The notes under the pieces: generated by a model
Seen by the model: only the letters and a program-made list of their open reading frames with translations
Told to the model about the DNA's origin: nothing
Databases searched by the model: none
Assembly (NCBI GenBank): GCA_963711925.1
Contig: CAVQFY010000007.1
Span: 349,601-413,600, forward strand
Direction: 5' to 3'
DNA length: 64,000 nt
DNA from: an uncultured Alphaproteobacteria bacterium
GTDB taxonomy: Bacteria; Pseudomonadota; Alphaproteobacteria; Rhizobiales; Rhizobiaceae
Position numbers and translations under genes: made by a program
Part shown: in pieces, positions 1 through 64,000 of the stretch
How positions within the stretch are numbered: position 1 is the first letter of the stretch
How the letters are laid out: each line of letters begins with the position of its first letter

Positions 1-108
1 ATACCCAGTGTTTACAGGGTTTTTTTCAAAACCGGCTATGAAATTCACGATTACGCTCGGAAGAGGCTTGCAAACCGCGCCAAGTGATTCGGAGAGTGTG
101 GACTTCAA

Positions 109-1050
109 TTAGGGCCGTTCAGCATGGAAAGGATCCATCATTTGCCAGATGGGTGGGTCGCCGATATGGCGCACAAGATGGTCTACAAAGGCCCGAACTT
201 TGGCCGAGACATGCCGTGTAGGCGGATACACCGCGTATATTTTGTATGGAACTGGCGTCACATCGGGCAGCGCCGGAATAAGAGTACCCGCTCGCAGGGC
301 TTCGGCGGCAATGAACATTGGCAGCAGGACCAGCCCCAGACCGGCAATTGCCATGTCGCGCATGGCCTCGCCATTATTGGCGACGATGCGGCCATGCATG
401 GCCACCGAGATTGGGTCGTTAGGAGAAGCCGGGTTTTCGAATTGCCACAACTGACTAGTATTGACGTTTGAGTAGTCGATGCAGGCGAAAGAGCTCAGTT
501 CTTCGAGCCGCCTCGGCAAGCCATTGGCTGCGGCGAAAGCCGGGCTGCAGCAAATAATCCTGGCGTCCGTACAAAGCTTGCGGGCGATAAGGCTCGAATC
601 CTTGAGGATTCCGATACGGATGCCGACATCATAACCGCCACGCACCAGATCGACCATGCGGTCCTCAAGTTCCACCGCGACTTCCAGATCAGGATATTGC
701 CTGGCGAAGTGGGCGATCATTCGTCCAAGATAAAGCGTGCCGAATGACATTGGAGCGGCAATCCTCAAACTACCCCGAACGGCGCTGTGTCGCTCGCCAA
801 CGGTGTCGGTGGCTTCCATGATCTCGCGTATCAAGGGTCTGATCCGCTCGACAAAGTCGCGAGCATGATCGGATGCGAGCAACTTGCGCGGCGAGCGCTG
901 AAACAATTCTATACCCAGTGCACCCTCAAGATCGGAAATGCGCTTGCTCACCACCGATTTTGAAAGGTTGAGGCGCGCGGCGGTCGCCGTTACGCTGCCG
1001 GTTTCCATTACGTCGAGAAAAGTGAGAAGATCGTCAAAGCGCCATTTCAT
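109..1050 (-). CDS. LysR-family transcriptional regulator
   Basis: N-terminal HTH ([35 protein letters not shown]) plus LysR substrate domain; divergent from the VOC dioxygenase gene. Confidence 0.95.
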
Positions 1051-1103
1051 TGTTTGGTTATAGTGGACGTCAGGCCGATTTGGAACACCCGTACCCCTCC
1101 TTG

Positions 1104-1120
1104 GTTCGTTTTCATCGAAC
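1104..1120. promoter_or_regulatory. Candidate LysR recognition site (T-N11-A dyad)
   Basis: GTTCG-N7-CGAAC dyad containing T1106-N11-A1118 between the divergent lysR and VOC genes. Confidence 0.5.
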
Positions 1121-1217
1121 GCAAGTTGCAGAGATCCGCTCTTTATCGGCCGCTACACAACGCAGATATTCACGCCAACGGCGATTATGCCCGAACGAAC
1201 CAATTCAGGAGGCTTCG

Positions 1218-2171
1218 ATGACCTTACAACTGACAGGTATTCATCATTTGACTGCCGTAACGGCGAATGCGCCGGAAAATCTGCGGTTCTATACGCAAAC
1301 GCTTGGTCTGCGACTGGTCAAGAAAACCGTCAATCAAGACGACACCAGCGCCTATCACCTCTTCTATGCAGATGGAGAGGCAACGCCTGGCACCGATCTC
1401 ACCTTCTTCGACTGGCCGGTTGGACCCGAAAGTCGCGGTACGCACAGCATTTCGCGTACGGGTTTGCGTGTGGCCAGCAAAGCAAGTCTGGTATGGTGGA
1501 AAGCTCGCTTTACCGAACTCGGTGTAAAGTCCGGTGATATTGCTGAAATCGGTGGCTACGACTCACTCGATTTTGAAGATGGAGAAGGACAACGGTTCCG
1601 GCTCATCAATGATGGCGGCGCTGGAGCGTCGCACTCGTGGGACAGAAGCCCTGTTCCGGCTGAGCATCAGATCCGAGGGCTCGGCCCAATCACCCTCAGC
1701 GTACCCGATATTACCAACACGGAAGCGATCCTTCTTCATGTGATGAATATGCGCAAGGTCAACACTTACCCCTCTCCAGACGGTGCCGGGCATGTTCATG
1801 TGTTTGCAATGGGCGAGGGCGGTCCTGCTGCTGAATTGCATGTGGCCGTGCAGCCGGACCTCCCGGCTGCAAGGCAGGGTGCCGGTGCTGTGCATCATGT
1901 CGCATTTCGCGCGCCGGACGTGCAGCAATTGCATGAATGGACCGAACGTCTGAGCGAATTCCGGATGCCGTCGAGTGGCGAAGTAGAGCGCTATTACTTC
2001 CGTTCGCTGTATTTCCGCGAACCGAACGGCATTTTGTTCGAAATCGCCACAGATGGTCCGGGCTTCACGGTCGATGAGCCTTTGGAGACTCTCGGTGAGG
2101 GCCTATCGTTGCCGCCGTTCCTTGAAGGCAAGCGCGCTTCAATCGAAGCCGGGCTAAAGCCTCTGTCGTAA
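1218..2171 (+). CDS. VOC-family ring-cleaving dioxygenase (MhqO/LinE/PcpA-like)
   Basis: ATG at 1218 after AGGAGG; motifs [38 protein letters not shown] (His/His/Glu metal ligands). Confidence 0.9.
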
Positions 2172-2179
2172 CGAAATTG

Positions 2180-2206
2180 AACAGGCCGAAGAAACTTCGG
2201 CCTGTT
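2180..2206. terminator. Hairpin between convergent VOC genes, probable terminator
   Basis: aacaggccgaag-aaa-cttcggcctgtt perfect 12-bp stem. Confidence 0.7.
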
Positions 2207-2209
2207 CTT

Positions 2210-3757
2210 CTATGCGGCCAGCCACTGCTGAACCGCGTCAATGTCGTGCGGTCCGATTTCATGATCAGCGGACACTGCTCTCACGGTGATATCAGCTCCG
2301 GCGCCCCGCAGTTCCGCTTCAAGCGCGGGCGCATGCGCTCCAAACAGATCGTGGTCGCCGGTGATTGCAAGAACTTTCGCCTCATGAAGATCAGCCTTGG
2401 GCGTCTCTTCCAGCACTTTTGTTGCGCGCAACAAAACTGCATTGCGGACTACGCCCGGATGCAGTTGCATCATTGCCGCGATAATGTTCGCGCCATTGGA
2501 ATACCCGAGAAAAGTAGTCCGTTGGAGATCCAGGTCGTAGGCTTCAACCGCGCCCTCTATAAACGCGGCAAGTGCTTCGGCCTCCGAACGAATGTCCTTT
2601 TGATCAAAGCTCAGTGGTCCAAAGCGCCGGAACCAGCGGGCCGAACCCTCTTCCGTGCTGCGTCCGCGCAAACCAATCAAGGTGGCGTGAGGGGCAACTT
2701 TCGAGGCAAACGGCATAAGACTGGCCTCGTTGCCGCCCGTCCCGTGCAGGAGAATCAGTGTTTGCCCAGTGGTGGTCTCCGGGATGTAGACCCGGTGAAT
2801 GAACGGAAGCTCGCGATAGATGAAGCGCGCCTCTTTCGGCAAGCCAAATTGCGGCAGCATTACTTTCAGGTTTTCAGCTTCCTCAGCGAGATGCGGCGGG
2901 ATGAACAGTCGGGTGCCAAGCTTCTCAGGCGTTTCGTCAATCAGCATGCCGGGACCGTCGGTAGCCATTTCGAGCAGGGTGCCGCCAGGCTCGCGCACGT
3001 AGATCGAATGGAAATATTTCCGGTCATGCATTGCCGTTGCGGTCATTCCGCGTGCTATCAAGCGATCGTACGTTGCCGTTACAGTGGGAATGTCCGCAGC
3101 GCGAAAAGCAATATGGTCTATGGTGCCGGTTCCGGGTGCCGAGCCCCAGAACCCAGTTGCGTCGCGAACGTCGATACAATCGCCGGACGTTGAAGCCATT
3201 CTTGTAATCGTTTCGGTTTGCTCGCCTGAAATGTAAGAAAAATAATCTGCAAGGAATGTGCACGTTTCCTGCGGCTTTTCGGTCAGTATTGTCGCGCCGC
3301 GGATGCGTTTGATCGTATCAGATGCAGGAATGTCGCCACCGACCCAAAGATCGCCGGCCTTTACGGCATGAGTTCCCACGAGCTTCACGATCACGCCATC
3401 GGGATCATGCAAACGCAGCACCGGTTCGCCGAATTCCTGTGCCGGTCCTGAGGTAGCAATGTTGAATTGCAGGGCACGTGTCAGCCAGAAGCCGATACTG
3501 TCAGGAGCAATAGCGAGCGAGATTTCGCTTGGCTGCCCGTAACCAACGCGGCCTGGCGAACCATCTTCCCACACGAGAAAGGTGATCAGAGAGCCAGGAT
3601 TGCCTGATGCGTCCCCATAAAGGAGATGGAGCTGGGTCGCATCTTCGTAACCGCCCGTGCGCTTGACGAGGCGCAGACCGAGGAAGCCGGCATAAAAATC
3701 GACGTTTGCCTGAACCTTCCGCGTGATCAGGGTGATGTGGTGAATGCCGCCTGTCAT
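2210..3757 (-). CDS. VOC ring-cleaving dioxygenase fused to C-terminal alpha/beta hydrolase (MhqA + MhqD-like)
   Basis: N-part GGIHHITL, TIDHIAFR, LLEMATD; C-part LLHGTGGNE, GYSNGA nucleophile elbow, GDHD, ADHEI; start set at MTGGIHH. Confidence 0.85.
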   Translation of the reverse strand: MTGGIHHITLITRKVQANVDFYAGFLGLRLVKRTGGYEDATQLHLLYGDASGNPGSLITFLVWEDGSPGRVGYGQPSEISLAIAPDSIGFWLTRALQFNIATSGPAQEFGEPVLRLHDPDGVIVKLVGTHAVKAGDLWVGGDIPASDTIKRIRGATILTEKPQETCTFLADYFSYISGEQTETITRMASTSGDCIDVRDATGFWGSAPGTGTIDHIAFRAADIPTVTATYDRLIARGMTATAMHDRKYFHSIYVREPGGTLLEMATDGPGMLIDETPEKLGTRLFIPPHLAEEAENLKVMLPQFGLPKEARFIYRELPFIHRVYIPETTTGQTLILLHGTGGNEASLMPFASKVAPHATLIGLRGRSTEEGSARWFRRFGPLSFDQKDIRSEAEALAAFIEGAVEAYDLDLQRTTFLGYSNGANIIAAMMQLHPGVVRNAVLLRATKVLEETPKADLHEAKVLAITGDHDLFGAHAPALEAELRGAGADITVRAVSADHEIGPHDIDAVQQWLAA

Positions 3758-3833
3758 GAGTATCTCCCGGCCTGTCAATATTCGACTGTTACGGGGTAGC
3801 AAGCAGGGACGCAACGCTCGGAAGAGTATTTCC

Positions 3834-3942
3834 AAAAAACAACACCCACCGCGGGAGGAGCGGTGGGTGTTACTTGTAAAGACCGGCTGGGAGGAGACCG
3901 ATCTCTAGACCATCCGTGACGTGGGAGGAACGTCCCGGAGGT
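3834..3942 (-). ncRNA. Cuckoo / alpha-r14 (NfeR1/CcsR-like) small RNA with three UCCUCCC-loop hairpins
   Basis: Minus strand gives three consecutive hairpins with loops UUCCUCCCA, CUCCUCCCA and UCCUCCC; last hairpin followed by U-tract; lies just 3' of a DUF1127 gene. Confidence 0.8.
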
Positions 3943-3955
3943 TAATCGAATTCTA

Positions 3956-4105
3956 TTACTGAGCCGAAGCGGCTTTCCTGGCGACGAAGGAGATATCGCC
4001 GCGGGAGATGCCAAGGTCATTCAGTTCACGTGCGGACAGGCGGTTCAGTTCCGTGACAGTGTCACGATAGCGGCGCCAGTTATTGTAAGAGCGGATCAGG
4101 TTCAT
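3956..4105 (-). CDS. DUF1127 small Arg-rich protein (49 aa)
   Basis: MNLIRSYNNWRRYRDTVTELNRLSARELNDLGISRGDI matches the DUF1127 pattern (ELxxLSxRELxDLGIxRxDI). Confidence 0.9.
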   Translation of the reverse strand: MNLIRSYNNWRRYRDTVTELNRLSARELNDLGISRGDISFVARKAASAQ

Positions 4106-4177
4106 TTCACTCACCTTGTAAGTTCTTGTTTGTTTGATCATTTTTCGATCATGCTGCTCATATAGTAGACAGCCTGC

Positions 4178-4211
4178 CAAACTTGCAGTGACAAGTTTGC
4201 ATAGCTGCTTT
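4178..4211. promoter_or_regulatory. Dyad plus LsrB/VtlR-like motif upstream of DUF1127 gene
   Basis: CAAACTTG-N6-CAAGTTTG perfect dyad (4178-4199) overlapping GCAT-N3-TG-N3-T (4199-4211); CTATAT -10-like box on minus strand near 4160. Confidence 0.45.
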
Positions 4212-4282
4212 GCAACGGAATGATGGATCAACTCAGTGCGAACGTCAGGCTGCTGAGAGTAAAATTGAGGTTCTTCTGCTGA

Positions 4283-4723
4283 TCAGGCTCGGACTTTTGC
4301 CTTGGACGTTCTCGCAGGCGAGCGACGCTGAGCGGAATGGTTTGCAGTTTTTTCCGCCAACACCTTGTCAGCCTTTTTGGCGGCGGCTTCACATTGCCTG
4401 CGGAATTTCTCGACTTCTTCTTCAGTCAGATGCTCAATGCCGATAAAAGCGTTCTTGGCCTCGCTGACCCGTACCAATTCGTCGAGTTTTGCCTGAATCG
4501 CAACGCCATCGCGGTTTTGCGTATTCTGGATGAGGAAGACCATGAGAAATGTAATGATGGTCGTGCCCGTATTGATGATCAATTGCCAGGTGTCGGAAAA
4601 GCCAAAAATTGGGCCGCTCACCCCCCAGACTACAACGACCAAGCAACAGAGTATGAAGGTGAGCGGCTTGCCAGCTGCCAGCGCAACGTTGTTGGCGATC
4701 CGCGTAAACAATTTGCCAAACAT
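4283..4723 (-). CDS. Low-affinity iron permease (Fet4-like) family protein
   Basis: Signature FGFSDTWQLIINTGTTIITFLMVFLIQNTQNRD..AIQAKLDEL; strong RBS GGGAGGAGGA. Confidence 0.9.
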   Translation of the reverse strand: MFGKLFTRIANNVALAAGKPLTFILCCLVVVVWGVSGPIFGFSDTWQLIINTGTTIITFLMVFLIQNTQNRDGVAIQAKLDELVRVSEAKNAFIGIEHLTEEEVEKFRRQCEAAAKKADKVLAEKTANHSAQRRSPARTSKAKVRA

Positions 4724-4755
4724 GGTGTCCTCCTCCCGACAAGCAGCGAGGAGAT

Positions 4756-4780
4756 AACTTGGTGCGGCGCGAAATGTTCC
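4756..4780 (-). promoter_or_regulatory. Candidate EcfG/RpoE2 general-stress promoter
   Basis: Minus strand GGAAC-N16-AGTT about 33 nt upstream of the Fet4-like start. Confidence 0.55.
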
Positions 4781-4809
4781 ACGAGGCGGCTATTGGATCG
4801 AGGAGGCTT

Positions 4810-5169
4810 GGGGAGGATGCCCGCAACAAGGAAGTCGTAATAACTTTTAGTCTGGACGAAGGAGAGGTTGAAGACGGGAAAGGAACTGTAACAAAGACTC
4901 AGGAGCATGATGTTTTTATTCAATTCAAAGTTCGAGACGGTACACGCCGCTTCGCGGTCAATGACCGATCTCTTGGATTCCGTTGGTTCTTCGCCTTCAT
5001 GCTATTCACGCAGTTCCGGGTGGCGCGCTCCACGACTCGGCCCCTCTTGTTCTCGTTCGATGAGCCAGCATCGAATTTGCATGCCGCTGCGCAGCAGAAG
5101 CCAATCGTTTGCCTGCCAGAAATAGCCAAAGATAAACACGCGCTTGCATATACGACGCACAGCCATTGA
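4810..5169 (+). pseudogene. Internal fragment of an OLD/AAA_15-type ABC ATPase
   Basis: SLGFRWFF signature, Walker B/D-loop LLFSFDEPASNLH, H-loop YTTHSH then stop; no Walker A and no plausible start; 5' boundary approximate. Confidence 0.7.
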
Positions 5170-5176
5170 GGGGCGT

Positions 5177-5202
5177 AGTGCATGAATTATAATTCATGCA
5201 CT
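5177..5202. promoter_or_regulatory. Perfect 26-bp palindrome, probable operator of the sugar operon
   Basis: AGTGCATGAATTA|TAATTCATGCACT, 8 bp upstream of TTGACA (5211-5216). Confidence 0.65.
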
Positions 5203-5345
5203 GAATTATATTGACAAAGATTTTCTTTTAGGCTTGATTGCTCCGACAGCATTTCGAGGAGGATTGCTGGACTTCACAACGAATAGTGGCGGCTTGCGAG
5301 GCACCACGAAACCAATGGGAGGGGCTTCGGCCTCGAGGAGGACAC

Positions 5346-6374
5346 TTGCGCACTTTTTTAAGCACAACTGCCATGGCAGTCCTGGTCATGGCGTATTCCG
5401 CAGCCCCTGCCAAAGCTGCCGAAGAATCGCCGTTTCGCTGCGAGCCAGGCGAAAAATACGTCATGAACGTCATGGTTTCTGGCGTTGAATACTGGTTCCC
5501 TGTCTATGAAATGTTCAAGCAGGCGGGAAAGCAGCTCGGTTGCGAAACTGCCTATACCGGAACACCGGAATATGATGTCAACAAGCAGATCGCCAGTTTC
5601 GATCAGGCTCTGGCGCAGAAACCAGCCGGCATTCTCGTCCATCCAATGAACTCAGATCCGTTTATCGAGCCGATCAACCGGGCAATCGATCAAGGTACGG
5701 CAGTCGTGACGTTCGCGGCTGATTCTCCGCTCTCGAAGCGAATTTCCTTTATTACCTCCGACAATATCCGCGAGGGCACCTATGCTGCCGATGCCATCGC
5801 CACGAAGCTCGGAGGCAAGGGCGAATACGCCGTCCTCGAGAATCCCGGGCAGGATAACCACGACAAGCGCGTCACGGCTTTTATCGACCGTATGAAGGCT
5901 AAGTGGCCCGACATGAAGCTCGTTGGCAGAGCAGCCTCAAACCAGGATCCGACGAAGGCCTATCAGGGCTTGATGAGTATCGTCCAGGCCAATCCTAATC
6001 TCGCGGCCGTCTTCATGCCGGAGGCGAACTCGGCCATTGGAGCTGCCCAGGCCAACAAGGAAAATGGCGGGAAAATCCTGGTCATGTGTGCGGACGTCAA
6101 TGCGAACATCCTTGACATGATCAAAGCCGGTGAAGTCTTCGGCTCGATCAACCCCAATCAGGGCATGCAGGGGTATATGGGTTTCATGCTGCTTTGGCTG
6201 GCCAAACATCCGGAACTGATCGATCCCATGAACGACGCCAAGCGTGCAGGATTCAACCCGATGAGCATTCCCTTCGTGGACAACGGACTTTCCATTGTCA
6301 CCGCCGAGAATGCGGACGATTTCTTCTGGGACAAATACCTCAAGCGTCGTGGCACCAAAGGCATTGAGGAATAA
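5346..6374 (+). CDS. Sugar ABC transporter substrate-binding protein
   Basis: TTG start after GAGGAGGA, signal peptide ending AAPAKA, periplasmic binding fold motifs ([18 protein letters not shown]). Confidence 0.9.
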
Positions 6375-6386
6375 GCCATTGCAGCC

Positions 6387-6415
6387 GGCTATCCGGACGG
6401 CAAGTCCGGGTAGCC
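6387..6415 (+). other. Intercistronic hairpin after binding-protein gene
   Basis: ggctatccggac-ggcaa-gtccgggtagcc 12-bp stem; typical mRNA-stabilising position. Confidence 0.5.
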
Positions 6416-6445
6416 ACCTTGCGAAGCCAGTTGGAAGAGTGCGTC

Positions 6446-7987
6446 ATGCGAAATCCGGTTCTGAATATCCGCAACGTCACAAAACATTTCGGTGCAGTGA
6501 AGGCGCTGACGAACGTGAGCTTCTCCCTTAGCCGTGGTGAGATTCATGCGCTTTGCGGTGAGAACGGCGCCGGCAAGTCAACGCTGATGAACATCATCGC
6601 AGGTGTTCTGCAACCGGATGAGGGAGAGATTGTATTGGAAGGCAAGACGGTGAAGATCGGATCGCCTGCCGCTGCACAATCTCTAGGCCTGGGATTAGTC
6701 CACCAGGAAATCGCGCTTTGCCCGGACGCCAGCGTTGCGGAAAACATCTTCATGGCAACCACCAGCCGGCAGCGCTCGCTGCTGATGAACTACCGCAAGC
6801 TGGAACGCGAGGCACAAGACGTAATGAACCGGCTCGCGCCAATCGACGTTCGCCGCAAGGTGGGTGATCTGCCAATCTCCAGCCAACAGCTCGTGGAGAT
6901 CGCCAAGGCCCTGACGCTCGACTGCCGTGTCCTCATTTTCGATGAGCCGACCGCCGCACTGACTGAAGCGGAAACGCGCATGCTTTTTGAGATCATCCGC
7001 GGTTTGAAGACCAACGGGATATCGATCATTTATATCAGCCACCGCATGGCCGAGATATTCGACCTTTGCGACCGGGTGACTGTTCTGCGTGACGGCCGCC
7101 ATGTGTCGACAGAGCCCGTTGCCGATCTTAAACCTGACGACGTTGTACGCCTTATGGTCGGGCGCGAGATTACGCAACTCTATCCACCCAAGCAACCGGC
7201 CGGGGAGCGATCGCATGAGGTGGTGCTTTCGGTTCGCGCCCTTGGCGACGGTCACCGTTTTGATTGTGTAAACATTGAGCTTATGAAGGGCGAAATCCTT
7301 GGCATCGGTGGTCTCATTGGCTCCGGCCGCACGGAAATCGCGGAAGGGATCTGCGGCTTGCGAGCCATTACGAGCGGCGAAATCCTGCTCCATGGCAAGC
7401 CGCAGGCGATAAGAAACTATGCGGACGCGGTGAACGCAGGTCTCGTTTATCTGTCGGAAGACCGCAAGGGCTCCGGCGTATTCCTGGACCTTTCGATCGC
7501 CCAGAATATCTCGGTTCTCAACCTAGACGCGCTTACCGGGCACCTTGGGTTGATCGACGCCGGGGCAGAAGCAAAGCTGGCCAGCGACTTCGCCAGGAAA
7601 CTGAATATTCGCATGGGCAGTGTCGATGCACCGGTGTCCTCGCTCAGCGGCGGTAACCAGCAGAAGGTTGCGATTGCCAAACAGCTCGCCGTCCAGCCCA
7701 AGGTGATAGTGATGGACGAACCGACGCGTGGCATAGACGTTGGGGCGAAGTCCGAAATCCACTCGCTGCTGCGCGAACTCGCCAGCTCCGGAATTGGCAT
7801 CATCGTCATTTCTTCCGAACTCCCCGAACTGCTCGGGCTGTGTGACCGGGTGATTGTCATCCGCGAAGGCACGGTGGCTGGTGAACTGGATGCGGAAGCG
7901 ATGAGCGAAGAAGCGGTTATCCGGCTCGCGTCAGGCGTCAATGCGCAAACTGCACAAAACCGGCTGGCATCAGAACATGCCGCCTGA
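6446..7987 (+). CDS. Sugar ABC transporter ATP-binding protein (CUT2, two domains)
   Basis: [32 protein letters not shown]. Confidence 0.95.
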
Positions 7988-8009
7988 GAAAAGTATGGGA
8001 GACGAGAAA

Positions 8010-8999
8010 ATGCTGGCTGAGACGATGGGGACAAAGGCCGTGCGGGCCCCGTCCTGGAAAAGACTGGGCTCGATGCGGGAGGCAGGGCTGATCGCCATCA
8101 TTCTCGCACTTTGCATAGCCATGAGCTTTGCATCGCCGCATTTTCTGACACTCGGAAACTTCCGCGCGATGCTGATGAGCTTTTCCGTGGAAGGCATCGT
8201 TGTCGTCGGGATGACGATCCTGCTTATTGTCGGCGGCATCGACCTTGCCGTGGGCTCCGTCGTCTGTTTCGCGATGGTCCTGTCGGGCTCGCTGTTCCTC
8301 GCGGGGCTCGATCCATGGAGCGCTTCGCTCATCGGCATTCTCGCAAGCGCGCTGATTGGCGCCGTCATGGGCTTTTTCGTCACCGTAGTCGGGCTCAATC
8401 ACTTTATCACGTCGCTCGCCGGTATGGTCATCGTGCGCGGCCTGTGCCTTATCATCACCAAGGGAACGCCGCTCTCGCTCTTTACCCTGCCTACCGCGTT
8501 CAAGGCAGTCGGGCAGGGCAGTTTCCACGGTCTCCCCTATGTCATCATCATCTTCGTCGCCGTTGTCGTGCTGTTCGACTTCCTGCTCAGGCGTGCAACG
8601 GCGCTGCGCAAGGTTTTCTATACGGGCAGTAACGAGAAAGCCGCGCTCTATTCCGGCATCAGGACAAACCATGTGAAATTCTGGGTGACCGTGCTCTGCT
8701 CGACGCTCGCGGGTTTTGCCGGCGTCATCTACATGTCGCGTTTTGGCGCTGCTACGCCGACGTTCGGTGTCGGGATGGAGCTCAACATTATCGCCGCTGC
8801 GGTCATTGGTGGCGCATCGCTCAATGGCGGGTCGGGGACGATACTTGGTGCCATTCTTGGGATAGCATTGCTGTCGGTGGTGACCAGTTCTCTGGTCCTG
8901 CTCAATGTATCGGTCTACTGGCAGGACATGATAAAGGGGTGCATTCTGCTTGGTGCCGTCTCAATCGATCATTTTCTGCACAAGCGGAAGGCTTCCTGA
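8010..8999 (+). CDS. Sugar ABC transporter permease (RbsC-like)
   Basis: GGIDLAVGS, GxNEKAALYSGI, ELNIIAAAVIGGASLNGG; start uncertain (7977 or 8010). Confidence 0.93.
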   Translation: MLAETMGTKAVRAPSWKRLGSMREAGLIAIILALCIAMSFASPHFLTLGNFRAMLMSFSVEGIVVVGMTILLIVGGIDLAVGSVVCFAMVLSGSLFLAGLDPWSASLIGILASALIGAVMGFFVTVVGLNHFITSLAGMVIVRGLCLIITKGTPLSLFTLPTAFKAVGQGSFHGLPYVIIIFVAVVVLFDFLLRRATALRKVFYTGSNEKAALYSGIRTNHVKFWVTVLCSTLAGFAGVIYMSRFGAATPTFGVGMELNIIAAAVIGGASLNGGSGTILGAILGIALLSVVTSSLVLLNVSVYWQDMIKGCILLGAVSIDHFLHKRKAS

Positions 9000-9000
9000 C

Positions 9001-10011
9001 ATGACGATCGTCAGACTAAACACAAAACCGTCCTCGGCACCCCGCGAGGAAATCGTTATTGCGCGGCAAATGCATCAGGCCTTGGTGCTGCATTTCCTGG
9101 AGGGTCTCACGCAGGCCCAGATCGCCGACCAGCTCGGAGTTTCGCAACCGACTGTGAACCGCCTGATCAAGCGTGGCCGGCAGCTTGGTCTTGTGGAGAT
9201 CAAGATCAAATCCCCGGTCGAGCCCTTGATTGATCTGGAGGAGCGGTTGCTGGCGCTCGGCGGGATCAACCGGGCTGTTGTCGTGCCAACGGTTTCCGAC
9301 AATCCGCAGACCGCGCTTCAGGCCGTGGGCGAGGCTGCGGCGCGCCTGCTTCTCGATGAGATCGCCGATGGTGACACGATCTGCATCACCGGCGGCAAGG
9401 GTGTCAGTGCCGTGGTTGCGGGCCTTCGCGCTCCACGTTCTTTCAACGTCGAAGTTGTTCCAGCCACGGGATGCGTCCAGGGCAAGCACTACACCGATGT
9501 GAACCATGTTTCGACATCCATGGCGGACAAGCTCGGCGGTCGTGCCTATCAGATTCACGCGCCGCTCTTTGCTGACAGCGCTGCAGAACGTGCGATGCTG
9601 ATCAACATGCGCTCGGTAGCCGATGTATTCAAACGGGCACGGGAGGCGAAGGTGGCACTTGTCGGCATCGGGTCGATCCTGACCGACGATTCAAGCTATT
9701 ACGATCTGCATCCATCCTCCAGTACCGACAGGCAATCGATAGAGCAGTCAGGCGCAAGTTGCGAACTCCTGGCGCATCTGCTCGACGACCGGGGCCAGGT
9801 TTGCGGCTACAGCCTCAATGATTCCCTTGTGTCGTTGACGTTGCGGGAATTCGCCTCGATCCCAAGCAAGATCGGCGTCGCGAGCGGACCCAACAAGGCA
9901 CGGCCAATCCTCAGCATCATGCGTGGCAACCACCTGGATACGCTGGTCACAGATGAAGCGACTGGACAGCGGATTCTGGATATTGCGGCGGCCGAAGGAG
10001 CCTTGGCATGA
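9001..10011 (+). CDS. SorC/DeoR-type sugar-binding transcriptional regulator (LsrR/EryD-like)
   Basis: HTH LTQAQIADQLGVSQPTVNRLIKR plus sugar-binding domain (VALVGIGS, DTLVTDE). Confidence 0.9.
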   Translation: MTIVRLNTKPSSAPREEIVIARQMHQALVLHFLEGLTQAQIADQLGVSQPTVNRLIKRGRQLGLVEIKIKSPVEPLIDLEERLLALGGINRAVVVPTVSDNPQTALQAVGEAAARLLLDEIADGDTICITGGKGVSAVVAGLRAPRSFNVEVVPATGCVQGKHYTDVNHVSTSMADKLGGRAYQIHAPLFADSAAERAMLINMRSVADVFKRAREAKVALVGIGSILTDDSSYYDLHPSSSTDRQSIEQSGASCELLAHLLDDRGQVCGYSLNDSLVSLTLREFASIPSKIGVASGPNKARPILSIMRGNHLDTLVTDEATGQRILDIAAAEGALA

Positions 10012-11003
10012 GTGGTGATCAATTGGTGCGTTCGATAGGCAGGTCAGGCGTGCAAGCCTCTGCGGTCGGGCTTGGGACGTGGGCCATCGGTGGCTGGATG
10101 TGGGGCGGGACGGACGAAAAGCAGTCAATCGCGGCAATTCACGCATCCCTCGACGCGGGGGTCACTCTGATCGATACTGCACCCGCTTACGGGCTGGGAC
10201 GGTCTGAGGAGATCGTGGGTAAAGCCCTTCAAGGGCGGCGGGACAAAGCGGTCATTGCCACAAAATGCGGTCTCGTCTGGCACACGAAAAAAGGCAGGCA
10301 CTTCTTTGACCAGGACGAAAAGCCCGTCCACCGCTACCTTGGACGCGATGCTATTTTCCACGAGGTCGAAGCAAGCCTGACCCGGTTGGGCACGGATTAC
10401 ATCGATCTCTACATCACCCATTGGCAGGACCCTACGACCCCGATCGAGGAAACCGTTCGGGCGCTGGAGGATCTGCGCAGTTCAGGCAAGATCCGGGCAA
10501 TTGGAGCAAGCAATCTCAGCCCGGCCGAACTGGACGCCTACATCGCAACCGGCTCGCTTGATGCTATCCAGGAAAAGTTCAGCATGATCGACCGGGAGAT
10601 CGGGAAGGACCTCCTGCCTATGGCCCGGCAGAACGACGTTTCGACCTTGAGCTATTCGTCCCTGGCGCTGGGGCTGCTCTCGGGAACGATCGATCCGGAC
10701 CGCACATTTTCCGGCGATGACCAGCGCAAAGACAATCCGCGTTTCTCGGTCAACAACAGGCTGAAGGCCCGCGAGTTCGCTGAAGCAATTCAGCCGGTAG
10801 CCAGCAGGCATGATGCCAGCATTGCACAGACGGTCATCGCCTGGACGCTGGCGCAGGAAGGCGTGACGTTTGCGTTGTGCGGTGCGCGCAATCCGGAGCA
10901 GGCGCTGGAGAACGCAAAAGCCGGGACGATTCGGCTCGGCGGGGAAGACCTTTCGGCCATCGCCGCGGCCATCGCAGTGAAACTTGCAGATATGGACAGG
11001 TAA
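10008..11003 (+). CDS. Aldo/keto reductase
   Basis: GLGTWAIGG, DTAPAYG, IATKCG, DLYITHW; ATGA overlap with regulator. Confidence 0.92.
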   Translation: MSGDQLVRSIGRSGVQASAVGLGTWAIGGWMWGGTDEKQSIAAIHASLDAGVTLIDTAPAYGLGRSEEIVGKALQGRRDKAVIATKCGLVWHTKKGRHFFDQDEKPVHRYLGRDAIFHEVEASLTRLGTDYIDLYITHWQDPTTPIEETVRALEDLRSSGKIRAIGASNLSPAELDAYIATGSLDAIQEKFSMIDREIGKDLLPMARQNDVSTLSYSSLALGLLSGTIDPDRTFSGDDQRKDNPRFSVNNRLKAREFAEAIQPVASRHDASIAQTVIAWTLAQEGVTFALCGARNPEQALENAKAGTIRLGGEDLSAIAAAIAVKLADMDR

Positions 11004-11014
11004 CGGGCTCCATC

Positions 11015-12820
11015 ATGAATCGTGAAGAGATATTCGACGGGCTTCGCCGGAGTCCGAAGGTGGACGTGTGTGTCATGGGCGGCGGCATCAACGGTATCAG
11101 TGTATTCCGTGAGCTTGCCCTTCAGGGTCTCAACGTACTGCTCGTGGAGAAGAGCGATTATTGTTCCGGTGCCAGTTCAGCCTTGTCTCGGATGGTGCAT
11201 GGCGGCCTGCGTTATCTTGAAAACGGCGAGTTCAATCTGGTGAGTGAATCGCTTGTCGAGCGCGATCGACTATTAAGAAACGCGCCGCATCTTATCGGGC
11301 CCCTGCCGACGATGGTTCCTGTTTTCGATATCTTCTCCGGTCTTGCAAATGGCGTAGTTCGCTTCCTTGGCCTCGGCCGCAAACCCAGCCGCCGTGGCGC
11401 CATCGCCATCAAGGCAGGGCTGAGCATCTATGATTTTCTGACGCGCAAGCGTGCCCTGATGCCTCGGCATCGATTTCGCGGACGGCGGGGAACACTTGCC
11501 AAATGGCCCAAACTCAATCCGGCGATAAAGAGTTCGGCAACCTACTACGATGCATGGGTCAGGCAGCCGGAACGTATTGGAATCGAATTGCTGCAGGACG
11601 GGCTGTCAGCGGGACCGGGCGCACGTGCCCTCAACTATGCTGAGCTCCGAGGCAGCGGGACCGGGGGTTTTATTGTGCAGGACCTTGTTGGCGGCATGAC
11701 GACGGCTATCGAACCGGCACTCATCATCAATGCGACGGGCGGCTGGATCGATATCGCCAATGCCCGCCTGTTCTCGCCGGAAACTCGGCCGGCGCCGCTG
11801 ATGGGCGGAACCAAGGGCTCGCACCTGATTATCGACAATGCCGAACTCTCCAAGGCTCTCGATGGCCATATGATCTACTACGAGAATGAGGATGGCCGTG
11901 TCTGCATTCTGTTTCCCTATCTCGGCAAGGTTCTGGTTGGTTCCACCGATATTCGGATCGATGACCCGGCAACTGTTGTTTGCACCCCGGATGAACGGGA
12001 CTATATCCTGCAATCGCTCGCCTTCGTGTTGCCTGATATTCAAATCCGGCCGGAGGAAATCGTCTATCAGTTCTCCGGTGTCAGGCCGCTTCCCGCCAGC
12101 AAGGACAAGTTCACCGGGCATATCCCACGCGATCATTTTTGCACCTTCATCGAATCTGATGGCGTTCCGGCGGTGCTATGCATGATTGGCGGCAAATGGA
12201 CGACGTTTCGCTCGTTCGGAGAACTCGCTGCGGACATGGCATTAGGTCGCCTGCAGAGAACCCGCTATCTGACGACGGCGGACCGTCCCATTGGCGGCGG
12301 GCGCGCTTTCCCGGCGAATACCGGAGACTGGATAGCGCGCACGTCTTCCGCAACGGGCCTTGCGCCAGCGCGCGTAAGCGGGCTTTTCGAACGATATGGA
12401 ACAGCCGCCGCCCCAATTGCCGGCTTCATAGCCAGTGGAGCGGACGAACCCGCGCCGGTCGCCGGTTACTCCACCCGCGAGATGCTGTTCCTCATACGCC
12501 ATGAATGCGTCGAACATCTCGATGATCTCCTGCTGAGACGAACAACGCTCGCTATCAGCGGACAATTGTCGCTCGATATGACGAATGTGGCCCTCGAGCT
12601 CATCGCAGATGAAAAGCACTGGTCACCGGCATTCAAGGCTGCCGAACGGTCTCGGTTCCTCGATCTTCTCGCCGTCCGCCATGGCGTCGGCCTTGAAGCC
12701 CTTACAGCACGCAATGAACAAGGAGCACGATATGCGAAACAACCGCAAGGTCCGGATGAACCGACTGTTCGGCAACGGGCGCTGCCTCGACGTGGCGATC
12801 GATCACGGCGTGTGCAATGA
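11015..12820 (+). CDS. FAD-dependent glycerol-3-phosphate dehydrogenase-like (GlpD/EryB-like) polyol-phosphate dehydrogenase
   Basis: GGGING FAD motif, SRMVHGGLRYLE, GGKWTTFR; 3' end overlaps next gene by 89 bp. Confidence 0.85.
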   Translation: MNREEIFDGLRRSPKVDVCVMGGGINGISVFRELALQGLNVLLVEKSDYCSGASSALSRMVHGGLRYLENGEFNLVSESLVERDRLLRNAPHLIGPLPTMVPVFDIFSGLANGVVRFLGLGRKPSRRGAIAIKAGLSIYDFLTRKRALMPRHRFRGRRGTLAKWPKLNPAIKSSATYYDAWVRQPERIGIELLQDGLSAGPGARALNYAELRGSGTGGFIVQDLVGGMTTAIEPALIINATGGWIDIANARLFSPETRPAPLMGGTKGSHLIIDNAELSKALDGHMIYYENEDGRVCILFPYLGKVLVGSTDIRIDDPATVVCTPDERDYILQSLAFVLPDIQIRPEEIVYQFSGVRPLPASKDKFTGHIPRDHFCTFIESDGVPAVLCMIGGKWTTFRSFGELAADMALGRLQRTRYLTTADRPIGGGRAFPANTGDWIARTSSATGLAPARVSGLFERYGTAAAPIAGFIASGADEPAPVAGYSTREMLFLIRHECVEHLDDLLLRRTTLAISGQLSLDMTNVALELIADEKHWSPAFKAAERSRFLDLLAVRHGVGLEALTARNEQGARYAKQPQGPDEPTVRQRALPRRGDRSRRVQ

Positions 12821-13574
12821 ACCATCTTTCCTGGATGGTCTTGAGGATATGGAAGGTGTGGTCGGAACGCTGGTTGCCGCGGCTCCGGATGCGATCCAGA
12901 TGAACTATGGCCAGGCCGATCTTCTCCAGAACGTGGCAGGCAAGGCAAAGCCGGCTCTCGTCATGCGCATCGACATGGGTAACCCCTATAACCCCGTCCG
13001 CCACCGCAACATGTGGGCTGTTCTGCAAAATCAGGCCGAGCCACTGGTCGGTGCTATCGAACTCGACGCTGCCTGCGTGGTGGTGAACCTGTTTATGCTG
13101 CCGGATGAGCCTGACCTGTTCCGTCAGTGCATCGAGAACATCTCGCGTGTCCGTGCCGATTGCGAAAAATATGGCATGCCGTTGATGATTGAACCCCTCG
13201 TCATGCAGCCGGTTACCGAACGCGGAGGCTATATGGTAGATGGCGACGCGGACAAGATCGTCACGCTAACCCGGCTTGCCCGCGAGATGGGCGCCGATAT
13301 CGTCAAGGCGGATCCCACGACCAACGCCGAGGACTTTCACCAAGTTGTCGAGGCAGCGCGTTGCCCGGTACTGGTGCGGGGCGGCGGAAAGGAAGATTTG
13401 CGCGCCGTCTTCGATAAATCGGCAGCCTTGATGCGGCAGGGCGCGATGGGAATGGTTTACGGTCGCAACATATACCAGCACTCCAACCCGCGTGCCGTGG
13501 TGCGTGGACTCATGGCAATCATCCATGACGATACCAGTGGCGAGGACGCCTACGCGCGCTATCAGCAAGGCTGA
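12732..13574 (+). CDS. Class I (DhnA/LsrF-like) aldolase
   Basis: AIDHG, PLMIEP, GADIVKAD (Schiff-base Lys), VLVRGGG, YGRNIYQH; RBS AAGGAG. Confidence 0.88.
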   Translation: MRNNRKVRMNRLFGNGRCLDVAIDHGVCNEPSFLDGLEDMEGVVGTLVAAAPDAIQMNYGQADLLQNVAGKAKPALVMRIDMGNPYNPVRHRNMWAVLQNQAEPLVGAIELDAACVVVNLFMLPDEPDLFRQCIENISRVRADCEKYGMPLMIEPLVMQPVTERGGYMVDGDADKIVTLTRLAREMGADIVKADPTTNAEDFHQVVEAARCPVLVRGGGKEDLRAVFDKSAALMRQGAMGMVYGRNIYQHSNPRAVVRGLMAIIHDDTSGEDAYARYQQG

Positions 13575-13605
13575 GAATGAATAAGGACCTGAGGAGGGGT
13601 TCGGA

Positions 13606-15135
13606 ATGGGAAAATATCTTCTGGGGCTGGATGCCGGCAATACAATCATCAAGGCGGTGATCTTCGACCGGCAGGGCAACGAGATTGCCTCCGTTGCCGA
13701 GGAGGGACATAGCAGCATGCCGTGTCCAGGACATGTCGAGCGTGGGCTTGGTGAACTCTGGACAAATGCAAAGCTGGTAATTCGGACATGTATCGAGCAG
13801 GCGGGCATCGAGCCGAGGGAAATCGCAGCCATCGGGTGCGCGGGCCATGGCAACGGGCTCTATGCGCTTGACCGGCAGGGGGAGCCGCTGCTCGCCATCC
13901 AGTCGCTCGATACAAGGGCAGCCGGTCTTGTCGAGGAATGGCAGGCCGAAGGCGTCGGCGATCGTACATATCCCATCGGCCTGCAACGCCCCTGGCCCTC
14001 CCAGACACCAACATTGCTCGCCTGGATCAAACGCCATCGGCCGGAAACATTCGGTAGGATCGGTACGGTCTTCCTCTGCAAGGACTTTATCGTCAATCGG
14101 CTCACCGGCCAGCGCGTCAGCGAAGTTTCCGACATGGCGGGTTGCGGGCTGCTGAACGTCACTGAGCGCCGCTATGATCGTGACCTGATGGCCGCCTTCG
14201 GGCTCGGTGATTGTATGGATATGCTGCCACGACTGATCGAAAGTGCTGATATAGCCGGAAGAGTGACGGAAGCGGCGGCGGCGGAAACAGGTCTCGCCGT
14301 GGGTACACCGGTCATAGGCGGGTTCTTCGACGTCGTCGCTTCGGCTATCGGCTCGGGCGTCACACGCACGGGGGCGGCGTCGATCATTGCCGGGACCTGG
14401 AGCATCAATCAGGTGATCATCGATCAGCCCCGGCTCAACGGTCCTGTCTTCATGTCATCGACCTTTGATCGCGATCGTTACATGGCGATCGAGTCCAGCG
14501 CTACATCTGCCGCCAATCTCGAATGGTTCGTGCGCGAATTCTTTCCCGGCAAGCAGCAGGATGGACGCTCGCCGTTCGACGTGTGCTGCGAGCTTGCGTC
14601 GTCGGTGGAGCCAGCGGCCAACGATCCGATCTATCATCCGTTTCTCTATGGAGCGCAGCAGGACGGCAATGCGCGGGCCGCATTCTATGGAATTGCCGGC
14701 TGGCACACCAAGGGCCATTTGATCCGTGCTCTGCTGGAAGGCGTTGCCTTCGGTCATCGCCAGCATGTCGAAACCCTGCGGGCCGCAGGCGCCGGGTTCG
14801 ACGAAGCGGTGCTGTCAGGAGGTGGTTCGCGCAGCCTGCTCTGGCCGCAGATTTTCGCGGATGTGCTGGGAGTGCCCGTCACGGTCGCCCGCTCGAGCCA
14901 GACCGGCGCCCTTGGCGCGGCGATCGCCGCAGGAACCGCCGTCGGCATGTTTGCCGATTTCGAGGCTGGCGCCAAGGCTATGGTTTCAACTGACCGCCAC
15001 TACAGGCCGGACGCAGCGCGCTCGGCCCATTATGACTACCGCTACCGGCTCTACCTGGATATCGCCGATGCAATGGCGCCGATCTGGCGGCGCATGGCAG
15101 GAAGCGGAGCATCCGCAACGGAGGTGGCAGCGTGA
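13606..15135 (+). CDS. FGGY-family carbohydrate kinase (L-xylulokinase/EryA-like)
   Basis: [35 protein letters not shown]. Confidence 0.92.
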
Positions 15136-16757
15136 ACCCGCATGCCCATGAAGCAGCACTCGACGAGGGCGTCTACGACTTCATTATCATAGGAGCGGGA
15201 TCGGCAGGCTGCGTCCTTGCCAACCGGCTGTCGGCGAACCCGAAAAATCGCGTTCTCCTGCTCGAGGCTGGAGGCAGCGATCGATATTACTGGATTCATG
15301 TGCCGATCGGCTATCTCTTCTGCATGGGTAACCCTCGCACCGACTGGATGATGAAGACGGCGGTGGAGCCGGGCCTCAACGGCCGCTCCTTGCCCTATCC
15401 CCGCGGCAAGGTCCTCGGCGGATGTTCTTCGATCAACGGAATGATCTACATGCGTGGGCAAGCCGCCGATTACGACAATTGGCGGCAAGCAGGCAATACC
15501 GGCTGGGGCTGGGATGATGTCCTGCCGTATTTTCTGAAATCCGAAGACAATTATCGCGGGCGCACTTCCATGCATGGTGCGGGCGGGGAGTGGCGCGTGG
15601 AGCGGCAGCGACTTTCGTGGCCCATCCTCGATGCTTTTCGGGATGCCGCGGAAGAACTAGGCATTCCCAAGACCGACGATTTTAATGCGGGTGACAATGA
15701 GGGCTCGGGCTATTTCGAGGTGAATCAACGCGGCGGGTTCCGCTGGAATACGACCAAGGCGTTTCTGCGCCCGGCTCTCAAGCGGCGCAATCTTCGCGTT
15801 GTCACCGGAGCCGAGGTTGAACGCCTAGAGTTCGATGGCAAGCGCGCGGTACGTGTCCGCTATGGCCTTCGGGGCAAAGCCCGCGTTGCCGCTGCCGCGG
15901 GAGAAATTATCCTTTCGGCAGGAGCAATCAACTCGCCCAAAATCCTCGAACTTTCGGGGATTGGCGACCCCGCAATCCTCTCTCGCGCAGAAATCGAGCC
16001 ACTTCACCAACTTCGCGGCGTCGGTAGCAACCTTCAGGACCACCTACAAATTCGCACCGTGTTCCGCGTCGAAGGTGCGAAGACGCTGAACCAGCTCTAC
16101 CACAATCTTATTTCGCGCGCCGGGATGGGATTGGAGTATCTTTTCCGCCAATCCGGACCACTTTCGATGGCACCGAGCCAGCTCGGCATTTTTGCGAAAA
16201 GCGATCCGGCATTGATGACACCCGATCTTGAATATCACGTCCAGCCGCTCAGCACCGATCGCCTTGGCGAGCCCTTGCACCACTACCCGGCCGTCACTGT
16301 TTCGGTCTGCAATCTCCGTCCGGAAAGCCGGGGGACCGTGCATATTTCCGGGCCGGAGGCGAGTGTTGCGCCGGACATCCGGCCGAATTACCTCTCGGCG
16401 GTCGGCGACAGACTGCTTGCCGCCAGGTCCATCCGTCACGCCCGCAATCTCATGGCGGCAAAGGCCGTCATGAAGTACCGGCCGGAAGAGATGCTTCCTG
16501 GCCGCAGATATCAGAGCGATGAGGAACTGATCCAGCGTGCAGGCGACATCGCAACAACGATCTTTCATCCGGTCGGAACCTGCAGAATGGGCAGCGACGA
16601 TCTAGCTGTGGTCGATAATAGCCTTAAGGTGCGCGGGCTGGAAAAACTACGTGTAGTGGATGCTTCAATAATGCCAGCCATAGTCTCTGGGAATACAAAC
16701 TCCCCCGTCATCATGATCGCGGAAAAAGCTGCCGATCTCATTCTTCAGGGTAACTGA
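15132..16757 (+). CDS. GMC-family FAD oxidoreductase (choline dehydrogenase-like)
   Basis: [44 protein letters not shown]; GTGA overlap with kinase. Confidence 0.9.
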
Positions 16758-17014
16758 CAACATTACCTAGTCGCAATAAAAGACTTCGGCTGGTGGACGG
16801 ACACGGTGGGTTCTCCAATATCAAGCGCGAGTGCGAGTTCGATCTTCCGCTCTCGAAATGGCCGATCCGCGCCGACAACGTGAAACTCAAGCGCGACAGC
16901 GGCCTCTTCTCGGCTGAAGATTTTTAGCACTTCATAATTTGTCGCCCAAGCGGTTCATTGCGCCGGGCCATTCACGCAACACGGCATCGGCCGTTTTTGC
17001 AACGACGCGAGTTC

Positions 17015-17320
17015 TTAAATCCCTGAACCGTCCAGCTGCTCGGCGTCTTCGCCTTCCCAGGGTGAGGGCATAGAAGTACGATTAAGATCGGCCGAAGGCA
17101 TCGGCATCCAGCACTTCAATTCTGGCTCGGCATATTCGACGACCCGACCCGGTGAGGAATCAGAGGCGCGCCAGCCTTCGGCACCGAATTGGTCACCATT
17201 CGACCAATAGGCGAGGTCGACTTCTGCCTGCCCCTGTTCGGACGAACGAATCGTTACGAGGATCCGACTGCCGTCTTTCGGCGCGCTCGCCATGTGGCGC
17301 CAGCGGTCTGGCTCATCCAT
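17015..17320 (-). CDS. Hypothetical protein (101 aa)
   Basis: ATG after GAGGAAAA; WRHMASAPKDGSRILV...WMPMP pattern resembles DUF551-like small proteins. Confidence 0.7.
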   Translation of the reverse strand: MDEPDRWRHMASAPKDGSRILVTIRSSEQGQAEVDLAYWSNGDQFGAEGWRASDSSPGRVVEYAEPELKCWMPMPSADLNRTSMPSPWEGEDAEQLDGSGI

Positions 17321-17504
17321 CGTTTTTCCTCTTGACTTGCTGCGGGTTGCAAGTGTCGCCTCGCCATTGAAAACGGTCAACTCAAACTTTTTCACAGGGC
17401 GATGCCAGATCCTGAGCGAGTTGGCATCAACACTTGCTTGTCCGACATCGTTAAAAGACAATGAGTTTGGCTTCCACTGCGTGTACTTGAGCTCAACCGT
17501 CTTC

Positions 17505-17984
17505 GTCGTCCTGCGTGGCATCCCGACCGTCATCGATGACGAACGTATCAAGGGCTTCCAGGATGCGATCCAAGGCACCGATCTGAAGGTGTTGGATATC
17601 CAGTATGCAAACTGGAACAGCGATGAAGCCTTCAAATTAATGCAAGACTATCTCGCAAAGTATCCACAGATTGATGCGGTGTGGGCCAATGACGACGACA
17701 TGCTTCTTGGCGTGCTAGAAGCCGTGAAGGAATCTGGACGCAAGGATATCAAACTGGCGCTCGGTGGTAATGGCATGAAGGACATCGTCAAGAAGGTCAT
17801 CGACGGCGATGCAATGACACCCGTAGAGACACCTTATCCACCTGCCATGATCAAGACGGCAATCTACATGACTGTCGCCAACATCGTCGGCCAAGCGCCT
17901 GTGCGCGGCACAGTAAAACTCGATGCGCCGCTGATCACCCAGGAGAACGCGAAGGAGTATTACTTTCCGGATTCACCGTTCTGA
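17505..17984 (+). pseudogene. 3' half of a ribose-type ABC substrate-binding protein gene
   Basis: VVLRGIP..DDERIKGF, QIDAVWANDDDMLLG, LGGNG; no N-terminal lobe, signal peptide or start upstream. Confidence 0.8.
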
Positions 17985-18038
17985 ACATTCACTAACGAGG
18001 CGGCGCACGCCGCCTCAACCTATCAAGAGGAGCAAATC

Positions 18039-18653
18039 ATGCCAGGCAAGAAGATACTGATGCTGACCGGTGAGTTCACCGAGGAATATGAAATTTTCGT
18101 CTACCAACAGGCGATGGAGGCCGTTGGACACACGGTGCATGTAATCTGCCCCGACAAGAAGGCCGGCGACCTGATCAAGACATCACTCCACGACTTCGAA
18201 GGAGATCAGACCTATACCGAAAAGCTCGGTCACTTCTTTACAATCAACAAGACTTTCTCGGAGGCCGAGGCACAGCTTGATCAATATCATGCCGTCTACG
18301 CTGCAGGCGGCCGCGGCCCTGAATATATCCGGACCGACAAGCGCGTGCAGGCGATCGTCCGGCACTTTCATGATCAGCAGAAACCAATCTTTACGATTTG
18401 CCACGGCGTGCAGATTCTTATTGCGGTGGATGGGGTCGTACGCGGCAAAAAAGTAGGCGCGCTGGGCGCTTGCGAGCCGGAGGTAACGCTTGCAGGCGGC
18501 ACTTACGTCGATCTGTCGCCGACAGAAGCCTATGTTGATGGCACGATGGTGTCCGCCAAGGGTTGGACTGCACTGGCAGCCTTTATCAGGGAATGCCTCA
18601 AAGTGCTGGGAACGGAAATCCACCACAGCGAAGACGTTGCGAAAGCTGCGTGA
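18039..18653 (+). CDS. DJ-1/PfpI family protein
   Basis: GEFTEEYE, AAGGRGPEY, TICHG catalytic Cys; RBS GAGGAG. Confidence 0.9.
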   Translation: MPGKKILMLTGEFTEEYEIFVYQQAMEAVGHTVHVICPDKKAGDLIKTSLHDFEGDQTYTEKLGHFFTINKTFSEAEAQLDQYHAVYAAGGRGPEYIRTDKRVQAIVRHFHDQQKPIFTICHGVQILIAVDGVVRGKKVGALGACEPEVTLAGGTYVDLSPTEAYVDGTMVSAKGWTALAAFIRECLKVLGTEIHHSEDVAKAA

Positions 18654-18680
18654 CAGCTTGCTGGAATTCACAAGGAACAG

Positions 18681-18711
18681 CGGATGGCCGTCCAAAATGG
18701 GAGGCCATCCG
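18681..18711 (+). terminator. Hairpin downstream of DJ-1/PfpI gene
   Basis: cggatggcc...ggccatccg stem followed by T-rich stretch. Confidence 0.45.
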
Positions 18712-19153
18712 GCCCTTTGTTTGACACTGTTTTGAACAGTTGGGGTTTTTCCAATAGTATTCGACAAGGCTTATTGCCTCACTCGGGTGGCAACGTTTTA
18801 GGCACTGATACGCGTTGAGGCCAGCCGCACGAGAGTGCTGCTAAGTACCATGGGAACCCACCTATTTTGGTATTCCCGACAGAACACATCGTCCCGAAGA
18901 CGTTATGACCGCGGCAAGGCGGCTCGGAGTGGCCAGCTTCGGCGATCCAGGAACTCTTGGCGACTTTCAGCGGCCGAAACCTGCTCTCATGCCAGAGCGG
19001 ACGGCGCGCCTTTGCGTTGAATCTCAGATTCACGGATTCATGACTCCCGCCCTTCGGACAGTCAAATGTTACCTGAGAGGTTACCTCGAAGGCAAAATGC
19101 TCCAGCGGTGATTTTCCGCTGATTCAAATCGCTTAATGATTTCAGTGAGTTTA

Positions 19154-19230
19154 TGGCGCGCCCGAAAGGATTCGAACCTCTGACCCCCAGATTCGTAGTC
19201 TGGTGCTCTATCCAGCTGAGCTACGGGCGC
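19154..19230 (-). tRNA. tRNA-Arg (anticodon ACG), CCA encoded
   Basis: Minus strand gcgcccgtagctcagctggatagagc...ctACGaa...ggttcgaatcc...cgcgcca, 77 nt cloverleaf. Confidence 0.98.
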
Positions 19231-19357
19231 GTGCCACAAATGCGCGTTAGTCTGCGCAGCGCGGTTGGTAATCGGTTGAGCTATGAATTGCAAGCAGCTT
19301 CGCTCAAAAAACCTCAACTATTTTCAGATGGATTGCAGGCTGCGGTTTCTTTGGAGG

Positions 19358-20311
19358 CTAAAGACTACGGCCGATGGCCAGATATTTATCGCGCCGGTCC
19401 TGTCTCAGCATGTCACGATCCATATTGCCCATGGATTTGAGAGCGACGTTGATAATGTTGCCCGTTGCCTCGATCGCTGCATCCTTGCCGCGGTGCGCGC
19501 CGCCCATCGGTTCGGGAATGATGCCGTCGATGATCTTCAATTCGTAAAGATCCTGTGCGGTGATACGCATCGAAGTTGCGGCATCTCTAGCCCGGGTGGA
19601 ATCGTGCCAGAGAATGGACGCTGCGCCCTCCGGTGAAATCACCGAGTAGATCGAATGTTCGAGCATGTAGACACGGTTGGCCGTGGCAATCGCTATGGCT
19701 CCGCCGGACCCGCCTTCTCCGATGATAACTGAGACGATCGGCACTTTCAGATTGAGGCAAGCGGCAGTCGAACGGGCAATGGCCTCCGCTTGTCCGCGCT
19801 CTTCCGCCGCGATCCCCGGAAAGGCACCCGCTGTATCGACGAGCGTAATCACCGGCAAGTTGAAACGGTCGGCCAGATCCATGATGCGCACGGCCTTGCG
19901 ATAGCCTTCGGGCATGGCCATGCCGAAATTGTGTTTGAGGCGTGTCTTGGTGTCGTTGCCCTTTTCCTGCCCGATAACGGCGACGGCTTGACCATTGAAG
20001 CGGGCGAGACCGGCCTGGACAGCATCATCGTCCGCATAGTTGCGGTCGCCTGCAAGCGGCGTGAAATCGGTGAAGAGCTTGGAGATATAATCCACACAGT
20101 GAGGCCGGTCTGGATGACGTGCAATCTGCGCCTTCTGCCAGGGGGTTAGCTTGCGGTAAAGATCGCGCAACGCCTCGGCGGACCTTTTCTCCAAGCGCAT
20201 GATCTCTTCGTTGGTGTCGAGAGCATCGCCTTCCTCGGCAAGCTTTTTCAACTCGAGAATCTTGCCGTCGAGATCAGCAACCGGCTTTTCAAAGTCAAGG
20301 TAGTTATACAT
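19358..20311 (-). CDS. accA: Acetyl-CoA carboxylase carboxyltransferase alpha subunit
   Basis: [29 protein letters not shown]. Confidence 0.97.
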
Positions 20312-20451
20312 GGACGAGGGGTCTGCCTGCAAAACGGTGGATTTTTCACGACCTAACTGGCTGTTGCCGAGGCGCATGTCAAGGAAGCAAGGCTGAGATC
20401 ATGCATTGGCGGCGCACGTTATAGAGGGAATTGCGGCAAAGGGATGGTGGT

Positions 20452-20958
20452 TTATTTAGCCGGACTTTTGCGTTTCGCTGGCTTGGCGCCATTTGAGCGC
20501 CTAGCGCGCTTTGGGGTCTTGCTGCGCTTCCAGCCAATCCATCTGCCTTCACCTGCATAGTTGTGAAAGCCGCCAGCTGCTGCGATCAGCCCCTGCCGCA
20601 CTTCGTCTAGATCAAGCCCTGGCAAATTTTGCAGGAGAACTGGTGGCAGGTGATCGATGTTGAGCCAAGTCTGGTCAAAATAGATGTGTTCCGGTCCGCT
20701 TTCGCTGATTACAGCAAAGAACCAGCGGCCTTCCATGACATCGCCGAACCACGGATCAGGAAACATGGAGGGCGAGAAGTCAAATCCAAACGCGGTTACT
20801 TCATCCCAACGCCAGTTTTGCCGCCAATTCATTGCGCGGGCCAAATGGCTGGAGCGGCTGAATCCCGTTTCGTCAAAGTGGATCACTTCGCTGTCGGGTT
20901 CGACAGACGATGACTCTGATCTGTAAAACAATCTCTTCAACAGCTGCCACATGGCCAT
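20452..20958 (-). CDS. Hypothetical protein between xerD and accA
   Basis: Open frame of about 168 aa, Trp/Phe rich, no recognised family; start uncertain. Confidence 0.6.
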   Translation of the reverse strand: MAMWQLLKRLFYRSESSSVEPDSEVIHFDETGFSRSSHLARAMNWRQNWRWDEVTAFGFDFSPSMFPDPWFGDVMEGRWFFAVISESGPEHIYFDQTWLNIDHLPPVLLQNLPGLDLDEVRQGLIAAAGGFHNYAGEGRWIGWKRSKTPKRARRSNGAKPAKRKSPAK

Positions 20959-20999
20959 TCCGCCAGTTTGCTGGGTCCACTCCATCGGTGAGCCAGCAT

Positions 21000-21926
21000 T
21001 TAGTCTGCCAGAGGGTGATGCTCCGTGACAAGCTGATGCAGCCGCTCTTCCATCACATGTGTGTAAATTTGCGTGGTCGAAATATCCGAATGGCCGAGTA
21101 ATTGTTGCACAGCACGCAGGTCCGCGCCGTTTTGCAAGAGATGGCTGGCAAAGGCATGACGCAAAACATGGGGCGATATCGCCGATGTTTTGAGGCCCGC
21201 TCGCGCGGCAAGCCCTTTCAGTTCCCGTGCGAACACCTGTCGTGCCAGAAAGCCGCTTTCGGATATGGCGGGGAACAGCCAGACACTGGCGGAGAGATTG
21301 GGCAATGCGTCACGCACCGCCAGATACTTTGCCATCGCGTCGCGCGCCTTGCCAGATAAAGGGACGACACGATCTTTCGAGCCTTTGCCGCGGACCATGA
21401 GAAAGCGATTGTCGGAGCGTGCGACCGTCACCGGGAGACCAACGAGTTCAGAAACACGCAGGCCCGTTGCATAAAGAATTTCGAGCAACGCATGCAGTCG
21501 CAGCGCCTGGAGATGAACGGCACCAGATGATTTTGCGTCAAGGGTCTCTTCCTCAGCGCGGGAAAGCAGTTTTTCCACATCCGACTCGCTCAGGATTTTT
21601 GGCAGGGCGCGGTCCTTTTTCGGCGTGTCCAGCGTGCTGGTCGGATCGTCGGTGCGAATATTCTCCATGTAAAGAAAGCGAAAGAACTGGCGTAGGGCCG
21701 AAAGCCGCCGCGCCTGAGACGTGGCTGCATAGCCCCGCCCGGCAATGTCGTCGAGATAAGACCGTATTGTTCCGGGCTCCGCAAAGGTCAATTGGATACC
21801 TGTTGCAACGCTGAACCCTGCGGCATCTTCCAGATCCCGGCGATACGAATCCAATGTGTTTTGTGCGGCGCCACGTTCGGCGCTCATCATTTCAAGGAAG
21901 GTCTCTATGGCTGCTGCTGCTCGCAT
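21000..21926 (-). CDS. xerD: Site-specific tyrosine recombinase XerD
   Basis: [42 protein letters not shown]; located upstream of accA as in Rhizobiales. Confidence 0.92.
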
Positions 21927-21930
21927 CGGC

Positions 21931-22092
21931 TTATTTCGGTGTACCCGGTTTCGGATTAAGCTTTTCAGAGGGAATGCGAATGGTCATTTCCGTCTGCGTG
22001 GGATGCACGAAAGTCACCAGCGCAATCATGCCGGCATAGACGAGCCCTGCGAGAATCGCGAGGATGATGATCAATCGTGTAAGCGTTGGCAT
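21931..22092 (-). CDS. Small single-TM membrane protein (53 aa), not in ORF track
   Basis: Manual translation [53 protein letters not shown]; stop 4 nt before xerD start. Confidence 0.75.
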
Positions 22093-22234
22093 TTTCTGTT
22101 TGAATCGTCTTTGTCGGATCGGGTGCTTGGTTCCATAATCCTGCAGCTCAAACCCTTATGATTTGATGAAGCTTGAGTCTTCTAACGCCATAGTTTGCTT
22201 GACGACAGCACGGTTTTCCTGTCGAAACGCAATT

Positions 22235-22859
22235 ATGAATATGACTGAAGACATAGTTGGGGCAGCCGAGATCGCGGAGCTTGCCAAATCCATCAGAGAG
22301 CGCCTCGGACACAGGTCCATCGTGCTTATCGGACTGATGGGCGCGGGCAAATCCACAGTCGGCAAAAAACTGGCGGCACTGGTCGATCTGCCATTCTTCG
22401 ACGCTGACAACGAGATCGAAAAAGTCTCGACCATGACTATTCCGGAACTTTTCGAAGCCTATGGAGAAGCCGAATTTCGGGACCTCGAGCGGCGTGTTAT
22501 TGCGCGCATGCTTGAAAATGGACCGATCGTGCTGGCGACCGGCGGCGGTGCATATATGAATGAACTTACGCGCAAAAGCTATCGCTTCGGAGGGTATTTC
22601 ACTCTGGCTGAAAGCCGAACTTGATGTGCTGATGGCGCGTGTTGCGCGCAAACAGAACCGGCCGCTTCTGAAAAACGATAATCCCCGAGGTGTGATGGAA
22701 CGGCTTATGACCGAGCGCCACCCGATTTATTCGGTCGCCGATCTGGTGGTGAACTCCCGCGAGGAAAAGAAGGAAATCATTGCCTTCGAAGCAATGCAGG
22801 CAATTGCTGGCCATCTTGATGGTATTGAATCCCGCAGCAATGAGGAATCCGGTTCATGA
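22235..22859 (+). CDS. aroK: Shikimate kinase, apparent +1 frameshift at A-run 22574-22577
   Basis: [16 protein letters not shown] in one frame; [15 protein letters not shown] in next frame; removing one A restores ELTRKAIASEG. Confidence 0.9.
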
Positions 22860-23980
22860 CCGACGCGGTTACCACTACCACTGTACCCGTCAAGCTCGGG
22901 GATCGTTCTTACGATATTCTCATCGGGGCCGGATTGATCGAGCGGGCCGGATATGAAATTGCAAAGCGTGCTAAATCGGTGCGTGTCGCTATTATCAGCG
23001 ACGAGACTGTTGCAGGTCTTCATCTCGATAGGCTCACGCGAAGCCTGACAGCTGCCGGTATAGATTCTACGCCCATCTTGGTCGCACCCGGGGAGAAATC
23101 CAAAGGTTTTGCAACACTCGAAACCGTAACCAATGCAATCCTTTCCGCGCGTCTTGAACGCGGCGATATCGTGATTGCTTTTGGAGGCGGTGTCATCGGC
23201 GACCTCGCAGGTTTTGCGGCAGGTATTGCCCGTCGCGGCATGGGATTCATCCAGATACCTACATCGTTGCTGGCGCAAGTCGATTCGTCTGTTGGTGGCA
23301 AGACAGGCATCAACACGGCGCACGGCAAGAACCTCGTTGGCGTCTTTTATCAGCCACAACTCGTTCTGGCCGATACGGATGTGCTCGACACATTAACGCC
23401 GCGTGAGTTCCGTGCCGGCTACGCTGAAGTTGCAAAATATGGATTGATCGACCGGCCGGATTTTTTTGCCTGGCTGGAAAAGAATTGGCGGGGGATTTTC
23501 GATGGCGGGCCCGAACGCACCGAAGCCATTGCCATATCATGCCAATCCAAAGCCGATGTAGTCTCCAGAGATGAACGCGAAACGGGAGATCGCGCGCTGC
23601 TCAATCTTGGCCATACGTTTGGCCACGCATTGGAAACCGCGACGAATTACGATTCCGGGCGGTTGGTGCATGGCGAAGGCGTCTCCATCGGGATGGTTCT
23701 CGCCCACCAATTTTCCGCAAAGATGAATCTGGCGAGCCCGGACGATGCGGCTCGTGTCGAAGCGCATCTGCGCCATGTGGGGCTCCCGGTTTCCATAGAC
23801 GATATCCCCGGCAAGCTACCCTCCGCGGAAAAACTGATGGACTATATTGCGCAAGATAAAAAAGTAGCGCGCGGGGCGCTCACATTCATTCTGACTCGCG
23901 GCATTGGCCAATCATTTATCGCAAAAGACGTGCCGCCATCTGCTGTGCTAAGCTTTTTGCAGGAGAAACACCCGATATGA
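22856..23980 (+). CDS. aroB: 3-dehydroquinate synthase
   Basis: [42 protein letters not shown]. Confidence 0.97.
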
Positions 23981-25260
23981 CGCTGGAAATCTGGATCTTT
24001 TGCGGAATCATATTCCTTTTGATCCTGATGTCTGCCTTGTTTTCAGGGTCTGAGACCGCTCTGACTGCCGTATCGCGTGCCCGTATGCATCGCTTGTCCA
24101 AGCGCGGCGACGAACGCGCGGTCGTGGTGGAAAATCTGATAGAAAAGCGGGACCGGCTTATTGGTGTCATGCTCATCGGCAATAACCTCATCAACATTCT
24201 AGCCTCGTCGTTGACGACGAGTATGCTGCTGACGTTGTTTGGCCAAGCTGGCGTCGCTTACGCCACGGCGATAATGACAGTGTTGCTAGTCATCTTCGCG
24301 GAGGTATTGCCCAAGTCCTGGGCTATTTCGAGTCCCGACAGAAATTCGCTCGCTCTTGTCCGGTTTGCCCAGATAGTCGTCTTTCTGTTTGGCCCGCTTT
24401 CTGATCTCGTCAATTGGATTGTTCGCCAGATTCTTGCAGTGTTCGGCATCAATCTTGCGGCAGGCACGTCAATGTTGTCAGCTCAGGAAGAACTGCGTGG
24501 CACTGTCGATCTATTGCACAAGGAAGGCTCCGTTGTTAAAGGCGACCGCGACCAGATCGGCGGTCTTCTCGACCTGCGCGAACTCGAAGTCTACGACGTT
24601 ATGATCCACCGGACCGATATGGATTCGGTCAACGCAGACGATCCCATCGAGACCATCATTACAGAAATCCTGGCGAGCCATCATACCCGCATTCCTGTCT
24701 GGAAGGACGCGAATGACAATATCGTCGGCGTTGTTCATGCCAAGGATCTGGTGCGGGCGATCCGCGACGCAAATCGGGACTTTTCCAAGATCAACATCAT
24801 GAAGGTGGCAACGAAGCCGTGGTTCGTTCCGGACACGACAAGTCTTCAGGATCAGCTTAATGCCTTTCTGAGACGCAAAGCGCATATCGCCATCGTGGTC
24901 GATGAATATGGTGACGTGCAAGGATTGATTACTCTCGAAGATATTCTCGAAGAGATCGTTGGCGATATCGCCGATGAGCACGACATCGATGTGCAGGGTT
25001 GCCGTCCTCAACCGGATGGTTCAGTGCTGGTTGACGGCTCAGTCCCCATTCGCGATCTTAACCGGGCCTTGGACTGGCACTTGCCCGACGCCGAAGCGAC
25101 GACCATTGCCGGTCTCGTAATCCACGAAACACAGAGCATTCCAAAAGAAAAGCAGGCCTTCACCTTCCATGGCAAGCGTTTCACAATCCTGAAGCGGGAA
25201 AAAAATCGCATCACGCGGCTGCGCATTCGACCAATCGAGGATGACGACAAGCTGGGTTGA
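23977..25260 (+). CDS. HlyC/CorC family transporter (DUF21-CBS-CorC)
   Basis: [45 protein letters not shown]. Confidence 0.92.
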
Positions 25261-25275
25261 GCCGAGTCTGAGCTT

Positions 25276-25578
25276 CTAGGCGCGTGTCGCCTCACCCGGT
25301 GCCGCGGGTTCAAGCGCCAGCGCGTGGACGCTGCCATTCAGTTCGTCCTGCAGCACTTCATTGATGGCGCGATGACGCGCAACGCGCGACATGCCGGCGA
25401 ATGCCTCCGTGACAATCCGCACACGAAAATGCGTTTCGCCTGAACCGTCAAATGTGCCATGATGCTCGCTGTCAGAATGATGGTGGCCGGCGTGCAGATG
25501 GCTTTCATTGATGACTGCCAACGAAACAGGATGAAAAGCCTGCATCAGTTTGCTTTCGATCACTGATTGAGTGGACAT
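25276..25578 (-). CDS. bolA: BolA family protein
   Basis: INESHLHAGH, ETHFRVRIV, RHRAIN, VHALAL. Confidence 0.9.
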   Translation of the reverse strand: MSTQSVIESKLMQAFHPVSLAVINESHLHAGHHHSDSEHHGTFDGSGETHFRVRIVTEAFAGMSRVARHRAINEVLQDELNGSVHALALEPAAPGEATRA

Positions 25579-25723
25579 TTCGTTCTCCTGCGCCCATATG
25601 GTAGTTTCACTTGGCAAATCCATTCATGATCACAAATTTACCGCCATTTCAGGCGTTAGGTCTATCCATGGGTAAATGTCAATTCTTGTTCCGCCAACCG
25701 ATCACGTTGATGATTCTGATTCG

Positions 25724-26377
25724 ATGACCTCAAGTTCGAAATATTTTGACAGCATCCGCATCCGCCCGAAAAAGGTGGACGAGGAGAAATCGCGCACACC
25801 CGTCTGCCAATGGGATGGTTGCGACAAGCCTGGACCACATCGCGCGCCGGTGGGGCGTGAGAAGGAAGGCGAGTTCTTCCATTTCTGTATCGACCATGTG
25901 CGCGAGTACAACAAGGGCTATAATTATTTCTCTGGCCTCTCGGATGCCGAGGTAGCCAGATACCAGAAGGAAGCTTTGACGGGCGACCGCCCGACCTGGA
26001 CCGTTGCAGGACTACCTGGAAGCGGAGCGGGCGCAAGCGCCAGTACGCGTGCTCAAGCGAGCGCCAGCGCCAAAACGTCACCGGATTTTTCGAAGTTGCG
26101 TTCGGGTCGCGCGGCATATCAGAACAGATTCCGTGACCCCAACAGCGTTTTCAATGAGGCGCGGGTGCATATCCGCAAGCTCAAGCCATTGGAGTCAAAA
26201 GCACTGGATACGCTCGGGCTTGGCGCAAAAGCCACTGGCGAAGACATAAAGTCGCGCTATAAAGAACTTGTGAAGATCCATCATCCCGATGCTAATGGCG
26301 GTGACAGGGCTTCCGAGGATCGTTTCCGTGACGTAATCCAGGCCTATCAATTGCTCAAAGCGGCTGGTTTCTGCTAA
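25724..26377 (+). CDS. J-domain (DnaJ-like) protein
   Basis: N-terminal CQWDGC..FCIDH, C-terminal J domain with HPD; start uncertain. Confidence 0.88.
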   Translation: MTSSSKYFDSIRIRPKKVDEEKSRTPVCQWDGCDKPGPHRAPVGREKEGEFFHFCIDHVREYNKGYNYFSGLSDAEVARYQKEALTGDRPTWTVAGLPGSGAGASASTRAQASASAKTSPDFSKLRSGRAAYQNRFRDPNSVFNEARVHIRKLKPLESKALDTLGLGAKATGEDIKSRYKELVKIHHPDANGGDRASEDRFRDVIQAYQLLKAAGFC

Positions 26378-26460
26378 CCCACGATTGAGCCGAATTCGGA
26401 ACTTCACAGCGAGGTTCCAAACTATCTTTATGCGTCTGCGCGTGCAGTCGCGCTGGAGGC

Positions 26461-27450
26461 ATGATGAATAAGGTTGATCGCGATATTGCGAATTTGCCGG
26501 ATACAACGGTTTCTGCTGCAAAATTGTTTGGTTTTGAGACCGATATGATGGTTCCTGCCTATAAGGCAGGTGACGCTTATGTGCCGGAAATCGACACGGA
26601 CTATCTATTCGACAAGCAGACCACGCTGGCCATTCTCGCGGGTTTTGCCTTCAACCGCCGTGTTATGGTTTCCGGGTACCATGGTACCGGTAAATCGACC
26701 CATATCGAGCAGGTCGCCGCGCGGCTGAACTGGCCATGCGTGCGTGTCAATCTGGACAGCCACGTCAGCCGTATCGACCTTGTTGGCAAGGATGCAATCG
26801 TCGTCAAAGAAGGTATGCAGATCACGGAATTCCGCGACGGCATTCTGCCCTGGGCTTATCAGCACAATGTCGCGCTTGTATTCGACGAGTACGATGCGGG
26901 ACGTCCGGACGTCATGTTCGTCATCCAGCGCGTGCTCGAATCGTCGGGTCGTCTGACGCTGCTCGATCAAAGTCGCGTTATCCGCCCGCATCCCGCTTTT
27001 CGTCTGTTTGCCACCGCCAATACGGTTGGCCTTGGTGATACGACGGGTCTTTATCATGGCACGCAGCAGATCAATCAGGCGCAGATGGACCGCTGGTCCA
27101 TTGTGACGACCCTCAACTATCTGCCGCACGACAATGAGGCGGCTATCGTTGCCGCCAAGGCCAAGCATTATCAGAACAAGGAAGGCAAGGAGATCGTCTC
27201 CAGGATGGTGCGCGTTGCTGACATGACGCGCGCAGCATTCATCAATGGCGATCTCTCGACTGTCATGAGTCCCCGTACCGTGATCACATGGGCGGAAAAT
27301 GCCGATATCTTCAAGGATGTAGGTTTTGCTTTCCGTTTGACCTTCCTGAACAAGTGCGACGAACTCGAGCGTCCACTGGTCGCCGAGTTCTATCAGCGGG
27401 CGTTTGGCAAGGAACTGCCTGAGTCCACGGCCAACGTGGTCATAGGCTAA
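26461..27450 (+). CDS. cobS: Cobaltochelatase subunit CobS (AAA+)
   Basis: [36 protein letters not shown]. Confidence 0.95.
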
Positions 27451-27463
27451 GCGTCACATAAAG

Positions 27464-29353
27464 ATGGCAGGTCCCGGAGACAATTCACGTGCGAATCCGA
27501 AAGGTCCGGTTGATTCCGAGCCTTTCAAGCGCGCGCTTACGGGATGCATGCGTGCGATTGCCGGCGACCATGAAATGGAAGTTGGATTCGGTAATGACAA
27601 ACCGGCCCTGACCGGTCATCGTGCCCGGCTTCCTGATCTGCCCAAGCGCCCAACTGCCAATGATGTTGCCGTCACGCGCGGTCTTGGCGACTCGATGGCG
27701 TTGCGCAAAGCCTGTCACAATGACCGCATTCACGCGACGCTGGCGCCCGAGGGCAAGCAGGCGAGGGCGATCTTCGACGCGGTCGAACAGGCGCGTGTAG
27801 AGGCTATCGGCGCGCTGCGTATGGACGGGGTCGCCGAGAATCTGACTTCCATGCTCTCGGACAAATATGCCCGGGCCAATTTCCCTGCGATAACTGATAA
27901 AGCGGAGGCGCCGCTCGAGGAAGCCGTGGCGCTTTTGGTCCGTGAGAAGCTTACGGGCCGCAAAGCTCCCGAATCAGCTGGCAACGTGCTTGACCTGTGG
28001 CGTGACTGGATCGAGGAGAAGGCCGCGGCGGACCTCGACCATCTCGGCGCCAAGATCAACGATCAAAACGCTTTCGCTCGCGTCGTACGCGAGATGCTGG
28101 CTTCCATGGAGATGGCGGAAGAGCTGGCGCAGGAGAGCCAGGAAGACGACAGCCAGGACAATAACGAAGACTCGCCAGAACCGGAAGAAAACAACGAAGG
28201 CGGTTCGGATGAGAACGAGGGCAGCGATTCGTCCGAGAATGATGAGTCCGATACATCCAGCGACGACAGCCAGTCCGGCGAGACCGAAGCCGCCGACGCT
28301 TCGTCTGACGATATGGACGAGGATTCGGACGCGGATGCCGAGATACCGGGCGAGGCGCGGCGCCCCAACCAACCTTTCTCCAATCTTGGCAGTGAGAGCG
28401 GCTACAAGATTTTCACGCAGGAATTCGACGAAACGACCGATGCGGAAGAGCTTTGCGACGAGGCCGAGCTGGAGCGTCTGCGGGCCTTCCTCGACAAGCA
28501 ACTCGCCAATCTCTCTGCTGTCGTTGGACGCTTGGCAAACAAGTTGCAACGCCGTCTGATGGCGCAACAAAACCGCTCATGGGACTTCGATCTGGAGGAG
28601 GGCTACCTCGACAGTGCGCGCCTTGTGCGTATCGTCATCGATCCAACGCAACCACTTTCCTATAAGCAGGAACGCGACACGGATTTCCGCGATACGGTCG
28701 TGACGCTGCTTATCGACAATTCCGGTTCCATGCGCGGGCGGCCGATTACAGTTGCCGCGACGTGCGCGGACATTCTGGCAAGGACGCTGGAGCGTTGCGG
28801 TGTGAAGGTGGAAATCCTCGGGTTCACCACCAAGGCCTGGAAAGGCGGTCAGGCGCGTGAAGCCTGGCTGGAACGTGGCAAGCCTGCCAGTCCCGGACGT
28901 CTCAATGATCTGCGCCACATCGTCTATAAGCGTGCTGACGCTCCATGGCGGCGCGCACGGCGCAATCTTGGCCTGATGATGCGCGAAGGCCTCCTGAAGG
29001 AGAACATCGACGGCGAAGCCCTGATATGGGCGCACCAACGCTTGCTGGGCCGTCCCGAGCAGCGCCGTATCCTGATGATGATCTCGGATGGGGCTCCGGT
29101 TGATGATTCTACCCTTTCGGTCAATCCGGGCAACTATCTCGAGCGGCATTTGCGCGCCGTGATCGAGGAGATCGAAACACGCTCGCCGGTTGAACTGATC
29201 GCCATTGGTATCGGTCATGATGTGACGAGGTACTATCGCCGCGCTGTCACTATCGTCGATGCAGAGGAACTTGCCGGTGCCATGACTGAACAGCTGGCTT
29301 CATTATTTGAAGAGCCGGAGCGACAGAGCGCAAAAAAGTCAATGCGGCGATAA
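27464..29353 (+). CDS. cobT: Cobaltochelatase subunit CobT (vWA)
   Basis: Acidic linker, [36 protein letters not shown]. Confidence 0.95.
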
Positions 29354-29354
29354 C

Positions 29355-30368
29355 ATGAACCGAACTGCGCTGGCTTTTCGGCGCGCATCGCTTTGCCTCA
29401 CGATCCTTGTTGCAATGCCGGCTTCGGCGGAGGAAAACGCGGTCGTTTCCTCTGCTGTCATCGAGTCCCGTGTGGTCTCCAATTTTCGCATCGGCTCGTC
29501 CGAGAGGCGGTTCGGAGATCTTGAATTTGTTGGCGGTCTGGAAATGACCTCTGCGAGTTCCGACTTTGGCGGCCTTTCCGCGTTTCGCTATCTGGATTCA
29601 GGAAAGAAATTTCTCGGCATCACCGATACTGGCTTCTGGTATGCGGGTACGATGCAGCGCGATGAAGAGGGCAGACCCGCATCGATCAGCAGTTTTCGCT
29701 TGGCACCGATCCAGAGCGAGGAAGGTCTTCCTGTCGAGGGCAAGTGGAACTCCGATGCCGAAGGCATGAGCGTTTACGGCAATACAGTCACTGTTTCGTT
29801 CGAGCGCATCCACCGGATTGCGGAATATGCGCTGGACCTTGAAAACTTTGCCTCGACGCCAAAGAATGTTCCTCTGCCGATACCGAGCGACGAACTGCGC
29901 AACAACCGGGGCATAGAGACGATAGCCTATTCGCCGGCCTCAGGCCCATTGCACGGGGGGCGGATTGCTGTAACCGAAAAAAGCATCAACAAGGCTGGCG
30001 ATATGTTCGCCGCAGTGCTCGAAGGGCCGCAGAAAGGCATTTTCTTTGTCAAACGCCGCGATGATTTCGACGTCAGCGATGGCGATTTCCTGCCCGATGG
30101 TGATTTGCTGCTGCTCGAGCGCCGCTTCAGCATGGCCAGCGGCGTGGTTCTGAGAATACGAAGGATACCCGCGGCAAGCATCAAACCTGGCGCTACGGTC
30201 GACGGCGAATTCATCCTGCAGGCGGACATGCGCAACCAGATAGACAATATGGAAGGGCTGGATGTCTGGCAGACGGCAGACGGTTCTACCCGACTATCGC
30301 TCGTATCGGATGATAATCATTCCATCCTGCAACGGAATCTTTATCTGGAATTCCGGTTTGCCGAGTAG
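29355..30368 (+). CDS. Esterase-like activity of phytase family protein
   Basis: Signal peptide, FGGLSA, DAEG, NRGIE, DNMEGL, VSDDN. Confidence 0.8.
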   Translation: MNRTALAFRRASLCLTILVAMPASAEENAVVSSAVIESRVVSNFRIGSSERRFGDLEFVGGLEMTSASSDFGGLSAFRYLDSGKKFLGITDTGFWYAGTMQRDEEGRPASISSFRLAPIQSEEGLPVEGKWNSDAEGMSVYGNTVTVSFERIHRIAEYALDLENFASTPKNVPLPIPSDELRNNRGIETIAYSPASGPLHGGRIAVTEKSINKAGDMFAAVLEGPQKGIFFVKRRDDFDVSDGDFLPDGDLLLLERRFSMASGVVLRIRRIPAASIKPGATVDGEFILQADMRNQIDNMEGLDVWQTADGSTRLSLVSDDNHSILQRNLYLEFRFAE

Positions 30369-30991
30369 ATAGCGGGGGCGAATATTGCAAGGATCGCTCC
30401 GTAAGGCACCAACATCACGACAGCCATGAACATTTTGACCATCAGATCGCCAAAACCCAACGACATCCACAATGGGATTTCCCTGCCAAGGAAGGGCACC
30501 AGCATGGCAAGTGACGAATCGGCGTGGCCTGTCGCGGTGTCTATCCAGGCAAAGTTGGCAGCAAAGGCGATTGAGAAGAACAGCAATGTGTCTAACAGCG
30601 AACCGAAGATGGCAGAGGCAAAAGGCGCCTTCCACCACGTCAGCTGCCGCAACCTGTTGAATACGGTGATGTCCAGAAGCTGGGCTGTCAGGAATGCCGT
30701 GCCGGATGCGATAGCGATGCGCGGCGTTGCCAGCCAGACCGAAAGGACGACGGCAATCGCAAATCCCACATAGACGACCTTCCGGGCAAAGGCCGGGCCG
30801 AATGTGCGATTTGCAAGATCGTTGACCAGAAAGGCTATCGGATAGGTAAAGGCGCCATAAGTCAGGATTTCTCCCAATCCAAAATGATCAAAAGGATACT
30901 GAACAAGGATATTGGACGCGGCAACGACCGCGCACATAGCTAAAACGGGGAGAATAAAGTCCGAAAAGGTATAGGCGCGTTGCAGCGGCAT
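30341..30991 (-). CDS. Queuosine precursor transporter (VUT/YhhQ family)
   Basis: SNILVQYP, YGAFTYPIAFLVNDL, AQLLDI, DTLLFF. Confidence 0.88.
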   Translation of the reverse strand: MPLQRAYTFSDFILPVLAMCAVVAASNILVQYPFDHFGLGEILTYGAFTYPIAFLVNDLANRTFGPAFARKVVYVGFAIAVVLSVWLATPRIAIASGTAFLTAQLLDITVFNRLRQLTWWKAPFASAIFGSLLDTLLFFSIAFAANFAWIDTATGHADSSLAMLVPFLGREIPLWMSLGFGDLMVKMFMAVVMLVPYGAILAIFAPAIYSANRNSR

Positions 30992-31073
30992 TTTTTTATC
31001 CTGGGTAATGGAACCAGCAATAAGGCCAGCATTTGCTGGCCTCGACGACTAGAAAAATGGAAGCGATTGCTGA

Positions 31074-31373
31074 TTAAGCAGCGACTGGAGCTTCGAGAAG
31101 CTTCTTGGCAATCTGACGCTTCAGGAGACGGGCGCGTTGCGACAGCTCCTTCTCGTCAGCCTTGACCAGGAATGCATCCAGACCACCGCGATGCTCGACG
31201 CTGCGCAGGGCATGGGCCGAAACGCGCAGGCGATAGCTCTGACCGAGGGCTTCGGAGATCAGCGTTACGTGGCAAAGATTCGGCAAGAAGCGGCGGCGCG
31301 TTCTGTTGTTCGCGTGGCTCACATTGTTACCATACTGTACCGACTTAGCGGTCAATTCACATGTGCGGGACAT
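31074..31373 (-). CDS. rpmB: 50S ribosomal protein L28
   Basis: [27 protein letters not shown]. Confidence 0.98.
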
Positions 31374-31489
31374 CTGGTCTCACCTTCAAATTTTTCATTC
31401 GCCTTTGTCCGAATATTTCCTGCTACCATCGCACGTTGCCGTGCAGCGGCTCGCTTATCGGATGGGCGGCCTATTGGGAAGTCGCGTTT

Positions 31490-31518
31490 CTATAGTGATA
31501 TGGGCCACGCGCGTCAAG
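31490..31518 (-). promoter_or_regulatory. Sigma70 promoter of rpmB
   Basis: Minus strand CTTGAC-N17-CTATAG, matches rhizobial RpoD consensus. Confidence 0.7.
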
Positions 31519-31637
31519 TGCACTTATGCCAAGTTTGGCGCTACTTATATATAATACAGGCCGGCTTTGTAATGTTTATCACAACTTTGCCTGCTTTATA
31601 CGCTCGAACAATCCCTGCAGGGATCCTTTGGACAAGA

Positions 31638-32453
31638 ATGACAAGAATGAATGCCCATAGGCAGTATGCCAGCCGAACGCGAATGCTGGTGCCGCTCGCT
31701 GCACTAGCGCTGATGGGCGCGCATCCGGCGCACGGTGCCCAGTCGTATCAGACAGATTACCGCGTTTCACTCTTCGGATTGTCGATAGCCAAGGCAAGTT
31801 TTTCAACCAGCGTCACAGATGATCGCGCTTACAAAGTTGTCGGGTCTCTTGCCAGCTCGGGGCTGGGTAGCCTTTTCGATGACACCAACGGCAAGCTGGA
31901 CGTTACCGGTCAGTTTGCCGAGACCGGGCCCGTACCGAATTCCTATGTTGTCAAATACCGGCATGGTAACCGAAACAAGAGCACGTCGATCGCCTTTACC
32001 AACGGCAATGTGACGAATACCACCAACGATCCGCCGATCAACAGGAAGAAGAACTGGGTGGATCTGAAACCTGCCGACCTCCAGTCGGTTGCCGATCCGA
32101 TTTCCGGCGTGATGGTGGCAGCAAGCAGCCTCGACCAGGTCTGCAAGCAGACCTTGCATCTCTATGATGGCCAGACACGCGTGGATTTGAAACTTTCTCC
32201 ATCGGGCAGGGCGCAGCCCTTTGCGACCGAGGGTTTCAAGGGCGATGCCATTACCTGTTTGGCCAAATTCGTCCCGATCGCTGGCTATCAGTCAGGGCGA
32301 AAAGCTATCGAATATCTGAAGAACTCTAGCAAGATCAGTCTCACCTTTGCATCGCTCGGCAAGTCCGCTATCTATTCACCTGTGCAAGCGAAAATCGGCA
32401 CGCAGATCGGTACGGTGACTGTTTACGCAACCCGTTTCGAAAAGACGCAATAG
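31638..32453 (+). CDS. DUF3108 domain protein
   Basis: Signal-like segment, YDGQTRVDL, TCLAKFVPIAGY; start uncertain. Confidence 0.75.
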   Translation: MTRMNAHRQYASRTRMLVPLAALALMGAHPAHGAQSYQTDYRVSLFGLSIAKASFSTSVTDDRAYKVVGSLASSGLGSLFDDTNGKLDVTGQFAETGPVPNSYVVKYRHGNRNKSTSIAFTNGNVTNTTNDPPINRKKNWVDLKPADLQSVADPISGVMVAASSLDQVCKQTLHLYDGQTRVDLKLSPSGRAQPFATEGFKGDAITCLAKFVPIAGYQSGRKAIEYLKNSSKISLTFASLGKSAIYSPVQAKIGTQIGTVTVYATRFEKTQ

Positions 32454-32489
32454 ACGCGGCAGGGGCCGTCTTCGAATCCGGGGTGCTTT

Positions 32490-33383
32490 TTGGCTACATT
32501 TGTTGGTTTCCTTGCGATCATCATGTGGGCGATGCTCGCGCTTTTCACTGATGTGTCGGGTAAGGTTCCGCCATTTCAGTTGACCGCGATGACGTTCGCC
32601 ATCGGTGCGAGCCTTGGGTTGATCTCTTGGCTGTGGCGACCGGGTGCTGCGCGACATCTGCGCCAGCCCGCAAAGGTCTGGTTGCTCGGCGTTGTCGGGC
32701 TCTTCGGCTACCACTTCCTCTATTTTACGGCACTACGCAACGCTCCAGCTGTCGACGCCAGCCTTATCGCCTATCTCTGGCCGCTTTTCATCGTTGTGGG
32801 ATCTGCTCTGATGCCGGGTGAAAAGCTACGCTGGTTTCATATTCTAGGCACGTTGTTGGGCCTAGCTGGAACTGTGCTGATCATAACCAAAGGTGGCGGC
32901 CTCGGCTTCGATCCGCAATTTGGCTTCGGCTACGCCATGGCTGGCCTCTGCGCACTGACATGGGCCGCCTATTCGCTGCTTTCACGGCGTTTTGCCAGTG
33001 TGCCAACGGATGCTGTGACAGGCTTTTGCATAGCAACGTCAATACTTTCACTGATTTCGCACCTGCTCCTTGAGCAGACGGTGTGGCCGGATGGACTCGT
33101 CCAGTGGCTCGCCGTCCTTGGGCTTGGGCTATTCCCGGTTGGTGCGGCTTTCTATGTCTGGGACTATGGCGTCAAACATGGAAATATCCAGGTGCTCGGT
33201 GCGTCGAGCTATGCCGCGCCGCTGCTTTCAACGCTTGTGCTGATCATCGCCGGGGTTACGGAGCCAACAGGACGTGTGATGCTCGCATGCCTCTTGATCA
33301 CGCTGGGCGCGGTTATCGCAGCAAAGGACATGCTCTTTAGACGCCGTCAGGGCTCCCAGCCAGGTTCCGCCATTTCGAACTGA
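32490..33383 (+). CDS. DMT/EamA exporter (YddG-like)
   Basis: Ten hydrophobic segments, ASLIAYLWP, WDYGVKHG, SYAAPLLST; TTG start. Confidence 0.85.
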   Translation: MATFVGFLAIIMWAMLALFTDVSGKVPPFQLTAMTFAIGASLGLISWLWRPGAARHLRQPAKVWLLGVVGLFGYHFLYFTALRNAPAVDASLIAYLWPLFIVVGSALMPGEKLRWFHILGTLLGLAGTVLIITKGGGLGFDPQFGFGYAMAGLCALTWAAYSLLSRRFASVPTDAVTGFCIATSILSLISHLLLEQTVWPDGLVQWLAVLGLGLFPVGAAFYVWDYGVKHGNIQVLGASSYAAPLLSTLVLIIAGVTEPTGRVMLACLLITLGAVIAAKDMLFRRRQGSQPGSAISN

Positions 33384-33781
33384 GCGAAATCAAATCCTGG
33401 TGCTACGGTGCACCCGACAAGTGTCCACGCGCCAAGGCTCTTTGCCATTTGCCATTGTCCTGCCGGAACAATGGCTTGCGGGCGCTGCCCATTGGCAAGG
33501 TCAAGTCCAAGCGCATGGGTTTCGTGCGGTGAGCCCGCAGTCGCCACGGTCAAAAGCAGTGGTGCGCCACCATACCAGTGCCAGACTTCGGCAGCATCCT
33601 TGACGCGGTGCCAGGCTGAAATTTGGCCTTCCTCAAGCAGAAAGTAGATGGCCGTCGAGTGCCCGCGCCCGCCTTCTGGCCATTCACCCTGGTTGTCCCG
33701 GAAAGTCTGGACATAGAAGCCGCCTTCCGGATGCGGCTGAAGCCCGAGGTGCCCGCGAATCTCGCCTGCTGTCAACACCAT
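33347..33781 (-). CDS. Cupin DUF985 family protein
   Basis: LQPHPEGGFY, STAIYFLL, EVWHWY, GCTVAPGFDF. Confidence 0.9.
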   Translation of the reverse strand: MVLTAGEIRGHLGLQPHPEGGFYVQTFRDNQGEWPEGGRGHSTAIYFLLEEGQISAWHRVKDAAEVWHWYGGAPLLLTVATAGSPHETHALGLDLANGQRPQAIVPAGQWQMAKSLGAWTLVGCTVAPGFDFAQFEMAEPGWEP

Positions 33782-34551
33782 CAGAAATTGTCCTTGCGCT
33801 TGCGGATTTCAGCGAAAACCGCCTCATCGGTCGCGCTTTCCATCTTGAGGTTTTTGCGGATCGCCGGGTCATGCCAGCGAAGAAACGGATTGGTCGCCAT
33901 CTCGCGCATGAGCGTTGATGGCAAGGTCGGCAAGTCTGCCTCCCGCAAAGTCTTGATTTCCTTGGCCCGCTCCTTGAGCGCCGAGTTTTCCGGGTCGATA
34001 GTCAGGGCAAAACGTGCATTGCTCTCGCTATATTCGTGGCCGCAATAGATTTCCGTTTCACCCGGCAGTCCGATCAACCGCTGCAACGACTTGAACATGG
34101 TTGCAGGCGTTCCTTCGAAAAGCCGCCCGCAGCCGAGCGAAAACAGGGTGTCGCCGGTAAACGCGACCTTGGCGGCAGGGATATGAAAGGAGATTTCGCC
34201 CGCGGTGTGCCCCGGCGTGGAAATGACCTCCACCTCGAAATTGCCGAACTTGAACCGTTCGCCGTGACGGACGCCGCGGTCAATACCCGGTATTTTCGAC
34301 TTTTCGTCTTCCGGGCCAATAATTTCCACGCCAAATCGTTTCTTCAGCGCCAGATTGGCTTCCACGTGATCCGTATGGTGATGCGTGGTGAAAACATGCG
34401 TTAGTTTCCAGCCGCGGCGCTTGAGCGCGTCAAGAATCGGCTGTTCCTCCGGGGCATCGATTGACGCGGTCAGGCCGGTTTCAGGATCATGGATCAGCAC
34501 GCCGAAATTATCGCTGCGGGCGGTGAATTGTTCTATCTGCAATTGGGGCAT
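33781..34551 (-). CDS. gloB: Hydroxyacylglutathione hydrolase (glyoxalase II)
   Basis: THHHTDH, TPGHT, FTGDTLFSLGCGRLFE, CGHEY, TNPFLR. Confidence 0.95.
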   Translation of the reverse strand: MPQLQIEQFTARSDNFGVLIHDPETGLTASIDAPEEQPILDALKRRGWKLTHVFTTHHHTDHVEANLALKKRFGVEIIGPEDEKSKIPGIDRGVRHGERFKFGNFEVEVISTPGHTAGEISFHIPAAKVAFTGDTLFSLGCGRLFEGTPATMFKSLQRLIGLPGETEIYCGHEYSESNARFALTIDPENSALKERAKEIKTLREADLPTLPSTLMREMATNPFLRWHDPAIRKNLKMESATDEAVFAEIRKRKDNF

Positions 34552-34661
34552 GGTTGTTCTCTTCATTCTTTGTTTGGCAAAGGATAGCTCTCCCAAACAC
34601 AGACCCGCAACCCATCTCAGCCATTTCTTGATGTTCTCATCTTCCATGTTACGTTGCGGCC

Positions 34662-35402
34662 ATGCATCTCGACATCATCGATCTTCGCTCGTTTTACGCT
34701 TCAACGCTCGGCCATCTGACCGAGCGCTCCATTACGATGGCCTTGGTGCCGATTTGGCCGAAGCTGCCGGGCGAGCGGCTGGTTGGTCTCGGCTATGCCG
34801 TACCTTACCTCGACAGGTTCCGCGGCGATACGGAACGCACCTTCGCCTTCATGCCGGCCGGGCAGGGCGCCGCCAGCTGGCCACCGGCCGAGGCGTCCGC
34901 TACAGCGTTGATATTTGAGGAGGATTTGCCTCTACCCGAATCCTCGGTGGACAGAATATTGATGGTACATGCGCTGGAACATGCGGAAGATCCACGCGAA
35001 ACATTGAAGGAAATGTGGCGTGTTCTCGCGCCCAACGGCCGGCTGGTCATCGTCGTTCCGAACCGGCGCGGGCTATGGGCGAGGTTCGAACATACGCCGT
35101 TTGGCAGCGGCCGCCCCTATAGTCGAGGTCAGCTGACGCGCCTCCTGAGGGAGGCAAACTTCACGCCCGGACCGTGGGGCGAAGCTCTGTTCTTCCCGCC
35201 ATCGTCGCGAAAAGCGATGATGCGGCTTTCCTCATTGTTTGAACGGGTAGGTCGCCGGTTTTGGCCGATGTTCTCTGGCGTATTGATCGTTGAGGCGCAA
35301 AAACGCATCTATCAGGGGCTGCCCGTTGCCAAGCGTGCGTCGCGGCGTGTGTTCGTACCGGTGCTCTCACCGCAAGGCACGGCAAGCGCCAGTTCGCGTT
35401 AG
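34662..35402 (+). CDS. Class I SAM-dependent methyltransferase
   Basis: VGLGYAVPYL, VDRILMVHALE, RVLAPNG; divergent from gloB. Confidence 0.85.
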   Translation: MHLDIIDLRSFYASTLGHLTERSITMALVPIWPKLPGERLVGLGYAVPYLDRFRGDTERTFAFMPAGQGAASWPPAEASATALIFEEDLPLPESSVDRILMVHALEHAEDPRETLKEMWRVLAPNGRLVIVVPNRRGLWARFEHTPFGSGRPYSRGQLTRLLREANFTPGPWGEALFFPPSSRKAMMRLSSLFERVGRRFWPMFSGVLIVEAQKRIYQGLPVAKRASRRVFVPVLSPQGTASASSR

Positions 35403-35522
35403 CACAATCAAATTACCCGCATTGATTGAAATTCTTGCGGCGGAATCGATGATTCTTGCACCGGAATCGCGACTCTTTGTGCACGATTCGAGGATTCTTG
35501 CGCAAATCCTGTTCAGGGTTCG

Positions 35523-36137
35523 CTAGCGTTTGAGCAAAAACACAGCCTGCTGGCCGAAGAGGTTCCAGAATCCCCATGGCATGTTGAATCCGAGGCGCTC
35601 TCCCAAGGCATTCAGCGCGACGGCCGACTCGACCACTGCGCCGACTTCCTTGGTCATGTCGACAAAATCATTGATCGTGCAGAAGTGGATATTCGGGGTG
35701 TCGTACCAGCTATAAGGCAGGTCTTTGGTTACGGGCATGCGACCGTTGATGGCGAGGGAGGTACGGACCCGCCAATGCCCGAAATTGGGAAATGACACGA
35801 TGGCCTTTTCGCCGATGCGCAGAAGTTCGGTGAGGACATTCTTCGGGTTGCGGGTCGCCTGCAAGGTCTGCGACAGGATCACATAATCGAAACCGCCATC
35901 CGGATAATATTTGAGATCGCTGTCGGCATCGCCCTGGATCACCGACAGGCCGCGCGCGACCGATTCGTTGACACCCTTTTGCGAGAGCTCGACGCCGCGC
36001 CCATCTACATCCTTGGTGTTCTGCAAAAGCTCCAGCAGTTCGCCATCGCCGCAGCCGACGTCGAGTACGCGCGAGCCGGGCTCGACCAGCGAAGCGATGA
36101 CGGCGAAATCGACGCGCGGGTGGACGTTTACACTCAT
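35523..36137 (-). CDS. metW: Methionine biosynthesis protein MetW
   Basis: [35 protein letters not shown]. Confidence 0.93.
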
Positions 36138-37322
36138 GACGGCAAAAGCCCCCTGGCGCGGGCAGCAGAGCGGATGAATCCGGTAATAGTGGAGAACATT
36201 TCCGGCTCATCGAGCAAAAATGAATCGTGGCCTCGATCCGACTCGATCTCGACGAAGGACACCGACGCGCCTGCTGCATTCAGCGCATGGGCGACCATCC
36301 GGCTTTCGCTGGTCGGGAACAGCCAGTCACTGGTGAATGAGACAATGCAGAACCGGGTTTTCGATCCGGCGAAGGCATCTGCAAGGCGGCCGCCATGTTC
36401 GGCCGCCAGATCGAAGTAATCCATCGCCCGTGTCATATAGAGATAGGAATTCGGGTCGAAACGCTCGACGAATGTCGTGCCCTGATGGCGCAGATAACTT
36501 TCGATCTGGAAATCCGCGTCGAAGCCGAAGGTCACGTTTCTGCCGATCCTGCAGATTGCGTCCGAACTTGTTGTGCAAGGCGGTCTCGGACAGATAGGTG
36601 ATATGCGCCGCCATGCGGGCGACCGAAAGACCCTTGCGCGGGACAGTGCCGGCTTCGAGATAGCGGCCTTCCTTCCAGTCGGGATCAGCCATGACCGCCT
36701 GACGGCCCACTTCATGGAAGGCGATATTCTGCGACGAGTGGCGCGCACCGGTCGCGATCGCCACGGCCGCAAACACCTTGTCGGAATGGCTCGACGCCCA
36801 TTCCAGCACCTGCATGCCGCCCATGGATCCGCCGATCACGGCAAAAAGCTGTTTGATGCCCAAATGCTCGATGAGCATCGCCTGGGCACGCACCATGTCG
36901 GCGATCGTGATGATCGGAAGATCCAGTGCATAGGCCTTGCCGGTTTCGGGATTGATCGAGGCCGGGCCTGTCGAGCCAAGGCAACCCCCGAGCACATTGG
37001 AACAGAGCACGAAATAGCGGTCCGTATCGATGGGCTTGCCCGGACCAATGAGCAACTCCCACCAGCCGGGCTTGCCGGTTACCGGATGGACATTGGCGAC
37101 ATGCTGATCGCCGGTCAGCGCATGGCAGACGAGAATTGCGTTGGACTTGTCGGCGTTGAGTTCACCATAGGACTGATAGGCGATACGAAACGGCGAAAGC
37201 GATACACCGCTATCCAGGTGCAACGGCTTGTCGGCGCCAAAATCCACCACCGGACTGTGGGGATTTGTCGCTTCCTGGCTTTGCTGGACTTTTTTAGCGG
37301 ATGGTCGGCTGATTTTCGTCAT
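36134..37322 (-). CDS. metX: Homoserine O-acetyltransferase, apparent +1 frameshift near 36537-36539
   Basis: [16 protein letters not shown] in one frame; [19 protein letters not shown] in next; removing one base restores DRQNVTFGF. Confidence 0.9.
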
Positions 37323-37353
37323 GTCTGCGCAATTGAGGGCGTGATCGCGCGTA

Positions 37354-37382
37354 GGTATGGTCGCAGTTCGCGCAAAGTCAAG
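37354..37382 (-). promoter_or_regulatory. Probable sigma70 promoter of metXW
   Basis: Minus strand CTTGAC-N16-CCATAC close to start codon. Confidence 0.5.
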
Positions 37383-37454
37383 TTGTTCTCGACATTGGCC
37401 CCATTGGCAGTTATGTCCGCACGGTGCTTTTGCCCGTTACGGACTCGAACAATT

Positions 37455-38561
37455 ATGACAACGACACGACAAGACATGCGCCCAACTCCGAAAGCCGGTG
37501 TGCTCGATATTGCCGCCTATGTGCCTGGCAAGCACAGCGCTCCCGGTGTTGAGAAGGTGCATAAGCTGTCGTCGAACGAGACGCCGCTCGGTGCCAGCAA
37601 GCATGCGATGGAGGCCTATCGCGCTGCGGTGGAGCAACTGGAGATGTATCCCGATGGTCAGGCGACCCTGCTGAAGCGGGCTATCGCCGATATCCACGGT
37701 CTGAACGTCGATAATATCATGTGCGGCAATGGTTCGGACGAATTGCTCGGCCTGTTGTGCCAGGCCTACCTCGCTGCAGGCGATGAGGCTGTCTACACCG
37801 AGCATGGCTTCGGCATTTACAAGATCGCCACCATGGCTGCGGGTGGCGTGCCGGTCGTTGCCAGCGAACAGAACGAGCAAGCCGATGTCGATGCGATTTT
37901 GCGTGTCGTCACGCCGCGCACCAAGATCGTATTTCTGGCAAATCCAAACAATCCGACAGGCACCTATCTGCCCTTCGAAGAGGTTCGCCGACTGCATGCC
38001 GGACTGCCGAAGAACGTAATGCTGGTGCTCGACGCCGCCTATGCGGAATATGTTCGCCGCAACGACTATGAGTCAGGCGTCGAACTGGTGTCGTCGTCCG
38101 AGAACGTCGTGATGACCCGCACTTTTTCGAAGATATACGGCCTTGCCGCTTTGCGCATTGGCTGGATGTTTGCGCCCGCCCATATCATCGATGCAACGAA
38201 CCGCATCCGTGGCCCGTTCAACCTGAACTCCGCGGCCATCGTTGCGGGTGCTGCGGCCATACGCGACCGCGCGCATCTCAACGATGCGGTGGCTTTCAAC
38301 GAGAAGTGGCTGCCCTGGCTGACCGAACAATTGACCGGGCTCGGGCTTCGGGTCACGCCGTCGGTCGGAAATTTCCTTCTCGTACACTTTCCCGATGACA
38401 AGGCGAAATCGGCGGAGAAGGCGGACGCTTACCTCACGAGCAAAGGCTATATTTTGCGCCGCGTCACGGGATACGGATTTCCGAACGCGTTGCGCCTTTC
38501 CATTGGATCCGAAGAAGCCAATCGCGGCGTAGTCGCTGCACTCTCCGAATTCCTGAAGTAA
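37455..38561 (+). CDS. hisC: Histidinol-phosphate aminotransferase
   Basis: [42 protein letters not shown]. Confidence 0.95.
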
Positions 38562-38565
38562 GAAA

Positions 38566-39501
38566 ATGTCCAACGTTCATTTTAATACAATCGCACTGAT
38601 CGGCATCGGCCTCATCGGTTCGTCGCTGGCGCGCGTCATCAAGCGCGAGGGCCTTGCCGACAAGATCGTCATCTCCACCCGCAGCCAAGCCACACTGGCT
38701 CGGGCCAAAGAGCTTGGCCTCGGCGATAGCTATACACTCGACAGCGCAGAGGCGGTGAAGAACGCCGATCTCGTTATCGTTTCAGTGCCTGTGGGTTCGT
38801 CAGGCGAAGTTGCCCGGCAGATCGCCGCTTCGCTGAAGCCCGGCGCGATCGTGACCGATGTCGGTTCGACCAAGGGCTCGGTGATTGCGCAGATGCAGCC
38901 GGAACTCCCCGCGAATGTGCATTTCATTCCGGGACATCCGCTCGCAGGAACGGAGTATTCCGGCCCCGATGCCGGGTTTGCCGATCTGTTCATCAACCGC
39001 TGGTGCATTCTCACGCCGCTCGAAGGCACGGACCCGGACGCTATCGCGAAGCTGACAAGGTTCTGGGAAGCCTGCGGTTCGCGGCTCGACACGATGGATC
39101 CGTTGCATCACGACCGCGTGCTGGCCATCGTGTCTCACCTGCCGCACCTCATTGCCTACAATATCGTCGGCACGGCGAGCGATCTGGAAGAAGTGACGAA
39201 CTCCGAAGTCATCAAATATTCGGCTTCGGGTTTTCGCGATTTCACGCGTCTGGCCGCATCTGATCCCACCATGTGGCGCGATGTCTGCCTGCACAACAAG
39301 GACGCCATCCTTGAAATGCTGTCGCGGTTTTCCGAGGACCTCGCCTCGTTGCAGCGATCGGTTCGCTGGGGCGATGGCGATGCGCTGTTCGATCTTTTCA
39401 CGCGGACACGTGCCGTCCGCCGCGGTATCATCGATGCCGGTCAGGAAGTGGATGCTCCGGACTTTGGACGGCAGAAGGCAGGACAGAGCTCAACGCAATA
39501 G
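38566..39501 (+). CDS. tyrA: Prephenate/arogenate (cyclohexadienyl) dehydrogenase
   Basis: GIGLIGSS, TDVGSTK, GHPLAGTE, SHLPH, GFRDFTRLA. Confidence 0.92.
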   Translation: MSNVHFNTIALIGIGLIGSSLARVIKREGLADKIVISTRSQATLARAKELGLGDSYTLDSAEAVKNADLVIVSVPVGSSGEVARQIAASLKPGAIVTDVGSTKGSVIAQMQPELPANVHFIPGHPLAGTEYSGPDAGFADLFINRWCILTPLEGTDPDAIAKLTRFWEACGSRLDTMDPLHHDRVLAIVSHLPHLIAYNIVGTASDLEEVTNSEVIKYSASGFRDFTRLAASDPTMWRDVCLHNKDAILEMLSRFSEDLASLQRSVRWGDGDALFDLFTRTRAVRRGIIDAGQEVDAPDFGRQKAGQSSTQ

Positions 39502-39520
39502 TCGTGAGAGGCGATGCCGA

Positions 39521-39701
39521 TTATCTCCCCCCTTGTGGGGGAGAAAGTGATTTCAGCATCTTAGCACTTGCTAAGTGCTAGAAATCACAAGAGAGGGGAT
39601 TGTTCTGGGGTCAAAAAATCCCCTCACTTGGATTTTCCAAGGATTTAGCAAAGAAGGCTAAATCCAGGAAAATCCTTTCTCTCCCACAAGGGGAGAGATA
39701 A
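39521..39701. repeat. Repeat family A copy 1 (181 bp REPIN/MITE-like)
   Basis: Inverted ends TTATCTCCCCCCTTGTGGGGGAGAAAG...CTTTCTCTCCCACAAGGGGAGAGATAA with three internal hairpins; matches three other copies. Confidence 0.95.
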
Positions 39702-39744
39702 GAGCGGATCCGTCCGCGTGTAATGTGCGACGTTCAACTTACAA

Positions 39745-40788
39745 TTACAGCGCAGGCAATCGTCCGATACCGATAAAGCCAACCGACATTTTGCCGTTCT
39801 TCACCGTAATGGGAAGTGTCGGCGCGCCACTCGCGTCTTTCGGAACGAACGCCATCGCTTGAACAACGGTCGAAATCGTATTGCCTGCTTCAGGGAAGAT
39901 GCCCTGCATGACTTTGGCGACACCTTCCGGATTGCGCATCGTCACCTTGAAATCGCCGCTGATGCGTCCGTCATCGGCGACGGAAAACGGACCGGAAATC
40001 GCAATCCCGCTGCCATCCTCGAAGGACAGTTCGACTTTGCGCAGCGTTCCCGTCTGGCCGCGCAGAACCGACAGGTCACGCTCGGGTTTTGCCAGAAGCG
40101 CGAAACCATTGGCAAGCTGGACATCGGCAGCTCCCGTCAACTCCGGCAATGGCCTGTCGAGGACGATATTGTCGGCGATCTTCAGCTTGTCGAAGGATAG
40201 TGCGATATCCATCTGCGGTTGAGCGGTGTTGAACTCAAGTTTCCCGGTCTGCATGACGGCGAGGGGAACAGGATTGCTCACATTCCCGCGCTCGGTGACC
40301 ATGACATTGCTGCCTTCGATCGACAGTTGTTTCGGAAGCGGTTTGTCGAGCCGGACGCTCGTGGCGAGATTTTCCCATTTCACGTCGAGAGGCGGAGCAC
40401 CGGGCACGTCGACCGCGGCAGGGCCTTCGACGCTGCTAACGATTTTTAGCGGGTCGTAGACTTGTGCCGCGGAACGAAAGCTGCCGGCGGTGATGGATAT
40501 GTTCTTGGCCTGGTCGACCCAGCCGACTTTCGAGCAGTCGAGACCAACGCGCAAAGGATAGCCGCTCGCCCTGGCGTTTTCGCAGGTGGCATCGATACCC
40601 TGCTGCTTGAACGCTGCAATGTTCGTTGCGACCCGGCTCTCGAGCTGATTGGCCAGATAGTACCAGCCGCCGGTGTAGATCACGCCGGCAAGGATAATCA
40701 GTGCGCCGATGATGATCGGAAGTCTCGAAGGCTTGCGGCTCTTTTCGGCAGTGCTTGACGGCATGGGGCGGGTCTCGCTATCGGTCAC
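39745..40788 (-). CDS. DUF2125 domain protein
   Basis: N-terminal TM then GYPLRVGLDC, SFRSAAQVYDP; usual neighbour of chaC/tyrA. Confidence 0.8.
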   Translation of the reverse strand: MTDSETRPMPSSTAEKSRKPSRLPIIIGALIILAGVIYTGGWYYLANQLESRVATNIAAFKQQGIDATCENARASGYPLRVGLDCSKVGWVDQAKNISITAGSFRSAAQVYDPLKIVSSVEGPAAVDVPGAPPLDVKWENLATSVRLDKPLPKQLSIEGSNVMVTERGNVSNPVPLAVMQTGKLEFNTAQPQMDIALSFDKLKIADNIVLDRPLPELTGAADVQLANGFALLAKPERDLSVLRGQTGTLRKVELSFEDGSGIAISGPFSVADDGRISGDFKVTMRNPEGVAKVMQGIFPEAGNTISTVVQAMAFVPKDASGAPTLPITVKNGKMSVGFIGIGRLPAL

Positions 40789-40826
40789 GGGAAGATATTC
40801 AATGAGATCGAGCTATCAGGACGGAT

Positions 40827-41345
40827 ATGGGCGATTTTTGGGTCTTTGGCTACGGCTCTCTGATGTGGAAGCCGGGCTTTGCACATGTGGAGACCTTGCA
40901 CGCCCGGCTGCACGGCTATCGAAGGGCGCTATGTGTCCGCTCCTATGTGCATCGCGGGACGCCGGAGCGGCCAGGGCTGGTGCTCGGCCTTGATCGCGGC
41001 GGATCCTGCCTCGGAATGGCGTTTCGCGTGCCTGGCGATCTCGAGGACGAGGTCGTCGCCTATCTGCGGGCGCGTGAACTGGTCACGCATGTCTATCTCG
41101 AACGACGGCTGGGCATACGGCTCGAAGACGGACGCAAGGTCGAGGCGCTGACCTATATCGTCGACCGCAACCATGTTCAGTATGCGGGCAGGCTTTCCGT
41201 GAGCGAAGCTGCGACGGCTGTGCGCGGCTCAGTGGGTCAATCGGGCCGCAATGAAGACTATGTGCACAGTACGCTCGAGCACATGCACAAGATGAAGATC
41301 CGCGACCACTGGATGGAGGCGGTCGTCGCCGCGGTTGATCGCTAG
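40827..41345 (+). CDS. Gamma-glutamylcyclotransferase (ChaC-like)
   Basis: WVFGYGSLMW, HRGTPERPGLVLGL, LRARE. Confidence 0.92.
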   Translation: MGDFWVFGYGSLMWKPGFAHVETLHARLHGYRRALCVRSYVHRGTPERPGLVLGLDRGGSCLGMAFRVPGDLEDEVVAYLRARELVTHVYLERRLGIRLEDGRKVEALTYIVDRNHVQYAGRLSVSEAATAVRGSVGQSGRNEDYVHSTLEHMHKMKIRDHWMEAVVAAVDR

Positions 41346-41348
41346 GGT

Positions 41349-41468
41349 AGTTCACGCCATGGCGGCCTGCAAACGGCGTTTTTCTGCACTCCGGTGCTCA
41401 CGTACCTCAAAGTACGCTGCGCTCCGGTGCTCGAAAACCACCGTTTTCGCCTCGCCCTGACGTGAATC
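41349..41468. repeat. Repeat family B copy 1 (120 bp, CIR/Bru-RS/RIME-like)
   Basis: TTCACG...CGTGAATC ends, internal direct repeat CTGCRCTCCGGTGCTC flanking CGTAC-N6-GTACG. Confidence 0.9.
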
Positions 41469-41485
41469 CAGACAGGCCCTGCAGC

Positions 41486-42166
41486 CTACAGGCCGGTCGC
41501 TGTATCGACAAAACGGGCGGCGTCATCGCTGGACCAGTCGGCCGGACCGTTCATAGCGGCAATCTGGCAGCCTTCCTTGTCGACAAGCATTGTGACCGGC
41601 AGACCGAAAGCGAGGTTCTTGCGCTTCAGATCGTTGAATACGCCCATCGATGGATCGCGATAGAGCTGCAGCGACTTGACGCCGATCTCGCTCAGGAACG
41701 CCTTCGGCTTCTCGTCGTCGCCCGTATCGATGTTGATGGTCACGACCTGGAAATTGTCGCCGCCCTTCTTCGTCTCCAGCGCATCGAGGGCCGGCATTTC
41801 CTCGCGGCATGGCACGCACCACGTTGCCCACAGATTGACGAGAAGCGTCTTGCCTTTGAAATCGCCGAGGCGGGCAGGCTTTCCATCGGGAGCGGTGAAA
41901 GTCAAAGCCGACATGGATTGAGGTGAATCCGCACCGCGCATGGCCGCAACGGCACCGACGGCGGCCCCGTCTATCTTCTTGGCATCCGCGGTTTTCAAAG
42001 CGCATTGATCGGCGGACGGGTTTGTGCCGGCGACAATATTGCCAGAAGGCCGTTCCATCACGTATACCGCAACCGCACCGGCAAGAATGCCTGCGAGAGC
42101 TGCAGACAGGATGATCTTCCTGCTGTTGTCGCGTGGCGTTTTCTGCGTTTCGTTGCCGTCCGTCAT
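41486..42166 (-). CDS. tlpA: TlpA-family thiol:disulfide oxidoreductase
   Basis: [22 protein letters not shown]-terminal TM anchor. Confidence 0.9.
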
Positions 42167-42201
42167 TTTACTCTTCTCGCTTCTCACCCAAGGCGCTACC
42201 C

Positions 42202-43602
42202 ATGTCCGACAAGAAGAACAGCAATGAAATGTGGGGAGGCCGTTTTGCCTCGGGTCCCGCCGCGATCATGGAAGAAATCAACGCTTCCATCGGCTTCGAC
42301 CAGAAACTCTACGCCCAGGACATTCAGGGTTCGCTTGCCCATGCTGCCATGCTTGCGAAAACCGGCATAATAGCGGCGGACGATCACGACAAGATCGCAA
42401 AGGGCCTGAACACGATATTGTCAGAGATAGAGACGGGAAAATTCACGTTTTCGCGCAAGCTCGAAGACATCCACATGAATATCGAGTCGAGATTGGCCGA
42501 ACTGATCGGCGCACCGGCAGGCCGGTTGCATACGGCGCGCTCGCGCAATGATCAGGTTGCCGTCGATTTCCGCCTCTGGGTGAAGGCGGAATTCGAGAGA
42601 ACGGCGATTGCGCTGAAGAAGCTCATCGAAGCTTTTCTGAAGCGTGCCGAGGAACATGCATCGACCTTGATGCCAGGCTTCACGCATCTGCAGACGGCGC
42701 AGCCCGTCACCTTCGGTCACCACTGCATGGCCTATGTCGAGATGTTCGGCCGCGATTTGAGCCGGGTCCGGGACGCCACCCTCCGCATGGACTATTCGCC
42801 GCTGGGTGCTGCGGCGCTGGCCGGGACGGGTTTCCCGATAGACCGGCACATGACCGCAAAGGCGCTCGGCTTCCGCGAGCCGACCCGCAACTCGCTCGAC
42901 AGTGTTTCGGATCGCGACTATGCGCTGGAGTTCCTTTCGACCGCCGCGATCACCGCGACGCATCTGTCGCGCCTCGCCGAAGAGATCGTCATCTGGTCGA
43001 CGCCGCAGTTCGGGTTCGTGCGCCTGTCCGACAGTTTCTCCACCGGCTCGTCGATCATGCCGCAGAAGAAGAACCCCGATGCTGCCGAACTGGTGCGCGC
43101 CAAGACCGGGCGCATCACCGGCTCGCTGGTCGGTCTCCTGACGGTGATGAAAGGTCTGCCGCTGACCTATTCCAAGGACATGCAGGAAGACAAGGAAGCC
43201 GTCTTCGATGCAGCCGAGACGCTGGAACTATGCATTGCCGCGATGACCGGCATGGTCGGTGATATGACCATCAACAGCGCCGCAATGAAAAAAGCGGCCG
43301 GTTCCGGTTATTCCACTGCGACCGATCTTGCCGACTGGCTTGTACGCGAACTCGGCCTGCCTTTCCGCGAGGCGCATCACGTGACCGGACGCGCAGTGGC
43401 TTTGGCCGAAGAGAGGAAAGCCGAGCTTGGCAAGCTGTCGCTTGAGGATCTGCAGGCGATACATCCCGGCATCACCGATGCGGTGTTCGGTTATCTGACC
43501 GTCGACAAATCGGTGCGCAGCCGCAAATCCTATGGCGGTACGGCGCCGGGCGAGGTTCGCCGCCAGATCAAATTCTGGCAAAAGCGCATCGCAAAACTCT
43601 AA
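42202..43602 (+). CDS. argH: Argininosuccinate lyase
   Basis: [37 protein letters not shown]. Confidence 0.97.
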
Positions 43603-43681
43603 AACATTATTGGCTGGCGATGGGGGTGCAAAGCGCGCCTTCATACGCTAGACAGAGTAAACGCCATTCGGGATCAAACTT

Positions 43682-43867
43682 ATGACGAGCCGTTCTTTTT
43701 TGACGACAATACTGATGTCGATTGCAATTTTAAGCGTTGTTTCGGCTTGTGGCCGAAAGGGCGATCCTGAACTGCCGCCGGCTTCCGTTACGACGATGCC
43801 CGGCGAGCCGAAGACAGAAAAACCACCGGTTCAGGACAAGCGTTTCATCCTTGACCCGTTGATCTAG
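43682..43867 (+). CDS. Small lipoprotein (LptM/YifL-like)
   Basis: Lipobox VSAC-GRKGDPELPP; typical position upstream of lysA. Confidence 0.8.
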   Translation: MTSRSFLTTILMSIAILSVVSACGRKGDPELPPASVTTMPGEPKTEKPPVQDKRFILDPLI

Positions 43868-43875
43868 GCACGTAC

Positions 43876-45141
43876 GTGAACCATTTCGACTATAAAGACG
43901 GCGTTCTCCATGCCGAGGGCGTCAGCATTCCCGACATCGCCAAGGCGGTCGGAACGCCTTTCTATTGCTATTCCACCGCGACGATCGAGCGGCATTTCAA
44001 GGTCTTTTCGGCGGCATTCGCCGATATGGAGACGCTCGTCGCTTACGCGCTCAAGGCCAATTCCAATCAGGCCGTCCTGAAGACGCTGGCTCGCCTCGGT
44101 TCAGGCGCCGACGTGGTTTCCGAGGGCGAGATGCGTCGCGCTCTGGCTGCAGGCATCCCGGCCAACAAGATCGTTTTTTCCGGCGTCGGCAAGAAGCCCG
44201 GCGAAATGGATTATGCGCTGGCCGCAGGAATCCATTGTTTCAACGTCGAATCCGAGCCGGAGCTTGAAATATTGTCCGGGCGCGCGGTTGCTGCCGGCAA
44301 GATTGCGCCGGTATCGCTACGCATAAACCCGGATGTGGACGCCAAGACCCACAAAAAGATTTCCACGGGCAAATCCGAGAACAAGTTCGGCATTCCGCTT
44401 GCGAAGGCCAGCACGATCTATGCGCATGCCGCCAAGCTGCCCGGCCTCAAGGTCACCGGCATCGACATGCATATCGGCAGCCAGATCACCGATCTCGAGC
44501 CGTTCGACAATGCCTTCAGGCTGCTGGCCGAACTGGTGGCGCAGTTGCAGGCAGACGGCCACGATATCAAGCATGTCGATCTCGGCGGCGGCTTGGGCAT
44601 TCCCTATCATTTCGACAATAATCCACCGCCGCTGCCCGATGCCTATGCGCAAATCGTGCAAAAGCATATCAAGCCCCTGGGTCTGAAGACCATTTTCGAA
44701 CCGGGCCGTCTCATCGTCGGCAATGCCGGTATATTGGTCAGCGAGGTGATTTACCTCAAGGAAGGCGATGCGCGGAATTTCATCATCGTCGATGCGGCCA
44801 TGAACGATCTCATCCGTCCGACGCTTTACGACGCCTTTCATATCATCCGTCCGGTCAAGGAGCCTGCGGCCAACGATCCGCGTATTCGCGGCGATGTCGT
44901 CGGTCCGGTTTGCGAAACCGGCGATTATCTTGGCCTCGATCGCGACCTGCCGCGCCCGGCCCCGGGCGATCTCATCGCCATTGGAACGGCAGGCGCTTAC
45001 GGCGCAGTACAGGCCGGCACCTACAACACGCGTCTGCTCGTGCCAGAGGTTCTGGTCAATGGCGACCGGTTCCATGTGGTGCGCCCCAGAACGACCTATG
45101 ACGAGCTGATCGGCTTGGATTCCATCCCTGAGTGGCTTTAG
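43876..45141 (+). CDS. lysA: Diaminopimelate decarboxylase
   Basis: YALKANSN, HIGSQI, DLGGGLG, EPGR, GPVCETGD, GAYG. Confidence 0.97.
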   Translation: MNHFDYKDGVLHAEGVSIPDIAKAVGTPFYCYSTATIERHFKVFSAAFADMETLVAYALKANSNQAVLKTLARLGSGADVVSEGEMRRALAAGIPANKIVFSGVGKKPGEMDYALAAGIHCFNVESEPELEILSGRAVAAGKIAPVSLRINPDVDAKTHKKISTGKSENKFGIPLAKASTIYAHAAKLPGLKVTGIDMHIGSQITDLEPFDNAFRLLAELVAQLQADGHDIKHVDLGGGLGIPYHFDNNPPPLPDAYAQIVQKHIKPLGLKTIFEPGRLIVGNAGILVSEVIYLKEGDARNFIIVDAAMNDLIRPTLYDAFHIIRPVKEPAANDPRIRGDVVGPVCETGDYLGLDRDLPRPAPGDLIAIGTAGAYGAVQAGTYNTRLLVPEVLVNGDRFHVVRPRTTYDELIGLDSIPEWL

Positions 45142-45155
45142 CAAGCGCTGTGCGC

Positions 45156-45333
45156 ATATCTCCCCCCTTGTGGGGGAGAAAGCGATTTCAGCATCTTAGC
45201 CCTCGCTAAGTGCTAGAAATCGCAAGAGAGGGGATTTGCTTCACTGATACTACCCCTCACTTGGATTTTCCAAGGATTTAGCATAGAGGCTAAACCCAGG
45301 AAAATCCTTTCTCTCCCACAAGGGGAGAGATAA
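45156..45333. repeat. Repeat family A copy 2 (178 bp)
   Basis: Same architecture as copy 1; central loop differs. Confidence 0.95.
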
Positions 45334-45486
45334 TCGGCATCAGGCCTCGGCGGAGAGCTCATGCTGCAGGGTCCACCTCTACACAAAACTATGATCGCAT
45401 TTTTACCCCAAGGCCTCGCCTTTGCCATGATGAATGGTATTGTTCTATGATGCCGGCACCGTCGATGCCGGCGAGATGGAGTGCGG

Positions 45487-48055
45487 ATGACCGATCAACA
45501 ACCCGACAAACGGGACGCGATCAGGTACAGGTTCGATATTTTCAAAAGTATCGATCGCCTCCGTTTGTCTACATGGTTGACCGTTGTGTTCGAACGCCTG
45601 TGGCCGCTTGTACTGCCGCTGCTGCTTTCCGTTGCCATTTTCCTGTGCCTGTCCTGGTTCGGTATCTTCCGGATAATTCCGGATGCATTGCGACTGGCAC
45701 TGCTCGGGCTTTTTGCTCTCTCGCTGCCCCTCTGCCTCTATCTCCTGCTGAGATTCCGTCTGCCCGATCACTCGGAAATCAGCCAGCGGCTGGAAAGCGT
45801 CAACACGCTCGATCACCAGCCGATCACCATCCAGTCGGAAGAACTCGTCAACAAGAGCATTGATCCGTTTGCTCAGGCGCTGTGGGACGAACATCGCAAG
45901 CGCATGGCCGAGCGCATCCAGAATTTGAAGAGCGGCCTGCCGCAAACCCGTATTCCGGAACGCGATCCCTGGGCGTTGCGCGGCATTGTCGGCCTGCTTC
46001 TCGTCGTCGCCTTTGCCTTTTCCGGCGGGCCGCTCGGCGGCCGCATCAACGATGCGTTCCGCAGTCATAGCAAGAGCGAAGCCATTCCGCCCCGTATCGA
46101 TGCCTGGGTAACGCCTCCGCGCTATACCGGACGCGCACCGCTCTTCCTGACAGCGGCAGCCAATGACGGAAGAAAAACAGTTCACCATTCCGCAGGACAG
46201 CACGCTTATCGTCCGCATTATCGGCGGCAGCGGATCGGAGAAGGTCACCCAGACGTCGATGGATGGGGAGGCAACCGATATTGCGGCGAAGGACCAAGGC
46301 AAGCCGGAAGACAATCCAACGACTGCCAAAGCCCGGCCGCGTAATTTCGAACTGCCGATCGGTGCCAACAGCACGGTCAGCCTGTCAGATGATGGCAACC
46401 CGCTTGCCGAATGGGCGTTTTCGGTAACGCCCGACCAGCCGCCTTCCGTCCGTTTCACCAAGGATCCTTCCAGCGCTGCCAACGGCACGATGGAGGTTTC
46501 CTACGAAATCAAGGATGATTACGGCGCATCGAGCGCGGTGGCGCAAATCGAGCAGGCATTGCCTGCCGACAAGGATGCGCGACCGCTCTTCAAGGCGCCA
46601 GACCTGCCTCTGGCGCTGCCGCGGCGCGGCGATCAGCCCAAGGAAACCACGACCACCAAGGATCTCACCGAGCATCCATGGGCTGGTTCCGAAATTCGTA
46701 TGACCCTGGTCGCGACCGATGATGCGAAACAGGAAGCCAGAAGCGAAACCAAGACGTTCGTCATGCCCGAACGCCCCTTCGCCAACCCGCTGGCCAAGGC
46801 TGTCGTGGAAGAGCGTCGCATCCTGGCGCTCAACGCCAATGCCAAGCCGCAAGTGCTCGATATGCTGGATGCGATCACCATCTGGCCGGAAGAGACTATC
46901 AAGAACGCGTCTCATTACCTCGCTTTGCGCAGCGTGCGCTCGCGGCTCAATCTTGCGCGCAGCGACGACCAGTTGCGCGACGTCGTCGCCTATATGTGGC
47001 AAGTCGCGCGTGGCATCGAGGACGGCGCTCTTTCGGACGCCGAGCGTCGCCTGCGTCAGGCGCAGGAAGCCTTGAAGCAAGCGATCGAACAGGGTGCAAG
47101 CCCGGAAGAAATCGAAAAGCGCATGAAAGAGCTGCGCAGCGCCATGAACGAGTATCTGCGCGAATTTGCCCAGAAAGCCCAGAAGAACCCGAATATGGCT
47201 CAAATGCCAAATCCCAACGCGATGGAACTGCGGCAGGAGGATATAGACCGCATGCTCGACCGCATCGAGGATCTGGCCAAGCAGGGTGCGAAGGACCAGG
47301 CGCAGCAACTGCTTTCCGAACTCGAAAACATGATGAACAATCTGCAGATGGGCCAGCAGCAGCAAAATCAGCAGGGCCAAGGTCAGATGCGACAGCAGAT
47401 GGACAAGCTGGGCGAATTGATGCGGCGCCAGCAGGAGATGATGAACCAGACCAACCGGCTTGAGCAACAGCGTCAGAACGGCATGCAGCAGGACCAGGGC
47501 CAGAGCCAGCAGGGTCAAAATGGCCAGGAGGGTCAGCAAGGCCAGATGTCCGAAGAGGATATCGCCAAGGCCCTGCGCGGCCTTCAGGAAGGCCAGGGCA
47601 AGCTGCAGTCGGATCTCGAGCAAATGATGAAGGATTTGAAGGGGCTCGGCATCAATCCCGGTGAAGGGTTCGGCGATGCCAACAAGTCCATGGGCCAGGC
47701 AGGAAAGGCGCTGGGCGATGCGGATGGCGGCCAGGCGGTTGACCGGCAGAGCAATGCGCTCGATGCCTTGCGCCGCGGCGGGCAGGACATGATGAAACAG
47801 ATGCAGCAGGCCATGGGTCAGGAAGGCCAGACTGGCGGACCCAATGGACAGCAGCAGCAAAATGGCAGGCTCGATCCGCTGGGACGCCAACGTTCCAGGG
47901 GAGATTTCTTCGACGACTCCAAGAATATCGTCCCCAAAGATCTGGATATTCAGCGGGCGCGCGAAATCCTGGACGAAATCCGCAAGCGCCTCGGCAATGC
48001 GCTGAGCCCGCAGATGGAAAAAGACTATCTGGAGAGATTGCTGAAGTTCGATTGA
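45487..48055 (+). CDS. TIGR02302 / DUF4175 family membrane protein, apparent +1 frameshift near 46169-46177
   Basis: FERLWP, RDPWALR, DAWVTPPRYTG then KDDYG, DLTEHPWAG, Gln-rich tail, DYLERLL. Confidence 0.85.
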
Positions 48056-48070
48056 GACCGCGGATGCCGA

Positions 48071-48252
48071 TTATCTCTCCCCTTGTGGGAGAGAAAGCGA
48101 TTTCAGCATCTTAGCCCTTGCTAAGTGCTAGAAATCGCAAGTGAGGGGATTTTACTTTGTGCGCTCCAAATCCCCTCTCTTGGCTTTTCTAAGGATTTAG
48201 CGAAGAGGCTAAATCCAAGAAAATCCTTTCTCCCCCACAAGGGGGGAGATAA
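48071..48252. repeat. Repeat family A copy 3 (182 bp)
   Basis: Same architecture; between convergent TIGR02302 and hpt. Confidence 0.95.
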
Positions 48253-48272
48253 GAGCAGTTACCACCGGGCTT

Positions 48273-48809
48273 CTAATCCACCACCACACCCACATAGGGC
48301 AGTTGCCGGAACGAATGGCCCACGTCCATGCCGTATCCCACCACGAAATAATCCGGGCATTCGAAACCTTTGAAATCGGCTTCGATATCCGTCTTGCGCT
48401 TGACGCTCTTGTCGAGCAGCACGGCGATGGAAACGCTGCGTGCGCCGCGTTCCAGCATAAGTTCGCGGGTGAATTTCAGCGTTTTTCCGGATTCAAGAAT
48501 ATCGTCGATCAGAAGCACGTCGCGGCCATGCACATCGCTGTCGATATCGCGGAGCAACCGCACTTCGGTGCTTTCCGTGCCCTTGCCATAGCTCGATACC
48601 GTTATGAACTCCACGTCCGGTTCCGCTCCCGCATCATGCATGGCGCGGATGAGGTCTGCGGCGAAGATGAAAGATCCCTTGAGGATCGAGATCACCAGCA
48701 AGTTTTCGAAATTGCGGGCGACGATCGCCCTGGCAAGTTCGAGGTTCCGCTCCGCGATTGTCTCGGCGCTGAAAAGGACCTCGATAGTTTTTCCGCCGAC
48801 CTTTGGCAT
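48273..48809 (-). CDS. hpt: Hypoxanthine phosphoribosyltransferase
   Basis: ILKGSFIFAADL, VSSYG, LLIDDILESGKTL, FVVGYGMD. Confidence 0.96.
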   Translation of the reverse strand: MPKVGGKTIEVLFSAETIAERNLELARAIVARNFENLLVISILKGSFIFAADLIRAMHDAGAEPDVEFITVSSYGKGTESTEVRLLRDIDSDVHGRDVLLIDDILESGKTLKFTRELMLERGARSVSIAVLLDKSVKRKTDIEADFKGFECPDYFVVGYGMDVGHSFRQLPYVGVVVD

Positions 48810-48904
48810 GCAGTTCTTCCTGATTGAGAGCCCGTTTGGAAACTTTACTTTCCAAGGGTTCTGACCGATATGCAATTGCTATAGCCCGATCGCTGCCTGG
48901 AAAT

Positions 48905-49285
48905 CTAGCGTGCCAGTTCGCTCTTGTGACCGACCGAACCGGTGGTCAGCATCGGATCGTCAGCGGGCGACGTTCCGGACAATAATGTGTGGCCGCCGGT
49001 TATCCAGAAGACCGAAACCGCAACCAAAGCCACCACAAGCCAATAGCCGAAGCCCGGCCCCTTCAGTTCCGTGCTTTCGCGCGCATGCAATATCGTCATC
49101 GCTTCATCGCTGGGCAACAGGCGTTGCCATGTCTCAGCCCCAGCCTCCTTGGTGACAGGACCGCGCGCCAATGTCTCGAAATCGACATCCTCCGCACCAC
49201 CTTTGTCGATGGAAGGCACAGCATTCAAACTCAGATTATCTTTAGGTTCCATTGTATCGATCTTTGCAAAATACGGTTTTGGCAT
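48905..49285 (-). CDS. Hypothetical membrane protein
   Basis: AEDVDFETL motif and C-terminal TM segment; start uncertain. Confidence 0.55.
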   Translation of the reverse strand: MPKPYFAKIDTMEPKDNLSLNAVPSIDKGGAEDVDFETLARGPVTKEAGAETWQRLLPSDEAMTILHARESTELKGPGFGYWLVVALVAVSVFWITGGHTLLSGTSPADDPMLTTGSVGHKSELAR

Positions 49286-49439
49286 CGTCTGCCCTCATGC
49301 AGACAATTTTTTCCGAATCATAGGACAGCCTATCCCACAAAAATTAATGTTTTGGCCGATGCCTGGCTGCGTTTGATGGGTGGCCAAATCCGTCCACACA
49401 AAATAGAACACGCATGGACACGAGATTGGAAAGTTACGC

Positions 49440-50099
49440 TTGATTCGCTTTGAGAATGTCGGTTTGCGATACGGAATGGGCCCGGAGGTTCTGCGTGATG
49501 TCAGCCTCCATATTTCACCGCGGTCGTTCCAGTTCCTGACCGGCCCGTCGGGTGCCGGAAAGACGTCGCTGCTGCGCCTGTTGTTCATGACGCTGAAGCC
49601 GACGCGCGGCCTGATAAACGTCTTTGGCAAGGATATCGCCACGATCTCGTCGAAGGAAATGCCGCTGCTGCGGCGCCGTATTGGCGTGGTTTTCCAGGAT
49701 TTCCGTCTGCTCGACCACATGACCACCTATCAGAATGTAGCACTGCCGCTGCGTGTGCGCGGCAAGGAGGAGGCGACCTATCGCGCCGAAGTCGAAGAGC
49801 TTCTCGACTGGGTTGGCCTCGGCGAGCGCATGCATGTGCTGCCGCCTGTCCTTTCCGGGGGCGAGAAGCAGCGCGCGGCAATCGCGCGGGCCTTGATCGA
49901 TCAACCTGAAATTCTGCTTGCCGATGAGCCGACCGGCAATGTCGATCCGCCGCTGGCGAGGCGCCTGCTTCGGCTTTTCGGCGAGCTGAACCGCTCGGGC
50001 ACGGCGGTTGTCATCGCGACGCATGATCTGACGCTGATGGACCAGATCAATGCGCGGCGCATGATCCTCGATCAGGGGAGGCTCGACATTTATGATTGA
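49440..50099 (+). CDS. ftsE: Cell division ATP-binding protein FtsE
   Basis: GPSGAGKTS, IGVVFQDFRLL, LSGGEKQR, ADEPTGNVD; TTG start. Confidence 0.93.
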   Translation: MIRFENVGLRYGMGPEVLRDVSLHISPRSFQFLTGPSGAGKTSLLRLLFMTLKPTRGLINVFGKDIATISSKEMPLLRRRIGVVFQDFRLLDHMTTYQNVALPLRVRGKEEATYRAEVEELLDWVGLGERMHVLPPVLSGGEKQRAAIARALIDQPEILLADEPTGNVDPPLARRLLRLFGELNRSGTAVVIATHDLTLMDQINARRMILDQGRLDIYD

Positions 50100-51091
50100 T
50101 GCCGCCCGTATCAAGTATCTGGCGCTCGACCTGTTTGGCCGTGCCATGGAGCGCTTTCAGGCCAAGAGCGGGCAGGCGCCAATCGTGCCCGCCGGCAATG
50201 TCGTTGGCCACGCCCTGATGATCGTCATCGCCATCATGACTTTCCTCGCCTGCCTTACCATTGGTGCAGTCAGTCTCGTCCAGTCGACGGCCGCGACGTG
50301 GCAGAGCCAGATTTCGACCGAGGCCACAATCCAGATACGTCCGGTCGAGGGCCAGGACATGGAGGCGCTGCTTAATCAGGCGAGCTCTATAGCGCAGGGT
50401 TTTGCCGGAGTGAAATCAACGCGCATCATCGACCGTGCCGCGACCGAGCGTCTGCTGGAACCGTGGCTTGGAAGCGGTCTCGATATTGACGAGCTGCCGG
50501 TGCCAAGGCTGGTGATCGTCACGCTCGACGAAGCTTCGCCGCCGGATTTCGCCGGCAATTCGCGCGGCGCTGGTCAAGGACGTTCCGGGCGCCAGTTTCG
50601 ACGATCATCGCAACTGGGTCGACCGGCTCGTTTCCATGGCGCGTTCGACGGTCCTGATCGGCATGGCGGTGCTCGCACTCGTCGTCGCAGCGACTGTGCT
50701 AACGGTTATTTTCGCGACGCGTGGCGCAATGGCCGGCAACGGACATATCATCGAGGTTCTGCATTTTATCGGTGCCGACCAGAATTTCGTTGCGCGTCAG
50801 TTCGAGCGGCATTTCTTCTGGACGGCGCTCAAGGGTGCCGCTTGCGGCGGGGCGCTTGCCATCATCATTTTCCTGTGTATCGGCTGGTGGTCGTCGCATA
50901 ATCTGGCGACGCCCGAGGCAGATCAGGCGACGGCGCTCTTCGGCAATTTTTCCATTGGGTCAGGTGGCTATACGGGCGTTGTTCTTATCATATTGGCGGT
51001 CAGCATCCTGACCATGATAACAACAAGAATGACGGTCATAGCGCATTTGAGACGGGTTGACGGTCGCAGCGGCGAAAGTCACGAAACCTGA
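50092..51091 (+). CDS. ftsX: Cell division permease FtsX, apparent +1 frameshift near 50551-50556
   Basis: Follows ftsE; EATIQIRP, LPVPRLV then IIEVLHFIGA; removing one base restores DFAAIRAALVKDVP. Confidence 0.85.
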
Positions 51092-51163
51092 TGCCATTTC
51101 ATTCATTTTAATATCCGGATTGTACAAAAGCTGAGCCCCGGCACTCTTTATTAGACAGAACAA

Positions 51164-51178
51164 GAACAAACCTCGAAC
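51164..51178. promoter_or_regulatory. Candidate alphaproteobacterial LexA (SOS) box
   Basis: GAAC-AAACCTC-GAAC (GAAC-N7-GAAC) 19 nt upstream of the YdcF-like start. Confidence 0.45.
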
Positions 51179-51197
51179 AAGGCATTTTTGATCCATC

Positions 51198-51896
51198 ATG
51201 GGCGGCGCAAACGACAGCAATCAACCAGGGACAGCCGCTCTAACCCGCGGCGGACGGCTGCTCGCGTTCATCCGCAGGCGCATCGTGCTGCCGCTGTTCA
51301 TCGTCTGCGTTCTCGGTCTCGTCCTGTTCATCGGCGGGTTCATTCTCTTTGCCGATCGCGTCACGACTCTGGAGGCACCGGACCTTACCCGGCCTGCCGA
51401 TGGGATCATCGTGTTGACCGGCGGTTATTCCCGGATCGAAGGGGCGCTCGATCTCCTCAAGAACAAGCGCGGCGAACGCCTGTTCATCAGCGGCGTGCAT
51501 CCAACGACCAATCGCAATGAATTGCAGCGTGTGACGGGCGGCGACGCCACCCTGTTCGAATGCTGCGTCGATATCGACCGCTCGGCGCTGGATACGGTCG
51601 GCAATGCGGCCGAGAGCGTCAAGTGGGCCCATTCGAACCAGTACAAGCGGGTGATCGTGGTCACCAACAACTACCATATCCCCCGCACGATGGTGGAACT
51701 CCGGCGCGTCTCGCAGGACATCGAATTCATCCCCTATCCGATTATCAACACCAACCTGCGCGACGGCGACTGGATTTCCCGCGGTCTGGTGGTCCGGGTG
51801 CTTCTGGTCGAATATATGAAATATCTTGGTGCTGAAGTTCGCTCGCATCTCCCCGATAGCCTGTTCGGGCTCAAGCTTGGCGCGAAGACTTTTTGA
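51198..51896 (+). CDS. YdcF/DUF218 family protein
   Basis: DGIIVLTGG..RI, LFISGVH, DTVGNA, VVTNNYHIPR. Confidence 0.88.
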   Translation: MGGANDSNQPGTAALTRGGRLLAFIRRRIVLPLFIVCVLGLVLFIGGFILFADRVTTLEAPDLTRPADGIIVLTGGYSRIEGALDLLKNKRGERLFISGVHPTTNRNELQRVTGGDATLFECCVDIDRSALDTVGNAAESVKWAHSNQYKRVIVVTNNYHIPRTMVELRRVSQDIEFIPYPIINTNLRDGDWISRGLVVRVLLVEYMKYLGAEVRSHLPDSLFGLKLGAKTF

Positions 51897-51963
51897 GAGT
51901 TCACGGCAAGGCTACATTGGTATACGAAGGCGCAGGCCAACCTTATCCCGAGTCCTGACCTAA

Positions 51964-52743
51964 ATGACGATCATTCGATCAATCGCCTTCAACACACTCT
52001 TCTATCTGAATTTGATCATCCGGATGATCATCTTCACGCCCTATTATTTCTTGAGCCCGCGCAAGCAGGCGTGGAGTGTTCCTAAAAACTGGGCGAAATC
52101 GAACCTGTGGCTGCAAAAGGTGATCATCGGCGCAGACGTCCACATCGATGGGCTGGAGAATATTCCGGACGGTCCGTACATCTGTGCGCCGAAGCACCAG
52201 TCCTTCTGGGACACCTATGCCTTCCTGCCGCACATCGCCGATCCGGTCTATATCCTCAAGCGGGAGCTGACCTGGATACCGTTGTTCGGCTGGTACATTC
52301 AGAAAATGAAAATGGTGCCGATCGATCGCGGCAAGCGTTCCGCGGCCATGAAAGTGGCGGTCAAGGGTGCGCGCGAAGCTGTCGCCGGAGGCCGGCAGCT
52401 GATGATTTATCCTGAGGGCACACGTACCGCGCCGGGTGCGCCGCCGCATTACAAATACGGCGTCGCGCATATCTATGGCGAACTCGGTGTGCCCGTCGTT
52501 CCGATTGCCCACAATGCCGGGCTCTATTGGCCGCGCCGCAAGTTCATGCGCTATCCCGGCGTCATCCGCTGCCGCATTCTGCCGCCGATCCAGCCGGGTC
52601 TCGACAATGACGCGTTTTTGAAGAAGCTCGAAGAGGTCACCGAAGCGGCTTGCGACGAGCTTCTGATCGAAGCAGCGAAGTCCGACAATCCGCCGCCCAT
52701 GCCGCCAACGGCGGTGAAGCGGCTGAAAGAACTCGGCGTCTAG
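51964..52743 (+). CDS. plsC: 1-acyl-sn-glycerol-3-phosphate acyltransferase
   Basis: KHQSFWD (HX4D), IYPEGTR, VPVVPIA. Confidence 0.9.
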   Translation: MTIIRSIAFNTLFYLNLIIRMIIFTPYYFLSPRKQAWSVPKNWAKSNLWLQKVIIGADVHIDGLENIPDGPYICAPKHQSFWDTYAFLPHIADPVYILKRELTWIPLFGWYIQKMKMVPIDRGKRSAAMKVAVKGAREAVAGGRQLMIYPEGTRTAPGAPPHYKYGVAHIYGELGVPVVPIAHNAGLYWPRRKFMRYPGVIRCRILPPIQPGLDNDAFLKKLEEVTEAACDELLIEAAKSDNPPPMPPTAVKRLKELGV

Positions 52744-52751
52744 GGCCCGTC

Positions 52752-52781
52752 GATGTTCACGCGCTGACGGCCTGCAAACGC
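52752..52781. repeat. Left-end fragment of repeat family B
   Basis: GTTCACGCGCTGACGGCCTGCAAACG matches first ~30 nt of both full copies. Confidence 0.7.
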
Positions 52782-52817
52782 CGCCGCTGAGCCTATTCCT
52801 GGGTTAACACCAGGCAT

Positions 52818-52850
52818 AAAAAAAGCTCCATCGTGAGATGGAGCTTCTTT
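52818..52850. terminator. Bidirectional intrinsic terminator between plsC and helicase
   Basis: A-run, aagctccatc-gtga-gatggagctt stem, then cttt. Confidence 0.8.
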
Positions 52851-52871
52851 AGATTATGCGAACGCGCTGAA

Positions 52872-54801
52872 TTACTCAGCTCCTCCCGCTGCGGCTTTCC
52901 GTGCCTTCTTGGCTTTGTACTTGTCAAAGCCATGCAGTTCGCCTGGTTTGCGTTCTTTTGGTGTTTTCTTCGGCTTTTCAGGCTTTTCTGTGGTCCAGCC
53001 TTCCGGCTTCGCCTTGGCTGGCTTGGCCGCCCAATCGGTCCTGGGCTTCTCATCATTGGAGCGCGGCTTGCGATTGTCGAATTCACGCTTCTCGCCGAAT
53101 TGCTTCTTCGGCTTGAAGTCGCCGCCCTCAGTGCGACGCGGCGAGGAAGGGCCTGCGCCTTCGCTGCGGGTGATGTTCACGCCCTTTTCGCCGGAACCGA
53201 ACTGCTTGATCCGCGCCATGAAGGCATCGGCCTTGCTGGCGGTGATTTCGAAGCGCGTCTCCGTCTCGAGGATCTTGATCGAGCCGACATCGGTCTTGGT
53301 GATATCGCCCGCCTTGCAGATCAGCGGCAGGAGCCAGCGCGGCTCGGCGCGCTGCTTGCGGCCAACGCTCAAGGAAAACCATGCGCCGCTTTCGAACTGT
53401 TCGAAACGATCCGAGCGCGACGTGCGCTCGCCGCGGCCCGGGCGATCCTCGAAGCTGCCTTTGCGGATCGGTTCGAGGACATGCGACGGCGTGTTGGAGA
53501 GTTCTTCCGGGGCAGGGCGCGCAGCCATCTGCTGGCGCAGATAGGCAGCGGCGATCTGTTCGGCAGAATGCAGGCCGAGCAATTCGGCTACATATACCGG
53601 CCTCTTCCTCGCTCACGACTTCCGTCAAGGAAGGATCGTTGAGAATGCGGTCATGGTTGCGCTTGTTGATGGCATCGGCATCCGGCGGTGGCACCATGGT
53701 CGTCGACAGCTTGGCGCCCTGCAACAGGCGCTCGGCGGTGCGGCGGCGCGATGCCGGCACGATCAATACGCAGATGCCCTTGCGCCCGGCGCGTCCGGTG
53801 CGGCCGCTGCGATGCAGAAGCGTCTCGGAATTGTTCGGCAGGTCGGCGTGGATAACGAGGTCGAGATTGGGCAGATCGATACCGCGCGCCGCAACATCGG
53901 TTGCAACGCAGACACGGGCACGGCCATCGCGCATCGCCTGCAGGGCGTTGGTGCGCTCGGCCTGGCTGAGTTCGCCCGAAAGGGAAACGACGGAAAAGCC
54001 GCGATTGGACAGGCGGCTGGTCAGGTGCTTCACCGCTTCGCGGGTCGAGCCGAAAATGATGGTGTTTTGCGCATCGTAGAAGAGCAGGGAATTGATGATG
54101 GCGTTTTCGCGCTCACGCGGCGCCACCGGCATGATGTGATATTCGATATCCGCATGCTGCTCGCGGTCGCTCGTGGCGGAAATGCGCAGGGCGTCTTTCT
54201 GGAACTGCTTGGCAAGCAAGGCGATGGGTTTTGGTACCGTCGCCGAGAACATCAGGGTGCGGCGGTCTTTGGGCGCTTCGCCGAGAATAAATTCGAGGTC
54301 TTCGCGGAAACCGAGATCGAGCATCTCGTCGGCTTCATCGAGGACGACTGCGCGCAGTTCCTTCATGTCGAGCGAACCGCGGGTGATATGGTCGCGCAAA
54401 CGGCCGGGTGTACCGACGACGATATGCGCGCCCTGTTGCAGCGCGCGGCGCTCCTTGGTCATGTCCATGCCGCCAACGCAGGAGGCAATGCGCGCGCCGG
54501 TCGGCTCGTAGAGCCATTCGAGTTCGCGCCGAACCTGCAGTGCCAGTTCGCGCGTCGGGGCGATGACCAGTGCGTAAGGTGCGCCAATGGATGTGAAGCG
54601 GTTTTCGCCTTCAAGCAAGGTCGGTGCGATGGCGATACCGAAGGCGACAGTCTTGCCGGATCCAGTCTGGGCGGAGACCAGAAGGTCGGCGCCCTCGGCT
54701 TCCGGAGCCAGAACAGCGGTCTGCACCGGCGTCAGGGTCTCGTAGCCACGGGCTGCCAATGCACCGGACAACGCCGGGGCGATAGAATCAAAAATAGTCA
54801 T
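52872..54801 (-). CDS. DEAD-box RNA helicase (DeaD/CsdA-like, DbpA domain), apparent +1 frameshift near 53596-53601
   Basis: AQTGSGKT, PTRELA, DEADE, SAT, HRSGRTGRAG; DbpA-type domain in next frame. Confidence 0.9.
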
Positions 54802-54951
54802 CAATGAACTTTCAGTGCTGGTTTGGGCGTGTGGTTGGCTCGGCGTCAATGGGAGCACGAGCGGCACGCATGTAGCTTTGTTGCGCTCTCGTAGAGCCTG
54901 CGACGCGTTCCGTCAATGCCAAGAAACGCATAGCTCCCATCCGCACTCCCG

Positions 54952-55428
54952 TCAGGAGGTGAAGCCCGCACGTTTCAAACGCACAATAGCGAGGTCGAGC
55001 GCGGAAAGAAAGCTCGAACGATCTTTCGATGAAAACGGCCGTGGACCGCCGGTGATCTGCCCGGCGGAGCGCAGTTCGTCCATGAGATTGCGCGTTGCGA
55101 GCGTGTTGCCGATGGAGGCTTCGGTAAAGGCTCGCCCGGTCGGCGAAATGGCGTCGGCCCCGGCTTTGACGCAACGGCTGGCGAGCGGGATGTCCGCCGT
55201 CACCACGACATCGCCGCGCGAGACACGCTCCGCGATCCAGTCGTCAGCTGCGTCGAAACCATCGCTGACGATGACACGCTCGATCATCGGATCGCGCGGA
55301 ATCGCCATCATCGAGTTGGAGACGACGAAGACCTTGACGCCATAACGCTCGGCAACGCGGTAAACTTCCGCCTTGACCGGGCAGGCATCGGCGTCGACAT
55401 AGATTGTGATCTTTTTCTGTTCAGTCAT
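54952..55428 (-). CDS. YaiI/YqxD (UPF0178) family protein
   Basis: [27 protein letters not shown]. Confidence 0.92.
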
Positions 55429-55430
55429 AT

Positions 55431-56054
55431 TTATCCAAAAATGTGCAGGGCCGCGAGACCGACCGAGGCGCCGAGCCCGATGGCGATGCCTGCGGCAAGC
55501 GCTGCCACCAAAAGGCCTGTTCCAAGCCAGACGCCATCCTGTTCGCCAAGGCCGATGGCCAAAAGGACAATGCTGAGCGCCGGCAGCTGATTGATGAGCG
55601 GGACCGGCAGGATGACAATCAGCGACATCAGCAGCGCGACGATGCTGACGACACGCTCGACGATCATTTGCGGAACGAACCAATAGCGCGGGCGTGCCAG
55701 CTTTTCAAAGCGAACGAGCATGGGCTCCAGCCTTGCAATGAACCTGCGATACGTTTCGACCTGCATGGATTTGCGCCGCATGAAGGCCGGAAACCACGGT
55801 TTTTCAAAGCCGAGCAGCATCTGGATCGAGAGCAGCACCAGCGGAATGCCGAAGATCGTGGAAGTGCCCGGAGGAAGCGGCACAAGATTGAGCGCCGCAA
55901 AAAGAATCATCAGCGCGCCGAAACTGCGTTCAGACAAGGCGTCAAGAATGTCGTCGAACGATATTCTTGACGCAGGATCCGCGCCGATCTCGACAAGTAC
56001 TTTGGACAAGCGCCGCGTATCCGGATCGTACGGCGTGCTATCGTCGCCGCTCAT
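55431..56054 (-). CDS. exoD: ExoD family membrane protein
   Basis: [30 protein letters not shown]. Confidence 0.88.
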
Positions 56055-56057
56055 CGA

Positions 56058-56177
56058 TATTCACGCTGTGACAACCTGCAAATGGCGTTTTTCTGCGCTC
56101 CGGTGCTCACGTACCTTAAAGTAGGCTGCACTCCGGTGCCCGAGAACCACCATTTTCGTCGCGTCATGGCATGAATC
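56058..56177. repeat. Repeat family B copy 2 (120 bp)
   Basis: Colinear with copy 1, same length, ends in CATGAATC. Confidence 0.9.
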
Positions 56178-56201
56178 TCAACAGTCATGCGTGGAGGACA
56201 T

Positions 56202-57083
56202 TCAGCGCGTCGGAACGGGATGTTCGCCGCGATAATCATAGAAGCCGCGGCCGGCCTTGCGTCCAAGCCAACCGGCCTCGACATATTTTACCAGGAGCGG
56301 GCAGGGGCGATATTTGGAATCCGCCAGGCCGTCATACAGTACCTGCATGATCGACAGGCAGGTATCGAGGCCGATGAAATCGGCCAGCTGCAACGGCCCC
56401 ATGGGGTGATTGGCGCCGAGTTTCATCGCGGTATCGATGGCATCGACCGAGCCGACGCCCTCATAGAGCACGTAAATCGCTTCGTTGATCATCGGCAAAA
56501 GGATGCGATTGACGATGAATGCCGGAAAATCCTCGGATACGGTAATGGTTTTGTCGAGGCTTGCGACAAATTCCCGGGCACTTTCGAATGTGACGTTCTC
56601 TGTTGCGATGCCGCGAATAAGCTCGACCAGATGCATCACCGGAACCGGATTCATGAAGTGAATGCCGATGAATTGTTCCGGGCGATCGGTGGTCGCAGCA
56701 AGGCGTGTGATCGATATCGATGAGGTATTGGTGGCGAGAATGGCTTCCGGATTGAGGTTTGGACAAAGCTGCGCGAAAATCTTGCGTTTTACGGTCTCAT
56801 CTTCCGTGGCTGCCTCAATAGCAAGATCGACACCGGAAAGGTCCTCCATCCGCAAGGCCGGACGGATACGCGACATTCCCTTGACGCGCTCCGCTTCCTC
56901 GAGCTTGCCGTGGGATACCTGGCGGGCCATGTTGCCGTTAACGGTGGCGAGCGCCTTTTCGATCTGCTCGGCCGACTGGTCATGGATCAAAACATCGTAT
57001 CCAGCCAAAGCGCAGACATGTGCAATACCGCTGCCCATCTGCCCTGCGCCAACAATGCCTACGGTCTTGATCGAGCCTGCCAT
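56202..57083 (-). CDS. hbd: 3-hydroxybutyryl-CoA dehydrogenase
   Basis: VGAGQMGSG, IEAATE, TNTSS, HFMNP, HPMGPL. Confidence 0.93.
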   Translation of the reverse strand: MAGSIKTVGIVGAGQMGSGIAHVCALAGYDVLIHDQSAEQIEKALATVNGNMARQVSHGKLEEAERVKGMSRIRPALRMEDLSGVDLAIEAATEDETVKRKIFAQLCPNLNPEAILATNTSSISITRLAATTDRPEQFIGIHFMNPVPVMHLVELIRGIATENVTFESAREFVASLDKTITVSEDFPAFIVNRILLPMINEAIYVLYEGVGSVDAIDTAMKLGANHPMGPLQLADFIGLDTCLSIMQVLYDGLADSKYRPCPLLVKYVEAGWLGRKAGRGFYDYRGEHPVPTR

Positions 57084-57125
57084 GTTTCCATCCGCTTTTT
57101 TTATGAATATATCACACAAACTAAA

Positions 57126-57156
57126 TGGCCGGGGTAGCGTTCGTCTACCCCGGCCA
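57126..57156 (-). terminator. Probable terminator of etfBA
   Basis: tggccggggtag-N7-ctaccccggcca perfect 12-bp stem followed by U-rich stretch on minus strand. Confidence 0.65.
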
Positions 57157-57170
57157 AGCAAAAATGCTGA

Positions 57171-57351
57171 TTATCTCCCCCCTTGTGGGGGAGAAAGCGA
57201 TTTCAGCATCTTAGCCCTTGCTAAGTGCTAGAAATCGCAAGAGAGGGGATAGTGGATGATGGCTTCAAATCCCCTCTCTTGGATTTTCTAAGGATTTAGC
57301 GAAGGGCTAAATCCAAAAAAATCCTTTCTCTCCCACAAAGGGGAGAGATAA
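57171..57351. repeat. Repeat family A copy 4 (181 bp)
   Basis: Same architecture; between etfA stop and the hairpin at 57126. Confidence 0.95.
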
Positions 57352-57370
57352 CGCTGCGGCTTTTGAAAAT

Positions 57371-58300
57371 TCAAAGCGCTTTTTCAAGCTCGGGCAGGAT
57401 GACGAAGAGATCACCGACGAGACCGTAATCGGCGACCTGGAAGATCGGGGCTTCCTCGTCCTTGTTGATCGCGACGATGACCTTCGAGTCCTTCATCCCG
57501 GCGAGATGCTGGATCGCGCCGGAAATACCGACGGCAATGTAGAGATCCGGTGCAACCACCTTGCCGGTCTGGCCAACCTGCCAGTCGTTCGGGGCGTAGC
57601 CGGCATCCACCGCAGCGCGCGAGGCGCCAACAGCTGCACCGAGCTTGTCGGCAACGGGAAGGATCACTTCCTTGAACTTCTCGCTCGAGCCAAGGGCACG
57701 GCCACCGGAGATGATGATCCTCGCCGATGTCAGCTCCGGACGGTCGCCGCCGGAAAGCTTGGCCTCGACGAACTTCGACAGGCCGGGATTGGCTGCAGCC
57801 GAGACATTCTCGACGGAAGCCGAACCACCTTCACCAGCTGCCGCGAAGGTTGCGGTGCGCACGGTGATGACCTTCTTGGCATCGGTTGCCTGCACGGTCT
57901 GGATGGCGTTGCCGGCATAGATCGGACGCTTGAACGTATCGGCCGAGATCACCTCGATGATGTCCGAGACCTGCATGACGTCGAGCAGGGCAGCAACACG
58001 CGGCAGGATGTTCTTGCCGTTTGTGGTCGCGGCCGCAATGATCGTGTCATAATTGCCGGCGAGCGAAACGATGAGCGCCGCGCTTGCTTCGGCAAGGCGG
58101 TTGGCCAGATCGTCACTGTCGGCCAGCAGAACCTTTTTGACACCGGCAAGCTTTGCAGCCTGTTCGGCGACGCCCTTGGCGCCTTTGCCTGCGACGAGTA
58201 CGTGCACATCGGAGCCGATGGCAAGCGCTGCCGTCAGCGCCTTGGCGGTCTGGTCGGAAAGGGTCTCGTTGTCGTGTTCGGCAAAAAGAAGAATAGCCAT
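57371..58300 (-). CDS. etfA: Electron transfer flavoprotein alpha subunit
   Basis: [33 protein letters not shown]. Confidence 0.97.
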
Positions 58301-58318
58301 GGTGAAATTCCTTATCCT

Positions 58319-59071
58319 TTAAATCAGAACGCCGGCTTCGTTCTTCAGCTTGCTGATGAGTTCAGCGACATCCTTGACCTTGACGCCCGCCTTGCGGCCA
58401 CCCGGCTCCTCGGTCTTGATGACCTTGAGGCGCGGCTTGGTATCGACGCCATAATCGGCAGCGGACTTTTCATCCAGCGGCTTCTTCTTGGCCTTCATGA
58501 TGTTCGGCAGCGAGGCATAGCGCGGCTGGTTCAGACGCAGGTCGGTGGTGACGATCGCCGGGAGCGTGATTTCGATGGTCTGCAAACCGCCATCGACTTC
58601 GCGGGTGACCTTGGCATTGTCGCTGCCGAGTTCGACCTTCGAGGCGAAGGTGCCCTGGCTCCAGCCGAGCAGGGCCGCAAGCATCTGACCGGTCTGATTG
58701 GCATCGTCATCGATAGCCTGCTTGCCGAGGATGACCAGCTTTGGCTGTTCGGCATCGACGACGCCTTTCAGGATCTTGGCGACGGCGAGCGGCTCGACGA
58801 TATCGTCGACCTTGACCAGAATGCCGCGGTCGGCACCCATGGCGAGCGCGGTGCGGATGGTTTCCTGCGCCTGCGCCGGGCCGATCGATACGACGATCAC
58901 TTCCTCGACCTTGCCGGCTTCCTTCAGACGGAGAGCTTCCTCGACTGCGATTTCGTCGAACGGGTTCATCGACATCTTCACATTGGCAAGTTCAACGCCT
59001 GAGCCGTCGCCTTTAACCCTGATCTTCACGTTGTAATCGACTACCCGCTTTACCGGTACGAGGACTTTCAT
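58319..59071 (-). CDS. etfB: Electron transfer flavoprotein beta subunit
   Basis: [34 protein letters not shown]. Confidence 0.97.
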
Positions 59072-59200
59072 AGGGATTCCCTCTCAAATAAACGAAGGAC
59101 AGATTTACTGTCCGGTGGTGCTGCCCGCTTGCCGGAAGCCGACATCGAGGTGAGAAAAACGACACTGCAGCGTCTGAGTTGCGCGGGACCGTAAATATGA

Positions 59201-59216
59201 GCGACGTAAAGGTCAA
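59201..59216. promoter_or_regulatory. Possible LiuR-like operator upstream of etfB
   Basis: Minus strand TTGACCTTTACGTCGC resembles TTGACGT-N2-ACGTCAA palindrome. Confidence 0.35.
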
Positions 59217-59252
59217 TCTGCTTGCGCCAAGTTCAACCGATTGAAAGAACGA

Positions 59253-60014
59253 TCAGCGGCCCCACTTGACCGGTTCTGCCTCGCGGGTGACAGGCTCCGG
59301 TTGTTTCTCTACAACTACGGCGCGCGGCGAGACGATAGCGCGGTCAAACAATGGCACGCTTCGGCGCTTCATTATCACGATGAGAACAGCGCCGGCGATG
59401 ATGCCGCCGACATGGGCCGGCCAGGACACCTGTTCCTGCCCGCCCCATACAAGCATTGCGAATTGTGTCACGACCCACAGCACCAGCGGATATATTGCCG
59501 GGATGCGCAGGGGAATGCGCCCAAACGCCAGCACCCAGACCTTTACGCGTGGATGCAGCAGCAGATAGGCGGAGACGATACCGGCAATCGCCCCGGACGC
59601 GCCGATGAGCGGCGCTTCTGAATCGGGCAGGATCACGCCATGCAGGAACGCTCCGGCCGCAGCGCATAGAAGATAGAAAATCAGAAATTTGATGTGACCG
59701 AGCGCGTCTTCGACATTGTCGCCGAAAACCCAGAGGAAAAGCATATTGCCGCCGAGATGGAAGATATCCGCGTGGAGAAACGCATAGGTGATGTAGGTGA
59801 AATCGGACGGGACGAAGTAATAACTGGCAGGTAGAACCGCCATGTCATGAATGACGGCGGGTATGTAACCGAGGCCGATCGCGGCCGCCTGGGCAGTCTC
59901 GCCGTCAACAGCCATGACCAGATAGACAAGCACGTTGATGACGATCAGCGAAAGCGTCACATACTGCAGCTTGATGTATTTGAGACTGTTGGCGTCATGC
60001 AATGGAATGAACAT
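59253..60014 (-). CDS. Rhomboid-family intramembrane serine protease
   Basis: HADIFHLGGNM, GASG catalytic Ser, AHVGG catalytic His. Confidence 0.92.
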   Translation of the reverse strand: MFIPLHDANSLKYIKLQYVTLSLIVINVLVYLVMAVDGETAQAAAIGLGYIPAVIHDMAVLPASYYFVPSDFTYITYAFLHADIFHLGGNMLFLWVFGDNVEDALGHIKFLIFYLLCAAAGAFLHGVILPDSEAPLIGASGAIAGIVSAYLLLHPRVKVWVLAFGRIPLRIPAIYPLVLWVVTQFAMLVWGGQEQVSWPAHVGGIIAGAVLIVIMKRRSVPLFDRAIVSPRAVVVEKQPEPVTREAEPVKWGR

Positions 60015-60048
60015 CGGCGCCGGTCCCCAGCCTTAGCGATTGTGACAA

Positions 60049-60631
60049 TTAGCGATTATGACCGGGCACCCATAACACGTCCTTCGCGCCATTGTCATTG
60101 ACCACGCGGGCCGCGACGAAGAGAAAATCCGACACGCGGTTGATGTATTTCAGGGCGGCCGGTGTGACCGTCTCGTCAGGCTTCTGCGCGAGTTCGACCA
60201 TCTGCCGTTCGGCGCGGCGTGCCACGGTCCGGGCAAGGTGCAGGGCGGCGGATGCGGGCGAGCCGCCGGGAAGTACAAACGAGCGCAGTGGCGCAAGGTT
60301 GGCGTTCAATTGGTCGATATCGGCTTCGAGCGCGCAGGACCTGGCTGTCGATAATGCGCAAGGGTTCGTAAGGAAGGGTTTGACCCGTATCGGGCGTTGC
60401 AAGATCGGCACCGAGATCGAAGAGGTCGTTCTGGATGCGCATGAGCATGGCGTCGAGTTCGGGGAAGTCTTTTTCCGTATGGAGCCGCGCAAGCCCGAGA
60501 CAAGAATTTGCTTCGTCGACTGTGCCGTAGGCTTCAACGCGCAGATCATGTTTGAGACGCCGTTCGCCGCTGCCGAGGCCGGTCGTGCCGTCATCGCCGG
60601 TCCGCGTGTATATCTTGTTGAGCTTGACCAT
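60049..60631 (-). CDS. PduO-type cob(I)alamin adenosyltransferase, apparent +1 frameshift near 60330-60335
   Basis: [26 protein letters not shown] then [23 protein letters not shown]. Confidence 0.9.
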
Positions 60632-60644
60632 ATGATTGGTGTCT

Positions 60645-60842
60645 CTAGCCTGCCGCGCGGTGGAAATAGATCGCACCGACGATGAGGATAATGGCGACCA
60701 GCTGCAATAATATGCGCAATTGCATCATCTTGTTGGAGAAGTTGGCGTCGCCGCCCTTCATCATGTTGCGCAGGCCAATCAGAAGCACAATGGTCACCGC
60801 GGCAATTGCCACGAGCGCCAAAAATTTGAAAATGACATCCAT
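60645..60842 (-). CDS. Twin transmembrane helix small protein (HIG1-like)
   Basis: [21 protein letters not shown]. Confidence 0.85.
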
Positions 60843-60885
60843 ACTCTATTCCTTGATCGTCAGACTTGCCTGCAGTCTGCTCCTG

Positions 60886-61719
60886 TCACGACTGGCTCGC
60901 AAGCACGCGATATAGCGCACGTGCGGATAGAAATCTGCGGGCAAAGTTTGTAATTTTTGCCGGGCGTGTCACCAGATAATGAGGACGCGGGCGGGGATTT
61001 TCCAATGCGTCCTTAAGCACCGCATAGACCGCATCGGGACCGAGTTTAAATTTCGACTTGGTGCCGCCCCCCGAAAGCCGGGCTATCAGCCTGCGGTACT
61101 CGTCACGATGCACCGAGTTTTCGACGTCGATGTACTTTTCGATCTGCTTGCGGGCATTGTAGGTGAACCGCGTGGCGATGGGCCCTGGCTCGATCAGCGA
61201 CATTTGGACGCCTGAGCCTTCCAGTTCCATCCGCTGCACCAGCATCAGCCCTTCCAGCGCGAATTTTGATGCGACATAGGCGCCGCGCCATTTCATCGGT
61301 ACGAGGCCAAGGATGGACGAGCAATGGACGATCCGGCCATGGCCCTGCTTGCGCATCACCGGTACAAGATACTGGGTGAGCTCATGCCAACCGAAGAAAT
61401 TGCTGTCGAACTGTTCGCGCAGTCCATTGATGGGGAGATCTTCCACCGCGCCGGGCAAAGCGTAGGCGCCATTGTTGAAGAGGGCATCCAGTGTTCCGCC
61501 GGTTTCGCTGAGAACTGCCTCGACAAGCGCAGAGATCGATTCGGATTTGCTGTAGTCCATATAGAAGGCGGCGAATCCATCTGCTTGAAGCATTTCAATA
61601 TCTGCGGGATTCCGGGCGGTCGCGAAGACGGTCCAGCCATCCTGTTTCAACGCCCGGGCGCAATAGGCACCTATCCCGCTGGAACATCCTGTGATCAAAA
61701 TCGTTCTAGAACGGGTCAT
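60886..61719 (-). CDS. SDR family oxidoreductase
   Basis: ITGCSSGIG, LFNNG, YVASK (YxxxK), IEPGPI. Confidence 0.92.
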   Translation of the reverse strand: MTRSRTILITGCSSGIGAYCARALKQDGWTVFATARNPADIEMLQADGFAAFYMDYSKSESISALVEAVLSETGGTLDALFNNGAYALPGAVEDLPINGLREQFDSNFFGWHELTQYLVPVMRKQGHGRIVHCSSILGLVPMKWRGAYVASKFALEGLMLVQRMELEGSGVQMSLIEPGPIATRFTYNARKQIEKYIDVENSVHRDEYRRLIARLSGGGTKSKFKLGPDAVYAVLKDALENPRPRPHYLVTRPAKITNFARRFLSARALYRVLASQS

Positions 61720-61814
61720 GTTTTCCGGATGTTTTTCAATTGATTGCATGAAAAGACTTCACATATTCCCCGGCGCCTTGCAATCTGCTCAGTTGAAGGG
61801 GCGAACAATCATCT

Positions 61815-62670
61815 ATGCGTAGGGCAAAATCTTTTCTTTGGCGTGTTGTCGTCGATACGTGGCGGCATTTCAGCACCGATGATGGGTGGGCGCTCGCAAG
61901 CCACGTTGCCCTTTCGGGAATTCTCGCGCTTTTTCCGTTCCTGATTTTTGCAACGTCCCTCGCAAGCTTTCTTGGGGCGAGCGCCTTCACGGATACGGCC
62001 GTTCACGTGATTTTCGATACATGGCCGGAGGTGATCGCCAAGCCGATTGCGCAGGAAGTGCGCAATGTCCTCAATATCCAGCGCGGCGGTCTTTTGACGA
62101 TCAGCGTGATCGCGGCGGCCTATTTTGCCTCGAACGGCATCGAAGCGCTGCGGGTGGCGCTCAACCGTGCCTATCGCGTGATCGATACGCGTTCGATCGT
62201 CTATTGCCGCCTGCAAAGCCTCGGCTATGTCATCGTCGCAACGATCGGCATCATGGCCATCAGCTTCCTGCTGATCCTTGCGCCGCTCGCCATGCGTATA
62301 GCGACCATCTATATCCCGGAACTTGTTCTCGTATCAGGAACGATCAGTTTTTGGCGCTACTGTATTGCCTCGGCTGTGCTGATCATCGGCTTGCTGGTCG
62401 TGCATTTGTGGCTGCCGGCCGGGCATCGCCGTTTTGTCGAGATACTTGCCCGGCGTCCTGTTGACGCTGCTTGCCTGGACCGTTGGCGCTACGATCTTTG
62501 CAAGTTATCTCGAAACCTTTGCAACCTATGTGTCGACTTATGCGGGCCTCGCATCGATCATGGCGGCGATCGTTTTCCTTTATATCGTCGCGGCGATCTT
62601 CATCATCGGCGCGGAAATCAACGCCGCGATCATCCGTTATTGGGAAATCGAGGAAGCCACGCGTCTCTGA
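61815..62670 (+). CDS. YihY/BrkB family membrane protein, apparent +1 frameshift near 62445-62451
   Basis: DDGWALASH, ALFPFLIF, ALNRAY then LPGVLL, YVSTYAGL, GAEINAA. Confidence 0.85.
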
Positions 62671-63522
62671 CCCGTCGAGAGGGCGACACCTAGGCGTGGC
62701 AATGACCATTCCCACCAGCTGAAATGGTGTCAGTGTCTCGCCGAACAGCGCATAGGCCATCAGTGCCGTGACACCCGGAACCAGATAGAACAGCGATGCA
62801 ACCTTGGACACCGCCCCCTGATTGATGAGCAGCATCAGCAGAAGGACAGCGCCGATCGACAGGACGAATACCAGCCAGAACATCGCGAATATCAATTCGC
62901 CCGACCAGATTATCGTGTGCGTTTCCAGTAACAGCGAGCATATGCCGGTGAGTACGGCAGCGCCGAGATATTGCAGGGTCGTACCCGCCTTCAGATCGAT
63001 AGTGCCGACGAAGCGTTTCTGCCAGACAGTGCCGATGCTGATGGCGACAACTGAAAAGATTGCTGCCGAAACGGTCGCCGGGGTGATGCCGCCGGCGGAA
63101 ATGACGAGCTTCGGCCAAAGGACCATGGCGACGCCGATGCAGCCGACGGCAAGCCCGGCCCAATGGCGCGGCTGGATGGTTTCGCCAAGTACCAGCCCCG
63201 CGATCAGCGCTGTGATCAAGGGCTGCAGTCCAACGACGAGTGCCGACATGCCTGCGGGCAATCCATTGTGAATGGCCCAGAAGGCGGCGCCGAGATAGGC
63301 TCCGTGAATGAGGCATCCCGCAATGATCGCGTGCATTGCACCGCGCTTGCTTGGCCAGTGATTGCCGTCCAGAACAACCCAAAGACCAAGGATAACGCCC
63401 GCGATCAAAAACCGTACCGTGAGGAAATAGAACGGCTCTATGTAGGGCATGGCATAGCGCGCGCCGATGAAGCCGGTGGCCCAAAGAACGACAAACAGAG
63501 CGGGGAAATAGCGGACGGGCAT
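62637..63522 (-). CDS. DMT/EamA transporter, apparent +1 frameshift near 62692-62696
   Basis: WATGFIGARY, LQPLITA, SLFYLVP; removing one base gives VIATLGVALSTGQRRVASSISQ* with stop at 62637. Confidence 0.85.
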
Positions 63523-63589
63523 AGTCACGGGACCGGATCAGGAATGCATTGTGGTGCTGATTTATACCCGAACGAACATCGGCGATAGA

Positions 63590-64000
63590 TCACAACCCGA
63601 TCATAGCGTGTATCTCCTGACAGGTGACACCTTCTTGCCGCAGTGAACGCAACGCGGTGTCCTTGCGGCTTTTCGAAAGTTTCTCCCCGTCGTGATCCAG
63701 GATAAGTGCATGGTGATGATAGAGAGGCGGCTCGATATCGAACAATCGCTGCAGCAGGCGATGGACGCTGGTCGCCTGGAAAAGGTCCTTGCCGCGCACG
63801 ACGTGGGTGATGCCTTGCAATGCATCGTCGATGACGACGGATAGATGATAGCTCGTCGGCATATCCTTTCGCGCAATGATGACGTCACCCCAAACGCCCG
63901 GTGCCGCTTCAACAGCGCGGTTCTCAGGTGCGATTTCCCTCCAGAAAAGCGGCTCGCCGATATGTTCGAGTGCACGGTCCATGTTCAAACGCCATGAAAA
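63590..64000 (-). CDS. gluQ: tRNA glutamyl-Q(34) synthetase, 3' part (runs off window)
   Basis: FSWRLNMDRA, SYHLSVVIDD, VVRGKDL, KLSKS. Confidence 0.85.
   Translation of the reverse strand, partial: FSWRLNMDRALEHIGEPLFWREIAPENRAVEAAPGVWGDVIIARKDMPTSYHLSVVIDDALQGITHVVRGKDLFQATSVHRLLQRLFDIEPPLYHHHALILDHDGEKLSKSRKDTALRSLRQEGVTCQEIHAMIGL

Follow-up and report, generated by a model that had tools for sequence, protein, structure and literature searches.

A conserved nine-gene operon of root-associated bacteria with a predicted kinase, GlpD-like dehydrogenase and class I aldolase route for a sugar or sugar alcohol

The erythritol (Ery) loci of Brucella and Rhizobium pair an FGGY kinase (EryA) with a GlpD-family FAD dehydrogenase (EryB) that acts next, on the phosphorylated polyol. 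They share this pair with the locus described here, together with a SorC-type regulator (EryD), an adjacent CUT2 ABC importer and a location on rhizobial chromids or plasmids. Four families of the locus, the CUT2 ABC system, FGGY kinase, SorC repressor and DhnA-type Schiff-base enzyme, are likewise united in one self-regulated cluster in the Lsr AI-2 system (LsrACDB, LsrK, LsrR, LsrF, LsrG). Ketose-1-phosphate aldolase routes are also close. The L-fucose, L-rhamnose and D-arabinose routes of E. coli (FucK/FucA, RhaB/RhaD) use an isomerase, a 1-kinase and a class II metal aldolase, and engineered xylulose-1-phosphate and ribulose-1-phosphate pathways are further examples.

Within the window, the 64,000-nt stretch of DNA analysed here, positions 5180-16757 of the + strand form one operon. 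Pfam, NCBIfam and refined gene models bear out the nine co-oriented genes and the families given in a preliminary description of this DNA, in the following order:

5346..6374, + strand: periplasmic solute-binding protein, CUT2 family, 342 aa (Pfam Peripla_BP_4, E 5e-53)
6446..7987, + strand: ABC ATPase with two fused nucleotide-binding domains (Pfam ABC_tran, twice)
8010..8999, + strand: ABC permease, BPD_transp_2 (Pfam, E 2e-32)
9001..10011, + strand: SorC/DeoR-type regulator with HTH and sugar-phosphate-binding domain (Pfam Sugar-bind, E 2e-56, and HTH)
10008..11003, + strand: aldo/keto reductase (AKR), AKR11-like (Pfam Aldo_ket_red, E 4e-67)
11015..12820, + strand: divergent GlpD-family FAD dehydrogenase, 601 aa (Pfam DAO and DAO_C)
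12732..13574, + strand: class I aldolase of the DhnA/FbaB-LsrF-ADH-synthase superfamily, 280 aa (Pfam DeoC/LacD, E 5e-58)
13606..15135, + strand: FGGY carbohydrate kinase, 509 aa (Pfam FGGY_N and FGGY_C)
15132..16757, + strand: GMC flavoprotein oxidoreductase, BetA-like (Pfam GMC_oxred_N/C)

Gaps between permease and SorC (1 nt), AKR and GlpD-like (11 nt) and aldolase and kinase (31 nt) alternate with overlaps of SorC and AKR (ATGA), of the GlpD-like 3' end and aldolase (89 nt) and of kinase and GMC (GTGA). As previously claimed, the operon contains no isomerase or epimerase; it has neither an ORF nor space for one, and none was found in any locus examined (11 syntenic loci of other genera or families and the best 80 related loci). 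The nine genes are a genuine self-regulated operon for uptake and breakdown of a sugar or sugar alcohol.

The operon is common to hundreds of root-associated bacteria, model rhizobia included. The arrangement is far beyond chance. Identical gene order recurs in 60 of the best 80 related loci (in Rhizobium, Ensifer/Sinorhizobium, Shinella, Pararhizobium, Phyllobacterium, Brucella (Ochrobactrum) and Agrobacterium). Of 11 syntenic loci belonging to other genera or families within the order, whose proteins are 44-78% identical to those of the window, 10 keep the succession SorC-AKR-GlpD-like-aldolase-kinase-GMC; a twelfth contig carried the aldolase only. In locus L023, SorC is relocated to the end of the cluster. 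Orthologous operons with the same order are present on pRL12 of R. johnstonii 3841 (RL_RS36690-RL_RS36730) and on pSymB of S. meliloti 1021 (SMb20504-SMb20496, numbering inferred from the three anchors SMb20504, a sugar-binding protein, SMb20505, tfxG, and SMb20495, a TPR protein), with proteins 73-88% identical to the window's. No functional study of the operon or of these orthologues was found in the literature; the gene set is mentioned only in a 2012 computational note by Quan and Bentley, who flagged it as a "putative Lsr system in Rhizobiales" (PMC3420918). This agrees with the earlier suggestion of an uncharacterised pathway, and the operon probably cleaves its substrate in a way not seen in any characterised pathway.

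Kinase, GlpD-like and aldolase genes lie side by side in every one of the 11 syntenic loci and in 78 of the 80 closest ones. Genome G102 retains the transporter, SorC, GlpD-like (between SorC and aldolase), aldolase and kinase genes; the whole genome is without an AKR orthologue, and the locus lacks GMC, with a 58%-identical homologue encoded elsewhere in the genome. Gene-loss patterns thus define an invariant core of ABC transporter, SorC, kinase, GlpD-like enzyme and aldolase, and its persistence in G102 without AKR or linked GMC adds support to the kinase, GlpD-like, class I aldolase logic put forward in the preliminary description. The AKR is kept in 79/79 related loci covering that part of the cluster. 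The GMC gene is absent from 15 of 78 loci covering its part and decayed in 3 more (18/78); with about one fifth of loci without the gene, it is a dispensable accessory member.

Our best reading, to which we give about an even chance, is that an alditol, or a sugar reduced to one, is converted through alditol phosphate and ketose-1-phosphate into DHAP and an aldehyde. Gene content, family membership, catalytic residues, conservation, the division into core and accessory genes and the operator-like site are observations; from them we infer each chemical step, the step order and the substrate. The CUT2 ABC system would import the substrate, and the AKR11-type reductase would turn a carbonyl-bearing one (aldose or ketose) into an alditol, whose terminal CH2OH the FGGY kinase would phosphorylate. 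The GlpD-like flavoenzyme would then oxidise the secondary alcohol beside the phosphate to give a 2-ketose-1-phosphate, with electrons probably passing to the quinone pool; GlpD acting on glycerol-3-phosphate and EryB on erythritol-4-phosphate offer precedents. Finally, the class I aldolase would form a Schiff base with the DHAP-like end and cleave between C3 and C4, releasing DHAP and glycolaldehyde, glyceraldehyde or a deoxy analogue. GMC would add an accessory step, most likely oxidation of an aldehyde or alcohol by-product, or would broaden the substrate range. Against this reading, a plain polyol needs three enzymes, and the near-universal AKR is unexplained unless the substrate carries a carbonyl. 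The aldehyde-handling role formerly proposed for AKR or GMC is tentative: the AKR may equally be the entry step, from aldose to alditol, and GMC is dispensable.

The GlpD-like enzyme scores 212-247 bits on glycerol-3-phosphate (G3P) dehydrogenase models, under cut-offs of 352-360, whereas EryB reaches 871. It conserves E. coli GlpD positions R54, Y55, H233, R317, R332 and K354, with T270 replaced by Ser; we take these residues to be the contacts to the phosphate and 2-hydroxyl of G3P. Their conservation further favours the kinase-dehydrogenase-aldolase logic and, combined with the sub-cut-off score, would fit a phosphorylated polyol larger than glycerol. The same conservation of all G3P-contacting residues could speak for a different order of events, in which the kinase, like FucK and RhaB, would place the phosphate on C1 of a ketose and the aldolase would yield DHAP and glyceraldehyde. 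The AKR would then make glycerol for a housekeeping glycerol kinase, the GlpD-like enzyme would serve as a second G3P dehydrogenase, and GMC would make the ketose from a polyol. Each enzyme would keep a reaction already known for its own family, and a facultative entry step would suit a gene as dispensable as GMC. The AKR, which possesses the catalytic tetrad D56, Y61, K86 and H138 on direct reading, is closest in structure to B. subtilis YhdN/GSP69 and scores 288 bits on the YdjG model (cut-off 550); YhdN and YdjG, its nearest relatives, reduce small aldehydes. We nevertheless think this scheme unlikely. The operon has no glycerol kinase, the source genome carries a separate GlpD homologue (31% identity) and no EryB, and the GlpD-like enzyme falls far below G3P dehydrogenase cut-offs that even EryB passes. 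In G102, moreover, the dehydrogenase would be left without a substrate, since no AKR orthologue exists in that genome.

The GMC enzyme has no signal peptide and carries the FAD motif and the His/Asn active-site pair (direct reading). It scores 553 bits on the choline-dehydrogenase model (cut-off 605), and in structure it lies closest to chloramphenicol oxidase CmO, choline dehydrogenase and alcohol oxidases.

The aldolase is the best-conserved of the nine proteins (71-77% identity in syntenic loci of other families). It contains a DHG motif, and the Schiff-base Lys in ADIVKAD aligns with the lysines of MJ0400, LsrF and T. tenax FBPA. Throughout the aldolase's clade, Leu takes the place of the Tyr that is catalytic in archaeal class IA FBP aldolases (Tyr146 in T. 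tenax); the mechanism may therefore differ, a further point against our best reading. Aldolases 43-54% identical to it sit in sugar/polyol loci with PfkB kinases, mannitol-type and MDR dehydrogenases and D-lyxose isomerase, which argues that the clade acts on ketose phosphates. A second, paralogous kinase and GlpD-like pair on pRL12 (40% and 43% identity) adjoins a class II ketose-bisphosphate-type aldolase and repeats the kinase/dehydrogenase/aldolase logic with a different aldolase. The operon's kinase scores below cut-off on the NCBIfam XylB (264 bits) and LsrK (227 bits) models, and its database name, L-xylulokinase, is by similarity only. EryA, a proven polyol kinase, gives the same sub-threshold XylB-like profile, so "xylulokinase-like" is no argument against a polyol substrate.

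LsrK is the kinase's best solved relative, and regulator and aldolase match the LsrR and LsrF models, as would be expected of a route that resembles Lsr and takes AI-2 (DPD), 1-deoxy-D-xylulose or another alpha-dicarbonyl or 1-deoxy-ketose. In that case the kinase would act at C5, AKR (on the C3 keto group) and GlpD-like enzyme (on the C4-OH) would replace the isomerase LsrG to give 3-hydroxy-2,4-pentanedione-5-phosphate, and the LsrF-like aldolase with CoA would split this into DHAP and acetyl-CoA. On chemical grounds, the LsrF substrate is precisely what C4 oxidation of 1-deoxy-xylulose-5-phosphate would produce. Methylglyoxal and other alpha-dicarbonyls are reduced by AKR11 enzymes. The aldolase, like LsrF, lacks the class IA Tyr, some variant loci have an Lsr-like transporter of binding protein, ATPase and two permeases, and the flag raised by Quan and Bentley points the same way. 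All four Lsr equivalog cut-offs are, however, missed widely (bits/cut-off: LsrB 56/384, LsrK 227/528, LsrR 127/486, LsrF 104/297), aldolase and kinase are 29% identical to LsrF and LsrK of E. coli, the source genome has no credible LsrG, and the aldolase is much closer to those of the ordinary sugar loci. A canonical Lsr/Ait system, as PMC3420918 implies, is already present in S. meliloti. Such a route is quite improbable in our judgement.

With regard to the alditol phosphate reading, the importer gives some indication of the substrate. The binding protein has a TTG start (conserved in most of 78 related loci examined, with GTG or another codon in a few) and a signal peptide ending AKA/AE. 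Among solved structures it comes closest to the pyranose binders arabinose-binding protein (6sw4, E 4e-46) and CbpA (7x0g), and polyol- and AI-2-binding proteins match far more weakly; a pyranose-type protein would be compatible with an aldose entering via the AKR. The best NCBIfam models of the ATPase are xylose/ribose-type, all under cut-off. The C5-C6 polyol suggested earlier can be narrowed with published data on S. meliloti deletion dB163, which lacks a 200-kb region including the orthologous operon. The mutant retains growth on adonitol, both D- and L-arabitol, erythritol, sorbitol and mannitol; xylitol is not a growth substrate of the wild type. This weighs against our best reading: the common pentitols and hexitols therefore use another route or are handled redundantly. 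What is left is a rarer substrate, a redundant one, or one of D-psicose, dulcitol, L-lyxose and D-fucose.

Sequences surrounding the genes contain the following elements:

5180..5199, no strand: perfect 20-bp palindrome GCATGAATTATAATTCATGC, core TGAA-N6-TTCA at 5183-5196, candidate SorC operator
5202..5216, + strand: near-invariant TGAATTATATTGACA, second half-site fused to a -35-like TTGACA at 5211-5216 (upstream-region alignment)
5225..5345, + strand: conserved structured 5' leader (RNAalifold on 16 loci)
16900..16925, + strand: weak terminator-like hairpin and T-run about 145 nt past the GMC stop (pattern scan only)

Among 79 regions, namely the window and those of 78 orthologous loci, 66 have a TGAA-N6-TTCA site upstream of the conserved TTG start, at a distance of 161-166 nt (162-164 in most), and its variants remain symmetric (TGAATTATAATTCA, TGAAATATATTTCA, TGAATTATTATTCA). 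The feature start in the preliminary description, 5177, coincides with this palindrome. The regulator scores 144 bits on the DeoR(Bsu) and 127 bits on the LsrR NCBIfam models, both far under cut-off; a phosphorylated intermediate would probably free it from the operator. TGAATTATATTGACA recurs in 14 of 15 upstream regions aligned across genera; 13 copies are identical and the one in L075 has a single substitution, and sequence farther upstream is not alignable across the 15. Together with a -10-like T-rich hexamer ~17-18 nt downstream of TTGACA, it marks a putative promoter. In the leader, a hairpin at 5247-5269 displays UUUCGAGGAGGAU in its loop and is followed by a middle hairpin, a UUCG-loop hairpin GGGGCUUCGGCCUC and, at about 5335-5342, the true Shine-Dalgarno GAGGAGGA. 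The consensus fold comprises 20 pairs, 4 with compensatory changes, and the loop motif TTCGAGGAGGA is invariant in the 16 loci; an Rfam search of the leader gave no family match. The terminator is tentative, as terminator-like sites are not more numerous than in shuffles.

The cluster might also be a mosaic, its transporter and regulator joined by co-transfer to general aldehyde/alcohol detoxification enzymes with no single linear pathway. Enzymes of the AKR and GMC families are well known for promiscuity, and GMC is often lost from the cluster. Families whose proteins have diverged to 44-78% identity nevertheless preserve the gene order, the translational coupling and one conserved operator/promoter, and we regard a mosaic as very improbable.

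Compared with the Ery loci, the resemblance claimed in the preliminary description holds at the family level and not as orthology. The kinase and dehydrogenase are 29% and 32% identical to genuine EryA and EryB of R. johnstonii pRL12, where both loci coexist, and orthology was rejected; the dehydrogenase is also ~100 aa longer than EryB and forms a separate sub-family. The EryC, TpiB-like and RpiB-like isomerases (EryC/EryH/EryI of Ery) are missing. Direct cleavage of the keto-phosphate by the class I aldolase would bring carbon in at DHAP and an aldehyde instead of erythrose-4-phosphate. Compared with Lsr, the components are below NCBIfam cut-offs and ~29% identical, LsrG is missing, and AKR, GlpD-like and GMC enzymes have no counterpart. 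With the ketose-1-phosphate aldolase routes the operon would share cleavage of a predicted 2-ketose-1-phosphate into DHAP and one of the aldehydes glycolaldehyde, lactaldehyde and glyceraldehyde, on which an aldehyde oxidoreductase then acts. It differs from them in that the ketose-1-phosphate would come from flavoenzyme oxidation of an alditol phosphate, and in that its aldolase is class I (Schiff base) whereas theirs are class II (metal).

The operon was delineated by ORF listing and profile searches, with start codons refined by direct reading and by comparison with the RefSeq gene models at orthologous loci:

5346-16757, plus strand: nine co-oriented genes encoding, in this order, a CUT2 solute-binding protein (SBP; Peripla_BP_4), a double-domain ABC ATPase (ABC_tran x2), a permease (BPD_transp_2), a SorC-type regulator (Sugar-bind + HTH), an aldo/keto reductase (AKR), a GlpD-family FAD dehydrogenase, a class I aldolase, an FGGY kinase and a GMC oxidoreductase
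12732-12820, plus strand: stretch shared by the tail of the dehydrogenase gene and the aldolase gene

The first three genes constitute the transport part. Neighboring genes abut or overlap, by ATGA at the SorC/AKR junction and by GTGA at the kinase/GMC junction. The dehydrogenase/aldolase overlap is 89 nt long in Phyllobacterium versus 28 nt in R. johnstonii, a difference that results from the variable C-terminal tail of the dehydrogenase. The closest DNA and protein matches of the operon are in P. zundukense, P. chamaecytisi and P. trifolii, placing the host in Phyllobacterium. This analysis upholds the gene content and common orientation proposed in the preliminary description, together with its remark on the lack of an isomerase or epimerase: neither occurs among the nine genes, and no coding space is left within the operon.

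Identical genes in identical order are present on plasmid pRL12 of R. johnstonii 3841 (RL_RS36690-36730), on a plasmid of P. zundukense, and on the S. meliloti replicon pSymB. When one genome per species was scanned, 547 stretches proved to encode relatives of the aldolase. Of the 80 best, 60 have the complete nine-gene set and 17 have all genes except GMC (three of these 17 retain GMC fragments), while AKR was missing from none. An aldolase at least 67% identical occurs in 23 of the 401 genomes sampled from the order, and in a phylum-wide sample orthologues at this level (at least 67%) are confined to the order. In addition, SorC, AKR, GlpD-like dehydrogenase, aldolase, kinase and GMC are kept together in 11 syntenic loci of other genera and families, with proteins 44-78% identical to those of the window. 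Three of these 11 loci have another type of CUT2 transporter, with two permeases, and two have an additional MDR dehydrogenase between kinase and GMC. In L023, one of the 11, SorC is relocated to the cluster end. The additional gene was located in two related loci, both with an SBP-ATPase-two-permease CUT2 transporter:

L014, 12363-13376: extra MDR dehydrogenase of the TIGR02817 family in the kinase/GMC interval
L021, 12299-13348: extra MDR dehydrogenase of the TIGR02817 family in the kinase/GMC interval

For the SBP of the variant transporter in L014, neither a solved relative nor an NCBIfam match was found. Sequences nearly identical to the operon are present in many soil and plant metagenomes.

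A reduced arrangement, in the genome G102, is comprised only of the transporter, SorC, GlpD-like dehydrogenase, aldolase and kinase. No AKR orthologue exists anywhere in this genome, and its sole GMC candidate (58% identity) is located elsewhere. Based on the retention pattern across related loci, including G102, the invariant core is comprised of transporter, regulator, kinase, GlpD-like dehydrogenase and aldolase; AKR is near-core, and GMC is accessory.

The dehydrogenase carries DAO (PF01266, E 7e-41) and DAO_C (PF16901, E 1e-16) domains and is about 100 residues longer than GlpD. We take residues R54, Y55, H233, T270, R317, R332 and K354 of E. coli GlpD to be those contacting the phosphate and the C2 hydroxyl, following the GlpD structure paper. 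In the alignment to 2qcu, all of them are identical in the window dehydrogenase except T270, which is replaced by Ser. The scores on glycerol-3-phosphate dehydrogenase models (247 and 212 bits) nevertheless remain below the respective equivalog cut-offs of 360 and 352. This bears on the explanation that the pathway runs through a ketose-1-phosphate and has a side branch via glycerol, with the GlpD-like protein as a genuine glycerol-3-phosphate dehydrogenase recycling the glycerol that AKR would produce from glyceraldehyde. Besides the sub-threshold scores, the missing glycerol kinase and the retention of the dehydrogenase in G102 without AKR speak against this explanation, and we consider it unlikely. 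The kinase shows FGGY_N (PF00370, E 3e-57) and FGGY_C (PF02782, E 2e-29) domains and reaches no equivalog cut-off.

Plasmid pRL12 harbors three kinase/dehydrogenase pairs: orthologues of the window pair, eryA/eryB, and a third pair 40% (kinase) and 43% (dehydrogenase) identical to the window proteins. The third pair is found at:

L039, 1965-13034 (R. johnstonii pRL12, 196964-208033): third kinase and long GlpD-like dehydrogenase, directly beside the classical ery locus

Its neighbors are a DeoR regulator, a D-psicose-3-epimerase-like TIM-barrel protein and a two-permease ABC system resembling LsrB/RhaS; the aldolase encoded with it belongs to class II (FBP-type, ketose-bisphosphate-type). The set looks like a second module of kinase, flavin dehydrogenase and aldolase, in which the aldolase is of another class.

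The aldolase of the operon (PF01791, DeoC/LacD) belongs to the DhnA/FbaB-LsrF-ADH synthase superfamily. Its Schiff-base Lys is present, ADIVKAD being aligned with MJ0400, LsrF and T. tenax FBPA, and so is the DHG motif (AIDHG). The position of the proton-shuttling Tyr146 of T. tenax is taken by Leu as part of an E-P-L motif, after which 6 residues are inserted, in a loop whose alignment is uncertain. Glu-Pro-Leu replaces the catalytic Glu-Ser-Tyr of archaeal class IA FBP aldolases in the window aldolase, its syntenic orthologues and most aligned relatives, and the insert is shared by the orthologues. E. coli FbaB, unlike the window aldolase, keeps a Tyr nearby. Aldolases 43-54% identical are encoded together with D-lyxose isomerase, PfkB kinases and dehydrogenases of the mannitol, MDR and GFO types, a neighborhood that, judged by gene content, is indicative of ordinary ketose-phosphate metabolism. 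Those 43-51% identical in other sugar loci are:

L029, 1366-13980: aldolase in a sugar locus
L025, 715-10015: aldolase in a sugar locus
L032, 9972-13600: aldolase in a sugar locus

In one of these three loci, the companions are a SorC regulator, a CUT1 ABC system, two PfkB kinases, a GFO oxidoreductase and dehydrogenases of the MDR and mannitol types, and the others include D-lyxose isomerase, HAD phosphatase and an amine-oxidase-like flavoprotein.

Translation of the AKR gene, which is AKR11-like, shows an intact catalytic tetrad (D56, Y61, K86, H138). The nearest structure is B. subtilis YhdN (1pz1, E 1e-76), and E. coli YdjG is also close; both are reductases of small aldehydes and alpha-dicarbonyls. 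The GMC protein, which is cytoplasmic, has both Pfam GMC domains, the N-terminal GxGxxG FAD motif and the C-terminal His/Asn pair (SGNTN motif). It scores 553 bits on the BetA model, below the cut-off of 605, and its nearest relatives oxidize primary alcohols (chloramphenicol oxidase, choline dehydrogenase, alcohol oxidases). The SBP is nearest to arabinose- and glucose-binding proteins, and only remotely similar to those binding polyols or AI-2.

Combining these features, a pathway can be proposed in which the imported substrate, if a carbonyl sugar, would where needed be reduced to an alditol by AKR. The kinase would phosphorylate a terminal hydroxymethyl group, the GlpD-like flavoenzyme would oxidize the adjacent carbinol to give a 2-ketose-1-phosphate, and class I aldol cleavage would release DHAP and an aldehyde. 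GMC may act as an accessory oxidase for a by-product or a related alcohol. We give this sequence, from alditol through alditol phosphate and 2-ketose-1-phosphate to DHAP and aldehyde, about an even chance of being correct. It explains why kinase, dehydrogenase and aldolase are invariably adjacent and why they persist in G102 without AKR or linked GMC, and it fits the conserved phosphate-binding residues and the absence of isomerases. A rival reading, a mosaic cluster serving no common pathway, is very improbable. The kinase, dehydrogenase and aldolase core of the earlier scheme is thus retained. Its assignment of aldehyde handling to AKR or GMC needs revision, as AKR may perform the entry rather than the exit step and GMC is dispensable.

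A broader and more doubtful suggestion is that the operon represents a general, hitherto undescribed third sugar route into glycolysis, besides the isomerase/kinase and the oxidative (aldonate) routes. It would consist of reduction of an aldose to its alditol, far-end phosphorylation, re-oxidation by a GlpD-type enzyme linked to the respiratory chain, and cleavage by a Tyr-less class I aldolase. The carbonyl would be shifted to the opposite chain end, and the ketose-1-phosphate split into DHAP and a C2 or C3 aldehyde. If true, the engineered pathways via xylulose-1-phosphate and ribulose-1-phosphate would have a natural counterpart in it.

Inspection of the region preceding the operon revealed the following elements:

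5180-5199: perfect 20-bp palindrome with the core TGAA-N6-TTCA
5225-5345, plus strand: leader of about 120 nt in the SBP mRNA

Of 79 regions, comprising the window and 78 related loci, 66 carry the palindrome on the upstream side of the conserved TTG start, at a distance of 161-166 nt (mostly 162-164). Its variants stay symmetric between loci, as expected for a candidate dimer-binding operator. After the palindrome comes a near-invariant TGAATTATATTGACA, which includes a -35-like hexamer. The leader is conserved across genera and forms three hairpins with some compensatory changes. The loop of the first hairpin contains an invariant UUCGAGGAGGA, a copy of the true Shine-Dalgarno region GAGGAGGA, while a third G-rich motif, GGGAGGGG, is the 5' arm of a UUCG-loop hairpin right before the start. 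A search of the leader against Rfam matched no family. The leader could serve as a ribosome standby site, as a ribosome decoy, or as the target of an sRNA. About 1.4 kb upstream of the operon another element was recorded:

3837-3947, minus strand: alpha-r14 ('cuckoo') sRNA (Rfam RF02344, 64 bits, above the gathering score)

It has three hairpins with anti-Shine-Dalgarno UCCUCCC in the loops, and the three G-rich motifs of the leader are complementary to this sequence. The RNAduplex energy of alpha-r14 with the leader (-68.7 kcal/mol) is no better than with shuffled leaders (-62.2 +/- 5.9), and no specific pairing is claimed.

Limits on the substrate are provided by published S. meliloti genetics. 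The dehydrogenase orthologue of strain 1021 is intact (pSymB 519,478-521,175) and falls inside deletion dB163, which removes pSymB 451,557-651,863 (diCenzo et al. 2016, PMC4961836). In Phenotype MicroArrays, dB163 still grows on the polyols adonitol, D-arabitol, L-arabitol, i-erythritol, sorbitol and mannitol, and on D-arabinose, D-xylose, D-ribose, L-arabinose, L-fucose, L-rhamnose and D-tagatose; xylitol is not used by the wild type (PMC4961836). Growth is lost on D-psicose (9 to 0), dulcitol (5 to 0; also in dB181), and D-glucosamine and acetic acid (each 5 to 0; each also in two other deletions), and weak growth on L-lyxose, D-fucose and D-melezitose is gone (PMC4961836). The psicose defect was ascribed by the authors, as a prediction only, to the neighboring SupABCD (SMb20484-20487) and smb20488 (PMC4961836). 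These growth data show that the operon is not required for common polyols in S. meliloti. Its substrate is absent from those plates, redundantly handled, or among the compounds lost in dB163.

We infer that the pSymB operon corresponds to SMb20504-SMb20496, a numbering anchored by SMb20504 (sugar-binding protein), SMb20505 (tfxG), which matches the divergent phosphotransferase gene, and SMb20495 (large TPR protein, downstream). By this numbering, GMC would be SMb20496, the kinase SMb20497, the aldolase SMb20498, the dehydrogenase SMb20499 and AKR SMb20500. In the available part of the iGD1575 supplements, the genes SMb20496-SMb20504 were not found. Two further observations concern this species: a DUF1127 gene lies about 2 kb downstream of the S. 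meliloti operon copy, and in strain ml56 the dehydrogenase (L002, 9001-10885), intact in strain 1021, matches in three pieces and is probably disrupted.

We found no experimental work on the genes of the operon in literature searches that covered their combination, the locus tags of the SMb and pRL12 copies, and EryB-like routes for pentitols. The names used in databases (e.g. 'L-xylulokinase', 'class I fructose-bisphosphate aldolase', 'glycerol-3-phosphate dehydrogenase/oxidase') reflect similarity. New here are the core/accessory pattern, the operator and leader, the third pRL12 module, the residue checks and the dB163 constraint. S. meliloti 1021 and R. johnstonii 3841, the two rhizobial models studied best, both carry the operon, and the existing strains, deletion libraries and reporter tools make its function directly testable. 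If the proposed pathway is true, it would provide GlpD-type flavoenzymes with a second class of substrate in addition to glycerol-3-phosphate and erythritol-4-phosphate, assign a function to a large, so far unassigned clade of DhnA-type aldolases, and identify a rhizosphere carbon source missed by metabolic models (e.g. iGD1575).

The only literature mention of the gene set that we found, a 2012 computational note, labels it a 'putative Lsr system in Rhizobiales' (PMC3420918). Scores on Lsr models miss every cut-off (LsrB 56/384, LsrK 227/528, LsrR 127/486, LsrF 104/297 bits). In BLASTP, the window aldolase and kinase are each 29% identical to E. coli LsrF and LsrK. LsrG is not encoded in the operon, and the best match to E. 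coli LsrG genome-wide (25 bits, E 9e-5) is on another contig. An Lsr system was rejected on account of the failed cut-offs and the lack of LsrG. A looser relationship, in which AKR and the GlpD-like enzyme replace LsrG and an LsrF-like thiolase frees DHAP and acetyl-CoA from a 1-deoxy-pentulose or AI-2, would be elegant as chemistry and recalls the label given in 2012; the same failed cut-offs and 29% identity weigh against it, as does the grouping of the aldolase with those of sugar loci, making it quite improbable.

A D-apiose system was also rejected: the operon is without a transketolase or RuBisCO-like enzyme, and its SBP scores just 56 bits to the protein of structures 5ibq/4ry0, a D-apiose binder.

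With regard to erythritol, the window kinase is 29% identical to the kinase of the eryABCD-tpiB-rpiB locus on pRL12 and is not an orthologue of EryA; its actual orthologue, 77% identical, coexists with that locus on the same plasmid. The dehydrogenase is 32% identical to EryB and likewise not orthologous, scoring 212 bits on NF009906 versus 871 for EryB of pRL12. The window genome has a single other GlpD homologue (31% identity), and therefore lacks EryB. The families of the EryC TIM-barrel, TpiB-like EryH and RpiB-like EryI are absent from the nine genes. The entry enzymes, called Ery-like in the earlier scheme, are not Ery orthologues, and the operon is not an erythritol locus. A SorC-type regulator and a CUT2 importer are common to both systems at the family level only, and the operon belongs with polyol and sugar catabolic operons that use Ery-type entry chemistry.

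Follow-up and report, generated by a model that had tools for sequence, protein, structure and literature searches.

The window, by which we mean the whole 64,000-nucleotide stretch of DNA analysed, contains several copies of a hairpin-rich repeat (Family A), and these raise the question of whether the repeat is a mobile unit, what would move it, and whether it serves its host. The four co-oriented intergenic copies listed in the earlier note were all recovered, each on the + strand, between ORFs and 178-182 bp long:

39521..39701, +, copy 1, 181 bp, covariance model (CM) 198 bits
45156..45333, +, copy 2, 178 bp, CM 192 bits
48071..48252, +, copy 3, 182 bp, CM 198 bits
57171..57351, +, copy 4, 181 bp, within a − strand transcription unit

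Copy 1 lies 19 nt past the stop of a + strand ORF (38566-39501) and 43 nt from the end of a convergent − strand ORF (39745-40788), copy 2 lies 14 nt past the stop of a lysA-like ORF (43876-45141), and copy 3 lies 15 nt past the stop of the ORF at 46163-48055 and 20 nt from a convergent − strand ORF (48273-48875). Copy 4 is placed between the stop of an etfA-like ORF (57371-58300, −) and the intrinsic terminator of that gene (57156-57126, −), a separate terminator-like site that the copy precedes, and is therefore inside a transcribed 3′ UTR. Two repeat blocks among the window copies are 84-91% and 72-89% identical by an ungapped measure, and chance is ruled out as their origin because of the E-values of a whole-genome BLASTN, which detects 21 loci in the assembly, 15 of them full length. 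The 5.2-Mb Phyllobacterium assembly holds about 17 full or near-full copies. Copies of the family are clustered, with 18 pairs within 20 kb against 1.04 expected. The view of the repeats as a non-coding, non-autonomous, hairpin-built family is supported.

Each copy consists of two inverted halves meeting at an unconstrained centre. A half comprises a weak GC-rich outer repeat followed by TTA, a C-rich terminal hairpin, a long A/U-rich hairpin and one side of a G4/C4 central stem. The parts are given here for copy 4, with the equivalents in copies 1-3, all on the + strand:

57174..57194, +, terminal hairpin T1, TCTCCCCC-CTTGT-GGGGGAGA, 96.4% of cells paired; copies 1-3 at 39524-39544, 45159-45179, 48074-48094
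57197..57238, +, hairpin A, GCGATTTCAGCATCTTAGC..GCTAAGTGCTAGAAATCGC, 99.2% paired; copies 1-3 at 39547-39588, 45182-45223, 48097-48138
57239..57280, +, central stem, AAGAGAGGGGAT / ATCCCCTCTCTT, around the variable centre, 85.7% paired; copies 1-3 at 39589-39629, 45224-45262, 48139-48181
57251..57268, +, variable centre, AGTGGATGATGGCTTCAA; copies 1-3 at 39601-39617, 45236-45250, 48151-48169
57281..57324, +, hairpin B, GGATTTTCTAAGGATTTAGC..GCTAAATCC..GAAAATCC, 97.3% paired; copies 1-3 at 39630-39675, 45263-45307, 48182-48226
57327..57348, +, terminal hairpin T2, TCTCTCCC-ACAAA-GGGGAGAGA; copies 1-3 at 39678-39698, 45310-45330, 48229-48249

The ends form terminal inverted repeats (TTATCTCYCCCC... 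/ ...GGGGRGAGATAA) together with a weak outer GRYGCCGNTTA repeat, and the predicted folding energy is about −106 kcal/mol (z = −11 to −13) on both strands. Covariation supports the five local hairpins as first described and shows that compensatory change maintains them: the local model has 95.4% of cells paired and double changes at 14 pairs, a result matched by 0/500 shuffles. Long-range pairing between the two ends is disfavoured, with 500/500 shuffles better than that model. In T1, 31 copies have C-G at pair 5 and 15 have U-A; pair 5 of T2, nearly always of the opposite type within the same copy, is U-A in 34 and C-G in 15. In copy 3 the terminal hairpin types are exchanged relative to copies 1, 2 and 4, in agreement with the end swap noticed earlier (TCTCT..AGAGA against TCTCC..GGAGA), and the pairing-preserving substitutions GTGATTTC/GAAATCAC are likewise present in copy 1. 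Hairpin A is near-invariant in sequence inside the genus and covaries across genera, the central stem has an invariant G4/C4 core with frequent mismatches in its outer pairs, and hairpin B has double changes at seven pairs within the genus and, across genera, retains its structure with a heavily rewritten sequence.

Conservation of this kind raises the possibility that Family A is a host-functional structured module held in place by purifying selection, either a 3′-UTR RNA scaffold (a stabiliser, an RNase III/E processing site or an insulator of convergent genes) or, as has been suggested for BIMEs, a DNA site bound by a nucleoid or topology protein, with mobility only seeding the copies; we consider this unlikely, if deserving of serious attention. 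Indeed, 37/64 pairs show two or more Watson-Crick types over 25 genera, and sequence conservation across genera extends to hairpin A, the terminal hairpins and the central stem. However, G-U exceptions are about as numerous as A-C exceptions and both strands score alike, so that no RNA strand is favoured, which fits a constraint at the DNA level; the covariation is strong yet strand-symmetric, and palindromic DNA yields the same signal. Nor do the element hairpins score as intrinsic terminators, only 1/8 terminal hairpins in the window being flagged. A search of Rfam gave nothing at gathering score (best sub-threshold match 28.5 bits, cut-off 100), and the impression that this is not a recognised named family holds for Rfam, the genome annotation and the literature searched. 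Family A apparently has no earlier description, and belongs to an ordinary class of intergenic repeats in bacteria.

The outermost positions bear on how the element might move. A short motif adjoins the copies as follows:

39513..39523, +, outer motif GATGCCGATTA, left of copy 1
48063-48073, +, the same outer motif, left of copy 3
57163-57173, +, degenerate outer motif AATGCTGATTA, left of copy 4
45331-45341, reverse complement TAATCGGCATC, right of copy 2

The recurring flank GATGCCGATT of the earlier note is thus present to the left of copies 1 and 3, as its reverse complement to the right of copy 2 and as a degenerate AATGCTGATT to the left of copy 4, but it is not a separate site; it forms the outer edge of the inverted repeat, where conservation is weak. 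An exact or near-exact motif occurs on one side in 25/59 copies and on both sides in 4, the degenerate GRYGCCGNTTA consensus is found overall on both sides, and other genera have a GGGCGCC-type outer inverted repeat in the same place. TA flanks the core on both sides in >90% of copies, as would be the case for a MITE with ends TA-TCTC...GAGA-TA that duplicates TA and descends from an IS630/Tc1-type insertion sequence. Such an origin is very unlikely, since the TA belongs to the inverted repeat and a single TA stands at the junction in no empty site compared. Between filled and empty alleles the entire spacer (25-100 nt) is replaced; these comparisons revealed neither a clean insertion junction nor a target-site duplication, and so did not show the duplication of TA or TAA about which the earlier note asked. 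Furthermore, neither IS630-type DDE_3 genes nor DUF559/Vsr-like genes track element copy number: DDE_3 is missing from genomes that are copy-rich by BLASTN (G002, G004, G008, G012, G009, G020, G013) and from G046, which has copies at several sites and lies outside the BLASTN congener survey, and it is present in G018, G017 and G014, all without a real copy. The ends of the source genome's own IS630-type insertion sequence are unrelated to the element.

A second candidate mover is the Y1 HUH transposase RAYT, which acts in trans on REP doublets (REPINs). Family A resembles a REPIN in that it is intergenic, has two inverted, hairpin-bearing halves around a variable spacer and showed no target duplication at the sites compared. 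Yet Y1 (PF01797) gave 0 matches in the source genome and in all 31 Phyllobacterium genomes, with 6/14 control genomes positive, and some 17 copies is low for a REPIN population; the REPIN/RAYT mechanism put forward earlier is therefore not supported and seems extremely improbable. An autonomous insertion sequence with the same ends was also absent from the nine repeated 1-3.2 kb stretches of the source genome, several of which encode transposases. The predicted enzyme of the family's own elsewhere in the genome was thus not found by searches for Y1, IS630-type and DUF559/Vsr-like proteins or by comparison of insertion-sequence ends.

The repeat is not specific to the source genome or genus. 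BLASTN gave strong matches in 18/24 congeners, some congeners having no copy, and the covariance model recovered the same architecture, often with near-identical sequence, in 64/151 genomes, or 60/135 sampled genera of the GTDB family. These family-wide matches are multi-copy and reach 156 bits, and weaker relatives occur in about 27 genomes from other Rhizobiales families. Genomic positions are not conserved between genera and occupancy is patchy among sister species, which argues against a host-functional module.

Comparison of orthologous sites in related species revealed both filled and empty alleles, as expected from the earlier note, with at least 8 sites polymorphic (filled, empty or with other occupants). 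The copy 1 site is also filled in G011, and relatives have a parDE cassette or nothing there. At the copy 2 site, the C10 paralogue, G010 and G023 are filled, with an unrelated centre in each, a different repeat family occupies G011, G046, G002, G013, G009 and G008, and G012 and G017 are empty. The copy 3 site is filled in G020, reduced to a solo terminal hairpin in G008 and empty in G016. Only the source genome and G008 are filled at the copy 4 site, with identical centres, and G046, G006, G011, G002, G016 and the C10 paralogue are empty. At a further site (site B) the element stands in place of a terminator hairpin found in sister species, a replacement that favours a host function. Filled, empty, solo and otherwise occupied sites, together with identical centres at unrelated loci, mean that the element is copied and lost: the unit has reached new intergenic places by copying, has been lost and has been replaced by other repeat families, and recombination between its ends has reduced it to a solo terminal hairpin. 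Copying to new loci is therefore evident, and the description "active or recent" holds in part; the same centre is found at different loci in a few pairs, but the majority of copies are old and their centres have become randomised between species.

The centres, 13-25 nt long in Phyllobacterium and reaching about 100 nt in other genera, are unrelated between most copies, with subfamilies at different loci sharing one. That the centre differs inside conserved arms might suggest arms that act as a scaffold presenting a guide or spacer, in a dispersed guide-RNA or "cargo slot" system. We give this reading almost no weight. The centre TTTGCTTCACTGAACTA occurs at at least five unrelated loci and species, and two loci inside P. 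sp. 628 have near-identical centres, which indicates that a centre is passed on together with its copy and is specific to neither a locus nor a target. Moreover, no centre has a second genomic match beyond 12-15 nt, the chance level, the length range is wide, and no associated protein gene was found.

The arms behave differently from the centres. In orthologous copies they are 0.89-1.00 identical, against 0.79-0.98 for flanking coding DNA, and centres fall to 0.17-0.68; all copies plateau at about 0.90-0.95 identity irrespective of orthology. The arms of old orthologous copies are thus conserved as much as or more than neighbouring genes around a randomised centre, in favour of a host function. 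A purely selfish insert should decay in place, so that selection acting in situ for a host function has to be taken seriously beside gene conversion as an explanation. On the other side, species-specific arm variants, such as CCGTTC in P. sp. 628, are common to copies with unrelated centres, which points to conversion rather than independent selection.

The element builds up directly behind stop codons, in places where it is tolerated, for the most part inside operons or between convergent genes. By heuristic gene calls, the contexts of 58 copies are convergent in 28, tandem in 26 and divergent in 4 (p = 1e-4), and copies mostly lie 4-36 nt from a stop codon. In an annotated ABC-transporter gene row, one copy separates the binding-protein gene from the ATPase gene, and family copies are present in RNA-library contigs; this evidence indicates, indirectly, that at least some copies are transcribed as part of a 3′ UTR. 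Positions directly behind stops, in a 3′ UTR and in a gene row would suit a host-functional module, but both orientations to the upstream gene occur in tandem contexts (15 co-oriented, 7 opposed).

We consider it probable, though by a long way not certain, that Family A is the Phyllobacterium branch of widespread non-autonomous palindromic "mosaic" DNA repeats of the Rhizobiaceae (in the GTDB sense), MITE/RIME/BIME-like, with a mover that is not among the enzymes searched and with passive transcription in 3′ regions. Movement would occur at the DNA level through a trans-acting enzyme recognising the terminal hairpins, possibly on folded single strands; this mover would not be Y1/RAYT, and there is no sign that it is an IS630-type or DUF559 protein. 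Homologous recombination presumably also passes filled alleles between lineages. The arms may stay near the family consensus through copying of only intact ends, short-patch gene conversion between copies and hairpin-templated correction, and the centre, as the tip of the whole palindrome, would be free to mutate and change length. Transcribed hairpins probably act as REP/BIME- or ERIC-like 3′ barriers or processing sites, which we take to be a by-product and not the reason for the family's existence. More tentatively, and with considerable doubt, the arms could be under purifying selection in dozens of genera as the recognition module of an undescribed partner, either a non-HUH/Y1 hairpin-specific DNA enzyme that moves the element without target duplication or a host protein or RNase using the element as a 3′-end or chromosome-organising signal. 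If so, they would constitute a family-wide "orphan" system comparable to REP-RAYT before the discovery of RAYT.

Family A, an intergenic, palindromic, modular repeat confined to rhizobial relatives, has counterparts among known repeats. The rhizobial intergenic mosaic elements RIME1 and RIME2 were reportedly described by Osteras, Stanley and Finan in 1995; RIME1 measures about 108 bp and contains two palindromes, whereas Family A has five hairpins in about 180 bp. When three variants were searched by BLASTN against 72,556 PLSDB plasmids, the only matches were on two plasmids of Phyllobacterium and one labelled "Rhizobium sp.", and apart from the latter no Sinorhizobium, Rhizobium or Agrobacterium plasmid was hit. 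As this set presumably includes the S. meliloti megaplasmids, Family A would not be RIME1/2 by sequence, to judge from this indirect comparison. As in enterobacterial REP/BIME, hairpin units form mosaics behind genes and between operon genes, are co-transcribed, and coexist in solo and composite forms, and the copy after the ABC-transporter binding-protein gene recalls the malE-malF REPs. Unlike REP units, which are 35-40 bp, freely combined and RAYT-mobilised, Family A has a fixed five-hairpin order and no RAYT. With the REPIN-RAYT systems of Pseudomonas and E. coli it shares compensatory hairpin upkeep as well as the inverted doublet, variable spacer and, to judge from the sites compared, the lack of target duplication, but its halves are about 80 nt with two and a half hairpins, its copy number is low and its genus has no Y1. 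Correia elements (CREE, Neisseria) and enterobacterial ERIC/IRU are imperfect palindromes of 100-180 bp with TA ends and no known transposase, lie near gene ends, form long hairpins in the transcripts they share with neighbouring genes and differ from strain to strain; Correia elements are known to duplicate TA, but no such duplication emerged from the sites compared for Family A. Family A resembles them in size range, imperfect palindrome, TA at the ends and lack of a known transposase, but has no sequence relation to them, and its multi-hairpin order and conservation over dozens of genera are unusual. The relevant passages of PMC2573895 give Sm-repeats and "AB, C" palindromes as Sinorhizobium meliloti repeats and report dozens of such families, with sequence and secondary structure in common, in rhizobial genomes. 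Like these and RIME1/2, Family A is intergenic, palindromic, modular and multi-copy, in the same bacterial order and without known transposase or function. Finally, Bru-RS1 and Bru-RS2 of Brucella (Halling and Bricker 1994) are characterised in the relevant part of PMC10800456 as related palindromic intergenic repeats and rearrangement hot spots; compared by description only, they are of the same kind and GTDB family as Family A, and at 103-106 bp they are roughly the size of one of its halves.

The four window copies of family A, an intergenic palindromic repeat of ~180 bp with five hairpins, lie exactly where they had been placed by an earlier note, in which a REPIN/MITE-like mobile element was proposed from sequence alone. 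The copies are 178-182 bp long, and further details from the same note hold as well: copy 1 has the compensated GTG/CAC variant, the terminal hairpin types of copy 3 are swapped, and three copies have the GATGCCGA flank.

39521-39701, + strand, family A copy 1, between ORFs
45156-45333, + strand, family A copy 2, between ORFs
48071-48252, + strand, family A copy 3, between ORFs
57171-57351, + strand, family A copy 4, between ORFs

Each copy is an imperfect palindrome, in which two inverted halves enclose a centre of 13-25 nt. A half consists, in order, of TTA, a C-rich terminal hairpin (TCTCYCCC-CTTGT-GGGRGAGA), AAAG, an A/U-rich long hairpin (hairpin A in the left half, B in the right) and half of a central stem (AAGAGAGGGGAT / ATCCCCTCTCTT). 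In the minimum-free-energy fold, the two termini pair with each other, but this long-range pairing is contradicted by covariation, as every shuffle beats that model. With five local hairpins, 49 distinct Phyllobacterium copies give 95.4% paired cells and 14 pairs changed on both sides, a level reached by none of 500 shuffles. Furthermore, the fifth pair of the terminal hairpins is C-G at one end and U-A at the other in almost every copy, which disfavours end-to-end pairing.

Among 59 copies, an outer motif, GATGCCGATTA, is matched exactly or nearly so at one end in 25 and at both ends in 4. Since it follows overall a degenerate GRYGCCGNTTA consensus at both sides, and since relatives in other genera have a GGGCGCC-type inverted repeat in its place, we read it as the poorly conserved outermost part of family A and not as a separate target. 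A free-standing target palindrome GATGCCGAT is rejected, GCCGATTAATCGGC being found nowhere in the genome. In several copies (C10:540370-540519, C10:642566-642618 and C10:1179957-1180109 on another contig of the assembly, and site 2 of the Phyllobacterium genome G023), the terminal hairpin contains, or is partly replaced by, a short GC-rich hairpin, CCGAAGGCGGGCGAGACCCGYGGCTCGCC, a further small element whose target seems to be the terminal hairpin.

In the assembly under study (G000; 5.21 Mb, 11 contigs, 56.7% G+C), BLASTN of the window copies finds 21 loci in both orientations, 15 of them full length and 2 more partial by covariance model scoring, although such per-genome counts have to be read with a large duplication in mind. 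The window is C7:349601-413600, and about 100 kb that include the whole of it (C7:343692-451826) form a syntenic duplicate of C10:741353-831181 at 85-90% identity. The C7 flanks are 92-98% identical to those of the congeners G011, G046 and G002, and the C10, C5, C6 and C4 flanks only 80-90%. Together, duplication and flank identities suggest either that two related strains are mixed in the assembly or that a very large segment was acquired.

The spacers holding copies 1-4 (sites 1-4) and eight further sites were compared with other Phyllobacterium genomes. Site 1 is filled only in G000 and G011 and is empty in distant species; eight relatives and the C10 paralogue have a parD/parE-like toxin-antitoxin cassette of ~620-665 bp in the orthologue of window 39502-39744 (C10:799165-799783; G002, G046, G013, G020, G016, G009, G008, G010), and the C10 cassette ends in the GATGCCGATTA motif also found beside copy 1. 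Site 2 is filled in four lineages with unrelated centres; both junctions are common to C10, G010 and G023, and the window copy matches the right-hand one only. The closest relatives hold a different palindromic family here, of the CCCTCCCC-ACAAG-GGGGAGGG type. Site 3 is filled in G000 and G020, empty in G016, occupied in G008 by a solo terminal hairpin flanked by the outer motif, and in G011 by a different 600-bp insert after the same motif. Site 4 is filled only in G000 and G008, with identical centres, and is empty in six closer relatives. None of these filled/empty comparisons gave a clean insertion: between the two kinds of allele, 25-100 nt of spacer are replaced, and thus no target duplication can be read. 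Family A has been copied, as the centre TTTGCTTCACTGAACTA is found in several species, at five or more unrelated loci, P. sp. 628 has a near-identical centre at two loci, and copies in other genera have neighbouring genes different from those in G000.

Beside site 2, the ~100 nt downstream of copy 2 (window 45368-45480, CTCTACACAAAACTATGATCGCATTTTTACCCCAAGGCCTCGCCTTTGCCATGATGAATGGTATTGTT…) are almost invariant genus-wide, the adjoining spacer being randomised. The region's best sigma-70-like site (45422-45451) falls within this stretch, which probably serves the following membrane-protein gene as promoter or leader.

The enzyme that might move family A was sought among three protein families and the long repeats of the assembly, and no candidate examined fits. 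The REPIN/RAYT mechanism of the earlier note is rejected because PF01797 (Y1/RAYT) is absent from G000 and all 31 Phyllobacterium genomes, with positive controls. PF13358 (IS630-type) is absent from the copy-rich G002, G004, G008, G012, G009, G020 and G013, and from G046, which holds copies but lay outside the BLASTN copy survey; it is present in G018, G017 and G014, all without a real copy. With phyletic patterns thus mismatched and ends unrelated, IS630-type mobilisation is discarded. Similarly, PF04480 (DUF559) is missing from the copy-rich G000, G013 and G006 and present in copy-free genomes, which removes the suggested DUF559/Vsr-like partner. None of nine IS and other long repeats examined in the G000 assembly has ends like those of family A. 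Two fragments of one copy lie 2.25 kb apart outside the window (C6:626358-626398 and C6:628650-628681), bracketing genes for a ProC-like reductase and an EamA-type transporter. This split remnant is either an element disrupted by insertion or the product of rearrangement; as it flanks ordinary genes and no transposase, it is rejected as an autonomous parent.

Family A looked genus-specific as long as the first BLASTN survey took in no other genus of the same family; among 24 congeners, 18 had strong matches, 4 marginal ones only and 2 none. It is not genus-specific. The covariance model, R1, matches 64 of 151 genomes, representing 60 of 135 genera of the same GTDB family, at full length, in multiple copies and with up to 156 bits, and weaker relatives (35-110 bits) occur in ~27 genomes of other Rhizobiales families. 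Across genera, the terminal hairpins, hairpin A and the central stem are near-identical in alignments, and hairpin B is rewritten with compensating changes. In an other-genus alignment of one copy from each of 25 genomes, which leans towards the structure because it was fitted to R1, pairing holds in 94.7% of cells, and two or more Watson-Crick types are present at 37 of 64 pairs. Only three of 72,556 plasmids carry the element, none from Sinorhizobium or Agrobacterium, and the only named holders outside Phyllobacterium are 'Chelativorans sp. M5D2P16' (partial matches) and a plasmid of 'Rhizobium sp. CC-CFT758'.

The arms, outside the variable centre, are 0.89-1.00 identical in orthologous pairs, at least as much as flanking coding DNA (0.79-0.98), whereas centre identity falls to 0.17-0.68 once the flanks are below ~0.93, a sign that constraint acts on the arms but not on the centre. 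Arms-only identity among all copies saturates at ~0.90-0.95, and at the oldest site orthologues are no longer mutual nearest neighbours. Two explanations of the arm constraint remain: gene conversion with hairpin-templated correction, and purifying selection in situ. Species-specific arm variants common to copies with unrelated centres, such as CCGTTC in four P. sp. 628 copies, favour short-patch conversion between copies; the tip of a long palindrome is, moreover, prone to mutation. G-U and A-C exceptions occur with similar frequency and the scores of the two strands are alike, so that no RNA strand is singled out. A guide or spacer reading of the centre is rejected, as no centre has a second match in the genome and centres recur in subfamilies.

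Of 58 copies placed by heuristic gene calls, 28 have convergent neighbours (enriched, p ~1e-4), 26 tandem ones and 4 divergent ones (depleted, p ~4e-4), and the nearest stop codon is typically 4-36 nt away. Copies are also clustered, with 18 pairs within 20 kb against 1.04 expected. Copy 4 stands between an etfA-like stop codon and a strong terminator-like hairpin, and therefore within a 3' UTR; a P. zundukense plasmid copy separates the binding-protein gene from the ATPase gene in an annotated ABC-transporter gene row. The family A hairpins themselves do not score as intrinsic terminators, and this role is not supported. Copies in short RNA-library contigs, among others from a root metatranscriptome and from plant samples flagged only 'RNA?', are weak evidence of transcription, since DNA carry-over could account for them.

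Two other repeat families occupy spacers that elsewhere hold family A. One, of ~120 nt (…CTGCAAAYGGCGTTTTTCTGCRCTCCGGTGCTCACGTACCT.AAAGTA.GCTGC.CTCCGGTGC.CGA.AACCACC…), lies at window 41351-41475 and 56060-56184 and at ~20 other places in the assembly. Rfam gives it no match at gathering score, and in G011, G046 and G002 it occupies orthologous spacers where G000 has family A. The other is a sister family with the layout of family A (TTA, terminal hairpin CCCTCCCC-N5-GGGGAGGG, inner hairpin, GGGGTGG/CCACCCC central stem), with 6-8 copies plus solo hairpins; loci outside the window are C3:302981-303128, C3:510897-511032, C3:536622-536792, C6:631176-631305, C6:204720-204843 and C10:790785. In the closest relatives, this sister family takes the place of family A at sites 2 and 3, which suggests that the two have a mechanism or a niche in common.

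Unannotated repeats of this kind are easily taken for sRNA genes, terminators or regulatory sites in rhizobial genome annotation, a point also made for S. meliloti (PMC2573895), and they mark intergenic turnover and recombination hot spots. RefSeq annotation is blank at the element and Rfam has no matching family; the gathering-score matches in the window, to the alphaproteobacterial sRNA ar14 (3837-3947, - strand, 64 bits) and to tRNA (19157-19230, - strand), are unrelated to it. R1 could annotate family A in hundreds of genomes. With its fixed hairpin order, near-identical sequence across genera and no candidate transposase, family A is unusually well defined, a clean system for how transposase-less palindromic repeats spread, and it permits a test of gene conversion versus function in arm conservation.

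Family A is thus a real family and, in a literature search that found its sequences in no paper but left the RIME and Bru-RS consensus sequences outside the comparison, undescribed as far as checked. Its behaviour is like that of a non-autonomous mobile DNA palindrome, lodging behind genes and transcribed together with them. The label REPIN does not apply, since the defining enzyme is absent, and status as a classical MITE is not demonstrable, given that neither a target duplication nor a parent IS was found. Somewhat unusual are the fixed order of its five hairpins, sequence conservation over dozens of genera and arms evolving more slowly than neighbouring genes; because of these features we keep in mind a dedicated partner protein or host function, which we nevertheless consider rather improbable. 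Family A falls into a familiar class, the palindromic intergenic repeats of bacteria, alongside RIME and Sm-repeats of rhizobia, REP/BIME, ERIC and Correia elements.

Follow-up and report, generated by a model that had tools for sequence, protein, structure and literature searches.

The window, a stretch of 64,000 nucleotides, carries four copies of family A, a gene-less palindromic intergenic repeat of ~180 bp, and the coordinates and sequences noted earlier for these copies proved exact on re-checking. Copy 1 (39522..39703, + strand) is flanked by convergent genes, displays five hairpins and bears an optional outer extension, GATGCCGAT (39513-39521); its loop, TGTTCTGGGGTCAAAAA (39601..39617, + strand), constitutes the apex of hairpin 3 and is directly preceded by GAGGGGAT at 39593-39600. 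Copy 2 (45157..45335, + strand), which is also flanked by convergent genes, carries an outer extension on its right side (ATCGGCATC), and its loop, TTGCTTCACTGATACT (45236..45251, + strand), is a member of the genus's commonest loop lineage. Copy 3 (48072..48254, + strand; loop TTTACTTTGTGCGCTCCAA at 48151..48169, + strand) is similarly located between convergent genes; its hairpins 1 and 5 contain compensatory changes from C-G to T-A. Copy 4 (57172..57353, + strand) lies between two minus-strand genes; it comprises hairpins H1 (57174-57194), H2 (57197-57238), H4 (57281-57324) and H5 (57328-57347), together with an H3 stem in which 57239-57250 is paired with 57269-57281 around the loop AGTGGATGATGGCTTCAA (57251..57268, + strand). 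All four are thus versions of one five-hairpin element of ~180 nt with arms of ~89% identity and centres of 16-19 nt that are unalignable. The flanking GATGCCGAT and ATCGGCATC were considered as a target site and discounted, as they are missing at empty sites and represent an optional outer part of the inverted repeat.

Each element consists of two inverted modules of ~80 nt; its halves are inverted repeats, and it matches its own reverse strand. At the outer end of a module stands a CTCCCC-N4-GGGGAG hairpin (H1 or H5), followed inward by a second hairpin (H2 or H4) and then by a GAGAGGGG / CCCCTCTC arm; pairing of the two module arms forms hairpin 3, with the loop as the apex spacer between the modules. 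Over 38 diverse copies this five-hairpin model left 96.2% of cells paired, compared to ~55% in slid controls, while 20 pairs were changed on both sides and none of 500 shuffles reached the model's pairing. The single-stranded DNA fold of one copy was calculated at -59.6 kcal/mol (z = -11.2). An RNA strand-bias test of the wobble pairs identified no excess of G-U over A-C (21 versus 34), and an Rfam search of the window at gathering threshold returned only a tRNA and ar14, with no family on the elements. The sequencing runs that hold the region are DNA metagenomes only.

An nhmmer search of the 5.2-Mb genome (G000) identified approximately 17 full and three to four partial copies of family A, and 12-13 of 19 copies are situated between convergent genes, 10-40 nt past the stop codons. 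The most similar arms among these copies are 0.956 identical, and no near-identical copy pairs are present. Searches for the Y1 transposase domain (Y1_Tnp, the RAYT domain; PF01797) returned no match either here or in any of 31 genomes belonging to the genus, the control genomes being positive, and DUF559 has no match in this genome. As neither DUF559, a Y1 transposase nor a near-identical copy pair is found here, the resident copies, which lie just after stop codons and mostly between convergent genes, are most likely immobile relics. Only one pair of left and right halves in this genome, at C10:538526 and C10:540521, is spaced more widely than a loop would allow, and it was assessed as a potential long copy; these halves, 1.8 kb apart, are two separately truncated copies, and the genes between them (encoding an ECF sigma factor, an anti-sigma factor and a small secreted protein) are not a cargo.

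Among 14 clean copies of this genome the mean identity of the arms is 0.892, and that of the loops is 0.501 versus 0.473 +/- 0.061 for shuffled sequences, which upholds the initial observation that the loop differs in all four window copies inside conserved arms. Arm and loop identities are uncorrelated (Spearman -0.11). As loop identity is barely above random and no such correlation exists, simple descent with drift is not visible within this genome, only in a wider sample. Some loop pairs of this genome are nonetheless clearly related, with up to 0.81 identity, as in TTGCTTCACTGATACT / TTGCAACCATGATACT / CTGCAATCATCGTAGT and in AGTGGATGATGGCTTCAA / AGTGTATTATGGATTCAAAT. The constant loop length that had been noted holds for the four window copies but not across 94 sampled copies, in which the segment from GAGGGG to CCCCTC ranges from 11 to 41 nt (median 21). 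The loops of these 94 copies fall into mutational series. A TTGC.TCA.TG-type loop is present in 15 of the 94, from many species, and in the relative G011 at least ten copies with different flanks have one loop in common (TTGCYTCACTGAACT, TTGC(T/C)TCACTGAACT). Within the TTGC...ACT series the loops diverge to ~55% identity while the arms remain ~90% identical, contradicting the proposition of the sequence-only reading that point mutation could not give rise to such loops.

Comparison of the window sites with those of relatives revealed that the loop is retained with the element. The copy 1 ortholog in G011 exhibits no difference in 160 arm positions and three in its 21-nt centre, and G008 possesses the same element and the same loop as copy 4 (one of 22 positions differs), this element being absent in four other relatives. 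The copy 2 orthologous site is empty or occupied by a different palindromic family in other species; a paralogous segment, 86% identical, is found at C10:793259-794056. The copy 3 site is empty in G016, holds another repeat family in G002 and G013 and carries a 600-nt insertion in G011; loops related to that of copy 3, with the ...GCTCCAA end, are present in other species. Six orthologous comparisons with sister genomes gave 5 differences in 132 loop positions, 34 in 961 arm positions and 107 in 1217 positions of the 100-nt flanks, such that arms (3.5%) and loops (3.8%) change at about equal rates. Constraint on the arms is therefore deduced from the long-term pattern and not from the resident copies. 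Unrelated loops inside similar flanks and arms were encountered at two sites: that of copy 2, as compared among G000, its C10 paralog and G010, and that at C5:146441, as compared between G000 and G010. These cases call for independent insertions at a hot spot, for saturation or for loop replacement. The loop is not a slot that gets refilled.

Long copies in which an ORF takes the place of the loop, the existence of which had been raised as a point to check, were indeed found in sister species. At least four other Phyllobacterium genomes carry an intact DUF559 ORF (a Vsr-fold, PD-(D/E)XK nuclease) exactly between both family A arms, i.e. Phyllobacterium sp. 628, sp. YR531, sp. K27 and P. sophorae (two loci, one also in sp. 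A18/5-2; the two-armed loci are labelled L222, L223, L224, L225 and L001/L220). In sp. 22229, sp. SB3 and Ca. P. onerii the DUF559 ORF lies against one identifiable arm. Overall, a DUF559 ORF is located within ~300 nt of family A units in 9 of 117 loci fetched through the repeat. The gene at the apex is ~380 nt long, its product matches PF04480 (E = 1.7e-37) and PDB 3HRL (3e-21), and catalytic-type residues are invariant among the Phyllobacterium DUF559 proteins. The cassette of sp. 628 (~610 nt) behaves as a unit, G000 and three other genomes having no such cassette at the orthologous site. No site was found at which a long copy in one genome has a short copy as its ortholog in another, three long-copy sites being empty or otherwise occupied in this genome. 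Furthermore, no direct repeats indicative of target-site duplication were seen at the junctions, and filled and empty sites differ by replaced segments rather than by clean insertions.

Since the DUF559 gene occupies the same apex in sister Phyllobacterium genomes, family A is read as a miniature, non-autonomous form of the cassette. The loop is probably an unconstrained apex spacer, and family A a gene-less miniature of a hairpin-flanked DUF559 cassette. The loop is copied faithfully at each spread of the element and subsequently changes freely by point mutation and small indels, both of which steps the sampled copies display; the hairpins and arms would be kept because folding or recognition depends on them, as covariation and long-term conservation suggest. 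The four window copies would represent members of four old loop lineages. By analogy, family A may relate to the DUF559 cassette as a MITE does to an IS or a REPIN to a RAYT. The sequence-only reading had itself described what a simply unconstrained loop would look like, and loops in a mutational series, retained at orthologs and without an excess of genome matches, were largely what was found, with the exception that gene-containing copies do exist.

That reading had preferred other roles for the loop, and the possibility that it is a functional variable segment, i.e. a guide or a foreign-DNA spacer displayed on a structured RNA, draws its only support from the conserved arms and unique centres of the four window copies. 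Loop 13-mers were matched elsewhere in the genome in 15 of 142 cases, compared to 9.6 +/- 4.2 for shuffles, and these scattered matches do not exceed chance. As the loops are inherited with the element (an identical loop recurring at at least ten loci), are kept at orthologs, form a mutational series and lack any match excess, both the guide-like segment and the captured sequence are rejected. Additionally, the wobble pairs carry no strand bias pointing to RNA, Rfam provides no match, and no array, adjacent effector gene or acquisition machinery accompanies the elements, which are scattered after stop codons. A functional role of this type is consequently barely credible, and family A likewise differs from CRISPR-like or guide-bearing repeats in that its copies are solitary after stop codons, one 'spacer' occurs at many loci and genome matches are not in excess.

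More serious, though still unlikely, is the alternative that every loop lineage began as a deletion scar, with DUF559-bearing long copies giving rise to short ones by repeated, separate internal deletions, so that the loops would be remnants of the gene's leader and tail, unrelated from birth. Long copies with an ORF exactly at the loop position do exist in the genus, in agreement with the earlier suggestion of a lost internal endonuclease gene, and this scenario would accommodate loops of 11-41 nt that are near-random to each other, without arm-loop correlation, between arms that are 89% alike. A few loop ends even resemble cassette ends (e.g. ATTTGGAGAG and the leader ATTGAGAGATC of the P. 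sophorae copy). However, when loop ends were compared with the ends of DUF559 cassettes, neither of two tests was significant (mean local score 6.80 versus 6.64 +/- 0.15; anchored score 3.60 versus 3.42 +/- 0.26, with 75 of 300 shuffles as high), and the remnant status of the loops thus gained no backing; moreover, at least one large lineage exhibits gradual loop divergence with no new deletion, and the sites compared include no orthologous long/short pair. Less probable again is a remodelled or replaced apex, whether because the tip of the hairpin or cruciform is cut and repaired or because ectopic gene conversion homogenises the arms and halts at the heterologous loop, with turnover faster than mutation would permit. 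The two sites with unrelated loops described above and the uncorrelated arm and loop identities are compatible with such a process, as is a neighbouring repeat family with a central segment that is inverted between species. In other genera many half copies also break off exactly at the hairpin 3 left arm, with ~40 of the 57 partial hits ending at model positions 72-93, but this sample is biased because loci were fetched through a left-half pattern. Against this alternative, the loops were as stable as the arms in the six orthologous comparisons, and identical loops persist at many paralogous loci.

If the loop is an unconstrained spacer, its variability is in itself ordinary, as for the free spacer of other palindromic repeats such as REPINs, the spacer of which 'shows less conservation' than the REPs themselves (Bertels and Rainey 2011, PMC3116915). 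Like family A, the REPIN/RAYT system consists of two inverted conserved units around a less conserved spacer with a long hairpin fold, is extragenic, leaves singlet (half) units as remnants and includes a single-copy nuclease-type gene flanked by the same units. Unlike it, family A is partnered by a Vsr-fold DUF559 protein instead of a Y1 (HUH) transposase, which is lacking in this genome and in 31 genomes of the genus; its units measure ~80 nt with two hairpins each, as opposed to 20-40 nt for REPs, and in its long copies the gene takes the spacer's place within the doublet. IS-derived MITEs (e.g. Correia or ERIC-type) similarly measure <200 bp, possess terminal inverted repeats and long stem-loop potential, occur as many dispersed copies with presence/absence polymorphism between species, and have a longer gene-bearing form with the same ends, here the DUF559 ORF between the halves. 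They rely, however, on a transposase and target-site duplication, neither of which was seen for family A, where the internal gene encodes a Vsr-fold nuclease and filled and empty sites differ by replaced segments. RIME1 and RIME2, attributed to Osteras et al. in 1995, are reportedly rhizobia-limited intergenic repeats of ~108 bp with two large palindromes, among them the S. meliloti / NGR234 elements of the chvI-chvG spacer. In size and layout these and the Sm-repeats of S. meliloti would correspond to one family A half unit. A blastn search with a family A half against a plasmid collection including S. meliloti replicons matched only a Rhizobium sp. and P. zundukense and no S. meliloti, and sequence identity with RIME is therefore unlikely. 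RIME1/RIME2 and Sm-repeats are cited as repeats of unknown function (PMC2573895).

The terminal hairpin of family A (CTCCCCCC-TTGT-GGGGGGAG), together with a G-rich block (GAGAGGGG) mirroring the purine arm of the hairpin, bears a likeness to the TMECO consensus CCCTCNCCC-N3-6-GGGNGAGGG-N3-GGGNGAGGG of the BoxC or PIT intrastrand-triplex repeats (Holder et al. 2015, PMC4666352), and both are intergenic, without strand bias and with loops less conserved than stems. Family A departs from the consensus, which has three homopurine or homopyrimidine tracts in succession with loops of 3-6 nt: its first two blocks are joined by a 4-5-nt loop, but the third block, GAGAGGGG, lies ~50 nt off behind H2 or H4 and not 3 nt away. 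Published work found no mobile gene associated with these repeats (PMC4666352). Such motifs do adjoin the DUF559 genes of E. coli and S. meliloti. To our knowledge, no enzyme is known for the spread of G/C-rich palindromic repeats, namely BoxC/PIT in enterobacteria and the mosaic repeats of rhizobia, and the present findings bear both on what spreads them and on the role of DUF559 / YcjD-type proteins. A single genus offers a compact, testable system in this respect, comprising short copies, long ones that carry an intact DUF559 gene at the corresponding apex, sites without the element and genomes devoid of the nuclease. Tentatively, and with considerable doubt, family A and its long form may constitute one mobile system not yet in print, in which an apex-borne Vsr-fold DUF559 nuclease would recognise either the C/G hairpins or the GAGGGG/CCCCTC arms, in folded or duplex form, and would drive the copying of cassette and gene-less miniatures alike into intergenic sites. 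Were this so, it would represent a REPIN/RAYT-like partnership on a different nuclease fold, with the unexplained E. coli BoxC/PIT repeats and rhizobial palindromic repeats as its kin, and the present genome, which has 17 miniatures but lacks the nuclease, would amount to a natural knock-out. Beyond the genus, and also in other phyla, C/G hairpin inverted repeats resembling the BoxC type bracket DUF559 genes in S. meliloti, Sphingomonas and Deinococcus, and one-sided C/G hairpin repeats lie beside DUF559 in Shinella, Sinorhizobium, Azospirillum, Methylobacterium and E. coli.

Family A is present in the window as four copies of approximately 180 nt (copy 1, 39522-39703; copy 2, 45157-45335; copy 3, 48072-48254; copy 4, 57172-57353), and a profile search of the source genome (G000; 5.2 Mb, 56.7% G+C, 11 contigs) identified approximately 17 full and three to four partial copies. 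The genome is assigned to Phyllobacterium, in part through an exact-pattern scan of named genomes. Convergent genes flank 12-13 of 19 copies, at a distance of 10-40 nt past the stop codons. The element as a whole is an imperfect palindrome of five hairpins in a chain, i.e. H1 (CTCCCCCC-TTGT-GGGGGGAG), H2 (42 nt), H3 (CAAGAGAGGGGAT - loop - ATCCCCTCTCTTG), H4, and H5, which mirrors H1. Pairing under this model was 96.2% across 38 diverse copies, a value matched by none of 500 shuffles (slid controls were approximately 55% paired), and both-side changes were observed at 20 base pairs of the model (e.g. C-G to U-A at columns 7/20 and 195/207), including complete pair exchanges in H4. Folding of one copy as single-stranded DNA yielded -59.6 kcal/mol (z = -11.2). 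G-T pairs (21) were not commoner than A-C pairs (34) and therefore provide no pointer to an RNA of one strand; additionally, an Rfam search returned no family matching family A. At three G000 copies on contig C10 (642513-642691, 1179901-1180109 and 540340-540380), a further small palindrome (GGCGGGCGAGACCCGTGGCTCGCCC) splits H1 or H5 or stands in its place, so that family A has a mosaic character.

The loops described in the sequence-only reading were exact in coordinates and letters for all four window copies, and the contrast between conserved arms and dissimilar loops was reproduced throughout G000, where arms are on average 0.892 identical while loops are 0.501 identical (0.473 for shuffled loops). 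Arm and loop identity are uncorrelated among these copies. A reading of the loop as a slot that can be refilled, as a captured spacer or as a guide was not borne out by comparison with relatives. Across 22 central positions, copy 4 and its counterpart in the relative G008 show a single difference, against approximately 20% divergence in their flanks; copy 1 and its G011 counterpart differ at three of 21 central positions, and the loops of the copies at C7:415480, C7:426524 and C5:128068 are identical or nearly so in G011, G013 and G009. Summed over six orthologous comparisons, differences amounted to 5/132 in loops, 34/961 in arms and 107/1217 in flanks. Furthermore, the loop travels with the element: at least ten copies in G011 with unrelated flanks bear TTGC(T/C)TCACTGAACT, a loop that is also found in copies of G006 and of many named species and that represents 15 of 94 sampled copies, window copy 2 belonging to this type. 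The 94 sampled loops fall into series joined by single changes (for example TTGCTTCACTGAACT, TTGCCTCGCTGAACT, TTGCATCACTCGACT, TTGCAATCATCTTACT, CTGCAATCATCGTAGT and TTCCAATCATCTTAAT). The supposed constant length of the loop did not hold, as the 94 copies have central segments of between 11 and 41 nt. Matches of the loops to host sequence were not in excess (15 of 142 13-mers, against 9.6 +/- 4.2 for shuffles), the longest matches elsewhere in the genome being scattered 13-15-mers. Since loops are kept at orthologs, spread with the element, form series and show no excess of matches, neither a slot, a capture nor a guide is supported. The loop is an apex spacer between two inverted modules, inherited and drifting. 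In resident orthologs, arms and loops diverge about equally fast; that the arms have stayed conserved over the long term would therefore fit selection between replicating lineages better than a function that each copy serves for the host.

At two sites, alike junctions enclose unrelated loops. Family A with similar junctions and unrelated loops occupies the copy 2 site in G000, in its paralogous segment on C10 and in the relative G010, and the same applies to the C5:146441 site when G000 is compared with G010. Window 44850-45650, which spans copy 2 and the ends of the genes on its two sides, is duplicated at 86% identity in the paralogous segment (C10:793259-794056); the arms of copy 2 and its paralog are alike while their loops are unrelated. 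Saturation is a possible explanation at the copy 2 site, since the neutral spacer beside family A is as unalignable as the loop. At both sites, replacement of the centre may be responsible, or the loops may reflect independent insertion into a hot spot. Insertion hot spots do exist: a single intergenic site bears, depending on the species, family A, a different palindromic family, a solo hairpin remnant or nothing.

A second repeat family of approximately 125 nt (TTTTCTGCGCTCCGGTGCTCACGTACC...GCTCCGGTGC.CGAGAACCACC.TTTTCG) is located at window 41351-41475 and 56060-56184 (82% identical to each other), and in other Phyllobacterium species it occupies intergenic sites that bear family A in G000. 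A third palindromic family (CCCTCCCCCTTGTGGGGAGGG ..., approximately 170 nt) is found at the copy 2 or copy 3 sites of relatives (loci L120, L122, L123, L124, L126, L154 and L155). Its central segment is inverted in G011 relative to G002 and G013 at the copy 2 site, and in G002 relative to G013 at the copy 3 site, a pattern suggestive of a flip-flop of the segment lying between the inverted arms of this family. In G016, a solo terminal hairpin or end fragment (e.g. GATTATCTCTCCCTTGTAGGAGAGATAATC) is present at three loci (L160, L173 and L180) where G000 has full copies; these look like what a deletion running between H1 and H5 would leave. In G011, the site of copy 3 (L153) has the element's left end (GATGCCAATTATC) and after it an insertion of approximately 600 nt, within which a 126-aa ORF has no Pfam match.

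DUF559-like ORFs were located within approximately 300 nt of family A units at 9 of 117 loci retrieved from other genomes. The ORFs near family A belong to DUF559 (PF04480, E = 1.7e-37; closest solved relative 3HRL, E = 3e-21) and have invariant D, ExD, QH, RD and RFWN-E residues. Long copies with both arms were identified in Phyllobacterium sp. 628, sp. YR531, sp. K27 and P. sophorae, in the layout H5'-H4'-GAGAGGGGAT - leader - DUF559 - tail - ATCCCCTCTCTTG-H2'-H1', which reads as a complete family A element on the other strand with its loop replaced by a putative nuclease-coding segment of approximately 380 nt. The apex occupied by the loop in short copies thus holds a DUF559 gene in sister genomes, and in some long copies the reading frame terminates within the arm. 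Other arrangements comprise a form whose halves are both of the H2 type (P. sophorae and sp. A18/5-2), a gene in opposite orientation beside armR-H4-H5 (sp. 22229), a DUF559 gene whose 3' end abuts one half of family A (sp. SB3 and Ca. P. onerii), and various layouts in which half or full units enclose DUF559 (Rhizobium, Pararhizobium and other MAG loci). G000, G006, G011 and P. sophorae all lack the cassette of sp. 628 (approximately 610 nt) at the orthologous position, and therefore the whole unit comes and goes. Many partial copies at loci from other genomes terminate precisely at H3's left arm, in a sample of half copies biased towards left halves as loci were retrieved via the H2 pattern.

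The expectation of long copies with an ORF in place of the loop was accordingly realised in other Phyllobacterium genomes and not in G000, where genome searches found neither a DUF559 gene nor a Y1 transposase and where no copies with separated halves were found. The sole candidate long copy in G000 proved to consist of a pair of truncated copies, one on either side of a sigma/anti-sigma operon. In place of a DUF559 cassette found in P. sophorae and sp. A18/5-2, G000 carries an unrelated insert of approximately 790 nt (C5:140118-140906), the first ORF of which, judged by eye, encodes a putative Phd/YefM-type antitoxin.

We infer that family A may represent a miniature version of the DUF559 cassette, in which case the arms and hairpins would be what the putative nuclease, or the copying process, requires, and the G000 copies would be relics. 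Comparison of filled with empty sites shows segments that have been replaced, with no target duplications. Each loop lineage might have begun as a separate deletion scar, in line with the earlier suggestion of a deleted internal gene; two tests of similarity between loops and cassette ends, based on only eight long copies, were not significant.

REPINs consist of conserved inverted units around a less conserved spacer (Bertels and Rainey, PMC3116915), an organisation shared by family A, which resembles REPINs and MITEs in the way it works yet fails the RAYT test by which REPINs are defined. Family A also shares the C/G hairpin and mirrored G block of BoxC/PIT/TMECO repeats, whereas its third block lies approximately 50 nt off, behind an extra hairpin. 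The BoxC/TMECO study reported no associated mobile gene (PMC4666352). A PD-(D/E)XK survey places DUF559 in a group with Vsr and a homing nuclease (PMC3424549), and DUF559 is enriched among predicted inversion targets (PMC9881135). As regards the RIME1/2 repeats, a family A half unit matched no S. meliloti record in a collection containing S. meliloti replicons. Hairpin inverted repeats of the CCCTCCCC-N4-GGGGAGGG type enclose DUF559 in S. meliloti (repeat arms of 114 nt), Sphingomonas and Deinococcus, and similar repeats lie on one side of DUF559 in Shinella, Sinorhizobium, Azospirillum, Methylobacterium and E. coli, the E. coli repeat being BoxC-like. On a Sphingomonas parapaucimobilis plasmid (L213), DUF559 with 33-nt hairpin inverted repeats lies between sufB and sufC, within a conserved operon. 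Unrelated to family A, an Rfam match to the alphaproteobacterial sRNA ar14 (64 bits) is located on the minus strand at window 3837-3947.
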